Notes under the pieces: generated by a model | What the model was told of the DNA's origin: nothing | Databases searched by the model: none | What the model saw: the letters and a program-made list of their open reading frames with translations, nothing else | Part shown: positions 1-64,000 of the stretch, one piece after another | Numbering within the stretch: position 1 is the stretch's first letter | Layout: each line of letters starts with the position of its first letter | Made by a program: the position numbers and the translations under genes | NCBI GenBank assembly: GCA_024704765.1 | Contig: JAKMXF010000337.1 | Coordinates: 166,158 to 230,157, forward strand | From: Oopsacas minuta | Lineage: Eukaryota; Animalia; Porifera | DNA: 64,000 nt | Reading direction: 5' to 3'

Positions 1-858
1 TCCGTCTGCTATCTGGAATTGTAGGGGATAATCTTGAGCTGGAGGTGGCGGTAGCGTGGACATAAGCCTGCAAAAAGTATGGCAGACGTGATGGGCATAT
101 GGCATATATACACCAAGTGGAGTTTCAGGATTGGGGTACATCTGAATATCCGACCGTAAAATTATACTGTTTCTTTCTTCTACTACCCTATAGTATGCCG
201 GGAAACGAATATCGCTAGATAGCAAGTGATGTCGGAGTTGTGTGTATTTCCTCCTGCCAATTTCTAGGAGATCTACAAGGAACACTGTCTTGGTAACATC
301 GAGCTCTTTCTTCAACAATTTACCGAATTGACCCGAAAACTTGTCATAGACTACAGATTTTGAAACTTTAACTATTTCTCGCTGTTTTGTTTGGTCCGAT
401 AGTAGTTGCAAGGCAAGTGCAGCTATCTTGATTTCTGAAGTATTCTCAACGATTGAGAGTGCTTTGATAGATTCCAAGACATTTGAGAGTCGTAAGCGTT
501 GTTGTTGCATCGTGAGATTGTCAATACTCTTCCTATGGTTTGCAGAGAGTGTGGATATGACTTCTTCATCATCTGAAGACAGCTCAACGGTATCATAAAA
601 ACGGTTCCTCTTCAACTCTGGTTCCATGGATATACCACAATGCCACCAGTCTCCCTCTAAGCAATCTAGCGATTTCTTTGCCTTCCTGATCCTGCTTCTT
701 ACTCGGAGGAGCGTTGCTTCCAATTGTTTCCTTTCTTCGAAGTCCATTTGAAAGTTCTGCTCAAAGAAACTGAGTGTCGTCGAGATACAGTTGTTGTTGT
801 CTTTCAAAATCTTCGCAAATTCAAGATGAGAGTTAGGGAAAGTTGGTTCTTGAGTCAT
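1..858 (-). CDS. RAG1-like/Transib transposase, N-terminal 286 codons, open and running off the window (copy A)
   Basis: Manual translation from ATG at 858 to base 1 has no stop: MTQEPTFPNSHLEFAKILKDNNNC...HRKSIDNLTMQQQRLRLSNV...FLVDLLEIGRRKYTQLR...YPLQFQIADG. It is collinear with the ORF fragments at 33403-34322, which continue into IADGLDGSG (first catalytic Asp region). Absent from the ORF track because the stop lies outside the window. Confidence 0.85.
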   Translation of the reverse strand, partial: MTQEPTFPNSHLEFAKILKDNNNCISTTLSFFEQNFQMDFEERKQLEATLLRVRSRIRKAKKSLDCLEGDWWHCGISMEPELKRNRFYDTVELSSDDEEVISTLSANHRKSIDNLTMQQQRLRLSNVLESIKALSIVENTSEIKIAALALQLLSDQTKQREIVKVSKSVVYDKFSGQFGKLLKKELDVTKTVFLVDLLEIGRRKYTQLRHHLLSSDIRFPAYYRVVEERNSIILRSDIQMYPNPETPLGVYMPYAHHVCHTFCRLMSTLPPPPAQDYPLQFQIADG

Positions 859-1494
859 TGATAAAAGCGTAGAAAACGGTTGATTATCAGCAAATTCAAT
901 TTGTTAATGTCATATTAATCATGTATTTATATATTACATTTATTGGTAATTGGAATGCTGCAATCGAGTAGATAAATTTAGCATATAAATTGCATAGCAA
1001 CAAAAAGGTGACAATGGAATTCGCTGAAATTTTTCATGTTGTGCACTGTTTCGGGCGTATCATTTTAATATGTCTTTCTAGATATTATAATGCCATTTTG
1101 GAATTAATTTCTAAGTGGTGTTTTGTGGTGTTTTTTTTGCGGCCATTTGGAAGTTCTTTTTTTAATAATATTGTACCTCTAAAGTACCATTAATCAAATC
1201 AACTTTGAGTCCAAATGTAGTAAAGATACACTGACGAAAATGAGAAATCAGATTTAGCATAACTGAATTGTGTTGAGGAAATAAAATAAATTTGATTCGA
1301 AGAATTCTGCGACGCTCTCAAGTAAACTTAAATTGGTGCTAATATTAGCATCACTGAAACCGCAAATAGAACTATTTTTGATTGATTCTTTAAATTCATG
1401 TTGTGAGAGCTATATGTATTTGATCGAATTGAAATTTGAAATTAACATTATTCAAACAAACAAGAACGAGTTTAAACCATTAAAAATGAAATCT

Positions 1495-1529
1495 ATTTTT
1501 TGTCTATTCTTTGCATTCAAACCACTGTG
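1495..1529 (-). repeat. 5' terminal signal of RAG1-like copy A (heptamer, 14 nt, AATAG, ACAAAAAAT)
   Basis: Minus strand reads CACAGTG GTTTGAATGCAAAG AATAG ACAAAAAAT. Heptamer at 1523-1529, 671 bp upstream of the ATG. Confidence 0.75.
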
Positions 1530-2889
1530 CTATAGTAATTATTAATATAATATTAGTAGCAATATCGCGGTTAGAGATTATATAATCAGTATACGATTGT
1601 GTTTATATATTTCAACAAAAAGTCAAATACAAACTGACATGAAAATTGACTGAACCTTGACATTTTAGATTACTAGCAATTTTAGTTTCAAAAGTTAAAA
1701 ATACATACCTAGTGTATATCTAGGTGCCGACGGGCAAAGAAGTGCCAGTACAGCAACGATAAAGGACGTAGAGCGCCGATCGAAGATTCAAATCAGTATA
1801 GGAGCAATACTATATTACGTACAAAAAGTCTCATCCCAAAAGAGTCCTTGCAAGAAAAGTGCCGAGCCAGAAATTCCTGGATAAACCCCTAATAGGCGAA
1901 AAATTCGACAAAATTCAACAATTCGAACATTGATTCCTTGGCAATTTGTATAACTGCGGTCAGCTACTAGATGGCAAATCATCCGAACTGTAACTAAACC
2001 AATCACATCGAATTTAATTTAACCACAGGATTCATGCTCATTCATTAATGACTAATATGTATTTAAGATGTAAATCACGGAATCATCCAAGTTTAATATG
2101 CTTTGGTCATATAAATTCCATATTTGCATTGTCTAAAACTACATATCATTGTTAATTACAGAAATTCACGTAGTTCAGATGATGAATTATCCAATGTCTA
2201 TTCACGGGGTAAAATGTGTATTGTGAGAGAGACATACAGGTAGGTGATTGACAAAATGCATAGAGTTCCAGGGTATAGAAAATGGATAATTCACCATTCA
2301 ATTGAGGTATATTTCTGTAATACGCCATGAAATATACGTAAGTAGAGATTTATTATCTAACATATAAACTTGGTTAAATAAGGTGATTTACATATAAGAT
2401 ACATACTTTGCCATTATAGAAATTTCTCAAACAGACGATGACATTATGTATTTATAAGATATATGTAAAAATATATCAAGCTAATTTTAACCCGCAGGGC
2501 CCATCTCGCCAAATCGTGTTTCAAGACCTTTGAGACTTTAGAGGGTTGATAATCGTTTATGCAGGGCCGTACCTTGTTGGAGTATGGGGGTGTGACATCT
2601 CCCACTTTTCCCAAGTAAAAATTTCGGGGCATGCATAATTTGACAGAAAATTGTATTTGGGTATATGCTACTCAGCCTCCCCAATTTCCATTTGGATAAG
2701 GATGATGTATTCATCTGAGAAATTATCTTCGCTCTCTCACTATGCTCGCATGGTAAATATAAAATAGCACTGGTTTTCTAGCTAGCGAGGGTCCATTCTG
2801 GCAACACCAATATTCACAAGTGGCACATATTAATATGATTTCGGAACTTCGTAAGTGAATCCAAATGTTGCAATAATCGATTTATTTCG

Positions 2890-3175
2890 AACTATGTAAA
2901 TATTTGGAAGTCAGTTTAGAGAATCTCAAATGATTTTAATACTGTGTTCCATTCTGGTGCCAATAATCTAGCGATGTGCCACTTTTACCACATGTTGCAC
3001 AAATATTAATATGCTAATAAGTCCACGACATAGGCTCTACACAATTCGAAATATACATAATGGGGCAACACAGACCCGTAAGGTGAAATCGAATATTCTA
3101 TCAGAATTGTTCCATCTTATTTGAGTTTTGAGCAATTAGCAATTGAATATGTAATTGGCTCATTATCTATTTAAA
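2890..3175. repeat. Old dispersed repeat, second copy at about 16950-17220
   Basis: Shared blocks in the same order, e.g. taaatatttg.aagtcagttt, ccattctggtgcca, cagaatt.ttccatct, tca(t/a)tatctattta. Boundaries approximate. Confidence 0.5.
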
Positions 3176-4256
3176 AACTATAAAAGATAGCTCTATAAAA
3201 TTTGAAATAGAAGTTGGGAAGTGTCTAAGGTTGCCGAAAATGCAATAATCCACCAATCGTGAAATTTTCCAGTTTTTCCAAAATTTTGGAAAAATATAGG
3301 GTATATTCACCCCTTAATGAGCAAAATATCTAATTATTTTCATGGATTCAGTCAGGATAATGTTAAATAACACAGTCATATTGTTCTTTCAAGCATATCA
3401 TCGTATGGATATTCAAAAATTCGCTGGATTGCCAGGATATTTAATTGTACATTTAGTTGTGTTGAAATACTTATGCTCGTTTAGTATATACATATATATA
3501 TATTTCATCTGGATTCTTGATACCTTAAGATACATTTTCTCTGTACACTATTGTGTAAATCTTGAAAATTATCAAATATGGACAGATTCACGAATGCATC
3601 ACACCGGTTAGAGAAATCCTATCAAATTACCTTACAAGGCGGGTAACTAGTATCGTGAACTACTTAATATAAGGACTGGAAACTAAAATTATTTTCTGGA
3701 CAAGTGATAAATGGGAAGTGCATTGTAGCTAATTCAAATTCAATAACTCATAATAATAGCAAATTAACTGAAGTTATCATCAAGTTTCATAAATTGATGT
3801 GATGAGTCACACATTACACCTCTAGATGTATTTTCTGGTCGTAGAGACGTCATGTGATCGCCCAATTACCTGAGATATTGGAAAAGTGCTACGGCTATAA
3901 AACGCAGATATGATCTTTGAATTCAAATTTCATTTATGAAATATCGAAAAATACTTTATACAAAACATAAAAAATTGTCATAATAATATTAGCTAGTTCT
4001 TGAGTTATAGCTAAACCATGGATTTCACTTCTATGTCAATATTCACACAAAACTCTATAATGGTTATAGTTATTGTCAAGTCAATATAGCCAATTTAAGT
4101 AGATATCTTACCCATACCCTGATAATATATTTTATGTGATATCTCTTACCATTGTGACGTAATCCTGAATATATCCATTTCATTTTCATGATTGCGTAAT
4201 GATCTTCAGAGATATCAAAATGTACTACGGTATTAGAACTGGAACAACAAAGAAAC

Positions 4257-4320
4257 TATAGCCTATTCACGGTATTCAACCATGGATTACTATAAGTCTC
4301 AGAAACTTGATAGGCAATTT
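4257..4320. repeat. Terminal fragment of the TATAGCCTATTCACG MITE family
   Basis: TATAGCCTATTCACGGTATTCAACCATGGATTA matches the ends of the hairpin element at 51792-51972 and a copy at 44216. Confidence 0.45.
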
Positions 4321-4817
4321 AAATATACTTGAAATTGGTACCTTTTCGCCCGAATAAATGTATTATTGATAGTCAATAATATATAATAGCTATATCAACA
4401 AACCATTGTCAGGCCTGAAATGACGTCATCCGATTGGAAATAATGAAACATGTCGTCAAACAGGTATCATTTTTCATGCTGTGTTAATCGAATACTAGTG
4501 CGACTTGGATTCCAAAATTATCAGCGAAGGATTTATAGGTGCTTCCATATAGAATATAGAAATTCTGTAATGATATCTTTCTCACGTTATTGAGATATAT
4601 TAGATACCATGGATCATGGATAGCACATATTTGGTCACCCCTTTATAAATCCGTTTTCGCTAGAGTTATTATCAAATCACTCAACCCAATATGTACTGAA
4701 TACCCAACATCCCATACCCTTCTAATACTTTTGGATAAGATTTCTGTAACCGATGTGACAAAATTATGAATATGTCCATATTTGATCATTATCAAAATTA
4801 CGCAATAATGTTTCAAG

Positions 4818-4865
4818 ATATCGTAGGGATATGTATTCCAAATATCGTAGGGATATGTATTCCAA
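4818..4865. repeat. Perfect 24-bp tandem duplication
   Basis: ATATCGTAGGGATATGTATTCCAA x2. Confidence 0.9.
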
Positions 4866-5247
4866 GGATATAGGAAGTTTGGTATGTAATACATAATGGC
4901 TAGAGTGATTTTGCAATAACTCTAGCAACTTTCGAGTTTAAGTTGATATTGCCAAAACATGTGCCATCCATGTACCTAATATAACTCAGTACGTGACAAC
5001 TTTATAATTACAAAAATAAAATATTTTATGTATAACATCCTTGGATCACTTGATATACATCTGGAATCGAAGTCGCACTCGTTATGATTTATCAGAGCTT
5101 TAAAAATGGTGCATTTTTAACAACATATTGCCATTTTAACCAAAGGGATATCGAAATGGTAATAGTTGGATAACATGTCTTCGGTAAATTAACTATCAGT
5201 AACACATATACTCTATCCAAAGACACCTATTGTATATTATTGAGAAT

Positions 5248-8077
5248 TGTTGCGTGAGATTTTAACTCATTAGTATTATTGGCCCAAGGACTGTCTTTCA
5301 CCGAGAGATTTTAACTCATCTATATTAAACGAAAGTGAATTTGCAGGATATTTGACCAGGATAATTTCAATCACTAATTTGTCTACTGGTACTCATCAGA
5401 TTTACCCGAAATTAATATGATTCGGTAGTAGAGTATTGGACGTTGTATAAAATATAATTTTCTTAAATACTTTTTAACTTTTACCTATCAATTTTGTCAT
5501 GACGAGTAGAGTCGCTTCTCTATTAAAAACGACGACCTAAAAGTGAGAATTTCAAAACTGAAATTTTGTATCTATATTTGTGACTCAAGGACGTTTATGT
5601 AAATTAAATTTATCCCAAAATTCCTTAAACTCGAGGGGATACAAGTATTCAAAGTTGAAGTCAGAGTTATATTGGAGGAGGCGAGTATCATTTACAAAAA
5701 GTAGGGTCAGTTCAAATTGATATTTGATATCCCAAATCGAACTGAAACTAGTATATTTTGATAACAATCGATAGCTGAGACATGGATGTATACCATTATG
5801 TCGTTATAATCATGAAATTCTGAAAGATACAGTCACAATGGGGTTCTAAAAATTGCATAATTGTCGTTGTTTATGTATTTCGAAATTTCAATTTTGACTC
5901 AAATTTCAAAAATCATTCATCCTCAGAATCGCCTGAAACTTTACAGGCTCCTTCTTTTATATTATATCATTCAATTTCCTTTAAAAAAAAACAAGGGTCG
6001 CTAGTACTTTTCTAATAAATATTACAAAATAATATTTTGTGAAAATGTTTTCCACTAACCATATCATTATTCACATTGTCTAGTACAATACTAGATTATC
6101 TCATAAGACTAATGAGCATGACTAACATTTACGCATGAAGTAACACTTGTCATAACTCTTCTCTTGGTTCCCTTTCTAATGTTGCTACAACAAACGAATA
6201 ATCAAACCGCAAAATACTGAAATTACGAATTACATTTTCCATTTTTATCCATCACAATGAAATATACATATTGACATTTAATCATATATCTACCTCATCC
6301 TTATTGAATCATACTTCAGTATTTCTGAAATATTCTGTTTAGAGTATGTTGTGACAAAGACATTACTGTAAGAGATGGTAACCTAGTGTAGAATTGGTTT
6401 AAGATAGTAAAACATAATATTTTGAAATACGAAACTAGGCTAAATGCCGCAGGTCAAAATACGTTAATATTGATGACAGAATTACCGTATTCAAATTTGC
6501 TTTTACAACATTAGCAAGTGAAGCATTTAAATAACAAACAAGAAAAAATGTTGTGGAAAATGACGAAGATTTATACTGAGGAATGGTCCCAAATGAAAAG
6601 GAGCAAATTAAGTTATATTAATCCATCAAGGAATAAAATAAAAATCGCTTTTAGTAGTTTTATTACAAATACGCCACAGAGCCATCCTAATTTTATAGGA
6701 TGTTCTAATCTAAGTATTAACAAAGACATGTTACCAAATATTCCTCTTCTGTTCCTAGGCATCAAATAAATTGCCAAAGTGAGATTAAGGTAATTCTACA
6801 TCTTATCTGGAAATACTTTGGCAGGGAAAGATGTAGAAACAATTAAATCAATATTTAACAAGGCATTTATTGAAAGAAGAATTATTTATAACATTGTGGT
6901 GATTGTTATGACTAAACTGGGACGAAAGATTAAAAGAATTAAAACAAGTAATCATTTTATCCAAATATAAATTTAAAGTGGGTGAAGTTATTCGTTTTGA
7001 ATACAGCGCTAACCTCACAGTCGCATTGTCCTGTGAAAATTGTATTATAATACATGCGTAGTATGGAGATATGACTTAAGAATATTAGATATGTCAAAAA
7101 TAAATGAGTATTTTTCGGTTTGATTCTTCGTTTGTTGTAGCAACATTAGAATGGGAACCAAGAGAAGAGTTATAACAAGTGTTACTTCATGCGTAAATGT
7201 CAGTCATGCTCATTAGTCTTATGAGATAATCTAGTATTGTACTAGACAATGTGAATAATGATATGGTTAGTGGAAAACATTTTCACAAAATATTATTTTG
7301 TAATATTTATTAGAAAAGTACTAGCGACCCTTGTGTTTTTTTAAAGGAAATTGAATGATATAATATAAAAGAAGGAGCCTGTAAAGTTTCAGGCGATTCT
7401 GAGGATGAATGATTTTTGAAATTTGAGTCAAAATTGAAATTTCGAAATACATAAACAACGACAATTATGCAATTTTTAGAACCCCATTGTGACTGTATCT
7501 TTCAGAATTTCATGATTATAACGACATAATGGTATACATCCATGTCTCAGCTATCGATTGTTATCAAAATATACTAGTTTCAGTTCGATTTGGGATATCA
7601 AATATCAATTTGAACTGACCCTACTTTTTGTAAATGATACTCGCCTCCTCCAATATAACTCTGACTTCAACTTTGAATACTTGTATCCCCTCGAGTTTAA
7701 GGAATTTTGGGATAAATTTAATTTACATAAACGTCCTTGAGTCACAAATATAGATACAAAATTTCAGTTTTGAAATTCTCACTTTTAGGTCGTCGTTTTT
7801 AATAGAGAAGCGACTCTACTCGTCATGACAAAATTGATAGGTAAAAGTTAAAAAGTATTTAAGAAAATTATATTTTATACAACGTCCAATACTCTACTAC
7901 CGAATCATATTAATTTCGGGTAAATCTGATGAGTACCAGTAGACAAATTAGTGATTGAAATTATCCTGGTCAAATATCCTGCAAATTCACTTTCGTTTAA
8001 TATAGATGAGTTAAAATCTCTCGGTGAAAGACAGTCCTTGGGCCAATAATACTAATGAATTAAAATCTCACGCAACA
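5248..8077. mobile_element. 2.83-kb foldback element with about 971-bp inverted arms, TGT...ACA termini and 4-bp TSD (Ginger-like, non-autonomous)
   Basis: Arms 5248-6218 and 7107-8077 are reverse complements with only a handful of substitutions (paired coordinates sum to 13325). Flanks are GAAT|TGTTGCG...CGCAACA|GAAT. The 888-bp spacer has no intact ORF. Confidence 0.8.
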
Positions 8078-8479
8078 GAATATTAAAATTACCTACCAAA
8101 TTTACTAGGCTGAATTAATCCATGGTAACCAGTGAAATGTATATAGTTACCATGCAGGGGTGCGGAAGTGGTTAGGGTGCTCAGGCCATGGCCTGACCAT
8201 TTGAATTGTCAGCTCAGGCTTCACCTGGCCAATTAATCAATCCCGTTATGCTATGGCCTGACCAGAAACGTATTTTTTTTAACACCCACATATCTTAACC
8301 TTCCCTTTAACTAATATTTGGCCTGTTTATGATCATATTACTACATTTTTGTTTTTCATTCATTATTAATTTTCTTTCTTTTCTTGTTTACTTTCCTAAT
8401 CTTTACCAATGATTTAGCATTTATGGCTTGAAGCATGAACTGGGATATTCTAGCGCCAGATATACCAAATGTTCCTTAT

Positions 8480-8620
8480 CATGCTTTAATGTTAAATCTG
8501 CTTTCATTACCTGTGGCTATTGCAACTAGAAGGATGTTAGTGAAAATGGAGGCTTTTGCAAACAAGAACGTAGTACAACTCAACAAAACGCCACTCAACT
8601 ATAATTTGAAACACCAGCAA
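8480..8620 (+). pseudogene. hAT dimerisation-domain remnant
   Basis: LLSLPVAIAT followed, after a frameshift, by RMFSEM/RSTT-like sequence resembling the hAT LxxPxxxAxxERxFS...RST motif. Confidence 0.3.
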
Positions 8621-8887
8621 CAACCAAAGATGTTGGAGAACTAATTTCAAATACACATGCCATGGAAAAATAGGCAAAATCTTCTAAAGAAAATTCAAAA
8701 TTTAAGGTTTTTAGCATGACTAGGACTAGCCCCCGAAAATCCATTAAGATAGCAGGCCAGTTTTGTAAGATTGGAATAAAGGACTGGCAATGTAGCATAT
8801 ATAAAAGTTCTTTAAGAAATCATACTTTTAGGAATGAATAGTTTTTGTTTGCCTCTAGGTGTTGCCTTCCAATTTAATGACTATTTA

Positions 8888-9136
8888 CACTCCCTGGCCA
8901 AAAGTATCGGAACACCATACCATTAATGACACATGCGACATATGGCACATTACGAGAATCTACCTACTGAATAGTCTGAAAATATATCAGAAAGGCGATT
9001 ATAATGACAAAAGTAATGATCGAACTAAGTTCACAGATGTTTTATATTATCTTCAGCCTACGCAACTAAAGTAAATACATATTTATGCAATGTGCCAATT
9101 GTGGCAGAGTGTTCCAATACTTTTGGCCAGGGAGTG
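8888..9136. mobile_element. Tc1-type MITE, 249 bp
   Basis: 27-bp TIR CACTCCCTGGCCAAAAGTAT(C/T)GGAACA with 1 mismatch, TA on both sides. Confidence 0.9.
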
Positions 9137-9479
9137 TATATACAGAGTCAAATTTACTATAACTTTATTGGACATTTTCTATTCATCACTAGCAAAATAT
9201 ATGTTCTGGATATAATCCATGGCCCAAATTCCCAAACTTCTTTATTAACCACATGTATCGGATTTTGATTCTATATTTTTTGTCAGAGAAAATGCATATT
9301 CACTAAACATGGTTGGATTTTATTATTTATGATGCTTCACGCTAAATGTACCTATGTTCCACAATTTAACTCCCACGTCGATTTTCACAGTACACACTTG
9401 TCATTTTTTTCGAATTGATATGTTTTTCGTTCATAAACTCTACTAGATGCTGAAACTCATTTCCTCCCTTTGAAATCGG

Positions 9480-12387
9480 TGACTTAGAGGAGGGTCATTG
9501 AGCATGGTTACTGTATATGTTATGACATTCATTTCAATTTCGAAAACATTTATGACAAACTTAGCGATTCAAAATTATGTACAATCCACTCCGCTTAATG
9601 AAGTATCTTATACACTATTAATAACTTGGTTGACAGTTTCCTTTGTTGTTTTGAAACGATTTTCTACCAGTATTGGGTCACTATTACACAATATCCGGAC
9701 TAATACAACACCTTAATTGTTATTAAAGGATGTCTTACGAGCTAAATTTTGACCAAAACGCCGTACATACTTGTTGCAGGCTTCTAGGCACTCGTTTGAA
9801 AGATTTTTCCGACCGTACCCTCCATTATGAAGATGGATAATTTGGAAAGAAATGGGAAAGTAATTTATGCAAGGAAGGTTTCTGGTTGCCCAAGGAAACT
9901 CTATTAGAATGAATTGATATGTTTCTTTGCATAGTTCCTCAAACTTATACAGTTCATCTGTCCACCACTGTTGACCAGTCTCAACATTACTGATAGATAG
10001 GTTTGAATTACTTCAAGTCCTGGTTTGTGAATGGGATTAATTGAAGATGTAGCCCATTTCAGGAAATCTCTCTTATCCATAAAACAGTCAGGCGCCACAT
10101 TTCCAGTTGTCGAAGTACCGTCATGGCTTGGAGGAATGTCCACACCAATACTACACTTGTCTTCAATGATGGATCTAATATGTTTCATCGACACTTACAC
10201 CTTGGTGTTACCTTGCGACCATCCTTTGTAACTTAAAGCTAAATGATAAATGAATTTCATGAACCACTTGAAGAGACAAACATATGCGTGTAGTGGAGAG
10301 GTGGCTATGATGTCAATATTGGAATTGGGTGGGTAAGTTATACCAACACATTGTTGAGAAAGAAATTTCAAAAACTCTTCTTCATTAACTTCCCTGAAAA
10401 TTGCATGTGCATCCTTGACAAATCTGTTAATAAGGAATCTAGATTCAACTCATTTCAAGCTTTTAATTTGGGAGTCTGTTGCCGTACAAGGTAATATGAA
10501 GTACCTCCAGCGCCATGTAGGAGACAAACCATCCTTGTATTACAAAGAGAAGGGAATATTTGACAATTCGCTTATCTGCAACCTAAAGTAATACCATTAT
10601 TCTGATGTTCTCAGTTTCTGGGTTAATGAAAGTATTCATAATGAGTTTTACATTACTATAATCTTCTTTAAGAGCTACTAAAATTTCTGGCCTGAAAGAG
10701 AAAGGCGAATTTGGAAGCTTGTTGAAGAATACTTCACTTGATCAACATCAGTAATTCTAAGAACCTTAAATCCAACAGGATGAAGCTTTTAGTAGATAGA
10801 TTCGGATTTAGATTAATTTGGTTGTAGATGCGATGAGTAACTGGCCCATCTGACCATTCTACATTGAGAGGATGTTGTGAATCGAAAATTGAATCTAAGC
10901 TATTCAGCATAAGTTGAATAGTGAGAGAAAGAATTGAATGATAAGATATTGATATTTCAACTGAGAAAATTCAAGATTATTTAATATTCCCATTTCGTTA
11001 GCTAATGATATTTCGTGCGAAATAGCGTATTAGTTTTGTAAGATTGTAATTTCACCTCTTTTTTCACCCTTCAAGACTCTTTTGAGCTCAGAATATCTTG
11101 TTGCTCCAATTTCTAAGATGTCTAACAAATACGTTGATTTCTGAATAGATATTTTAGTGACAGCTTTAGTAAATGAACTCGTTTCAATTATTTCTTTACA
11201 TACACTTGAAGTATTCATTTCATATATTTCATTGGAATCAATTCCAAAGCTAGAGCAATAATTCTTTTGGGTTTGACTTCCTCTCTCAAAGATTTCAAGT
11301 TAATATGTCCATGTAGTACCTTTTGTCTAGCTCTTGAAGTTTTTAAATTACAATTTAAATGTGTAACCTTAACTCCACAGTGGTATATTCGGAAAATACT
11401 TAACAAGAGAAATAGAAAATATAGAAAGGACCTCAGAACTAGAATAATCTGAAATACTTTTTTCGAAGATGCTTCTCCTTGAATGGAATAGGATGAAATA
11501 GAATTTTCCTAGGTATCTAGAACATTCCTTTTTCGGGAGGATTCCCTAGATTTTCGGAGTACATTGAATTTGTGACGAAGTATTTGGCTGTCCTGCTCCA
11601 AAAGAAAGTGATTTTCGAAGAGAAGACGGATAGATTTAGTGATATTTCTTTCGTTGGCCAAAGTATCATAGGCTCCCTTGTTTGTTATATATTCAATTTC
11701 ATTTGTGAAATTGTAGACTATATAATACAGATTCTAATCATTATTATGTAAGCAATATCAATACTCATTATTATCAACCAATATTCTTTCTAAAATGAAG
11801 GCAATTTGGCACAATAGCTTTGTTGTACAAAAGGGGCCAAAACATCTTTGTCGGATATCTTTGACTCCAATTATCATTTGCCATGGAAATATATTTGGGC
11901 GCTTTGGAGGGTCTAGAAATCATTGAAAAAGAATCTTATATTCATGAATGATACAAAGATCCAAAAAATCAAACTTGAAATTGTTTGCAATATAAGATCA
12001 GCGACTATAAACTTTGGTATTTTGGAGGAAATTATCTAAATGTAGGCCAACAAAGACATTCATAAAATAATATCTGGGTCGTGGTTAAAATTGTTCAAAT
12101 CAATTAAGAATTGTATGTCAAATAGATAACAGATTATAAAGTTCACATTAAAGTGGCATGTGTTCACATATAGCAATAACTTTGAACAAAAGGATATTTA
12201 CTGCTTCGAGGCATGGAAATTACTAAATAATGCATTTGTTTGAGGCTTTTCATGTCCTGTTATATTTCTATAAGGCGTCTAATAACATCATATTTCTTGG
12301 TTAGAAATAGTGTAGAATCGAATACAAGCATAAATTTGATAAATATCAATGTCATATATTCCTATCACCGCATGATTCCACACTGTG
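9480..12387 (-). mobile_element. Decayed RAG1-like/Transib transposon (copy C) with intact 5' end
   Basis: Fragments YLLDILEIGATRYSEL (11030-11218), GVDIPPSHDGTSTTGNVA (9904-10194) and LSNECLEACNKYVRRFGQNLARK (about 9735-9810). 5' terminus CACAGTG-14-GATAG with heptamer at 12381-12387. 3' end not found; left boundary approximate. Confidence 0.8.
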
Positions 12388-12979
12388 GAACAATGTGCTT
12401 AAGATATGCTCTGTAGCAAATGTTTTAATACCCTTAAATTTGGTGATTAGTTATGGACGTAGTATAGTTTCAAGGGCGTGCTTGGGGCTAGGCGGATGTC
12501 CAGCACTATTAATAGGTTAAGGAGTGTCCTACACTTCATTTTTCGGACAATACTACTGAACGTGGATGAGGTTGATTATATTAGGATGCAAACAGTACAC
12601 CAAAAGATTTTACTTCTGTAATACATAAAAAATCTTCTTAGAAATGCTGGACATATGAGAGTAGTATGCATAAGCAAAGTAAATACAAACAACGTATATA
12701 GCCTATAATTTACCTTCATTCAGTTATTGCATTATATCCCCATACATTTTGGCTTATATAGTAGAGATTATGACTTTGTCAAACTTTGACTGATTTTAGT
12801 GTTCTAAAGTTCTCTTTTCAATATTACACGAGCTCTATGACTTCAAAATAACCCCTAGCATCGATTCAAAGGAAACACGTTCAGGTACAATACTTTAGTT
12901 GTACCCTTGTTTGTATTAGATATTATTGGTCAATAAACCTATATAATATTTTGCACTACGAATCGATTTTAAGTTCGTG

Positions 12980-14720
12980 CACAGTGTGATAGAATGACAA
13001 TTCAGCCGTAATAGGTTTATATTTTAACAATAGCTTCATTAATCTAATATTCATACAGAGGAAATCTACTGTATAGATTCCAAATATCAGATCAGATTTA
13101 AGCCACAATTAAATACATATAACTATGGTGAAATACACCATCAAAAATGATATCCTGTACCTGTCGCTGGAAGTATGGATTAATTTTACCCTTCCTAAAC
13201 CTATAGCTAGCCAGTATTGGGTCATTACAACTTAATAAGCATGTTTTCATATCGCGAAGATTATCCGTGAATGAAAATTTTGAGTTAGGTTTTCCCGAAA
13301 GAGTCTCACATATTTGTTGCATGATTCTGAAAATTGCACAATAAATAACCATTGTTCTATTTCTTAAGAATTTGGTAAGAATCAGAGAGAAATTTATGCA
13401 GGGAAGGATTTATGTTAGCCCATGGGATCTCTCGTAGAATATATCCATATGTTTCCTTACATAATTCTTCTAACTTAAGCGTGTTGATAAACTCATTGGT
13501 ATTGACTAGCTAGAATATTACAAAAAGATTGCTTTGTATTACATCTCAACAAGCTCTATCATTTGGTCCTAATAATGAGGTTGTCTACTCGAGAAATTCT
13601 CTCTTAGTCCTTAGGAATCACAAGGCACATTTCCGGTTGAATAGGTACTGTCATGTGGAGAAGAATATCTACCCTGAAACCACACTGTTCATCAATTATT
13701 AATAGAACTTGTTTTCATTGACCTTTAAGCTTCAGGTTTGAGCGTGACCATGCCTTTGTCCAGCATCCAATTAGTATTATATCACCAGCTTAAACAACCT
13801 AAGGACACAGAGGTAGCATATAAAGGAGTAGGTTTCGAATGTAACTAAATATGTTTACTGTATAGTAAACAAGTTTATTATTGGGAACACATTTCCCAAA
13901 AATGGTATCCCGAAGGATCTTTGACTATAATGATTTCTTGCGCAAAGCAAATTCTCTTCTAAATGGGGAAACTAATTAATAGAATGTAGTTTTATTCATT
14001 CACTCTTTAGTATTACTTAAGCTCCAAATATTTCGTTGCTCTAATCTCATCGAGTAGATATGCAGATTTTACTATTGATAATTTGAGTAGTTCATATCTA
14101 TATGAGCATCTCAATGGTCTGTATTGCAAATGTTAGAAGATTCTCAATTATGCTTTTATTAGAACCAAGTTGTAAATATAGTGCAACGAGTTGTTTGACT
14201 GTTATATTCTCCCTCTGCTAGGAAATAAATGTGTCTAAGAATGACGCTAAGTCGGATCCATAAGTTTTAGATTAGTTACCAAAATATGTTCTTTAAATCT
14301 ATGATAATATCTTCAGAGAAATTTCTTTTTGCTGTAATAGCTAGCAAAGAATGAATCTCTGTCTCCGAATCAACAGAAATTCAATCCCTACCAGAACAAT
14401 TGTTTAGGGAAATTGAATAAAAGTAGGAATTTTCTCAAGTTTCTAGTTCATTCCGTTTCCTAAAACTTTCTCGTGCAGACATTAGAGATTTGTACCTATA
14501 ATGGAGTCCTGCAGTGTCTTCCTCTGGAAAGAGATTCTGGCCAATCAGCTTTTTTGAACAACATTACTAACCTTGCGGCTATATGACAGATATATTGAAT
14601 TTAGTCAATTATGGAAGGAATAATTTTAGACAGAGATATGATGTTTGTACATATATATTGGTTTGGTATGGTACTGGCAGGTCCAAGAAGTGGCATCTCA
14701 ATTGAATCTTAAAAACACCA
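12980..14720 (-). mobile_element. Decayed RAG1-like/Transib transposon (copy D) with intact 3' end
   Basis: CACAGTG (12980-12986), 23 nt, AATAG (13010-13014). C-terminal remnant KFSFTDNLRDMKTCLLSCNDPIL (13098-13352) and a D(G)TYSTGNV remnant near 13630-13660. Right boundary approximate. Confidence 0.7.
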
Positions 14721-15544
14721 TTTATTAAATGGCTGATTATAAATTATATAAGTATGAGACCTGAAAATGCGCATAACTTCACAGATAATGATAAAATAAT
14801 AAAGGTATTATGTGGTTTTTAGCAAATATATGTTTCTAATAATAGCCCTATTTGAATGAAAAGGTAGTTTACCATTATATAATAATTATAAGTCAACGAT
14901 TGCATCACATACACTATTTGTATTATATTGTAAAATATATAGAAGAATTGAGTATATATGCATATGAACAATCCCTATTATCCAAAATGTCGACACCTTT
15001 CAGTGCACTCCATAAATGTAAACTAATCGAGTAAGCTAGCGAGATTAATGGCATAATCAACCATACAATTATTCAGAAATACCTTCATCCGAATCGACGT
15101 GATCCTTTGATAAAACCAAAAGAAAATATCTGTGAAACAATCCTCAAATTCATGTTTAGAACGGTGTGCGGGAGATGGCTGCCCAGACAACATATATTGG
15201 TTTATGAGGTCATTTATTTAAGAAATAGATAAACGCTGCTTAATAGCAATAAATAAAATTAATAATGTAAATTTTCGAGTCAAATGAGAACTCCACTCAG
15301 TCTGGACAAATGCCAGGAAGAGATGTGTCCTGAGTAAGCAAAATTAACTGTAATACACTAATCTGAGCAGCATACCTGAGTTTAATCCGAGTACGCAAAG
15401 TTGATTGCACGCAATTAAAAATGATAAAATTGTTTGAAATCAAATCTGTTGTACTTGTACTTCTGAATATGATATGATGACATGAAACTGTAACAAAATT
15501 CACATCACTAATGAAGTCATTGCGGAATAATTGCACTCTAATCA

Positions 15545-16720
15545 GAGCCGCATTAAGGGTCGTCTGGGCGCTGGAGCAGTCTAAAATTTTATGGCCCCAT
15601 AGATCTTACAACGAAAAGACGCCAAAGTTTTCAGAATCAAATTTGCCAACAATATAGAAATCTTATATAAAACATACACAACAGAAACAACTCTTTACAT
15701 AGGCTTTTTCCAGCTCATATTCTTTGCAAATTTTCTATCACATTGCTGAAATCAAGCTTGCGAACATCTTGTGCTGAATGTACACATGTGTAGCATGACC
15801 AGACGTTGTTGACCCATGTTCGATCACAATTGGTTCTTCATGCCCAACTCGCTCTACACAACAAGTATCCAAACGGTCGAACTAGCTAAGAATCTACTGC
15901 ATGAAGTCGATCAACCACTTCAATAAACCTGCAGCAGTGTTCAATGCTCTTCTAGCCGTCTGCAGTTGAGATTCACTTCAAGCGCTAGATTGAGAAGGTG
16001 CGAATATCTTGTGCAACAAAGGCATATTGGGAAGCATCGCAGCATCCGATGTTTTTTTTTGGCTACAGCCACTTTGCGAATCACAGGACCAGATGTGCTA
16101 CGAGTTGTATTGCAGATTAGTTGTATAGTATGTTTCAATATCAATCATATCTATTTTAATTCACCAAACATTGTAGTTTGAACAACACTTCAGGATAATA
16201 TAGAATTTAACATCACATTTACAACAAGATACTTTCAAACTCTAGATACAATAGTAGTATATAATTCACAGTCTGAATCAATTAGAAACCAATTAGATAC
16301 CATTAAAAGCAAATAACAACTATTCAATATTATTATAGAACTATTGGTAACAAATTTTGATCTAATGAAGTAGCCATCACCTCTGAAAATCCTCATATTA
16401 CTCCATTTGAGGTAATCACCCCTGTTGGGACCCCTTGCCGGTATAGTATAATCAACTATGTGTAACAACTCATCTTACTGTAGCGGGCACCTCCTGTTTG
16501 CCTTTTATGGCTGCTGCAGCACCCATAGTCCACTTAATACTCCTCTGATTGTCATTGGAGACTGTCGGTTGGTCAGGTTTTAGTCTGACTAACTATGGTG
16601 GCCCGATGTTTTGCATGGGTAAACCACGTCTTCCTTCTCAGTCCCTGAATTATTGCCACAAAATATCCTAAACGGCCCAAAGCAGTTGAAGAAAACTAAT
16701 TATGCTATCGTAAATGCTGG
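15545..16720 (-). pseudogene. hAT (ZMYM1/P58IPK-like) transposase remnant
   Basis: SHLLNLAL (CxxH region, ORF 15941-16144), RSNMGQQRL near 15790-15825, and a GC-rich hAT-like end CAGAGCCGCATTAAGG near 15543. Confidence 0.55.
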
Positions 16721-16809
16721 AAACACTGCGGATATTTGAATATGCAAATGATAATATTCCTAAAAGAACTATATATCTATGTTACTCAACACTAGCATGA
16801 CTAAATCGA

Positions 16810-17265
16810 AGAAAAATTTTATAATTAGATATTCTCTAGTCACACTTTGCTCAATTAATAGATAATGAGCTAATTGAGCTTTCATTTCTCAATTATGTGT
16901 GCGTCACTTCGTAACTGAATAAACAATTTGCCAAATAAATTTAACTCCAATTATATAAATATTTGCAAGTCAGTTTCGAGAAACTCAAAGATTCTCAAGC
17001 TGTAGTCCATTCTGGTGCCATTATTCTAGTGATGGGCCACTTCTATCGAACATACGAAAATATAAATATTTTAACAAGATTTGCTCAAATCAATTCGTAA
17101 TATTCCTACTAGAGTAATACAGAGCCGTAAAATTCAAATTTACTTTCAGAATTCTTCCATCTCAATTCAATTCTATGCAATCTGCAATTAAATATTTAAT
17201 TACCTCATAATCTATTTAATGACACAAGTGTGGCTAGAAAATTTCTAAATGTAAAATTCCATAGA
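16810..17265. repeat. Old non-autonomous element with imperfect terminal inverted repeats
   Basis: aattttataattagatattctctagtcacactt...aatagataatgag on the left pairs with its reverse complement near 17195-17260. Interior homologous to 2890-3175. Confidence 0.45.
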
Positions 17266-18794
17266 GTATTACAAAAGATTACGTAATTCCAAGTTGGGTT
17301 CTTTTAACCGGCATGCTCTTATAACCTGTGTTCTTATATCCGGTATCTACGATAAATACCCGACATCCCACGCCCTGATATTACATTTATGATAACACAG
17401 AATATTATCATGCAATCTTGAATAAGATATTATATGGGCATATTCAGGATTACGTCACAATCTTACAGGATATTAAATCAATCTATATTACCAGGACCTT
17501 AGGAGTCGAGTATGTACTATAAATGGACTCTCTTGATTTGAACATAATTGTAAAGGAGGTGTCTGAATTAGTTCGAATTTTGAAGTTGTCACAAGTTAGA
17601 ATTCTATCAACTGTCACAAGTTATATTCCCTTTTTGATACTACTGTCACAAGTTAGAATTAATAAGGAATCTCATATGCGACTTATCCAAACATTCTATT
17701 TTGAAACGAAGCAGTCCGTGTTATATTATAGTTGAGCGTTTCCATATGTAACTAACGGGACATAGACAAATATTTATCGGATTTTTGACATTCATGAGAT
17801 ATATGGTGTAAATTCGTTCTGAATTGCGAGATATTTGTTCGGATCGTGTTAATAGTATTGCGTTAATTTTTATATACAAATTTTCAAACTTCAGATTTTT
17901 GAGCCTGACTGTTGACTAATGGGACATTTTTCACCTTAAAGCTTATCTATATCAAGCGAGTCAACATAGTTTCTGCTCATCTATTTACCTAAACATATTT
18001 TGTTGACTTTCGATAATAACATTGATAATGCTAGTAATTATATCTAAATTGAATTATGAGAGAACTCCTATTCCTTTAACAATTGATCATCCAATGACTT
18101 TGACTAACGGGATAAAAGAGGATGTGACTAACGGGACATGCCCCCAAAACGAGTATAATTTACCTCGATTCAGACTTGCAGTTGCCAGTTCATATGATAT
18201 TAGAAATAGAATTATCCTACTTGTGCAACCAGCAGATTGTATGTACAAACATATGAGGTACTATTAATTATCACGCAAATGTTCGCAGAAAAATTGTAAA
18301 TCAAGCAGAATGTAGATTGGTAGTAAACAGAATTACTGAAGTTCCTTCAGTTAGTGCTGGTGCTCAGGGGTATGCCAGCCCTGGTTGACAACATCATAAA
18401 CTACTTTAGCTGTAGTACTAGTACTACTCACAGTTGGTATTTATATACTGTACTGCAATACACAAATACTACCTAACAAGCTATTGTTAGTAGTGCTAAA
18501 TATCGATATCCAAATCCTCAGGAAATTCATAAACACCACGCCGCAAAAGAGGACAAGGTAGTACTTGAATAACCTCGCTTTGTTGAGCTACCACCTCGTC
18601 ACTTTCATTTAGCAATATTCTCCTCTTTGTCAGTGGTTTGCCAAAGCAAAGATTCAGTTTGTCTTCTGAAGAGTTGATACTAATTACAACTGCTACGAAA
18701 TGTTTGGTTGTTTTAACAGCGTTTCCAGAATAAGCATGAGTTACGATTACAAAAGATTCAGTTTGTAGTGATAATGTTCTATCAGCTACCGATC

Positions 18795-20600
18795 TCACAA
18801 TGGTTGGCTCTTTTGACTTGGTGGTATAAAAGGGTGTAAAGCAGTAGAATAACTTTTCATTTCTATTTCGTCCTCTATAATTTGAAACTGATGAGCGTTT
18901 GATATTCCTGGTAAATTTACACTGCCATTTTCAAATAAGCTAACAAATCCATATTTTTCATTATCCTCCTTAACTTGCTGAGAAGATATGTGATAAATAT
19001 TGATCTTTGGACAAACTTCTAAGACACACTCGTAAAATGTAATTGAATCCTTAACAATTGCTCGTCGTTGGAATACTCTGGTTACCACCTGCCTTTTATA
19101 GTGCCACCTATAGCATCTACAGGTCCTTTGCCATGTGATGTGGCAAAAAAGTTCCATATAACTCTAATGTTATTGGTTTGTTCTAAGCGCTTGAGCGATG
19201 CAGCAATAAAACGATTTTTGAATTCACTCCACGAACCATCCGACCAAATATTAAGAATAGAAACTTCAGAATCAATTAATGACTTTATTAAGTGGTTAAG
19301 AAAGACAACGACGAGTCTTTAGTATACGCAATGTCATCTGATACTATAATAGCAGATCTAGATGTGTCGTCGTGCCAATATACTGCTGTTAAGATAGTGA
19401 CCTGCGTTTTACTCCAATGAGCAGACTGGATTTCGTCTTGCCATGTTGTGTTAAAATTTCCAGAAAAGACGATCTGCATCATAGCAATATTCAATTTATC
19501 ACTTAGGTGCACTTTCATGTAGTTGTAATGAGCGGCCTGTTTTCCTTTTATAAAATGGTGCCAGTTGAAAGTAGGAAGCATTTCAAATAAAGAATTATAA
19601 AGCTCACTTGGTAATCCAGTTTTATGAATCTTCTCCATTCCCCCTTTACCATTTAAGCCCACAATTTTTTCCCATTGAAACCATCGGATGAAGTTCTCTT
19701 CTCTAAGTTCACCATCTAGATATGTCTTTTGATCTGAATCTAAATCAAGTGTTAGTGGATACTTCTCTTTAAAAAGTACTCCATCTTTGCAAATTTCACA
19801 TTTATTGCACCAACAGTTATCACTACATTTAGCACAAATTAATGAAGATGCTAATTCATGATGATATAATGGGAACCTGACATTAAATCTATGTAAAGCA
19901 CCCAAAGGAGGATGAAGTTTTCATGGTATCGACAAACACACACGTTTCTAGGAAGTTCACTTGTAAGTAGCACATGGGGAGGACGCAATGCTGCAAATTT
20001 AGACTTTCCTATCTTGATATCAGGATATTCTTTTTGCCAAAGAGAGTATGCTTCCATGATAACCATTATCATGTGACGTTTTTGTATGTGTGTTTTAGCT
20101 CTATTTTCTCTGACAGTAATTGTATCCCTTTTTCCTGGGGCTTGTCGCGATATTTCATCTCGCTGATACTGTATCACTGCGGTTTTTATCGAATCAGGTA
20201 AAGCTGTTCGTCCAGGTGTACTACTTTTCCTCCTCAAATGCCAGGTGTTTTATTACTGCATTCTTTTTCCTGGGGTTACCAGGCAGATTACGTTTGACTC
20301 GAGCAATAGCCTTTCCAAAACTAGCCTTGCTAGAGTAAGCATTCAGAGATGGAGATTGTTGCGTGTCCGACGTAGTTTCCAGAGTCTTGAGCGATTTCCT
20401 GTACCTGGCTTTTCGTTCACGCTCTTTCACTCTCCTTTCTTCAATAACTTTGTCCTTTTGCTCTAAGGGAGTGAATCCAATTTTATTTTTTTCATTTGTC
20501 TATTTTGAGCCATGTAAAGCTTCTGTTTCTCTAAGAAATCTTTGTATGAGGTGCCTGATTTGATTTTTCCATTTGCTGGCGTTTCCTCTTTGCAGCATAA
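18795..20600 (-). pseudogene. Sola2-like transposase, frameshifted
   Basis: ORF pieces 20221-20430, 19851-20237, 19288-19905 and 18795-19157 carry DEISRQAPGKRD, KIGKSKFAALRP, CVCRYHEN and WQDEIQSAHW. The frame between them gives WSDG..EFKN and WNFFATSHGKGPVDAIGGTIK. Confidence 0.75.
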
Positions 20601-20903
20601 CTAGTAGACGTTCTAAGCTCCAAGGGTTAATATTTACTAATTAGGAAGATTAAAATGCAGGTATTATTACTTGTATCACGTAATATAATTGTGGAATAAA
20701 CACAATTCCACGTAATCTTATGAACCTCCAATTCCAATATGTATATATATTCAATATGCAATGCCTATACTACTCAGTTCTGAGAAACGGAATTTTGTTT
20801 ACGTCAATAGATAGAATTTCAAAAATGATACTTCAAGCTTCGCAGACTATTAAATTACATTCTTTGAAATGGAATAATACAGATTGGTTCAGATTGCGAA
20901 TAA

Positions 20904-21079
20904 CTAACGAGACAAATAACTAACAGGGCATGTGACTAACAGGACATGCATCTAACGGGACACGTGACTAACAGGACATGCGACTAACAGGACATGCATC
21001 TAACGGGACATGTGACTAACAGGGCATGTATCTAACGAGACACGTGACTAACAGGACATGCAACTAACAAGACACATTT
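20904..21079. repeat. 16-bp tandem array, 11 units (consensus CTAAC(A/G)GGACATG(T/C)GA)
   Basis: Unit starts every 16 nt from 20904 to 21064. Single copies occur at 17752, 17916, 18104, 18128 and 21231, all in the same orientation. Confidence 0.9.
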
Positions 21080-21716
21080 ATTTTTTACCTGGCGAAAGAC
21101 ATAAAGTGGAAACAGAAAAAATGAAATAATGTAAGTCCTCCTGTCTAAGTCCTTTAAGAAAATATAACTTTTCAGATAGATTCAAGTCAATTCTCACTTC
21201 AAATCAAACTTCTGAGTGGTCTATCTGTAACTAACGGGACTTCATATATATAAAATTTAAATCACAAACTAAAATTGTAAAATGAAAAGATACAGTCAAC
21301 TTTATATAAGAATATAGTTCAGACTCGTTACCATTATATATAATTAAAATTTAACTAAGGTTATTGAATATTTACCTTTAGGATATTACATGTCGCCCAA
21401 CGTCTAAATGAAATTTCGAATCTTAAAGAATTCGCGTGTGGCAGAATACTTCCGGCGCAGCATCTTTTTGCAAGGATGGTTCACTATTCTGACCACCATT
21501 TTGACACTTTAAGGTATTTAAATACCGAAATATAATAAGAATTTAGCTCTAGATATGATTGGAAAATTTGCGTTATGTTGCGTTTAGGGTGGAATTGTTG
21601 TGTTGTGATTCGTGTTAAGCCTAAATCGAGGAACTTACGAATATTCTTATATACTTAAGTAGAATACGGAATTTTGTATAAATTGATGATCTCTAAGTCT
21701 TCTGAAATTTCGATAA

Positions 21717-23290
21717 ATGGAATACACTTTGCAGAAATATAAACGCAGCAGGAGGAACGTTTACACAACTACAGATAGTCACAAAAACATCAAATCGACA
21801 ATAATCGGTAGCCAGATCTATCGCAGGTGCGTTATCTTTCAATCTAGGAAATGTAAAGCAACTTGCAAACTAGGTGGGATACAAACTTGGTCAATCCATT
21901 GTTGGGTCAACACAACCATAGTGATACTGAGTATGATACACACATTAATGAGCCCAAAACAAAATGCAAAACAATTTCCAATATTCACTATGCAATCTTA
22001 GACAGATATTAATAAAGCCACAAGAAATGATCCTTCTGCATGTGATATATCATTTCCACAATGCGAATCATCTATGAACCGCGCGAGAAGAACATTACAT
22101 CCCATAATCCTCAGACAGCTTCCGATTTCAGCGATTTGTTATCAACTAAAACTTTTGGAGATTATTACAAATTCTCTGTAAGGTGTGGGAATGATATTGG
22201 AGTCGTTTTCTACTCAGACAAAATGGGCACCTTGTTGTTAGAAATTTCTAATATCCAGTTGGACGGGAGGTTTTACACGGTGCAAATTCAGGTCTATCAG
22301 CTTAAGACTATATGTATTGCTGTTGAGAAACATTCTCTAACTCTAATTCAAGGCTTAATGACGAAAGAGTCAATATTTATATCCAGCAGTATTGGAAACT
22401 ATTATTACAAACTCCACCATTTCAAGCCATTAGCATCCATGTTGGACTGGGATCCAGCTGCTCGCAATGCCATTCGATAAGTGTTTCCTCATATATATGT
22501 GTCTGGTTGTTGGTTTCATTTTGCGCAAAGTATTTGGATGAAGACACAAAACTAGGACTTAGCCAAGTTTTAAGATTAACCACAAGGTAACCAAATACAT
22601 CAACAACTGATAGCAATCCCCCTTTTTGTCTTCATCACTACTTAATCCCACTTTTGGTTCCCTTCAAATTCCTACCCTAGAACAGACAGATGTGGTAAAG
22701 CTCCAGACAGTGAAGAATTACTTTCAAAAACTCTGGTTACCAGAATTTAACCAGAGGAACTTTCAATCTACAAACTAAATATCACAACGAATATTTTCAG
22801 CAGAGTTACCATTCAGAATTAAAATCGATAATTAAAACTCATCATCCTCGGATATGGGCATTCGTTAATACACTCAATGAGCTAATACAAGACACAGATA
22901 ACGGTATCGGTCGTTTGCGCCAGGGTAGGGAAATATGTCGGTCAAGGAAATTGAAAATATTAATATTGAAAAACAAAGAAATATGCTAAAATAATAATTA
23001 AGAGATAGAAAATGTACACCTTGGGAATGTCTCGAATCAATCAGCAATACGATTGGAAACAGAAAATTTCAAAATAATTTTCCCTCGAGCGATTCTGAAC
23101 CTGAAGGTGAAAGTGATGAAACTGATATAACTGAAATAAATGCGTTGCATGTCTATCACTTCGTACAACTATTTGGAATTTCCTGCATTGTAGGCATGTT
23201 TGCTGTTGCAGGCAATGTAGTGAAAGGCTTGAAGAATTGGAACAACTTGTCCGGTTGTCGTTCTACAGTTCACAGTAGGTTTTAAATTTT
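21717..23290 (+). pseudogene. MULE transposase with N-terminal FLYWCH-like region and C-terminal RING finger, frameshifted
   Basis: IYRRCV...KCKATCKL, QLDGRFYTV..YQL, MLDWDPAARNAIR, VFPHIYVSGCWFHFAQ, AESYHS. C-terminal CVAC...CRHVCCCRQC...CPV(C)R at 23141-23265. Confidence 0.75.
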
Positions 23291-23531
23291 TCTAGAGTAA
23301 TTTCTGGCACAAATTTCCATGTTATCAATAGTATATTTTCATGTTTTCATTATTATTTGTTCATGTTATTTTTCTTTTTTCTGTGACAATAACTTCATAT
23401 ACTTAATTCGATTCTAGCTTGTGCCAACTTCAAAATTCTAACAAATGCAACGTCCACTTGTAACGATTATAGTTATAAAAGAATAATATTAAGATTATTT
23501 GAGATTCTATTATATGCATAGTTGGAAATAC

Positions 23532-23654
23532 TAGGGCGTAACTAGCATTGAGGCATAGGGAAAAACTGCCTCCAAGCTTTTTCGGTCGTTGCCTTTCATA
23601 TTGAGGCAATTATTCATTCTTGCCTCCTCTCTCTGCGATCTCTAGTTACGCCTA
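23532..23654. mobile_element. hAT-type MITE, about 123 bp
   Basis: TAG(G)GCGTAACTAG ... CTAGTTACGCCTA inverted ends. No 8-bp TSD recovered. Confidence 0.55.
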
Positions 23655-23752
23655 ATAAATTTAGCCTATTTTAGGAACATTTGTGTCCGCATTATACGTG
23701 ACGAATACATATTTGATTTGTGCCACTTCAGTCAAATGGCGGACCAAATTAT

Positions 23753-23816
23753 AATGCTAACAACTCAACAAGATTTGCTCTTTTTAATGCTAACAACTCA
23801 ACAGGATTTGCTCTTA
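23753..23816. repeat. 33-bp tandem duplication
   Basis: AATGCTAACAACTCAACA(A/G)GATTTGCTCTT x2. Confidence 0.8.
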
Positions 23817-24019
23817 AACAACGATGTTAACAAGCATAGTCCAATAGTTCCTTCAGGTATCAAATCGTGTGATTTAGCACTGATTCGGTAATTCCAGCAC
23901 AATATCTCAGAAATACAAGCAAACATGTATCAACAAACCGGACTGCAAAAGAAGTTGAAAGTAAAAATGTATTTGTATGTAAACAATTGTTTATAATTTG
24001 AATGAGTAAATTTAAATAG

Positions 24020-24700
24020 CACAGAAATTGTTGGGCTAATGCTCAAGGTTTTTTGTTGCTGGTAGGAGGAATTGATTTTGGCATTGTCTATTGAAGTTCT
24101 GTGAACTGTTGAATCAGTTTGATCCCATGTTCAACAACATTGTCTACCCATACCTGATGTCGTGGTGATTTGTTTGTGGCTAGGTTGCAATCTTTCAACA
24201 AGCTCAACTTTAACTTCGGCAGTTACTTGGTTTGAGAATAGCCCAAGCTAAGCCAACTCCAGAGAAATGTCCGAAGAGTGTCTGACCATAACCCGAAAGC
24301 AATGGTGCTATACTCAATTTAGAACTATGCGGCGGTATCACAAAGGTCAATTCCCAGAAAACAACTCGAAAGTGATGATAGTTTACAGAGGGTATGAAAA
24401 ATCAACATAAATCAATAAAAAATCTAGAGAATGAACATTGCTCTACCAGTTGAATCTCGATTAACAGCTCTGTAGGAGTTAGCAACCCATTGTCTGTCTA
24501 ATAAACGTCCTATCATTTTAACTAGTTCACAAACTGCTGAAGACTACTAACAAAGGTTCCATTGGTTTTTCTAGAACGAGAATATAGTGAACATAACTTA
24601 TCGAAAATATTTTGAAATGGTTCATGGCATTACTCTTTTAATGGCATCAAATACTGACAACTCCAGAAGATGAAACAAACCTATAAAATGTTATTTAGAT
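24020..24700 (-). pseudogene. Heavily decayed DDE-transposase-like remnant, family unresolved
   Basis: DNVVEHGIKLIQQF near 24110-24150 resembles the NDxAERGxKLIxxF motif seen in some DNA transposases. Confidence 0.3.
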
Positions 24701-26956
24701 TGTTATTATGGATACGTGTCCCTACAGCGCATGTCTTTTCCAAGGGTTACACTCGTACCATCGCTAGTTAGATTGCATTAACAAGAGATGGTGCAAGCGA
24801 AATACTTGGAAAAAATAGCGGTGTTCTGTTGTAATAACAATCACCAAATCCAAGGGAATTAATCATATACATGTGATTAATTCAAAAGTGCGAAAAATGC
24901 ACCGAGCGTAATCTGTACAGTATACTGCTATATTTGTGCGATTGGATGATATTTTAGCATATAATTCTTTCATATGAAAGATATTTGTGCGATTCAACCA
25001 ACCACCGTATCTAACAGAAAACGTTCCATTATTTCAAGCTGTTCGTAAGTTTATTGTGCGAAATGCAGAAAAATGCACGCATGCACGAATAAATAGATCG
25101 CACAAAGATATCTGCGCGAGGTATATTCAGTACAATAATAAGCGTCGTCACACAGCAAAAATTGAGTCATAGAAAGTTAAAAGGTAGTTTTTATGATGTT
25201 TTCTTGATATCTAGAATATTCTGTACCACCAAAAGCCACGCTAGCAACTTTGCATTATTTACATAAACCTTGGGGTGTGTGATTCGGTTTTTGCTGAATT
25301 TGCTTTAAATTTTCGTTTTTAGATTGGCATTGTGACATACTCTCTTAATTCATTAGACAAATTGACCCAATATGGTCATTAAATATGTATTTGATAAATG
25401 GGAATAGTCCTAGCAAATATATATTTTCCATGTACCTGACACAGGAAATAACATTTTTTCGTCGATTGGGGTCCTCGAGCATTAACAGAGCAAATCAACT
25501 ATGCCGTTTCAATTGGCAATAATCTCACTTTCCGGTATAGTCTATATCGGAAATTATAAGCAAAGTCCGAAAATTCACTGCTCACATTCCTAAGGTTATG
25601 TAAATACATAAATCTCTCATAGTTGCCAGATGTACACCTTCTGGCTTCTGCGAAGAACTGCTCGAGATCAGTATGCCATCATAAAACCTTCCTTCTACTA
25701 CAACTCAATTTTTCCTTACCTGCCAACCCTCCCGGGATGGGATCCCTGAATTATCCCATATTTCAGCGCACTACTGGAGAAATCTTTTAAAATACCTGGA
25801 AAACTCTGCTGTTTTATGAATACTTTCGGGTGTTACAGGGGAATAAGCTGAAATAATTTGGTTTGGTAATGAAAATCTTGGGAAAAGTTAAGGGGTTTTA
25901 AGTATGTTTTTGATAAATTATATATTTCTTTACTACTTGTTACAAATCTGTCCTAAGGCAACTATGACTTAAATAACTCATTGGCAATGGTTTGAATATT
26001 CACGAGGCGGGGTAGGATGTGAGAGATCAGAAGCGCTAGCACTCTGGAGAGGAGCGATATAAACTGATGAGGGGCTTGGATTTCTTATCTACTTGGGCAG
26101 TGATGGGGGCCCCAAGAAAAAATTGCAGCCCACGGGCCCATAGATGTCTAGTTTCGCAACTGATCATAGACCATAGACCATAGGCCCATAGTTTTGTCGT
26201 TCAACAACTTTTGTAACTTTTGCCTATCAATTATGCCAAATAACCCAGCTGAGTCATCATCTCATTATTCAGAGCCATTTAACGTCGAGTTTTGTTTTCA
26301 AATGGATTCACATCCGTGTACAAGTACTAACAGGTATTTTGACTTGGAAAGAAAGATATGATATCTAAAATCTGGTGAAAATGAAAGCACTCTTGTCAAA
26401 ATATAATTATGTACCCAACTGTAGATCTGATATGGTCCGTATGTTTTGCCGAGCTTATGATTTCACATCTAAATGCCTCAATCCGGTGTGCATTTAGTCT
26501 TGGGAGAATAGGCCGCCGTTTTATCCGGCCCCTGTATTCAACTTACAAATACTAGCGTCATCGCAAACTGGGGCCTAAACGAGATGATGTATGACAGTTT
26601 GAACCTTTCAGGAAGTCTTACCCGATTTAAATCTATTTACCCTAAATATGCTCAATTCGCTTTGGGGTCAATTTAACATTTAATGAGATATATACAATTT
26701 GGCTCTCATTGTCATTGTTTTCTACGCTACTCTCATATCTGTAGTACATCGTAGTCCTTGATCTCAAGGGGCGCAGGACATTAATTCATGGATGGCAACA
26801 ACCTGTCAAATTATGTAATTAGTCATGATACAAGAAAGATTTACCGGGCATTAAGAAAATGTGCCAACACTTATTGGTGAAGCAGTCTAAAAGGGACAAA
26901 AATACCAAAAATATACAAACAAGGCCAATAAATGAAGAACACATTTCCAAAGGGGA

Positions 26957-27723
26957 TTAAACAACAAGAATATTCTGCAGAATACTAAATTCGATTTCAC
27001 GATGTATATTCACATCTCTAAATGATAGGCCACCTATAGTATGATGCCCTGGACGAAAACAAATCGCCTTTAAAACAATATATTCAGATCCTTGAGTAAT
27101 CAAGTCTGTTAATGTAAAATTCGATTTACCACACCAATGAAAGATCAATGGAAAATTTTGCAAACATATTTGCAAACTTAGAGTACAATTGCTGACATTT
27201 TGGATAAGAATCTTTACTTCAAATGTTTTGTAACAATATATGACACCAGGTATTTCTAATATATATATTCGAACAAAATGTGAATTCTTTAAGGGTTTGT
27301 CTAGATTCCCTGTTTGCAATCTTCCTCTCTGAATAATATTGTTTCTCCATGTAATATCCAGCTTACCCATGTCTTTGGAAGAAAGGAAGAGATTCCCTAG
27401 TGGAGAAATTTTAAATAAATAGCTTATTGTCTCTTTAGGTTCAATTTCACAGTCCGGAGGCTCGGTGGTATAATTTGTATGAGAAATCAAGGGCTTAACT
27501 TCATATTTGGAAAGTGATCTGAGGGAAAGTCCATCTAAGCAGAGTTTCTGATGTGTCATATTTTGTATTCGAGACTCAAGAATGGTAAACTCCAAATATT
27601 CTGGGGAAACATACTTGGTCTTAATATCGATCGGTTTAATTACATCAAAAGAAAATGTTTTCTGTAAATGCATCTTCTCACTATTAAATAAATACATGAT
27701 ATTAGCCAGGATTGAATGAGTAC
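26957..27723 (-). CDS. TRAPPC13: TRAPPC13-like, terminal coding exon
   Basis: ORF 26957-27697 has FSFDVIKPIDIKTK, GKLDITW...RGRLQT, HWCG and GHHTIGGL, matching the TRAPPC13 pattern. A pyrimidine tract and AG acceptor at 27724-27725 extend it by (G)THSILANI. Confidence 0.85.
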
Positions 27724-28304
27724 CTATAAAGAAAATGACAAGATCAAAAGATAGAAAAAAATACAGGTTACGTAATACGAAGCATAAAATTATTGTCTAG
27801 CACCAACAATTACAGAGATGCCAACTTTACGTTCCAAATGCTGATCATTACTGAAATACAACTATGGTAGGATGATCACGTCATAATTGAAAAAAATCAC
27901 GATGTAAATATGCTAACAAAATTTTTGAAAAATGGCAATTGCAAATAGTGCATATTCTCAATATATAGGGTATTACTACTCATAGAATCCATACTCGTTC
28001 AGATCATCTGACATAAAACAATTACTCGGTTAAGTACCAGGGGTTGTAAGTTTCTGTATATTTTTCGAACATTTTCATTTCGAATAATCTACTCCTTTTA
28101 GATATCATAATTGTAACAAATATGTATAGAAACCATACCGAAATTGTGTAGGAATAGTGGAATTACTCAATAATATAGTTGGAATAATTCCCAAAAATGA
28201 TCAATTTGTGACCAATTATCCCATCGATCGTCTCGCGATCCAAAGACATTATTGAAAGAAATTTTCACAATAAAATTACAGGTATAAATATTTTACTCGA
28301 AATA

Positions 28305-29215
28305 CAGTCAAGGGACAAATGTATTCGAACACACAAATATATTGTCATAAATTGTATACTCTTTCCCGCTCCTATATATTGTGTAGTCGATATTCGTAGC
28401 TGCTATCTAGTAATTTGTATAGAATAACATGTTTTTCAAGAATTTCAAATAATATTTTCGATTTACACTTTTTGAAGGTGTTAATTATTAATAATTATTA
28501 GATTATTATTGATAATCAAATATGTGGTAATTCAAAACCTATTAAGAATCTATAATTTCTGACTTGATATTTGAATTCTACGTAGGCGAGTTACCCCAGA
28601 TTGAAATTTCCAATCGGATTGAACAATTTTTACCAGAGTTATAGATGAACTTCAATTTATGCCATTTGTACCACTTTTTGAAAAAAGTGGTACAGGTGGC
28701 AAGAAAAAGCGCCACTACAAGGAAATCAACTAGGGTTAGGAGGAATAAGTCGAAGTAATATTTTCGAATGATATGACTATGCTAACCCTTGAATTCCAAA
28801 ATAACCTCTTGGTAACGGCCACTTGTGCCACCTTGGACACAAGGTGGCACAAATGGCACAAATTGAAATTCATCTATAACTCTGGTAAAAATTGTTCAAT
28901 CCGATTGGAAATTTCAATCTGGGGTAACTCGCCTACGTGGAATTCAAATATCAAGTCAGAAATAATAGATTCTTAATTGGTTTTGAATTACCACATATTT
29001 GATTATCAATAATAATCTAATAATTATTAATAATTAACACCTTCAAACTGTGTAAACCGAAAATATTTTTTGAAATTCTTGAAAAACATATGTTATTCTA
29101 TACAAATTACTAGATAGCAGCTACGAATATCGACTACACAATATATAGGAGCGGAAAAGAGTATACAATTTATGACAATATATTTGTGTGTTCGAATGCT
29201 TTTGTCCCCTAACTG
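28305..29215. mobile_element. Pogo-like foldback MITE, 911 bp, about 370-bp inverted arms
   Basis: Arms about 28305-28674 and 28844-29215 are near-identical reverse complements. TA|CAGT(C/T)A.GGGACAAA termini with TA on both sides. Confidence 0.85.
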
Positions 29216-29219
29216 TATA

Positions 29220-31026
29220 CAGTAGAAACCGGATATTTTTAACCCCGGAAATTTTTAACAACCGGATATTTTTAACAAATTTTTGTGAAAAGTCCATTAT
29301 TCCTTCGGATATTTTTACTTTATTGTCAGTTTACTTGGTGAATATTCCTTTCTTAGCCATGTCCTCCCAGAAGCGCTTGTCTTTAGCTCAAAAGTGTGCC
29401 GTTATTGCTGCATACAATGCACCTGTTGGCGAATATAAGAGATCTATCACTGAGCTGTCCAAGGTTTATGATGTTTCGAAACTGGCCGTGAGCTATATCC
29501 TGAAGAACCAGGAAAAATTCAAGGGTACATTGAAGGCTGGGATGCCCACCAAAAGGTTCAACACTCGTCCTCCATTGAAGTACAGCTTGATTGATGGCCA
29601 CCTCATCGACTGGTTTACAGCCCTGCGGGCTGCTAACAAAGAGATCAACGACCAAATCATGATACAAGCAGCCAGAGAGATTGTCCAAAGGCTTGGAGCT
29701 GGTGATCCTGAGGGTATGAACGAGTCCTGGATCCAGAGATGGCGCGAGAGGCATGGGGTCCACTACAAAACCCTCCATGGTGAGGCTGCAGAATGTCCTG
29801 ACTTTGAAGAGTGGTTGGTGGCCATCAGGCCCATCCTGAGCAGGTATGCCCAACGGGATATCTATAATGCTGATGAGACAGCCTTGTTTTGGAGGATGTC
29901 TGAGGGAAAGTCTTTTGTGGCTGCCAAAGAAGCTAGGGTGGCTGGCCGGAAGACGAGCAAGTCGAGGGTTATGCTACTTATTGGATGCTCTATGACTGGC
30001 GAGAAACTTCCACTTTTGTGCATCGGTTCTGCCAAGAAGCCTCGCTGGCCTGTAGTGTTAGGCAAGAAAGCTGATGCCCCTATAGCCTACGCCAGTTCAG
30101 GAAAGGGTTGGATGAATACTGCATTTTCAACAAGTGGCTACAGGAATTCAATGGTAAAATCACAAGGCAGGACAGTGCAGGTTGCTCGTAGACAACTGTC
30201 CTGTACATCAGGGCTTGTGCGAGAAGTATGATGGAGTGAAGGCAAATCTCAGGTTAGTCATGTTGCCAAGAATACAACTGCAAAGCTTCAGCCCTGTGAT
30301 CAGGGAGTCATCCGGTCCCTGAAAGCCCACTACCGAGGCAAACTTGCCAGACTCATCCTCAACAAGGAAGCCAAATCTGTCTCCCTCTATGAGGGGCTCT
30401 GTATGGTTCGTGTTGCCTGGAGTCAAGTCACAGGAGAAGTGGTGGTGAACTGCTGGAAAAAGTCTTGCCTGAATGATGGAAAAGATCAGCCTGATGTTGA
30501 TGAGGCGGAAGCGGCAGATAAGGATCTGGATGATGTGGACGAAGTAATGAGGATGGCTAACATAGAGGATATGCAACCAGTGGCTCACGAGCCCGTTCCT
30601 GATCTCGAGGCATTACTGGCTACCTTGGCACTTCATACGGATGTTAGGATAGAGGACACTGCCGAACCTTCTGATAGTGACGAGTCTGACATGGGTGAGG
30701 ATGGGGATGAGAAAGCTCTTGCCTCGAATGCCGATTGCCTTAAGTTTCTATCTCGGATCAAGAACAGGCTAATCTATACTACTGGTCAGACCCCTGATTG
30801 CTTGGTGGAACTGCAATCCATTCTCATGCACCAGCCGCAGCAACAGGCCAAGATAATCCAATTCTTCCCTTTGCAGTGAAAAGGAACGATGAGTAGATAG
30901 CTGTTCAAACACTAATTTACTGAATATTTATAGATACCGTTGAGTTATAGTTGTAGTAGTAGCTAAAATCGGATATTTTTCAAAATTTCGTGCAAAGAAT
31001 ATATTAAAAATATCCGGTTTATACTG
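29220..31026 (+). mobile_element. Pogo/Tigger DNA transposon, full length, 1807 bp
   Basis: 23-bp TIR CAGTA(G/T)AAACCGGATATTTTTAA with 1 mismatch, TA flanks. Confidence 0.92.
29359..30879 (+). pseudogene. Tigger-like transposase (CENP-B HTH + DDE), frameshifted near 30120-30290
   Basis: MSSQKRLSLAQK..., WIQRWRERHG, IYNADETALFW, GKGWMN, then LLVDNCPVH and NTTAKLQPCDQGVIRSLKAHYR in other frames, and an acidic tail in ORF 30403-30879. Confidence 0.88.
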
Positions 31027-31688
31027 TATATACAAAATTGTACTTCCAAATAATAATATGTAAATAAATATTGTTTATGAATCATATACGTTTGTGGTTA
31101 ATTGGAAATGCAGAGAAAAACTCCTCAATATGTCTTTCTGAATGAATGCAAAAGGAATTTGCGGAGCTTTAAGCTCGTAATGAAAATTGAACAGTAAAAA
31201 TTAGTGCTGACGTAATTTAACACACATCTTGATGACAATAATTTTAGTAACTGTTATTGCCTTAGTGCAGAGTAGAGAATACTACGAAATATTGGGATCA
31301 CATTGTGTCTTTATGGCGTATTTAGCAAATTTCAATCATGAATAAATGTATTTTTCTGGTTCCCAATTGTGGATTTAATTGGAAAATCATGATGATAGCA
31401 TGTATAGCCCAAAGGATTTGGATAACAGTAATGAAAATAAACAAACTTTTACAGCATTTTCAGAATTTAACCACAATGGAAAATATCTATATACTTTAGG
31501 AACGATTATATCTCTACTATAACTTGTTAAATATAATTTTAAAGATTAATTGGACATATTTCCTATATTCAAACAGTGTATACTATAATGTAAGAGTATT
31601 TTGGTGTCCTCAATTTTTCTTGGACTTTCTAGCATTGACTGAAAGTGGAAATTGTATAGTTAGTAAATGTTGATTGGAGTGCTGTGTC

Positions 31689-34600
31689 CACAGTGGGTTA
31701 ATAGGGCAGTTAGTAAAGAATAGCTATTTTGGTGTGAGATAGCCATATGAAATGTATTATTTACATATAGATTATAATATATAAGGAACCAATACATCTT
31801 GTCACAACAAGTATATGGCCTAAATATTCCAAGTTATGCCGTCATTGATATACATAAAAATTTTAATTTTCATCAATAAATACATTTTACTCGACTTTAT
31901 CGCCATGAAATCTATTAATTACATATTGGTTGTCCGTATTTGGCAAGACCTTGAACTTAAAATTTTGTTATAGGGCTTGTATTTATAGAGTTATGACGTC
32001 TTCAGAATTATGACGTCACACTTATGATGTAATTTATCTTATTGATTTACAAAATATACATCATACTCATACTTAAGTTCATGATAGGCAATCAGTATTG
32101 GAGGTTAAAGTCGTGAATAAAGTCTGTATACAAGTTTTCTGATTGTTCATAGCATTGCAGCATTTAGATCTCGTTGTGTGTCCAGATTGACCATATCGTT
32201 CACAAGTCAAAATTCTTCGATAGTTTACTAAGGTTGGATCACTTCGAGAGGTTAATCTGACGAAGATATCCATAATATTGGTCTCAAAACTAACTTTACG
32301 AGCTAAATTCTCACGATATTTTCCAACTAATTTGTTGCATGATTCTGTGCCTTCTTCTAAAATGCCTTTAAGCCATAGCCAGAATTCGACTCACGTATTA
32401 ACTCCTCGGAAAGGGCCAAGTGCTTGTTGCAGGGTTGGAGTCATGCTAAGCCAGGGGAAAGAATCTAAGATGACAAGGTAGGTATCCCTCCACAATTTCC
32501 CCAATTCCAAAGTGTTAACCTTGTGACTTGAATTGAAAACTCGAAGAATGGCTGAAAGCTGAGTATGTATCTTTGATAAGACTGGGCGATATTGTATTGT
32601 TACAGTTGATAGAATGCATCCAAGGTATTCAGTTTCATCAGAAAAGGCTCTTCTAGCAACATTCCATGTTGAGGTGGTTCCACCGTTAGAATTAGACTGG
32701 TCAACCTTAACCCTCTCTTCTCCTGAATAATGTTTGAAGGAATTTCATTGACTCCTTGATAACTGGTGAAGTTGGGGACCAGGTAAACTTTTCGATGCGA
32801 AGATGATATACCAGCAAATTGAACCACCTAAAATTGGTTTAATTATGTGAAGATAAATTCTGAATGATTAATGGAGTACTAGATTACTTACCTAAATACG
32901 CCTGTGTATGAATGGAGTGGAGATGCTGGATATATGTTAATCTCTGAAATTGGTGCATGAGTTAAATTGAAGCGTTCATTAGTCGAAAGAGCAAGAACGA
33001 CTCAATGTCATCAATGTGCGAAATATCTCGATTGCATCTGTGATATTTTTGTTGATGGGAACCCTCAAGAACTAAATTCCGATCCTTCAAACCTTTGTGT
33101 GGCAGTGCACATCTGACAACTGGCTCCTCCAGCTCCAGAGAAAATGGCTGCCATCTTCCCATCAACATTGAGTGGATAATATCGACATTGACAACACCAT
33201 TTTCTAAAGGAATCTCATTTCACAACATCACTGTATCGGGATAAATCATAGTTTCCATGAAGGAACGAATATTTTGCATTCTGTCGCAGCGCAGGGAAAA
33301 ATATGTCTTTGAGAGAAGGGTGAATTAGGGGATTTACTCTGCCAAACAATCCTGTTTGTTACAGTGTGGATGGAGATGGGCTTGAAACAAAATAGAATGA
33401 AGTTATTTGGTGAAAGTATTAGTTGCCTGCTGGTTGTAGATAGCGTGACAACCAGAACCATCTAAGCCATCTGCGATGTTAAATGTGAGTGGGAATTCTT
33501 CACCTGTGGGGTGATCTACCATTGACAATATTCTTTCCAGGGTTTTCTGAACTTGAAGACAATATGGTGCGTGTATACCTACTGGTTTAGCTGGATTAGG
33601 ATACAAAGTTATACTGGATCGCGAAATCATGACATCTCTCAGGTTACTAGCTTGCTGTAAGATGGGAAATGTATATTGTCTGGTAGAAGTGTTTGACGTA
33701 GTTGAGTGTATCTTCGTCTGCCCACTTCAAGTAAGTCTAGCAGGAATAAGGCTTTATCAACTGGAACATGCTTGTTACTGAGGTTACAGAATCTTCCACT
33801 AACAATAATCTCTTTGGCTACCGTAGCAACCTGACGATTATTCTCCTCATTTGCCAATAGTTGTTATGAGAGTGCTGCAACGCTTATTTCTGTAGTATTC
33901 TCAATAACTGGGAGTGACTTAATAAATTCTAGCAGACTTGACAATAGAGTACGCTGTTGCTGCAGAGAGATATCATCAAGATGCTTCCTATGTCTCACTG
34001 AATGAGTGGGAACTTCACCATCATCAGAAGACGAATCTAGTAAATCAGAACTACGATTTTTCTTTAACTCCCGTTTCATGGAAATGTTAGAATGCTAACA
34101 TTCTCCTTCTAAACAATCTAAAGATTTCTTCGTCTTCTTGAATCTGTTCTGAATTCTTAACAGCAACGTTTCCAAGAGTTTCTTATTATCAGAGTCTATT
34201 TCAAAGTGTTCTTTGAAATATTTTGTCGTTTTCAAGACACAATTATTATTGTCTTTCAGGATTCTCGCCAATTCGAGGCGGGACTTTGGGAAAGTTAACT
34301 CTTCTGTCATTGTTTTCAGCAAATTCCGAAAAATATGTATTATTCAGTAGATTATATATATCAGTCGCTATAATGAATTTCAAGAACGAAATTCAATACT
34401 ATTTCATTCAATTGTTGCAGTATGCTACAATGGGAATTTCCTAGCAACGAAAAGTTGTAATAGAATGTCATTGAAAATTATAGGTTGCACACTGTTTCGG
34501 GTTTTGTGGTTTTAGATTACGTTTTAGGAATCGTAATGCGTGTATCCGATTCATTTTGCGCTGTTGTTTTGTGTTGTTATTTTTCGCGACACTTTAAGTA

Positions 34601-34960
34601 TTCCTCTTTGTAAAAATTCTGTAAGGATTTTACTAGATTTTAGAAATCTTATGTTCACGAAATATATACAAAATACAGTCATGAAAACAAGATATTTAGA
34701 ATTAGCATAGTCGAAATGTATAAAGTATACCAGATTAGTGGCATTCGATTATGTAATTGCTGTAACAGATTCATTTGAAATTGGGGTTAAATTTAGAAAC
34801 CGTGAAGCCGCAATTTTCACATAAATATTTCGCATCTTTGATGAAGAAATTTTACACCTTTTAGGGTCTCAATCGCTTAGATATTTTAAATGAAAATCAT
34901 TTAAACAATTTAAAGTGCATTTCTGGGGAGAATGTACAATTCCGACACTCTATTAGCTAA
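31689..34960 (-). mobile_element. Near-full-length decayed RAG1-like/Transib transposon (copy B) with intact 3' end
   Basis: Fragments across 32079-34322: RHRKHLDDISLQQQR, LLDLLEVGRRRYTQLR, IADGLDGSG, VDGKMAAIFSGAGGA.C..C, GGTTST.NVARR, EEGTESCNK, SDPTL, CERYGQSGH. 3' terminus CACAGTG (31689-31695), 23 nt, AATAG. 5' heptamer not found; right boundary approximate. Confidence 0.85.
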
Positions 34961-34999
34961 CGCAGCACCCCATACCATCAAAAGAAGAATAAATTTTGA

Positions 35000-35620
35000 T
35001 TTGTGGAGCGAGTTATATATCGAGCATACTTGTCCCAAACTCGATCTATATGTAGATTTGAACTTGTAACAATTAGATGGAGAGGAGCCTCATCGGAGAA
35101 TATTACATTAGTTCACTCCTTAGATGACGAATTGTGCCGTTCTTTGCAAATTTTCCCGATGGACCTTCAGTTTTTCTGTCAACCACGGGATCTGGGGTTG
35201 TTTGTAAGTGATGAAACCAAGATTCTCCTTCAAATATCGATGCACGGAAGTTTTGTCTGGTGGCCACGAGATGTGTATATTATCGCTAATTTCAAGAAAA
35301 TTCCATCTTTGGGACTATTTTGGAAATGATACTTCTTCTCATTCATGTTAGTGAAGAAGGCCGTCGTGATCTAGGTTTATCATCGAGGGTAAACGCGATT
35401 ATTTCTTCTCAACCAGTTATTCACGGTTTTGATCGTTTCCCTATTTGTTCAGCAGCATTTTCAAGTGTGATTCCTGCTTTTAACATAGCTATCGTCTTTA
35501 CATATCTGACTCAGAATATGAAAATTAGATATCAAATTTCGCCAAAAATAAATCACAAAACATTTGAGACAACGAACATGAAGCCCTGGAAAACAAGGAT
35601 AAAATCAATTGTCTAATTAC
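35000..35620 (-). pseudogene. Tc1/mariner transposase 5' remnant
   Basis: Minus-strand NVIFSDEAPLHL (about 35075-35110) and an HTH-like region with DKPRSRRP. It abuts the expected 5' end of RAG1-like copy B. Confidence 0.5.
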
Positions 35621-35744
35621 ACTATTTACCACCAAAACAAAGAAACTACATATGAAATACAATGAACTTGAGGGTATATAATATAGTACATACTACAATA
35701 GGAAAACATTTTGAAATACTGTATATATCATCCCATGCATACTA

Positions 35745-37048
35745 CGAGGGGCACTCGAAAAGTTCTGACGTTAGATATGAAACCATCAATCTGTCGAATA
35801 TTTTTCCGCATCCATCTTTCAGACATATTTTATTACTCTACTTTGAAACTTTCATTCATTTATCCCTCCTACTTTCATAAATTAGATAATTTCAGTATAC
35901 ATAGCTTCTAAAATGTCACAATCTAAATCAGATCTCACAAAACGTGACTTCGAGCAATGATTTTGATCTTATTCAAACTACACAAAAGACAAGAGTAGAA
36001 ATCTATGAATCTTTACAGGAACATTTCCCGAATATAGCTCCTTCTCTAAGTATAGTTGAACGATGGTACAGGGAATTTATTCACGGAAACTTCGTTCTTG
36101 AAGATGCCCCTCGTTCAGGAAGACCGAATATTTCATATAATGAAGAAAATGTAACGAAATGCTAGATCTAATTACTAAAGATCCTCATATTACGTACGCT
36201 CAGTTAGAGTATGAAACCGAGTTATCATCGGGAACTAATAATATCATTTTTCACAAAGAGCTTTGTGTCAGGAAATTTGTGCCCGATGGATCCCCCATTC
36301 TTTGAACTTACAGCAAAAAATATCCCGCATAGACTTTTGCAAAATTATGCTCAAAAGGTTTGCTAATGGAAGTTAAAGAGCTGTTTCTGAGATCCTAACA
36401 GGTAATGAGACATGGATATACCATTATGATCCAAAAACAAAGCGAATGTCAAAGGAGTGGGTTGAAGAAGATGCCCCACCTCCAACCAAAAATGCGGAGG
36501 GCTAGATTTGTTGGGAGACAAATGTGGGCGATTTTTTTCAGATCTAGTGGGTTTATCGAAGCTGTTGCTCTCGAGGATAGAAAGACTATTACTGCCGACT
36601 GGCACACTACAGTGTGCCTACCCAAAGTCATCACAGCAATTGAGTCACAGATAGAGAAGACAGGCATTAGAGGAATTCTTCTTCATCATGATAACGCATC
36701 ATCGCATACGGTAATCAGAACTCGTGAGTTTTTGGAAAATTCTGGACTCAAAACATTACCTCACCCACCCTACAGTCCTGATTTAGCCCCTTGCGACTTC
36801 TGGTTGTTCCCTAGACTCAAAGATCAATTACGTGGAAGGAGATATTCGACTAATGAGGAGTTGAGAGGGGCACTTTTCCAAGCGATCGGAGACATACCCA
36901 AAGAAGAGTGGAAAAATGTTTTGATAATTGGTTTACCAGAATGAAAATGTATAGATTGTCAAGGAGAGTATTTTGAAAAATGTAATAGTCAATTTCATTA
37001 TCACTATTGATATGTCAGTCAACGTCAAAACTTTTCGAATGCCCTTCG
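35745..37048 (+). mobile_element. Mariner (DD34D) element, full length 1304 bp, transposase disrupted
   Basis: 28-bp TIR CGA(G/A)GGGCA(C/T)TCGAAAAGTT(C/T)TGACGTT with TA flanks. Motifs DAPRSGRP, ETWIYHYDP, HHDNASSH, YSPDLAPCDFWLF. Confidence 0.92.
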
Positions 37049-38052
37049 TATTTTGCTTAAGGTTCTAGTACAATTGCTCAAATCCAGCCTTCAAGTAACT
37101 GGAAGAAGGGAGAAAGCAATGTATTCACATTGTATGAGATATCGCTATTTGGAAATAAGAATAGTATACTAGCATCTGAATTAACTAATTAAAGAAGCTT
37201 TCAACTTAATTAGATTTTGACTTAATATAAATCTCACAGAGTGTCACTATGTACCATTTTTTTTCAATAGCAACCATGATATAGTAAGATGGTATTGATT
37301 GATCATTATCAACCTAAGAAGTATCTATTAGAGGAACAGTATACTGCAATAGGATAAGATAAAATAAGTAGTATCAGGCTCGTGAGAACTATTTCAATTT
37401 TTTAGGATGCACGAATACAATTGGTAGGGTAATGTAGTCAGGGCTTCCCCTACACTCCAGTCTATAGTATATTTATCTCACTAATTTTATTGAATAATTA
37501 TTTACATACAAGTAAACACAAAATACTAATTCATACTCGTAGACAAACTCGGCATGATGGCAATTTTTCAAACATTATAGATCCAAAATGTTTAATACGT
37601 CTTTCAATGAAGATGTATCAAGTATAATACGTATTATACGTTCAATCGACAATTTTTGCTGAAGTAACTTCTATCCGGCTAATTTCTGAAATTATTATTA
37701 TACAGCAATACAGTAGTTCTAAAATTGTTAATGAAAAATCTCAGCATCGTTCCAAAATATATAATACTTGATTACAATGTAACTTGTAAAAGTCTAACAG
37801 TGTCAACACTCATATTTCGAGGTTAACCTAGACGTATAATACGTTCAAATAGGTCACGTATAACGTATTATGCAACTAAGTTTTAGATCATATTTGTTAA
37901 CATGCACATACTTCAGTAGAACCTCTATAAGTGGGGTGGTCGGAAGGCAAATATTCTGATGTCCCCCTACCCCAGCAATAATTTCAACAGCCAATGTAAT
38001 TTAACTAGAGTGTTTCAAGTAAATATATCAACAATTAATATGTGTTTGTATA

Positions 38053-39419
38053 CAGGGTGGTCCAAAATAAAGTGTACCCGTGCATGTTTTGCACCACTCA
38101 AGTTACAACTTTTCTTCCAACTTTATACCGTTTTAGCAAATGTCAAATACAACTCCTACGCCGAAGCAATACTCTCTTTGGAATGTAGAACTTAAAGCAT
38201 TCGCCATTGAGAGGTACATGGAGACGAAGAGTTTCCATGTAACAATACGCGATGTTGTTGCCAAGTTCAACGCCGTTACAACACCCTACAAATCACTCAT
38301 TGTCAAGTGGGTAGCCAAGTTTAGGAAAGAAGGGACAGTCAGGAACCTTAACTCAAAAATCCCGAGTCGAAATAGTCACTCAGGACGAAAGGGGAAGCGG
38401 GATGAGGTGTTTATCGACCGCCTGCGAGAATCCGTACAAGAGTCACCACACAAATCGACGAGAAGGAGGTGTCAAGAACTAGCTTCCTCACGTTCTACGA
38501 TGTTAAGAGCGATTAATGAAGACCTAAAATTGTTTCCCTATCGCATTACCATCTACCAGAAGCTCACAGAAACTGCAAAGATGAACAGGCTGGATATGGC
38601 GAAGGTTTTGGCTGACAAAATCAAAAAAACAAAGAATTTTCTCCAGCTTCTGTGGACAAGCGATGAGGCTCATTGCTATCTTGAGGGGGCGGTAAACTCT
38701 AAAAATAGCATCTATTGGGGTTCTCAGAGACCAAACGAGTTGATAACCAAGCCTCTTCACTCAAAGAAGGTCACAGTTTGGTGTGCTCTCTCTGAGAAGG
38801 GCATTATTGGCCCATATTTCTTCGAGGAAAATGGAATGACGACCAGCATCAACAGTGAACGCTACATTGTGATGCTAGAGAGGTTCTTGGAGGACTTGAA
38901 ACGTCTCTTTCCCAGTAATTGGCAGAAGATGTGGTTCCAGCAGGACGGTGCTTCTCCCCATGCAGCTCAAAAGTCCCTGGATTGGCTTAGAGTTCACTTC
39001 AAGTCCAGGATCATCAGTCGCAAGTGTGAGATCGAGTGGCCCCTTATTCGCCCGACCTGAGCCCCCAGATTTTTTCCTGTGGGGCTATATTAAAGACAGG
39101 ATATACCAGAACAACCCCAAGATACTGGAGGAACTAAAAACTAACATAAGAACCGTTATCAGAAGGAAAACAAGACCAGTATTGAAGTCCGTCGTGCAAA
39201 ACTTTACTATGCGCCTCGGAAAAGTAATAAATATGAAAGGAGGACACATGGAACATCTACTCTGAATGATTGACCCAAAGCAGCAACAAGAATGTCGAAT
39301 TATTTATTTCATGTAATTTGTCTATATATTATAACAAACTTCTTTGATTGTTCCAATATCTAACATATATCCCAAAATTGAAAAATTTTGTCGGGTACAC
39401 TTTTTTTTGGACCACCCGG
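38053..39419 (+). mobile_element. Rosa/VS-type (DD41D) Tc1/mariner element, full length 1367 bp
   Basis: TIR C(A/C)GGGTGGTCCAAAA.AAAGTGTACCCG with TA flanks. ORF 38140-39060 has WTSDEAH and FQQDGASPH. Restoring small frameshifts near 39040-39070 gives 41 residues to the third Asp (PDFFLWG). Confidence 0.88.
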
Positions 39420-41323
39420 TACATATCTAGCATCAAAATACATAATTCTAGAAAGTCTCAAATTGATTTCCACACGTAAATTAAAAGTTGGAAGGCATGG
39501 TGAATAATAATGTATGCCCACTACCCGCTCCCGCTTATAGATGTTCCTATTTATAGATACCGAACTTATAGAGGCTGTACAATAATAAATTAAGAAGACA
39601 CAAAATATAACGAACTAGGTATCAGAAACGTGTAATGGATTAAGAAAACTTCTTCCTATGAGTTCGTCAAGCATCGTAAGGAAAGAATGTGCCGGGTTTT
39701 CGAGTCTTATTCAAGTAGGTTGCAAAATTTCAAAAAGTTTACTCCCGCACTGCCCCCCTCCTTATCCAGGATCTGCCCTGCCTATAATCTCAGGTGATCC
39801 CACCCTAGATCATGATTTCCTCACAATAATAGCCAAAACCCTGGTTTGCACCCCCTTGCGGAATGTCTGGATGACTACCAATTTAATATTCAAGATCTCT
39901 ATATACTATCTGAATTGGCATGTGTCAACAATCTTGTCAAATTAGATTTATGGAAAGGCAAATATATAAAACTAAAAAGCTATTACACAAGGTCGGTAGG
40001 GTTATTTCTCTTGGCAACAACTTTCCGGTGATCTGACATCAGTTTTATAAACATAAACGAGAACAATCCTGTTTCCACTTATATTTATTTAATAACACTC
40101 AAAGTACCTCAAAAATTTCTGCATTTGGTAAGAGTTTTCTGGTATCCCGAAAATAGTTATATGAACATAAACGAGAACAATCCAGTTAACACATATATTT
40201 AATTGAACCACTTAAAGAATCTTAGTGGTGAGAGAATGAATACAAATTCTCTCATTCTCATACATAGTATCTAGAACTACATACCATGTCAAATTACAGA
40301 AATATACATCGTTCGGATGAGAATTACAGAGGTCAACATTTAAAAAAATATCCAAATTTATCTCATTTTTATACTGATTCCGGACAAGAAGTACTACTCT
40401 ACTATAGTACGCCAAAATATCATTCTAGTCCTCATGAAAATGGCTAATTTACAATAAGGTATAAATTCTATTGAGCTTGGTTATCCAATGTCTATTCTCT
40501 GGGAACCCAGTGCATTGTCAAACTATCACTAGTGTGTTTTTAACACAAAGTACAGAGTTCATTAAGAATAGAAATTGGATAATTGATCATGCAAACGAGG
40601 TTTGTAAAATAACCTTTAACAATTAAACTAGGGTAAATACCGTGATTTACATAAAAACTAAAGATTTTGCAATTACGTATGGTGATAAATTCTGTCAAAT
40701 ACTGAGGATGACATTATGTATTGGCAAGAGATACTTAAAGGCTGAAAAATATTAGGCACCTGAGGAAAATCCGGTAGAATAGTGTGCAAAGATCATTTAG
40801 AGGATCGATAGGTGTATAACTAGCTCAGCTCAACTAGTAGTGTCGAACGAGGGTTCAGGCGATGAGGTTAGGGAATACTGAGAATGGAATGTTGTTACAT
40901 TTATAACAAATTCATGCATTGGTGGGGAAAACATTCTCCATAAATTATCAAGTGAGCCATCAATTCGCTTGAAATTTGTTGCTGAATACGAATCTAGTCG
41001 ATAAATCTTGATTGGATGCGATTTGAAGAACTTACAGCTAGGGGGATATACCCGCATATAGGTGACCGTTGGTAAGCAAAATGCCAGAAAGATAACATTC
41101 GCGACGCTCCATATCCATATCATTTTATAATATATTTAGCTCTACCTATGTGCCAATTTACTAGTATACACAAATGCATTATAATAACGATTAAATACAA
41201 AGAATTGATATCTTAGTACCACAATATCAAAGTATAAAATTAGTTCTAAAGCAGACAAAGGAAAAGTAACAATGAATATAGTGATATACATAGGAAATTG
41301 AATAATATATGTAAAAGTGAAAC

Positions 41324-41509
41324 CTAAATCGTTGATCTCATGGGAAACAATTCTATCTATAGAACAGAAGGAATTCATACTATTCAGACTCTCTTCGTGA
41401 AGAATGGAAGAATATTTTGGACTTCGCAATTCAATTTTGACCTGAATAGCATCTGATAGAGTGTGCATACTATCGTTTTGAATTTTGAAAAATAATGATA
41501 TCGACTCAC
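41324..41509 (-). CDS. TRAPPC13: TRAPPC13-like internal coding exon (186 nt)
   Basis: AG acceptor at 41510-41511. Encodes (G)ESISLFFKIQNDS...VKIEL...CSIDRIVSHEINDL(G), matching TRAPPC13 GETF..ISVHNDS...VKADL...CCIDDVIHHEVKEIG. The phase-1 GT donor joins in frame to the 27723 exon. The donor context (GTTTCA) is weak. Confidence 0.8.
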
Positions 41510-41899
41510 CTACAAATGGACAAATGTAAAACTTACAACAATATTAGGAAAGAATCATAATATATGATAAATCAAATTGGCATATACAGTAAACTTAGGT
41601 TATATAGTCGGACATAACGAATATTATGAAACTCATGGGAAACAAACTGATACACAATTAACCATTAATAATATATTAGGTACGTAATTGCTTTTATCCA
41701 GATGAATGGATATACAATAGGAAAAATTCCAGTTGATAAAAAATTAGGACACCAAATAAGTCATGAACTAGTCTGTATTCATAATGAACCTTAGTCTATT
41801 ATCTATTCAGAACTACTTTAACTTTCACCATATCGCCATTAGTTTGATAGCTAAGAGTATTTCAAATTTCTCAGTTTTAACTATATTTGTATTTTCCAG

Positions 41900-43031
41900 T
41901 ATTTAGGACTTCAAATTGAAATTTGAGGAAAGATACTATATCAAAATTCGCACGCTTCTTGGTATTGGCCCGAAGGATATTCCCATTAGCTTGGAATTCG
42001 TTTATGGAGATACTAGCCTTTCATATACTATTGTGAAGGAGTGAACCAAGCGGTTTCGTGGAGGGTGAGAGTGACTGGAAGATGAGGAACGAATCGGGCG
42101 TCCCAGATCCGCTGTCATTAGCAGCAACACCCTTGAAATTCGCTGGAGAGTGGAAGAAAATACTCATATCACTGTTGAGGAGTTAGCTATGAGTGTAGGA
42201 ATCTCACCGAGAGCTGTTCATTCCATACTTATCGATGAGCTGAAAGTTAGCAAAATTTGTTCGAGGTGGATCCCGCATTCCCTTACAAAGGACCACAAGT
42301 ACCCTCGGGTAACTTGTGCAAGAAAATGCTATACGAGTATAAAGATTCGATTCAAGAAGGCTGGCAGAAATCATTGCTGGTGACGAGACTTGGATAAGAT
42401 ACGACGAACCATTATCCAAAGAAACAAAGAAGGTATGGGTCGTGAAAGGTGAGGCGCCTCCTCTCAATCCTAGGCCGGAATTCAGAAATCAGAAGGTCCT
42501 GTACTCAATTCCCTTTGATGCACATGGTCCAGTTGCCCAGATTATAATACCAAATGGGGAGACAATTACCGGGACTTTATGCCAACAGTTGCCTCTCAGA
42601 AGTAGAAAAATATTTCTTGGAGCAGAGACCAAAGTCTGGAACGTAGGGATGTGAATATTGCACGATAATGCACGGCCACAGAAAACTAAGCTCGTGAAGT
42701 CAGAGTTGGATAAAACGAGAGTTGTTGAGCTAGATCACCTACCCTAGTCACCTGATGTCGCTCCTTGTGATTTCTAGCTCTTTGTAAAGTTGAAAAAGGA
42801 CCTTGCAGGCAGCACTTTGAGACCAGAATCGACCTAGGGAACGTAATTTGGAGATCCCTAAAAGACGTCCGCACGGAGACTATAAAAATGTATTTCAAAA
42901 TGGCTAGATAGTCTACAACGAGTCATAGACGTTAATCGTGATTATTTTGAGAAAATATAACAATTGTACATGTATATTCTGTATAATTACAAAAGTATGG
43001 GATAGGGTCGAGAACTTTTGAACTCCCATTG
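41900..43031 (+). mobile_element. Second mariner (DD34D) element, decayed
   Basis: ERYYIKIR, CSRWIPHSL, AGDETW, LHDNARPH and SPDVAPCDF fragments. Right TIR GAACTTTTGAACTCCCATTG|TA. Left TIR not identified. Confidence 0.75.
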
Positions 43032-43169
43032 TATACATAAATATATTCACTAAACAGGACGCTCTCCACATGTAACAATGAATGGATTACTTATTTACTA
43101 GGTGTTAATGAAACCAGATCTATGAATGCAATTAAACTGAATAAACTGATAATTTACCTTTCCTAATGA

Positions 43170-43400
43170 GTCTGATCCACAAGAAGAATTTTTCCGTAAA
43201 CGATGCAGAACATCATGTGTCCAAGCCAAAAATGGAAAAAACTTCAAAATGTACTAATTTGTTCGCTTAGTAAGCATTATTTGGAGAAAAGAACCTTAAA
43301 TATTGCATATTTGATTTCAAATTAATGCACGAAATCTTGTGAAGAGGCTTTTGACAAGATAAAACCATTAATGATAAAAATTCGCAATACTGAATATTAT
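43170..43400 (-). other. Candidate 5' exon sequence of TRAPPC13 (weak)
   Basis: EFLSLMVLSCQKP resembles HLLALKVMRLTKP, and LGHMM...YGKILL resembles LGEML...FGNIFL. I could not build a fully canonical splice path to 41509. Confidence 0.25.
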
Positions 43401-46400
43401 CATTTATGGTAATATTGATGATTGTGCAATAATACTTTGAATTCATATCAAAATGTATTATGAGGGTATGAGAAATCGGGTATCTCATATATTAAATCTC
43501 TACGGTTGTATTTTTATGGGTTTGTAAAGTTGATTAATAATTGGTAAGAGCCACGAACTGGAAAATTTGCTTGTAATTCCAACTTGATTCAACTTAAATG
43601 AATTTTAAACTTATGTTAGGATCTAACACAGGTTAATATGAATGTAAATAATTCATCTATAATTCCAATTTCGCAATATACATCAAATGCCAATTGGATA
43701 AACATGTAACCGCCATATCGAGACGTTTTAATGCTTTACTACAAAACGGACAAGAAATGTATTGGTCTAATTAATTGTATACAAGTAGAAATTATAAAAG
43801 GGTAGCCTATTGATAAATTATTCTGATTATTCATGGGTAAAACACAAAGATGACCTTTTGGACAATATAGAAATATTTTAAGGTCAAGAGAAATCAGAAA
43901 TAATTGGGCAGTAACATTAACAAGATAATTATTGAATCATGATAGCAATAATTGAATGGTAACTATCAAACTATAGAATACTGATCTACCATAAAGAAAC
44001 AAGTTTGTTTGAGAAAATACATATACCAAAATATTATTAAATATCCCATTAAATATTATCAAGACATGGAATAAATAGTATAGCTGTAGTAATTCTTGCA
44101 TAAAAAAGGACATACGGTAATGACTAATATTAAAAGGGCAATAAAAAGACAGTACAGATTCGGCGGAAGAAGGGTAAAAACAAAACGGCAGGCAACACTG
44201 GGTAGAATGAAAATCTATAGCCTATTTATGGTATTTCACCATGGATTACTTGATTTAATTAGTCGAAAAATTAGACAGGCAACTAGAATATGCCCTGCGT
44301 GGAGAAAAGAATTCATCCACTGATAAATTTCCATATAATTAGTACAAATCTCGTTTATCCTGGAGGTGGCAATACATGAATAATGTAAGATTTATAGAAT
44401 ATCCAATGTCTCATTTGCATTCTACGTATTTGCAAACTCAGTATATATTCCCATTTAGATACTAAAAGAAATGGTGAAAATTCATGAGATTTGTGCCACT
44501 TGATTCCATTTACAACCATTATACATATGGTGATAGGTTTCACAAGTGACACAGTGTTGGAAATTTAGAAACTTATTAGTGAGTATTTCATAGAAATCTT
44601 GGAAACTCATTTATCAGAATACGTGGACTGCGAATTTGATCCCAAATAGCCTTCGAATTATCATATTTTAATGTACTGACATCAAGAATAGACTCACTAT
44701 TGTAATATTAGTATGGAGATTATGGACATGGATGAATACTATTGTCTGGGTAGTATATATAGTTAGATATTTATAAAATTAGCGATCGATGGTCTATACT
44801 GGAACTCAAGAACGAACAAACTGTATATCACAATTTTTTGATATTTTTCTATAATTATAATTACGCTGATCATTTCATTATTAACTTTGGGATGATTGGT
44901 GCTACATTTAACCAAAGCATTCAATACACTAAGTCAATGGTGGTCCCAAAGGTAATTGAATCCGGATTGATTGAATACCTCAATATTCACATAGAGAAAT
45001 TTACCAGTCGCGATAAATTGAAAATGGCACAATTTAAGCAGAATAAATCCACTGCTGATATTCGACAATACCTACAAGGTCTATATCTACAGAGTATTCC
45101 CAGACCGAAATGCTGTTATCTGCTTGGATACTTAGCAATTATGTCAAAAAATGCCTAATGTAAAACTCTGTTTAGAGTGAATTAATACACTCATCGTTTG
45201 AAATTTACAAAATGGGATCCAAGGATGTTGCCAAAACAATATGATAAATCTGTCATCCTAAAGTTCGCGGGGTTAAAATTGTGACACAAGATGGCATGTT
45301 TTCGCCCAGAAAATCATAACTTGACAACCTTCAATGTTATGGCCAATTCAGCTTAAATATATGTAATACATACCTGATAATAAATTTTGATGGGATACCT
45401 CCAAAGGAAATTGGGCAGTCATCAATGACATATATGGTCACTGTCAAGATTAGGTGAATAATCATCAAAGAAATGATATCAAAATGTAGGATCATTTCAT
45501 CCATGATCAATATTATAAATCTGAAACGCTGGAACTTTATCATGACAATCTGTTAACATTTAGTGCTGCTGCACCCGTAGATCAGATGGCATAGATTTTC
45601 TAACGGCAAGTACATTGATTCTCTCACTAGAGAGTTCTACTGTCCACATTAAATTTGAATTTTATCCAAAATTTCTGCCACCTGACTAGCATTTACGTCA
45701 AAAATGAAAATATAACCATGAATTATTCAAATTGAATATTATTTTGGGTGAATTTCAAATCTGATTCTACCGATTATTGGTCATCATGATGTTAAGGAAT
45801 AAATTAGATAAAATGTTACTTCTTAAAGTAGATTTGGGAAGTAAAAATTTCCGAAAATTTGAGAGGGACAAGCTCACTCACTTTCTGAAAAAGAGTACGG
45901 CCTGGTCGTAGCCTAACATAAAACAAAGGTACCGCCGGAAAAGACCCAATATAGCTGTTTATGACATAACAAACATTATAATCAATTACGGTCGAAGTGT
46001 TACATTCAAAACGAAAAGGTAGAGTTTCATGCCTATCCAGGGGAAAGAAGGGATAAATGACCTAAAATCCAGTTCATGAAAATGAATTGTTAAAGCTCGT
46101 GAAGATTGATGTGTCTAGTTTGAAGGATTGTCTCAATATCACCAAAATGCAAGTTGGTAAACTTATTAATATGTAGACGGATACTTGGTTTATTGACATT
46201 TGGTATATGGAGATCTGGTATAGTCGACCTTTAAATTATATATATATAATACATGCTTACTCAAGGACGATCAATTTGTTGTATTAAGAACTAGAAAGAA
46301 ATTTATTGGTGATGAGGTATTCTAAATAATTGAAGTATGATAATAGGGTATATTAAAATGATTGAACACAACTAAATATTTTAGAAAATAAAATAATGTG

Positions 46401-48531
46401 CGATCCATATTAGATAACGTAATGGTTCTATAGTTCCAAAGATCCGATACTATTGCTATCAGATGTTTGTTTCTGGCAATACTTTGATTAGATTAAATGA
46501 TGGCCTACCCTGATTACTTAGTTAGCCAGTTCTAGAGATTTTTCCAGGCGTAAATAATGAATTAACTTTAAGAAACTGAGATGTGTACGACTAAACCCAA
46601 TTGTAATCCATTTTACTTCATTCCACTTACTTATTTGCATGAGAGACTTCTATGTTTATCCTTCTGTATTAATTCCATAGTGGAATGGGAAATGGTGGTG
46701 TTTATTATCCAAGATTAAGAAGCAATCATCCAATGTATGTAGCCTCGCCATAATTAGCAATCTCGAATGCAGAAGTTGGAAGATACAATGTGCTCGTGAA
46801 TAGCATGAATTATATAATATTTATACTAAATGTCCACCATACGAGATCTCCATCGTATGAAATATCTTTGACAAATGTCCATTATACCAAATGTCCACTA
46901 TAAGAATTGGAATAGGCGAGGTGTCCTTCAATTAATTAATTATGCTCATCCTCACTCATAGGCTTCGTGCAGAAGGGGGCGGGGGAGGGCCCGCCTCCTC
47001 CGGAAAAAACTTGGGGGAGGCTAGACCAATCTCGCCCCAGGATTCGTTACCTGAAGTATGGCTTTTCTATAAAATCAGTTGATATATATAAAATAATAGT
47101 GCTCCGGCCCCCCCCAGATTTTCTTAAAAATTCGAAAGTTCTACGCCTATCTCCTCACTAATCCGAAATGCAGTATTCTAATTACAAAGAAATTCGTTCG
47201 TATTAGCGAAATGCAGAGAAACAATATAATACTGTATATAGGATCTCCACATTATTCGAAAGTTATACACATGGTGTAATGGCTGCCGACAACGGACCAA
47301 TTCATAACAATATTGTATTATGAATTTGTTCGCGATAGAATTATTAATTACCCCTATGAATCGTTGAGAATGTTAACATTTTCCAATGGTTGTATAACCT
47401 TTAGGCCCTGTGTCTGGAATAAAGAGAATTAACTGTATTATGATTTGAATCTAGAGAGCATTCTATGTATGTAGGTACAAACTATCGTTTTTCTTCAACT
47501 AGTACAGTTAAACATAGGGGATTTTCCAAAAATCGAAATATGATATTTCTGCGGTATTTCTTCCAATACTTGACAGGAAACGGATATTTTTTAATAACTA
47601 ATCAAAGTGTCCCTCCTGTGGTATTCTCGAATGCAATACCTTTTACACATTATATCTATCAATTTCAACCGATGAACCAGATTTTGTCGCAAAGGTCGAT
47701 CATAATAAATAGAGAAACTCAAAAATATTGAATGAAAAATACGAGAACAGAGGGCTGACATGAAATACGAAAATCATTTCTAAGTGACAGTACTATAAAC
47801 AACTATGTATAAGTTGAATAAAATGTTAAGTATTAAGAATTTGCTGAAACAATATTGCTCTGAATAAGCTCCCAGACGTTTGTTAGCTTTTTCGTTAGCA
47901 TTTTTCATCTCAATTTCTTCTCGGGTGAGTATATACAAAAGATTATAGGAAACTAAATTTACGTAACCATCGGTACAGCAAACCATTTTTACAAATACTA
48001 ATTCGAGCCAGAAAAGCTATTCGTGTAAGATTTTCCATGTGCAATCTTATTGAAAAGAAATATAAGCCATTAGCTGAAAATAAATCTTCCAAAGAGTGTC
48101 TTCTTAATCAGAATTAATCTGAAAACAGTTATCTTTCAAGAATAACAATTAGCCGTAATAAGAAAATTTATCTACAACCTAAAACTTTTGAAAACATTCA
48201 GGTGGGTTTGAGTACTAATTTCTAGCCCTTGATCAGCACAGATGATACCGATAAAGATCAATTTGCTGTTTTGTAAGAGGAATGGTTACCAATTTTAATC
48301 TTACAGATCTTAGGCGAATTGCACGGGCTTAACGATACAACAGGAGTTAGTATCAATAAAGCGGTGATGAAAGGAATTGATGCTATCGGAATTAAGTTGC
48401 ATAATCTATGAAGGGTCATGACAGATGGTGCAGGCCAAATGTTTTAGAGGAAAAAGGTCTATTAGCTCGTTTGGAGAAGAAATGGATATTAGAGTTGTAT
48501 TACTGTGAAATTAGTAAAGTGTACTCTATTA

Positions 48532-50822
48532 CACAGGTCAACAAAATTTAACTTCATTTTCTCATCAAGTATTAGATTGACATTTTCTAAGCTAGTTTTT
48601 ACGCTGAATTCAAATCTGCTTTCAGATTCTTTCCGGCACGTCCAGTTTTTTTTTCCATCTACAAATCAACGATTTTTATGTATTTCCTAAATTTTTCCTG
48701 TTATTTTATGGTAGTGACTGTCTTTTTGTCTTCTTACATGATAGCCATCTGAAATAAATCAACGTTTCGATGTTTTAGATTAATGCCAAGATAATATCAG
48801 TTATTATCCTAGCTCTTACATATAATTATTCACATTCATGCATGTATCAACTACTCACAAACTAAGGGAAAATACATATCCCTCTAGAAGTATAAAGGTA
48901 GCTAACTAAATTGAAAGTGTTGAGAGTACGACTTCCTTTTATATATCTTGTTGGGATTACCTCTGAAGAGCCTCCAACAGTAATCGGACATCATGCCCTC
49001 ATTCCAGAAACCTTGGTATCGGGTTTCCATCTCCTGTATGTCTTGGTGGAATCTCTCACCCTGTTCATCACTTACAGCACCAAGGTTCTCAGGGAAAAAA
49101 TCAAGGTGAGAGTGCAAGAAGTGAAGTTTTAGCGACATGCGACAGCCCATCTTCTCGTATGCGTTAAGCAAGGTTACCACTCCTTCTCTGTAGTTGGACG
49201 ACTTCTTGTTGCCCAAAAAGTTTTCACAAACCCATTTGAAAGAATTCCAAGCACTCATTTCTAATTCGGATAATGTCTTCTCGAAATCTGGATCTCTGAA
49301 TACTTGTCTGATTTGTGGTCCTATAAATACTCCCTCTTTTAATTTTGCCTCGCTTAGTTTCGGAAATTTGCCTACCAAATGCAGAAATCCTGCTGAATTT
49401 GTTTTGCCCATTGTTTTAACGAATGTTTTCATTAATCCAAGTTTAATATGAAGTGGGGGTAAGAAAACTTTGTTTGGATCTACCAAAGGCGAATGCTGTA
49501 AATTGGTTTTCCCCACTTCATAGGTTCTCTTCGGCCAATCACATTTTTTATAATGTTCACCAGTTGCTCGGCTGTCCCATAGACATAGGAAACAACAATA
49601 CTTTGTAAAACCTTGTTGCAAGCCCATCAATAGCCCGATTATCTTAAGATCACCGCAGATATTCCATATATGTGTTCTATACTGCATTGCCTCCAAAACT
49701 TCCTGCAAATTGACGAAGGTTTCTTTGAGATAGACGGAGTGAGCAATTGGAACGCCATGCTTTAGATATCCGTTATGCAACAGAACAGCTTTCAAACTGC
49801 GTTTTGACGAGTCGATGAAAAGGCACCAATCAGAGGAAGAATGTTCTTGTAATAGGTTTGCATAGAGTCCTTCGATATCATTACAATAGCACAGTGGACC
49901 ATCAGTGGTGTAGTATTGAGCGAGATCGAAATTTCGCTTGCGATAGTGGGATACTAGGACATCTTTGTCGAGTAGGTTTTTCTGTTTGAGCCTGGATGCA
50001 AGGAGTTCAGCTTTGTCTATAGATAAGTCTAGATCCCTGACCAGGTCATTCAATTCTCCCTGTGTAAATGTTTGTGGCTCTAGTAATTCATCTTCCGGGA
50101 CATAATTAGCATCTGTAGAATCTGTATGAACATCTTCCACCATATCAACCCGATTTTAATTTGCTGTGGCTTGGGAATTGGGATTGGTAATGAGATGTCG
50201 TGTGGAATTGGCCTGCGAGCAGAATTCAAGTCTGGGTAAACAAGAGCGTGCTTATTCTTGGCTGAGAATCCTGTAATGTCGATAAGGCAAAAGTAACAAT
50301 CATCAAGGTGATTTTTCTGTTCCCTCCAGACCATGGGTATTGCAAATGGCATTGAAACTTTCCTTTTGTTCAGCCAATAACGTAGTCCACTTGAACAAGA
50401 AGTGAATATAACATATGGTGCCCACGACTTGTCTTGGTCACTAAGTGGACATTCGAAGTACAATTTGTATATGTTCTTTAACTGATTTGTGATTGGTCGT
50501 CTTTGCGATTTTACGCAAAAAAGACCACAAACGTAACAGAAATTGTTGGATGAGTTCTACAATTATGATGCATGTTTATAATTTGATTTGCTTGAATTCA
50601 AATAAGTAAAGTCATTTATATTCCAGATAATTGAATCAAAATAGGCATGCTCATATAACAATTTAGTAACTAGGTAATACTATACTATTGAAAAAATGGT
50701 TATTGGATTTCAGAATAACTAGACGGGCTAGAGAAATTCTGATTGCAGATTCGAGTTCAGCATTCAAAAGTATGCTAAGATAAATGTATGTGATCTCTGA
50801 TGAGAAATCTTGTTGAGTTGTG
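48532..50822 (-). mobile_element. Chapaev3 (CMC group) transposon, full length 2291 bp
   Basis: TIR CACA(GG/AC)TCAACAA(A/G)ATTT and TTA on both sides. Confidence 0.88.
48902..50573 (-). pseudogene. Chapaev3 transposase with two frameshifts
   Basis: FCYVCG and DQDKSWAP...PMVWREQKNHLDDCYFC (N-terminal Cys domain), LFIDSSKRSLKAVLLHNG, CGDLK, CFLCLWDSRA, LPPLHIKLGLMK, SDEQGERFHQDI. Frameshifts near 50545 and 50080-50143. Confidence 0.88.
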
Positions 50823-51791
50823 TTATCCAACAGAAGAATTACTGATCAAAGTAATGATAAATGAGAGCGTTATGGAAATAGTAGTGAAACCTTTAAACAA
50901 AAGGATTCTCAGTATGTAGATCTGCTATTCTATAGGGAGGTAAGTTGATAAGGTAGCAGTGCGATGCTTCAGCGCGTTTATGAACTTAGAGATGAACTAT
51001 TCCATTTTATGAAGTAGAAGGGAAAACCAGTTTTTGATCTCAAAGATCCCTCATGGGCATGTGTCTTGGTATATTTAGTTGATAGCCTTCAACATTTGAA
51101 TATCCATAACTTTAAATAGACAGGGGAAATCAGTAATTCACAATTCGTTTCATTTCATTTGGGCCTCTGAAACAAGGCTTGTAGTATAGGAAAAACAATT
51201 TTTAAGAAGCAAATCTAGAACATCACTTTAAACCCTCAAAACAGTCTCCCCCAGATACATTCTTATGAGCAATCGAAATCAATTACCTATGCAAAGAATT
51301 CGTGAATATATTCAAACCTCTTCATAGCAATATTGAAAACTTCGCTATATTTTAAATCCTTTCTCTTTACAACCAATTAAACTATCTGAGCATCTCCAGC
51401 TAGAATTGGTAGAGATGCAATTCAACCAGGACTTTAAATAAAAATTCTATTATGTGACACTAATGGAAATTCACCAAAAGTTTTTATCATGAGCAGATTA
51501 CCAAATTCTTAGCATGACAAAACCTCCATATAGTCAGACAATTGTGGCATCGTCATCCAAGTTAAAGTAAACATATTGTTTAGAATTGTATTGCTGCTGG
51601 CATAATTCATATCCAGGTTTTCTTTCGAGATAATAATATCGATCGTTTTGTGTCTGTCATCATTTTAGATGTCATTCCTACTTTTATTGTCCCAATTAAG
51701 CTTGGATACTCCAACTTACCTCACTTCAAACAAATCTGAAAATTTTCAGTTACTTTTACTAAGAATATAAATTATATACCACCTACGTTGC

Positions 51792-51972
51792 TATAGCCTA
51801 TTCACGGTCTAGAATATCATGTACCAAGAATTGCATCAAGTCTATTAAATTTGACTGACAATTCTCTTTTTTCGATAAAACAAAATCGGTGCATTTATCG
51901 AAAAAAAAGAAATGTCAGTCAAATTTAATAGACTTGAAATAATCCATGGTTAAATATCGTGAATAGGCTTTA
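51792..51972. mobile_element. Palindromic MITE, 181 bp
   Basis: Ends TATAGCCTATTCACG / CGTGAATAGGCTTTA, an internal perfect 24-bp stem CAAGTCTATTAAATTTGACTGACA and a TTTTTTCGATAAA stem. Confidence 0.75.
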
Positions 51973-52307
51973 GTTTCGCAGACTGTGTAAATTATAGTAA
52001 GTCATTTAGCTATTTTTATTCAAGTAAGCATTCCAGTCAATTTTTTATCCTATCACATATGGAGTATAATTACGAAAATTTAAGATGACTACATAAGCCG
52101 TATAAGTGCAACTCCGATAGGAAGGTTCCTTATTCTTTAACAAAATGGACTATGAGACGTCCGTCCAAACGAAATCTACCAATACGATTTACATAAAAAT
52201 TGGTATACATGTAAATTTAGGGGGGTAGTAAGCACACGCCAGGAGTTTTCTAAAGCGAAATTTCCAAATCTTTAGGTGAGGAATGATATTTTAAACCATT
52301 CCATGCG

Positions 52308-53239
52308 GAGGCGATTCCAGGGGGGTTACAGGGGGTCCGGACCCCCCTTTCTGAAGGAATTAAACCAAACCTGGACAAAATATCGAATCACTGCCTTAAG
52401 GTATGATATTGAGGATGAGTACAACAGCTGGTATGAAGAAGTTATCCACTTTGCCTCGAAGGTTGGTGTTAATATCACATCTCCTAGAGGACCTGGACCT
52501 AGATCTTCTCTACAAATATACAGAGCCAATGCTCCAAGTACATGTCCAAAGGAGTATTACCTGCGAAATCTGGCAATGCCGTTTGCTGACTATTTATTAG
52601 CTGAATTTAACAGTCGATTCAATACTGAAGACAGGAAAGGCATAGAGATCCTTGCATTACTCCCCGGTGCCATCACATTAGGTGTTGTTGACTTAGAGTC
52701 AGTTTTAATTGGACTAATGTTTTGGGGACCAGACCTGCCGTTTAGTTCTTTACTTAGATCTGAAATGAAGGAATGGCAGCGCTACTGGAGTTCCAAGGAG
52801 CCCAATCAATTATCAGTAAACTTGTCCGAGTGTCTAAGTCATGCAGATGAAGATATTTTTCCCAACATTCTAACCCTACTAAAATTGGATGCACCCTTCT
52901 AATTGGAAGTTGTGAGTCAGAGCGCTCATTCTCATGTCTTCGCAGAGTAAAAAGCTACCTTCGTAGCACGATGGGACAAGAGCGACTCTCTGGGCTAGTG
53001 CTGATGATTATGCATCATAGTATGAATATAAACTTAGACCATATTTGCTTGAAATTCATAGAAAAAACAAAGGAAAAAGTTTCCGGTTATGTGTTATTTG
53101 ACTAGATACGATTAAAAACTCACATTTATAATATGCAAGTATATTCATAGCAAATATTATAAATCTTTTATCCTCAGAAATTGCGTCTGGAACTTTGTAA
53201 AATAGACCCCCCCTTTTTTTCAAATCCTGGGACCGCCTA
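52308..53239 (+). mobile_element. Internally deleted hAT element (P58IPK/ZMYM1-like C-terminal half)
   Basis: ORF 52276-52902 (EYYLRNLAMPFADYLLAEFNSRF, DIFPNI) then SERSFSCLRRVKSYLRSTMGQERLSGL. Inverted ends AGGCGATTCCAGG / CCTGGGACCGCCT. TSD not found. Confidence 0.7.
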
Positions 53240-53808
53240 TACCTTGTCAAACCCATAGCATGCTAGAGGCCAGTTTCAACATGTTATCAGGAATATTTGG
53301 GCGCGTAGAGTCCGATTTTGAGGATTCACCACCTGAAAATTTCACCGATTTATCATTGAGTTATTACATCAGATGAGTATGAGCAAATATCCCCAAAAGA
53401 TGCCAGCGATATCGTTTCAACTGTACTCGATGGATGTGAATTCCAATATTGAATTATTAAATATACTAGCGCGCTTCGCTTGCTAGGTCACGGCGCGACA
53501 TCTTGGACCTCGCGTTTAGCTTAAGTATACATTTGCAAAAGTCCCCAAGTGCTATTGATCGATTAGCAACCGAGAATACTAGACGTCTCAGGCCTAGAGT
53601 ACATAAATAGCGGAAATTTTAGATTTTATCTCGAAAATGACATTTAATGGCATTATGTGGGAAAGTGGAGCTCCTGCTGTATTGGTAATTGATATGGGGA
53701 CTGGTAAACCGGAGTGTAATATAATTTTAGAAATTTGGAGAAATTAATTATATATTGGTGGTATACTAATTCAATAAAATGTAATGCGGGAAGAAATCAT
53801 CACGTCAG

Positions 53809-56800
53809 CACAGTGGCTTCACTAGTGGAAATGGACAAAAATTCATTTTCTGGAATTCAATTCAAAGTTTTACCAACTCAACCAGCATAGTCAAAAACCT
53901 ATGAAATTACATCTCGAAGCTAAATTCCTTCTCAGGACTTTAGTTAAGGTACAAGGGTATAAAATAATTCTAGGAAATGTTTGTAGTTTCATAGAATGCA
54001 ATATACTTTTCAAAAGCCTAATTCTAACACTATTAGCGAAAGGAGAATTTCATGCTCTTTCAATAATCTTCCAAATTTTCATGTAAGAATATGGGGTTGA
54101 ACGTTTTGGGCCTTATAAAAAAGTTTCGAAATCTCTTAGTGTGCACTATGTTGACAAATGATTTGAAAATAGTTTACATTCCGCCATGGCCGGTCACATC
54201 CAATCTGAGGCCCCCGTTCCCTAAGATAAAAACATGAGATGTCAACAGTCATTTGATATAACAATAAAATCATGGTACTACTTATATTTCCTAGAAGAGG
54301 ACCTTCCTACATTTAGCTCTGGCAAACTCTTCAAATATGTGGGGAAAAGTTAAGTTCATTACAAAGCTCGTACTCTATCGAAACTTCTGCCAGTCCATTC
54401 AAGTGATCCTGGTACATTGTTGATGGCAGGAAGTTTTTAATCAATTTCAAACGAGAGAAGCTTCTCTCCCCTATCGCCACTGTGACTGGTACAGTTAGAA
54501 GTATCCTCAGAGCAATGCTGAGGCTAGGGAAGAGATCCACCAAATTTTCCGGTATATGTAATCCAGCATGTCTAAGAGCCAATTAGACATTTCAATTGAG
54601 AAGCTTGTTTTAGCTAAGCTGACCTATAGATACAGATCATCAGGATCGATGTCACCCATCTCCTGAGAAAACGGTAGACATATTTAGCGCAATGGACTGT
54701 TTTGAATGCTTACCTCATCTCTTTACTACTAAAAGAAAGTCAAACAAAATGTAAAAAGAAAACAGCTGTAAATTCTCCCTGTAAGAGTAGTTAGGGTTGC
54801 TTCAATTAGTGGGAGAAAGAACTCTCGTTTGAATGTCTCTTCAGGTGACAAAGTCGGGTTATCGTCTGGAATTTCATAGTCAAACATAACTTTTTCCTTT
54901 CTACGTCTCTGCACAGGGAATGTCAATTCAACCCCAACCTGTTGTAAGATTTCTCGTGCGGATATGCTAATGTTGAACTAAAAACAATAGCAACCTACAT
55001 CCTATAGCTATATGCTCATGAAGCTAGGAACCATGATCATGTAAATTCATGTAAGCAATAGATTGAAATGGGACATTCGGAATTATTGTTAGACTATTAC
55101 CATTGGACAAGTCAATATTTTTGCTAGATTTCTTGCAAGTCGGGAAAGCCAAAGTAGACTAAAATGTAAGGGGCTATGTAAGTCAGAAAACATTATCTTC
55201 CATCTCTACGATAAAATCTCTGAATATCGTGAAAGTAATATACTCCCGCTCTCATCAAATATTCCACGAAATTAAGTGATAGAAGAATTGGCATGGGAAT
55301 TTCCTATAGCGCCATCTTAACGCAGACAGTATTATAGTTGTTTGAAATTCTTCTTCAAAATTTGGTTCTCAATATCTATTGAGGTTGAAGATATCAGATG
55401 GTTTAGATGGCTCAGGATGTCATAAAATTTATAACAATTTGATCGCATACCAACTACAAGGCCAAAACTTTCTTTCTCTTTGGGTTAAAAGTTTGGCCCT
55501 CCTTCACTCATCTTCGACTACAATTTGGTCAAATGAGCTACAGAATTCACCTTTACGTGTACGGCCATTTGTATTAAAGGCTAAAAAAGAAAATCCAGAG
55601 AATGTGAAATTCCTAATAGAAAGCCTGATCATCTCTGAAGTGGATTCAATTGTACTGGAATTTATCATACTTCAAGGGGTTTATTAAAAGTGACATTTCT
55701 TCGTACCACGATAGATGGTAAGATGTCAGGTATATTAAGTGGAGCCGGTGGCGCCCATTGCCAACTTTGTACAGCTAACAAATGTGAATTGAAAGATTTA
55801 GCAATACTAAGATCCAGATTTTCCATTTAATAGGAGTATTTCTTGTGAGAAAGAAATCTTTTCCATAGTTGATGAAGAAGAATATCTTTCACTTCCTTCG
55901 GTACAATGTCATGGATTGACCCATCCACCACTGTCAAGTATTGATATTATTCCAGCATCTCCTCTACATACATATGCCTGTGTCTTCCATTGGTACATGC
56001 TATCAATATGCCATATTGGTTCAAGAACATATAAATGGATACCTAGTAATAAAGTAATAGTAGATTCAATGAAGTTTACTAAAGAATTATCAAATATGAA
56101 GACTGGCTTAAATATAGATCAGCCAAGCAGTGATGGAGGGACTTATTCAACTGGAAATGTAGCAAGATTGTGTTTTCTCAATAAGAAAACTTCATTTATA
56201 TGGTTAATACTATGATTTCGCAAGAATTAAGGGAATCAATACCTACGTTGCAAACCAGCCTCTCTGTACTAGTACGTGTATTCAAATCTGATCATGCAAT
56301 CGATACGGACAAATTAGACACACTTTGTAAAGAGACATATGAATAAATACTTATTGCTTTTCCATGGGCAAGTGCAACAACTTCTCTTCATAGGCTCATA
56401 GCTCATTCTTCTTAAATAATACGAGATTATAAGAACGGTTCCGATTAAAAGACTTTTCAGAGGAAGCAGTTGAAGCTTGCAATAAATTGATAAGGAAGCT
56501 TAGTGAGCATCTATCTAGAAAGTTTATTTGCACTTCAAACGCAAGAGATATATTTGTATGTTTTCTGAACCAAAGTGACCTTGTCCTACCAAATTACTGC
56601 AACTAAATGCACTACAAAATCTGTGGAGAATTTGGATATACTTGTCGCTGGAGAACTAGTCATCTGCAGCTTGTACCCCAAGAACAAGTTGCTATGTTCA
56701 ACTGATTAAATATTGATAATTGACTCTTCTAATATATATTTTCACTTAGTATGAGCAAAAATATGAAAGAAATAGTACATTGTCTACAGATCATGTGGAA

Positions 56801-57038
56801 AATATTATTAAACTTCGTGCGTCACTAAAAATAATATTATTGAACCACAATTTCAATCATTGTATCCAAATTTAAAATATTAAAATAGATTTAATCTAGC
56901 TAACTACTAATCTACTTCAATTTTAATAGTTGCATCCAACTCGTAACTACCGATTTGCTAGGCATCAATAATACATTCCATATAGCTAAGTAGTAAGTTA
57001 ATACCTATTAATTTTAACCCCTAATTAAAGTCACTGTG
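53809..57038 (+). mobile_element. RAG1-like/Transib transposon with both ends and 5-bp TSD (copy E)
   Basis: GTCAG|CACAGTG-14-AATGG-ACAAAAATT ... CTATT-22-CACTGTG|GTCAG. Interior about 54975-56700 encodes decayed LPLDKSIFLLDFLQVG, ISDGLDGSG, TTIDGKMSGILSGAGGAHCQLC, PASPLH, GGTYSTGNVAR, LHRLIAH, SEEAVEACNK. Confidence 0.92.
54185..54970 (-). pseudogene. hAT transposase 3' remnant nested in RAG1-like copy E
   Basis: ORFs 54729-54926 (RRRKEKVMFDYE...FKREFF) and 54331-54582 (LRILLTVPVTVAIGERSFSRLKLIKN). It occupies the position of the missing N-terminal codons of copy E. Confidence 0.75.
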
Positions 57039-59699
57039 GTCAGGATATTGGGCATATTGCCAGCGATAAAAAATTCAATCATCTAGCATATACATCAGCC
57101 GAGCCGTGGCAAATAATGTCATTTTTCGAAAACATAAAGGTGATAATTACGCCATAATTTCCTCATATGTGTGAGTTTTGTTCCAAGACTCGAAAATGTC
57201 CGAGCCATGGTAAAAATTAGCCCTGGGGTCATACAAACATATATATAATTATATATCTATATATACACAAATTAAGATAAATCGCGTGTAAATAGCATAG
57301 ATTTCAACATTTCTACAGGATTAATCACATGATCAAGTATTTTTCACACCCGTGCCAGATTAAAGTTGCGGGGAGCGGCGGGTCCCTTAACTCAACAAAA
57401 TGATATGTTATATGAACATTTCTTCAAGGCAAATTTACAAGTCCAAAAGAAGAAATTTTTCCATTTATCCCCCTAACCCTGGACACCATCTGGGCAGAAT
57501 CACTAATCACAATTATGCTACACCACTGTGTATTAATGGAACTTATTCCACCTAATTTCAAATACTTTTAAACAATTCCCGCACTCAAATCGAGATTTCA
57601 GCAACTTATGGACATTATTAAGTCACACACTTTCTCAGCCGTATTCGGTTAAGTATTTTCTCACTGGTAACCCTTCAGAAATAACCACAGTAATGCGGGT
57701 AATAGGAGGGATGGTTGCGCCCGACAGGCCCGCGTTGAACTATAGATACCTGGCTTATCTTCAGGGTTACCGTGGGAACAGAATTTAATTCCCATTGGTG
57801 TGAAGGAAGTGTAGAACAAGGAAATAAAAATCAGAAAGAGAGGGGGCCCACTCATACGTTTCTTTTCAGCCTTTTGCGATATGGTTTATCCGGCAATGTA
57901 ACACATTTGGGCAAATACAGGAGAGTGAGGCTAATAGCAATTCGCCTAGTAGATATCAATTTCGAAGTCCCAAGTGAGTGCATAGGCATTCACATACAGT
58001 TGGGTTGAAAACAAGTGTACTAGTAATTCGTTTAACGGCAATATAAGCCAAATAATAGGTATTTCTATTCCCAGTGATTTATTGTTCGACGATTAACAAG
58101 CAAATCTTGCAAATACTGGAAGAGAGGCTTGTAACTTGTGACTTGGAAGCTTAAACACGCTGTTCTCATATCTACCGTGTATTTTTCTCGCATCTCTGCA
58201 GAGTTTTGAAGTCTACTCTTTCTAGTTATAAACTATGTATCTGTTGACCATTTAATGCGAATAAAATGTAAAAATACTGACTTATGACTGCAAATAAGCT
58301 TGTCAGTAAAACATTTCTAAATCAAAACTCCTATATCTGAACTGTGGTAAATAATCTCAACGGTTCACAAAACTTCACACTATCTTGGTTCATTAACTCC
58401 TAACAAAGCTCAAGTGCAAGCTCAAATTTTCAAACTGTAAAGAACCCGAAAACAACCTTTTGACCATTAAATTAATACTACATACGTAGATTCCCTCATT
58501 AAAAGCGTAGGTACATAAGTTCAATGCAAATAGTACCGAACAAAAGCAAATTCGCAGCCAAAAATTCAATATATAATTAGAAAACACTTAAGCTCTAATG
58601 GCTATCTCATAGGTATATTATTATCAATCATTGCCACCTTATTCAACTTGTTTCCAGGGAATTGAATAAAGTGGTAAATAGTTACAGAATTACGATGATA
58701 AATTCAACCAATTTGATATATCAAATTGAGTTGTAAAATTCTTCGATAGGAAATTCAGATGTGTAGAATACGATTAAATATTAAAAAGGCAATATCTCAT
58801 AAATTGTGAATCAGTACAAGAGATAATTAGATATAGTATAATACGAATTTGAATGAGATTCTTTGGGTGTACGCTTACGCAGTGGAGGGAAGTGTACTTT
58901 CCAATTTTTATGATCATCGTGATACTATCATAATATAAGTAAGACCTAATATGGTGACCAATAGTAACTGCAGTAAAAAGATAAACCCATTAGGTAAAAT
59001 AGATTGTTGACATTCAAGGCCGTGCCAGTAATGCAATCTGACCAAGTCAAATCGGTGCAGAATTTTCCAGACCAGGTTTTGACCTGGTCGCAGCCTGGGC
59101 ACTGAAAGTAGCGGCTACATTTGGAATCTCGATAGTTAGTAACTATACCCACGGTATATATTTGCATGTAAATAAATCAATAAGAATATACTTAGATCCA
59201 TATTGTTTGGTTGTTCTATTAAATAACCATGTGGTTTTGAATTAATTATCAGATCATTTTTTAAAATTGCAGTCCATTAATAATGGAAAAATATTTACTC
59301 AGTGCGTATATCTTAATGGGTCAGAGAATAGTCACAACTAGATCAGGCAAGTGCCTGGCCACTTTTTGGATCGCCCTGTACATTTTACAGGACTGCTTTG
59401 AACAATTAGCACTTTTTGCCTGAACACAATATATTTGCTGCTACCGGGCCTGCAACTTTTTGGGAGCCCTGATGTTTACTCTAGGTTTGACCTGGTCAGG
59501 ATAATAGGACTCCCAAGGTCCTGGAATTAGGATAACACAAAGGAAAGTACGCATAACAGCAAAGTTATATTAGCAAGAAAAGTTGGGTAAAACCAGATGT
59601 ACTATAAGACCAATACCATTACATTCCAAAAATTTGCAAGAAATTTCGCGGCAACTATTAGTAGGTCAGGGGTATGCACAGTTTTTTTAGGTTTTCCAT

Positions 59700-61190
59700 C
59701 TTATTCGTTCCTCTAATAAGTTGGACAATAAATATCGAATTGTTCAATCACTAGTCATAAAATGCCATTTTAAAACCTAAATCATGCATGTCTGGTGGGA
59801 AAGAGCTCCACGAAATTCACTGAAACAAATTTTTCCAAAAGGATATATGGTCTTGGTTGAATTACACACGACGGATATGAAGTAAGACACAAAAGTGAGG
59901 ATTCGTACAAGTTTTAGAGAATATAATGAGCTAGCAACATACATACGAAATTTAATGGTAATTCCCTATCCTCAGGAAGTGACATTCTGTCAACCTTCAT
60001 ACTTCTTGAATGTCAAACAAATCTTCCAGATCCTGAAGAGGCCAAATTAGTAAGATTACAAAAGTTCTATAAAAGGAGATGATTACAGCAAATAAGTCCT
60101 GAAGAATAATCCATCTTTGATGCTCAACTTTCAACCAACAATGGTGCAGAATGTTACTACTCAAAGGTTAAAGGGAGAGTTAAGTGCGGCCATCCAAGAA
60201 TTAGGAACATTCTGACAATCAATATGATTAAATCACAATGATCGTTTGTCTGTTTGTTTGTTTGTCAGTTGTCAAGGAATGGATTTAAGGTATGCAATTT
60301 TGAAATTGTAGCAGAACTATGTATTTATCATGTTTATCAAGGTAGCAATAAGAATTCAATAATACTTCACCAAATATAACGAACATGCGGAATCCGATTT
60401 TCACACTTTTGGATTAATCATATGTAAATTAATTGTTGTTTTTATGAATAAAAGTAAACAAATTTCAAAATTGAGGTAGAATCATACTTTCAACAACTAT
60501 ACTGGGGTAATCAAATATACTGAGTCCGAATATGGTATTGTAAACAACATATTGTGAATATTTGTTTACTTTTAGGTACATAAAGTAAACAAATTTCAAA
60601 ATTATTGTAGAAACATGCTTTCACAGACTATACTGGGGTAATCGAGTATGCTGAGTCTGAATATTGTAAACAATATCAATATCATCAAATCTCAATTGTT
60701 TTTGTTTGTTTGTCCTTTGAATTCCTCGAGGCGCAATGTGCCGAGCCAAAGGCTCGTGTTAAATGAAATAATCATGGATACAGACAATGAAATTGGGAGG
60801 TTATGGTTTGGTGAACAAATTAGGAGGACCAGAAAAAGGAAAACATTCACAGTGCTGAACGTCGTTTGGGAAGTTTACTAAAATTGAAGACAGGAAGTTA
60901 TAATACATGGGATTATCTCGATGCTATCAGTCATACCATTGGGAATCATATCATTGTTGAGGATATGGATGATGTTGAAGAGTCTGATGAATCTGGAGAA
61001 GAAGAAAATATGGTAACAATACTTCAGAATAAGCCTGTAGTTTGAATTAATCTCCGGACAACTACCCGGATATTTTTCCTTGCAGATATGCAAATTGTTA
61101 CACCGAATCCACTAAGATAGTTGATGAATTAGAACATCCCTGTCCAGTCTGCCATGCCCTTATCGAGGAAGCTATCAAGTATACACCAAT
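59700..61190 (+). pseudogene. Second MULE transposase remnant with C-terminal RING, interrupted at about 60240-60740
   Basis: WERAPRNSLKQIFP, STNNGAECYYS...GHPRI, DTDNEIGRL, WDYLDAISHTIG and FPC...CPVCH. Collinear with 21717-23290. Confidence 0.6.
60451..60680. repeat. Diverged tandem duplication, about 130-bp period
   Basis: AAAGTAAACAAATTTCAAAATT at 60451 and 60581, each followed by ACTATACTGGGGTAATC and TATTGTAAACAA. Confidence 0.75.
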
Positions 61191-63327
61191 TAGCAAGTTT
61201 CATTTTGATAATCTTTGAATTTCCAGTACTGTAGTTGTGAATCACTCCATCTTATATAATCAATCTAGTTTTAAGAATATATTTTTATGTGTAAGAACAG
61301 TAATTTTGACGATTAATTAAACACGCATTCATTCTACTTGTCTAATAAACATTGATAAAACAGTTAACAATATCTCTCCAACAGTTTCGAGAATTATAAT
61401 TAATCTAAAATATAGTCGTACAACTGACCACTTGCATAAAATAGAGTCGAACCTTTGACATCCATTCAATTTAGGTGTTTGAGCCACTTTTCTATAAGTA
61501 ATTTTTTGTTAGTGCGTATATAGTAACAACTTGGATGTTACAAACTGACGAAACAGGTATTTCCTACGTTATTTTCAAGCAAATGTAGTAAAAATAAACG
61601 ATGGCAACATGGCCGTAAATCTCGGGGAGTGTTGCATATATATTACGCCATTTGAGATCAGAATAAACAATAAATAGTATAATCAGAATACTTTAAAGGA
61701 ATTATTTGGCATAAATATGCGGATAGATTTCAATAATAGGAGCATTGTAACGGATATAACTAAAATAGACTATATGACGTGCAGATAGCATAGTATATTA
61801 ATTGAATACATGTAATTTGGCATAAAATGTTTGCGGCACTATTTATAATGGAATAACAGGTCAAGATTGGGATTAAATTAAATATTATATTATGCCACGA
61901 AAAAATAGTTCGGAGACCGAAAATTGGACTTGCAGCTAGATTTCTTATAGAAGTTGTGACAATTCATCAAATAACTATATGAACTGCTTCAAAAACATGT
62001 AGAGGCGCTGATATAGCATGAGGGGCTAGCTTTCTACGCTAATCTATGGAAAATCTGTCTAGACAATTCTAAAAGCTAGTTACGAGACATTAAAGTATGG
62101 AAAATTATTTCTAGATAGGTCACGAACTTTACTCCGAACAATTTTAGCCGACCAAAATTGGTCCTGGACCATTTTTTGCCTCGGACCAATTTTAGCGTGA
62201 CAGGCATGACAGGTTATACTTACACTATTGCGTGTATGAGTCATAATCATTCGGATACACTGGAAGAGCTAAATATTGAATATTTACAAAGCGGATATGC
62301 AAAGAGATTTTAAATATGCAAGTAATGTATCGAAATTGAATTTTATGGCTGTATCAGCCAAATATACCAATAGGAATTTACTAAATCTTGAATTCACCTA
62401 TATTCGTACTTATAGTAGAGTGCATCATCCCCCATTTTTTCGAACGGAATACGCCACTGTGTGGAAATATATGTAAATCCCAATATATTTACAATCTGAG
62501 AAATAGACAGTTAGAACAACTGGGATGTATGAGAAAGAAGTTTCGAATGTATGTTATTATTGTAATCTTCCTTTTGGATTGAGGATCATTGAGCAAAATT
62601 AATAAAAGTGAAGAACTATAAATTGAGTTGAGAGTTGAGTTAGTAACTACTTGTGCTAGTTAATCAGTCTTAATTTATAATATAGCACTATTACATGTAA
62701 ATATTTGAAGGATGGCGATATTTTCAGCATATTATCGACCCTATCCGACCTAAGTTTATAAAATGGAGCGACGATCCTCTTCCTTATCTCAAAAAGGATC
62801 TAGATCCGAATCGTACGATCTTTGATCTAAAGTTCCTAATGCCCTAATTAGAAACCTACCAATCGTATCATCAAGGGTAGATGCCTGACGCGCAAAATCC
62901 CTTGTACAGGATGGAGGGAAAAATTTGCCCTTGGGTAGCGAAAATCTCGGAAATTATGTAAGAAAGGGACCTCTAGTTTAAGCAATATATTGTACTATAA
63001 TATAGTGAGTATCAATACAATTAATGAAATTAATAATTTTCACAAAAATCAGCAGATTATTCTCGAGTTACCTCTTAATAGCAGGGGGTTTTTAGCAATT
63101 TTTCAGGGCTGGCAGACAAAATCCATAATATTTCATTAAGTTTTACTGATAGAGTTCGACAATTTTGCCAGAGGTTGGACGGATATAAAGCTCATCAAAA
63201 ATACAATAATCGGTGATGAGTATTAAGCGACATACGGGGTTGGCTGACGAGCTCTTATAACTGGCATAGGTACCCTCTAAGTATATTTTTAGACAAATAT
63301 AAAATATTGCCATAATAACGCTATCTA

Positions 63328-64000
63328 CAGGGTGGCCAATAAGTTCTGGCACATAACTTTATATCCTACCAAAATCTTTCATGATTTAGATTGATTGACG
63401 TTACTGGTTTGTATTTATTCTGTTATCTCTCGCGATACAATATTCATTGAAAAATACACTATTTGAAAACAGGAACAAATTATCAGCTATGGAGAAAGAA
63501 CGGTCGGCGATTGTTGAATTATTTCAAGAAAGGAAAAAACAAAAAGAAACAATGAAACTTATAAAAATTCCACAGACACGTCGGAATTTCGTAATCCGTA
63601 CGATAAAACGCTTCAATGAGACTGGTGGCGTGATGGACAGAGCTAGAACTGGTCGCCCGGTCTCCATCACGACCGTAAAGATGCGAAAGGTAGTGCGGAG
63701 TCGAGTGTGGCGAAATCCTCAGCGATCGATCAGAAAAATGGCTAAAGAACTGAAAATATCCCGTGGATCTCTTCAAACGATTGTCAAGAGAGACTTAGGG
63801 CTATCTTCGTTTAAGAAAAGGAAAGTCCATTTCCTTTCAAACAAAATAAAGACCAAGATGTTCTCAAGAAGCAAAGTCCTCCACACACGATTCGCAGCCC
63901 AGGGACTGGATCAAGTCCTTTTCTCCGATGAAAAACTTTTCACCGTTGAACAAGCATTCAATCGTCAAAACGATAGAATATTATCTAAAAGCACTTCTAC
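63328..64000 (+). mobile_element. maT-type Tc1/mariner element, left part
   Basis: TA|CAGGGTGGCCAATAAGTTC terminus followed by the transposase ORF. Confidence 0.75.
63489..64000 (+). CDS. maT-type transposase, open ORF running off the window
   Basis: MEKERSAIVELFQ...RFNETGGVMDRARTGRP...RNPQRSIRKMAKEL...VLFSDEKLFTVEQAFNRQNDR with no stop in 170 codons. Not in the ORF track. Confidence 0.8.
   Translation, partial: MEKERSAIVELFQERKKQKETMKLIKIPQTRRNFVIRTIKRFNETGGVMDRARTGRPVSITTVKMRKVVRSRVWRNPQRSIRKMAKELKISRGSLQTIVKRDLGLSSFKKRKVHFLSNKIKTKMFSRSKVLHTRFAAQGLDQVLFSDEKLFTVEQAFNRQNDRILSKSTS

Follow-up and report, generated by a model that had tools for sequence, protein, structure and literature searches.

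Asymmetric two-part ends with two conserved spacer classes in probable Transib elements of the hexactinellid sponge Oopsacas minuta

In the hexactinellid sponge Oopsacas minuta, the ends of a group of DNA transposons are composed of two conserved parts set at two distances, i.e., short at the 5' end and long at the 3' end, and this layout is real and conserved. The DNA considered here, hereafter the window, is the whole stretch of 64,000 nt analysed on contig JAKMXF010000337.1 (166,158 to 230,157), where positions are counted from its first letter. The six ends in the window very probably represent bipartite asymmetric TIRs from several diverged lineages of a single Transib clade, in which a transposase dimer would sit on two inner boxes. 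Such an asymmetric layout has already been published for Transib and RAG-like transposons and, as such, is not new; in current models, the ancestral element is already assumed to have had an NBD and a CCGHC tail as well as asymmetric TIRs (Tao 2022, PMC9435367; Martin 2023, PMC10462144). Porifera hereby joins the hosts of such elements, leaving the overall picture unchanged.

Elements of the window

On direct check of the sequence, all six ends, from elements A to E, read as described in the initial annotation. As for the further claim that the spacer class follows the orientation of the transposase, tblastn with a 717-aa relative showed the transposase remnants of E to be plus-strand and those of A, B, C, and D to be minus-strand, so that each short-spacer end stands upstream of the gene and each long-spacer end downstream.

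The 5' end of element A (1504-1529, minus strand) comprises the heptamer CACAGTG (1523-1529), 14 nt, and AATAG (1504-1508), the full inner box being AAAGAATAG (1504-1512). The N-terminal 286 codons of its transposase ORF (1..858, minus) precede the point where the ORF leaves the window, and this part covers an HTH-like domain, a disordered linker, the NBD homologue (~residues 107-180), and the start of the DDBD. The same 5' end recurs in L003, L001, and L002 at 92-75% identity; in L002, the heptamer has decayed to CTTTGTG, yet the 14-nt distance to the box is retained. The 5' end of element C (12362-12387, minus) shows the heptamer, 14 nt, and GATAG, with a box, GCGGTGATAG, in which GGGGTAATAG, the box of its lineage, is seen in variant form, and decayed transposase remnants lie at 9692..11236 (minus, from tblastn). 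L007, a relative, exhibits an identical end layout and an exact TSD. The 3'-terminal ~90 bp of C are lost and were not found around the expected 9420-9450; the sequence CACTTGT at 9395 was considered as its 3' end and rejected, having no homology to the D end.

Elements D and B contribute 3' ends, both read on the plus strand with the coding strand minus, and both composed of the heptamer, 23 nt, and AATAG. Element D (12980-13014, box GCCGTAATAG) is a 3' remnant only, for which tblastn recovers just C-terminal residues (13280-13545, coding strand minus). For element B (31689-31723, box AAAGAATAG), the boundary is marked by a jump in depth exactly at 31689 and by seven contigs with different flanks that diverge at the same base, the highest depth in all runs being that of the 3'-terminal 120 bp. 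Its decayed transposase and 5' UTR occupy 32211..34917 (minus), and the element breaks off at 34917, 61 bp short of its 5' terminus, so that no 5' end is preserved. Element E (53809..57038, plus) is decayed but complete, measuring 3230 bp, with both heptamer-anchored ends, namely a 5' end at 53809-53834 (14 nt, AATGG) and a 3' end at 57005-57038 (22 nt, AATAG), flanked by an exact 5-bp TSD, GTCAG (53804-53808 and 57039-57043), and with transposase remnants at 54969-56558 (plus, tblastn). The AATGG taken as its 5' distal motif is indeed present at 14 nt but is weak, and E is the sole exception among 11 elements in that its two ends lack a clear common box at a shift of 8-10.

Relatives beyond the window

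Further elements were sought from the protein side, 11 loci being retrieved via N-terminal transposase fragments and not via ends; another 10 elements, either paired or flanked by TSDs, came from these. The resulting set of 11, all further or complete elements, draws on O. minuta and on five ENA assemblies. Transib-type TSDs are exact over 5 bp in nine of the 11 and carry one mismatch in two, L011b being without a match; CACAGTG forms the tip at 22 of 23 ends examined and CACATTG at the remaining one. Uninterrupted elements measure 3.0-3.4 kb and are filled by a 5' UTR of ~0.7 kb and a transposase of ~2.2 kb, which leaves no room for RAG2; neither a second long ORF nor a RAG2-like gene was present within those examined. 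The only intact ORF, of 717 aa, is that of L006, at which locus the 5' end was not found. Across the sampled lineages, transposases are mutually only ~25-60% identical per aligned piece. Since the copies are related by descent, the sampled ends are not independent, and the number of independent box types is ~4.

Spacing and inner box

The distal motif, initially annotated as a mere 5-mer, turned out to be the core of a larger, lineage-specific inner box of 9-10 bp. In each end, CACAGTG forms the tip, a short conserved G(B)TT adjoins the heptamer, and the inner box follows, i.e., AAAGAATAG, GGGGTAATAG, TAGGCTTTAG, or AGGGAGTWG depending on the lineage, matching at both ends of each element. The 5' ends best match the 3' ends of their own lineage (11 vs ≤9 in L007, 13 vs ≤10 in L009, and 12 vs ≤9 in L010). 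Such covariation of the box within individual elements points to a putative binding site of the transposase.

Within the window, CACAGTG occurs 13 times against 4.2 ± 1.9 expected, a count of at least 13 being reached in 0 of 100 shuffles. The distance from heptamer to motif falls into two sharp peaks: over the 238 kb of window and loci, AATAG follows the 43 CACAGTG sites at offsets of 13-14 in six cases and of 22-23 in nine, where ~0.07 would be expected per offset. For exact-pattern matches, the position is upstream of the gene in every case of the short class and downstream in five of six of the long class. End pairs were compared by the best 9-mer per element, in replacement of a wide 21-nt diagonal count that proved too diluted; in 10 of the 11 elements, the best common 9-nt block is shifted inward by 8-10 bp at the 3' end relative to the 5' end (null 8.8%), and five of those 10 reach a 9/9 match between ends (null 0.7%). 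Counted from the heptamer, the box ends after 19 nt in 5' ends and after 27-28 nt in 3' ends. The offset of 8-9 bp first annotated between the two classes thus amounts to 9 ± 1 bp and holds beyond the window in those same 10 elements.

Regarding the claim that spacer sequences differ while their lengths are fixed, lengths do vary by only ± 1 nt but the spacers are not free, with column identities of 57% (5') and 67% (3') compared with ~100% for the heptamer and 87-92% for the motif. Conservation at the 3' end extends over ~90 nt, with extra blocks at ~63-72 and 79-89 nt; given this extent and a spacer conserved at two-thirds of its columns, the 3' end holds more information than heptamer plus box. 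At the 5' end, some lineages have an A-rich block of their own past the box.

That the spacing arose by chance, or goes back to a single neutral indel that was passed down to every copy and has no function, could be argued from the original sample, with its six ends and a motif of only 5 bp in DNA that is AT-rich, and from the shared ancestry of the copies. This is nonetheless considered highly improbable: the offsets are sharply bimodal, the box has changed in at least four lineages, yet with spacing and end-to-end match kept, and the spacers have drifted to the above identities with lengths still within ± 1 nt. A chance origin as such is rejected by the 9-mer test, the offset distribution, the covariation of the box, and the heptamer shuffles.

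Transposase and putative box reader

Compared with solved structures, the RAG1-core-like DDE transposase P0158 best matches HzTransib (6pqn, E 1.3e-22), followed by the amphioxus RAG1L, BbRAG1L (6b40, E 1.9e-9); its Pfam RAG1 match is below the cut-off (18.6 bits). For the N-terminal 286 residues, Pfam gave no match. The RAG1 NBD is nonetheless matched by a profile built from the N-terminal region, both in 3jbw (1.3e-4) and in the isolated NBD 3gna (1.7e-3). In the AlphaFold model, the stretch 107-232 aligns to residues 391-510 of mouse RAG1 (19 RAG1 entries, Z 7-8), and HzTransib aligns from residue 183 onward only. Foldseek alone was weak for RAG1 (E >0.06), the residue ranges coming from re-alignment. 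From these profile and model comparisons, the transposase carries a homologue of the RAG1 NBD, with modest statistics (E ~1e-4, Z ~8), and this homologue could be the reader of the box. The GRPR/K motif is absent from it in all lineages, where the position reads x-x-R-K (e.g., HRK, TRK, or SRK) with RK conserved. A CCGHC zinc-knuckle tail, CxxCxxxGHxxxxxC, is found in P0166, L008b, and L004, with a weak zf-CCHC_6 match; the sponge protein combines both candidate DNA-reading modules. In RAG, E649 of RAG1 helps couple cleavage; the equivalent position in the sponge proteins is P, T, or L, and not E or Q. With regard to the alpha11-alpha12 segment of the zinc-binding domain, which Subgroup I Transibs retain (Tao 2022, PMC9435367), P0158 can be aligned to BbRAG1L over residues 417-465, a stretch that falls in the gap between two HzTransib match segments.

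In the mechanism proposed, a transposase dimer would hold the heptamers with its catalytic core and its NBD-like domain would bind the two inner boxes, possibly with help from the knuckle at the C-terminus or from the HTH-like domain at the N-terminus; for reading the box, we infer the NBD rather than either of these two. The additional 9 bp on the 3' side would then impose a structurally asymmetric synaptic complex, as in RAG with 12/23 RSSs.

Comparison with known systems

Among Transibs, ends that are 12-like on the 5' side and 23-like on the 3' side are found in Transib5 of D. melanogaster and, in Anopheles, in Transib2_AG and TransibN1-N3_AG (Kapitonov & Jurka 2005, PMC1131882, Fig. 4C). 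Like the sponge elements, these have a single gene, a 5-bp TSD, a CAC heptamer, and a second conserved block, with the same polarity of short 5' and long 3' spacer. The sponge elements differ in their offset (9 ± 1 bp vs ~11), in their hexactinellid host and, going by published descriptions, in a lineage-specific inner box, e.g., AAAGAATAG, instead of an A-rich nonamer. HzTransib (Helicoverpa zea, 6pqn) shares heptamer-type ends and the 5-bp TSD, but symmetric TIRs have been described for it (PMC8289069) and the solved protein aligns only from the DDBD on, without an NBD-equivalent part. Transibs of Subgroup I, from ctenophores, Hydra, and bacteria, possess asymmetric TIRs (Tao 2022, PMC9435367), as well as a CTT1 (CCGHC) tail and an NBD-equivalent domain, and resemble the sponge elements in these features. 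Both proteins are nearer to RAG1L than are classical Transibs, which for the sponge is based on the alignment of P0158 417-465 to BbRAG1L. In that article and the supplementary files consulted, sponges are not named (Tao 2022, PMC9435367).

Considering RAG-like elements, AanRAGL of Aureococcus anophagefferens exhibits bipartite TIRs with 4/13-bp spacers, i.e., a 9-bp asymmetry, and a 5-bp TSD (Tao 2022, PMC9435367); unlike the sponge elements, it has a RAG2-like gene, other terminal sequences, and a protist host. PflRAGL-A of Ptychodera flava has a 10-bp spacer asymmetry (Martin 2023, PMC10462144) and shares with the sponge an RSS-like heptamer and the combination of NBD and CCGHC tail in one protein, but differs by RAG2L, GRPR/K in the NBD, E at the RAG1 649 position, an AT-rich nonamer, and a TR2 block. 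As for RAG1/RAG2 and the 12/23 RSSs, the heptamer CACAGTG is identical, the signal is in two parts with two spacer classes held within ± 1 bp, and the NBD and catalytic core are homologous; the sponge elements nonetheless lack RAG2 and GRPR, have an offset of 9 instead of 11 bp, and are mobile with TSDs, the two being likened by signal layout. The architecture is thus RSS-like, as borne out by spacer classes that follow polarity, by covariation of the box, and by the RAG1 NBD homologue.

Two jobs or a pairing rule

What the asymmetry serves can be read in two ways. Unequal ends with different jobs are the case in many DNA transposons. The sponge ends may likewise be asymmetric in function with no pairing rule, the 5' end adjoining the promoter and the 3' end the polyadenylation region, or the ends being assembled or cleaved in a fixed sequence, so that same-type pairs would work, if less well; we regard this as a serious possibility, somewhat short of probable. 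It fits with the ~90 nt of conservation and the extra blocks at the 3' end, the A-rich block after the 5' box in some lineages, and the top depth of the 3'-terminal 120 bp in all runs, but gives no account of one box retained at both ends, with its depth differing by exactly 9 ± 1 bp, through at least four box replacements.

The second reading is a strict rule of the 12/23 type, whereby a RAG2-less transposase would need one short and one long end, as enforced by the NBD dimer; this we hold to be rather doubtful. It is favoured by both spacer classes staying within ± 1 bp across lineages with different boxes, by the NBD homologue in the transposase, by an internally deleted copy of 1354 bp (L011, 13480-14833) that keeps one short and one long end, and by ProtoRAG, which favours its asymmetric 5'/3' pair (PMC8289069). 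It is weakened by the few non-autonomous copies in the sample, by the offset of 9 bp compared with about one helical turn (10.5-11 bp), by P, T, or L at the E649 position, and by the lack of 12/23 preference of RAG1 without RAG2 (Yakovenko 2021, PMC8355894). The short/long pairing of all 11 elements is no test of such a rule, because autonomous elements have one end of each class by descent. A relaxed motif scan allowing two mismatches was noisy and yielded no same-type pairs, the sample being too small for a MITE-based pairing test.

How the 12/23 rule arose is an unsettled question of RAG evolution. Should the pairing rule be true, the discrimination of asymmetric signals at the core of 12/23 would predate RAG1/RAG2, being present in single-gene Transibs at the base of the animals, and would be no late adaptation of RAG1/RAG2. 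The sponge clade offers a handy natural test set, where several lineages have kept the 9-bp offset and swapped the sequence of the box.

Two types of transposon end in the window

By direct reading of the sequence, three ends of the Transib elements in the window exhibit the heptamer CACAGTG, a spacer of 14 nt and a short distal motif, namely those of elements A (heptamer start at 1529, minus strand, AATAG), C (12387, minus, GATAG) and E (53809, plus, AATGG). Three further ends exhibit the same heptamer with a longer spacer ahead of AATAG, namely those of D (12980, plus, 23 nt), B (31689, plus, 23 nt) and again E (57038, read on the minus strand, 22 nt). All six ends and both spacer classes were thus present where the initial annotation had located them, in a window where CACAGTG occurs 13 times versus 4.2 +/- 1.9 expected. 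A tblastn search with a 717-aa relative as query assigned the transposase remnants of E to the plus strand and those of A, B, C and D to the minus strand; as such, the short-spacer ends are all 5' ends and the long-spacer ends all 3' ends, and the claim that spacer class follows transposase orientation holds at all six.

Element E is complete (3230 bp) and flanked by the exact TSD GTCAG. The four others are all incomplete: A continues past the window edge, B is without the terminal 61 bp on its 5' side, C has lost about 90 bp from its 3' tip and D is a 3' remnant. DNA identity among copies is only 67-77%, in patches, indicating that several old lineages are present. Between the 5' end and the transposase remnants of E lies a hAT-type dimerisation-domain fragment (54331-54582, minus), which is probably a nested insertion.

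The boundary of B is also visible in sequencing runs. In contigs of runs from the same organism, word depth is about 44 in the B flanks versus 700-2800 within the element. It steps up exactly at 31689, the point at which seven contigs that differ in their flanks diverge; in two other organisms, the family is present at 80-99% likeness and the B flanks are absent. Depth is highest over the 3'-terminal 120 bp (31681-31807), at 2-6x the contig depth of the element interior in all four runs. These observations may reflect many copies that are non-autonomous or comprise only the 3' end, conservation across lineages, or spread between species.

The same layout outside the window

Eleven loci from O. 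minuta and five ENA assemblies were picked via N-terminal transposase fragments, i.e., independently of the ends, and yielded ten further paired elements, or 11 with E; exact 5-bp TSDs flank nine of these 11. The best 9-nt block common to the 5' and 3' subterminal regions, assessed against shuffles, was set 8-10 bp further inside at the 3' end in 10 of the 11 elements (shuffle expectation 8.8%); element E alone of the 11 failed this test. The offset, initially put at 8-9 bp, is 9 +/- 1 bp. The block matched at 9/9 positions in five of the 11 (shuffle expectation 0.7%). Behind 43 CACAGTG sites in 238 kb, AATAG was found six times at offsets 13-14 and nine times at offsets 22-23, with 0.07 expected per offset. 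In gene-oriented loci, exact short-class matches were all upstream and on the gene strand, and five of the six exact long-class matches were downstream and on the opposite strand.

Inner box and conservation of the ends

The distal 5-mer initially described is not the whole motif: it forms the core of an inner box of 9-10 bp that varies by lineage. This box reads AAAGAATAG in A, B and, outside the window, L001, L003, L004, L005, L008a and L008b; GGGGTAATAG in L007, with variants in C and D; TAGGCTTTAG in L009; and AGGGAGTWG in L010 and L011b. At a 9-bp shift, the best match of every 5' end is with 3' ends from the same lineage, so the box has been swapped several times while the two ends remained matched and the offset was held at 9 +/- 1 bp. 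The box is a putative transposase binding site whose spacing would be under selection, and this covariation is the strongest evidence for both.

Per alignment column, identity is about 100% in the heptamer and 87-92% in the motif, and drops to 67% in the 3' spacer and 57% in the 5' spacer. The spacer sequences, initially said to differ while their lengths are conserved, are therefore only partly free. In all lineages, the 3' end is conserved over about 90 nt, well past the box. Blocks AATGTATTAT and ATAGGTTATCG lie there at about 63-72 and 79-89 nt (31751-31777 in B; columns 63-89 of alignment A3), and may serve as additional binding sites or belong to a polyadenylation region. Directly behind the 5' box, several lineages exhibit ACAAAAAAT or ACAAAAATT (1495-1503, minus; 53835-53843), a sequence similar to the RSS nonamer that is found at 5' ends only, 19 nt from the heptamer.

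Family and transposase

The sponge elements belong to the Transib transposons and lack RAG2: those that are uninterrupted measure 3.0-3.4 kb, with one gene each, and a 717-aa relative, P0158, matches both the Transib transposase of Helicoverpa (6pqn, E 1.3e-22) and the RAG1L of amphioxus (6b40, E 1.9e-9). Homologues of the N-terminal ORF of A (1-858, minus) are encoded on the O. minuta assembly GCA_024704765.1.

A profile of 47 N-terminal sequences matches the RAG1 nonamer-binding domain (NBD), both in full-length RAG1 structures (3jbw, E 1.3e-4) and in isolation (3gna, E 1.7e-3). In an AlphaFold model of the 286 residues of A (mean pLDDT 84), residues 107-232 align with mouse RAG1 391-510, i.e., the NBD and the start of the DDBD, across 19 RAG1 entries (Z 7-8); the HzTransib alignment begins only at residue 183. 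In the NBD homologue, a conserved RK takes the place of the GRPR of RAG1, and the C-terminal tails have a CxxCxxxGHxxxxxC knuckle, as does the CTT of RAG1L proteins. The position of RAG1 E649 (motif PNS-x) is occupied by P, T or L, so that the coupled-cleavage residue of RAG is missing. An N-terminal three-helix domain (640-858, minus; ORF residues 4-74; pLDDT above 90), for which Pfam gave no match, bears a weak resemblance (Z 2.6-3.7) to the paired homeodomain and to the HTH DNA-binding domains of the Mos1 and SETMAR transposases; it is a candidate second reader of subterminal sites.

Proposed asymmetric pairing and published systems

Bipartite asymmetric ends, conserved and covarying, are found together with this transposase domain content. 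A dimer of the NBD-like domain may read both boxes, with the heptamers held by the catalytic core, and the synapse would be made asymmetric by the additional 9 bp of the 3' end. The interpretation in the initial annotation is partly supported: the end architecture is RSS-like, but the proposed 12/23-like pairing rule, under which pairs of same-type ends would be excluded, is hypothetical. Autonomous copies inherit one end of each type. The only short derivative seen, L011b (L011 13480-14833, 1354 bp), has one short- and one long-spacer end; it is a copy of the AGGGAGTWG lineage with an internal deletion, and its flanks form no TSD.

The asymmetry of the ends is confirmed and of an already published kind. 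In several Transib families, the 5' terminus resembles RSS12 and the 3' terminus RSS23 (Kapitonov & Jurka 2005, PMC1131882), an observation on which a hypothesis has been built (Yakovenko 2021, PMC8355894), and Subgroup I Transibs combine asymmetric TIRs with a CTT1 tail and an NBD equivalent (Tao 2022, PMC9435367). The spacers of AanRAGL are 4/13 bp (Tao 2022, PMC9435367), the same 9-bp offset as in the sponge elements; PflRAGL-A exhibits a 10-bp asymmetry, an NBD and CCGHC (Martin 2023, PMC10462144), and ProtoRAG favours its own asymmetric pair (Tao 2019, PMC8289069). A literature search found no paper on sponge Transibs.

Other features of the window

A 971-nt inverted repeat (5248-6218 and 7107-8077; arms 99% complementary, 888 nt apart) is a separate young foldback-like element or a transposable element with long TIRs. 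Other transposon remnants (28302-30231, 36405-36944 and 38140-39060) include a Tc5/pogo-like ORF beside nested inverted repeats, a DDE_3 fragment, and an HTH-only ORF between 43-nt inverted repeats. A tandem array of about 14 copies of the 16-nt unit ACTAACAGGACATGYR occupies 20887-21110, and a host exon (26957-27697, minus) encodes the middle and C-terminal domains of TRAPPC13.

Follow-up and report, generated by a model that had tools for sequence, protein, structure and literature searches.

A probable fossil Transib transposon with RSS-type ends and its large single-gene family in the glass sponge Oopsacas minuta

In the 64,000-nucleotide stretch of DNA analysed here (the window), the 3230-bp interval read directly at 53809-57038 is very probably what remains of an autonomous Transib DNA transposon, an old and dead copy that forms part of a large O. 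minuta radiation. Transibs are single-gene relatives of the antibody-gene recombinase RAG1. Similarity scores, gene architecture and end structure, with the predicted fold of an intact relative (P0213) concurring, point to a placement of the element within Transib, and the features from which its history can be read are collected in Table 1.

Table 1. Features of the transposon copy and its flanks, in window coordinates
Feature	Position	Strand	Evidence or remark
Left copy of target site duplication, GTCAG	53804-53808	.	exact match to 57039-57043
5' terminal inverted repeat: heptamer CACAGTG 53809-53815; 12-bp spacer 53816-53827; block GAAATGGAC 53828-53836, leading into an A-run	53809-53843	+	same layout in seven 5' ends from at least three subfamilies
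5' subterminal non-coding Transib part	53809-54180	+	blastn to L005:1092-1535 in two blocks (53809-54020 to 1092-1315, 72% identity; 54041-54180 to 1396-1535, 73% identity)
Foreign segment in place of the remaining 5' region and of codons 1 to about 123	54181-54968	-	no similarity to L005:1536-3381
hAT transposase C-terminal remnant	54334-54582 and 54732 to about 54960	-	Pfam Dimer_Tnp_hAT
Transib transposase pseudogene, about codon 124 to stop	54969-56705	+	tblastn with P0169 and P0232
Retained residues: D 55397-55399; D 55714-55716; CxxC 55759-55770; H/H 56389-56391 and 56404-56406; E 56472-56474		+	
Decayed CCGHC-type tail (reads C..C....Y)	about 56616-56650	+	
3' non-coding sequence with the 3' terminal inverted repeat; going inward: heptamer 57038-57032 (CACTGTG on +); 22-bp spacer 57031-57010; block AATAGGTAT 57009-57001	56706-57038	+	same layout in eight 3' ends
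Right copy of target site duplication, GTCAG	57039-57043	.	direct reading

An earlier note on this DNA had placed a CACAGTG heptamer at 53809-53815 and a CACTGTG heptamer at 57032-57038, each flanked by GTCAG, and direct reading returns the same coordinates. CACAGTG occurs seven times in the window and CACTGTG six times, giving 10 pairs spaced 0.3-12 kb apart; an exact 5-bp flank match was found for one of the ten, namely 53809/57038, and for none in 300 shuffles, and a chance origin of the paired heptamers and their duplication is excluded. A second copy, L005:1092-5479, runs likewise from CACAGTG to CACTGTG, is flanked on both sides by TATTG and holds P0281, the nearest relative of the window element; the two copies occupy different sites with different 5-bp duplications. 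Since L005 has both ends together with a different duplication, the ends of the window element are genuine transposon ends, and since they align at the DNA level to those of L005 both are typical of the family. That the heptamers or the GTCAG repeat arose by coincidence or by an assembly artefact (the latter a possibility raised for GTCAG in the earlier note) is extremely improbable: the seven occurrences of CACAGTG are the one observation in favour, set against the shuffles, the homology of both ends to the ends of L005 across tens to hundreds of bases, a comparison that by itself refutes it, and short-read contigs that span the 5' junction. These contigs came from four runs of one sample; one of them (X1 record 1, 53600-54314) bridges the 5' junction without a difference, and the 3' junction has deep X3 coverage, with no single bridging record among those listed. 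No read joining both flanks, and hence no empty allele, was found in the same contigs.

The interior holds the remnant of one transposase gene. All the decayed Transib/RAG1-core motifs that the note had listed can be read on the + strand at 55379-56640, distributed across three frames (LDGSG, IDGKM, CQLC, SPLH, TGNVAR, LHRLIAH and SEEAVEACNK), and the last frame stops at 56703-56705, 326 bp from the 3' heptamer where about 330 bp had been given. The pseudogene carries at least four frameshifts and about 12 in-frame stops. It shares 60-64% amino acid identity with P0281, and at the DNA level 54969-57038 is 79.8% identical to L005:3382-5479 over 2111 bp. Across the sponge family (21 relatives), the residues D, D, E, C, C, H and H do not vary, and they are still legible here; individual ORF pieces of the element returned no Pfam or PDB match. 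This copy is dead, no transposase can be made from it and its further mobility is not likely. With about 20% divergence from the nearest copy, it belongs to an old layer of the family.

The 5' part has been rearranged as well. At the position of the foreign segment, L005 carries the remaining 5' region, codons 1-123 and a nested Tc1/mariner; the window copy has thus lost about 850 bp of Transib sequence, including most of a region resembling the NBD of RAG1, and a 788-bp hAT-derived segment stands in its place. The first part of the hAT remnant matches the hAT dimerisation domain of Pfam (PF05699, E 9e-10), and hAT-like sequence continues to the end of the second part; neither hAT terminal repeats nor an 8-bp duplication were found around it (54100-55100), and the piece is a fragment rather than a whole element. 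Upstream of the hAT piece, a search for the lost N-terminal codons gave chance-level matches only. Three features had escaped the earlier note: the hAT fragment on the minus strand (about 54331-54960), the missing start of the gene (codons 1 to ~123) and, in each end, the second conserved block. Intact ends and an intact duplication around a rearranged interior would also suit a non-autonomous chimera, in which the hAT fragment and the deletion predate the last transposition and the copy was moved in trans by the transposase of intact relatives; many such relatives exist in the genome as a possible source, and L005 likewise has a nested foreign element in its 5' part. We regard this as unlikely, without dismissing it, given that the hAT junction was not seen in a second copy, that the reads cover the junction region at single-copy depth except for short spikes, and that the hAT piece is absent from the nearest copy, L005.

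A RAG2-like partner is missing from the window and from four complete relatives. The 333 bp between the stop codon and the end of the element leave no room for a RAG2-like gene 3' of the transposase, and none of 128 stop-to-stop window frames of at least 70 aa matched Kelch, RAG2 or PHD; such frames matched other transposons (hAT, pogo, Tc1/mariner and an integrase) and TRAPPC13. The earlier note had allowed that full-length copies elsewhere might contain RAG2L, and the four complete relatives (3.0-3.4 kb) have one gene each and no RAG2-like gene, so that the convergent RAG2L gene of RAGL elements is lacking from the window element and these four relatives alike. A single-gene RAG1-related transposon with RSS-type heptamers, a 5-bp duplication and no RAG2-like gene, as the note had described it, is thus what the window and the related copies contain, and it is by this combination that Transib is defined (Kapitonov and Jurka, 2005; PMC1131882).

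Further copies with 5-bp duplications, which the note had proposed to look for, do exist. Besides L005 (TATTG), these are L006 (3418 bp; TAAAG), with an intact transposase of 724 aa, and L007 (3271 bp; GTCAG), with one of 712 aa; both have a single gene, followed after the stop codon by 518-530 bp. In L004 (3025 bp) and L003 (3262 bp) the ends were found and the flanks are without match, matching duplications being absent in two of the six complete relatives. L001 and L002 (the P0169 locus) were considered as complete copies and set aside, their 3' end alone being recognisable and no duplication having been found. Full-length sponge transposases are about 700-725 aa long, and the single-gene elements that encode them measure 3.0-3.4 kb.

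The element belongs to a large and diverse Transib radiation in this glass sponge. Built from four pieces of copies in the window, profile A1 retrieved 286 relatives from a set of 1.84 billion representatives, and a search with the protein P0169 gave 120 clusters at 40-97% identity, in which all named members are from Oopsacas minuta. The relatives of P0169 go under names such as "Dna-mediated transposase", "hypothetical protein LOD99_..." and, in UniRef, "V(D)J recombination-activating protein 1". A maximum-likelihood tree built from 50 rows unites the 29 sponge rows, among them six named O. minuta proteins as well as three copies from the window, in a single clade (SH-aLRT 100), within which the window element is sister to P0281 (support 99) and then to P0249, an O. 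minuta protein. Five Transib remnants lie in the window, and the three copies placed in the tree fall in three subfamilies; the window remnants are old and young layers of one radiation.

The ends themselves were compared across the family by aligning seven 5' and eight 3' ends from at least three subfamilies. The 5' ends consist of CACAGTG, 12 variable bases and a conserved (G/A)GAAT(A/G)G(A/G) block that is often followed by an A-run, and the 3' ends, read inward, of CACAGTG, 21-22 bases and then GAATAGGTA. In five of the six complete elements the best 3'-end match to the 5' block lies at an offset of 29-30, with 7-8 of 9 identities in four of these five. The alignment gives a 12/21-22 arrangement resembling RSS12/RSS23. 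An alternative register, with the A-run at 53835-53841 as an RSS nonamer behind a 19-bp spacer, was dropped, the 12-bp register being common to all copies. Some insect Transibs have RSS12-like 5' and RSS23-like 3' ends (Kapitonov and Jurka, 2005; PMC1131882), and the sponge ends share with those of the Drosophila and Anopheles elements the order of heptamer, variable spacer and second block, the insect spacers being about 12 bp (5') and about 23 bp (3'). They differ in that the second block is GAATAG(G)-like rather than AAAAAAATC and in that the 3' spacer is 21-22 bp.

Our comparisons with structurally characterized relatives favour Transib over RAG1L. Scored against PDB chains, a profile of 21 full-length sponge proteins (A3) reached 160 bits for HzTransib (E 6.9e-46), 72 bits for BbRAG1L (E 2.8e-19) and about 62 bits for RAG1 (E ~3e-16), which places the sponge transposases clearly closer to HzTransib than to RAG1L or RAG1; P0169 alone gave 101, 51 and 24 bits, respectively. 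With the window-only profile (A1), HzTransib was the one match and a weak one (E 0.059), the strong Transib evidence coming via relatives 45-64% identical to the window element. An AlphaFold model of P0213 (pLDDT 79) had its best match in HzTransib (6pqx_A; E 1.5e-22, TM 0.82 by target, 21% identity), with RAG1 and BbRAG1L ranking next at 15-17% identity. Pfam found neither RING nor the zf-RAG1/RAG1 N-terminal domain in the 21 full-length proteins, 18 of which have the RAG1 core alone, and the 301-aa open N-terminal frame at window 1-903 (- strand) contains 5 Cys only; the N-terminal C1-C3 and RING/ZDD region of RAGL elements is thus lacking. What the family does have is a 5-bp target site duplication, CAC-initiated terminal inverted repeats (CACAGTG/CACAATG-like, with a second block) and one RAG1-core-like DDE gene with the ZnC2/ZnH2 ligands, with no RAG2L and no N-terminal non-core zinc fingers. 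Low identity to RAG1/RAG1L and the absence of the N-terminal non-core region have been used to tell Transib from RAG1L (Martin et al., 2020; PMC7204232), and on these criteria the sponge element is a Transib and not a RAG1L. HzTransib (PDB 6pqn, 6pqx), the best match in both sequence and fold, shares with it the DDE and ZnC2/ZnH2 core, the single gene, the 5-bp duplication and CAC-type ends. At about 21% identity, however, the sponge proteins differ from it in an N-terminus about 200 aa longer (the NBD-like region plus about 90 further residues), in some 35-49 extra residues after CxxC and, in many of them, in a zinc-knuckle tail.

These additional parts are the ones that bring RAG1L to mind. 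At their N-terminus the sponge proteins can be aligned with the NBD of RAG1 (RKxLxxLTxKxxRxRL versus GRPRQHLLSLTRRAQKHRL). The segment between ZnC2 and ZnH2 (CxxC to SPLH), absent in HzTransib, aligns without gaps to BbRAG1L and is helical in the P0213 model (AlphaFold, pLDDT 82-90); by position only, it would be the equivalent of RAG1 alpha11-alpha12. A CxxCGExGH...C tail, with x5-6 rather than x4 before the last Cys, closes about half of the sponge proteins and is lacking in the rest; the exact Cx2Cx3GHx4C tail is present in many outgroup relatives, including a ctenophore protein. From these traits and the asymmetric ends (12 versus 21-22 bp) one could argue, in line with the earlier note, for a RAG1L-type single-gene element, a member or offshoot of RAGL before the gain or after the loss of RAG2L, standing between Transib and the two-gene RAG transposons. 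We consider this very unlikely: the scores for HzTransib are about twice those for BbRAG1L or RAG1, the N-terminus has no C1-C3 or RING zinc fingers, RAG2L is absent from the window and from four complete relatives, and every one of the traits cited has already been reported in Transibs (PMC9435367; PMC10629977). With RAGL/ProtoRAG elements (RAG1L+RAG2L; PDB 6b40) the sponge family has in common heptamer-type ends, the 5-bp duplication, the catalytic core, the CCGHC tail and the NBD-like region, but it lacks RAG2L and the N-terminal C1-C3/RING and shows the lower similarity (72 bits versus 160 for HzTransib). The element is best kept within Transib.

Within Transib, the closest description is that of Subgroup I, defined by CTT1 (Cx2Cx3GHx4C), the alpha11-alpha12 region and asymmetric ends, whose members have been termed Transib-RAG1L intermediates (Tao et al., 2022; PMC9435367); for Transibs, asymmetric ends, a CCGHC tail and an NBD of the GRPR/K type are all on record (Martin et al., 2023; PMC10629977). 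Like Subgroup I elements (PMC9435367), for example those of ctenophores and Hydra, the sponge elements have a single gene, 5-bp duplications and asymmetric CAC-heptamer ends (12-bp versus 21-22-bp spacing in five of the six complete elements), together with a retained ZnC2-ZnH2 region that appears to correspond to the alpha11-alpha12 feature, an NBD-like region and, in some members, a CTT1/CCGHC-type tail. They differ from the published subgroup in that their host belongs to the Porifera and that part of the radiation has lost the CCGHC tail, the likeness being one of features. Against a clade with a Bolinopsis (ctenophore) protein, the sponge proteins reach about 205-220 bits, and a search from the most RAG1-like relative, P0125, returned a ctenophore-type clade only, with no RAG1 or named Transib. 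The sponge feature set is therefore one already described as Subgroup I Transib and not a new link between Transib and RAG: of the proposal that the element lies between Transib and two-gene RAG transposons, the RAG1L-like family traits stand, but the new intermediate stage does not, the arrangement having been published as Subgroup I (PMC9435367) and the scores favouring HzTransib. No description of Transib in sponges was found in the literature searched, and sponges are not mentioned in the text or the available supplements of Tao et al. (2022).

The ends, the duplication, the homology, the decay and the absence of a RAG2-like gene are observed; the mechanism that follows, including its chemistry, what the second block does and the sequence of events, we infer from the homology of the family to HzTransib and RAG1. 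The transposase, about 700-725 aa long, would bind both ends, each of which has a CACAGTG heptamer and, at a distance of 12 bp (5' end) or 21-22 bp (3' end), a GAATAG-type block. Excision would proceed by nick-and-hairpin cleavage at the DDE RNase-H-like site and insertion at a 5-bp staggered cut, the repair of which would generate the GTCAG duplication, with no RAG2-type partner encoded by the element. The replacement of ~850 bp by the 788-bp segment with the reversed hAT remnant would have come after, or just before, the last jump of the window copy, and frameshifts and stops would have accumulated thereafter.

Public databases already contain these sponge proteins under automatic names, and the window copy alone is a fossil that changes nothing; the family surrounding it is moderately interesting as regards the history of V(D)J recombination, in that Transibs with NBD-like, CCGHC and 12/22-type features are abundant and recently active in a sponge. 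Tentatively, and at somewhat less than even probability, the sponge radiation may be a Subgroup-I-type, RAG1L-proximal lineage that combines an NBD-like region, the RAG2-contact zinc-binding region, a CCGHC tail and heptamer-12/22-block ends in a one-protein system with apparently intact copies of ~720 aa. The intact copies P0212, P0213 and P0228 are candidates for single-protein, spacer-asymmetric cleavage. If this reading is true, Subgroup-I-type, RAG1L-proximal elements would be extended to the Porifera, and the family would offer a tractable one-protein model for 12/23-type end pairing prior to the acquisition of RAG2.

Besides the focal element, a dead Transib copy, the window contains further Transib sequences and other repeats (see the table). 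The Transib copy cut by the window start has a 5' end that reads TATAG|CACAGTG, followed by 12 bp and then AGAATAGAC, and retains an open 301-aa N-terminal frame (1-903, minus strand), for which no Pfam match was obtained. The remnant that keeps its 3' end carries CACAGTG at 31689, followed by 22 bp and then GAATAGCTA, with what is left of a CCGHC-type tail near 32157-32204. The 971-nt inverted repeat resembles an element of the foldback or long-TIR type.

Features of the window outside the focal element
Feature	Position	Strand	Remarks
Transib copy, cut by window start	1-1529	-	5' end at 1529
Inverted repeat, 971 nt	5248-6218 / 7107-8077		99% complementary; 888 nt between arms
Decayed Transib remnant, other subfamily	9656-11300	-	
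Decayed Transib remnant, other subfamily	13315-13750	-	
Tandem array	20887-21110		16-bp unit, ACTAACAGGACATGYR-like; ~14 units
Nested inverted repeats	28302-29218		272-nt arms 93% complementary; 135-nt arms 95%
Decayed Transib remnant, other subfamily	31689-34343	-	3' end kept
Second hAT-like remnant	52276-53102	+	dimerisation domain present

Within the focal element, contig depth is several-fold higher over two short stretches (54264-54319 and 55747-55887), with loose ends on either side; these are words common to other genomic copies, and the second falls in the part of the transposase gene that encodes the conserved CxxC region. The second hAT-like remnant precedes the focal element by ~700 bp. 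It is on the strand opposite to the hAT piece nested inside the element, and the two hAT sequences resemble each other at the protein level only (34% over 56 aa). The nearest copy of the focal element holds a nested Tc1/mariner gene (L005:1852-2841; HTH_Tnp_Tc3_2, DDE_3), which occupies the same 5' region as the hAT piece does in the focal element.

Among the relatives at other loci, the Transib at L007:2399-5669, an intact member of a different subfamily with a 712-aa gene, shares the GTCAG duplication with the focal element (53804/57039 in the window). Beyond GTCAG the wider flanks of the two are unrelated, and the shared duplication may reflect coincidence or a target preference; other Transib copies have TATTG and TAAAG as their duplications. 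The copy at L003:3288-6549 is apparently intact and encodes P0213, a 725-aa protein whose cluster comprises 37 sequences. The heptamer at the 3' end of this copy is CATAGTG, and no matching duplication was found around it, the flanks (TATCG and AACAA) being different.

In the alignment of 21 full-length sponge proteins (A3, columns 725-740), one set of Transib subfamilies carries the CxxCGExGH tail and another, to which P0239, P0240, P0244, P0246, P0255, P0256, P0262 and P0267 belong, lacks it. This distribution among the sponge subfamilies points to loss of the tail within the host lineage.
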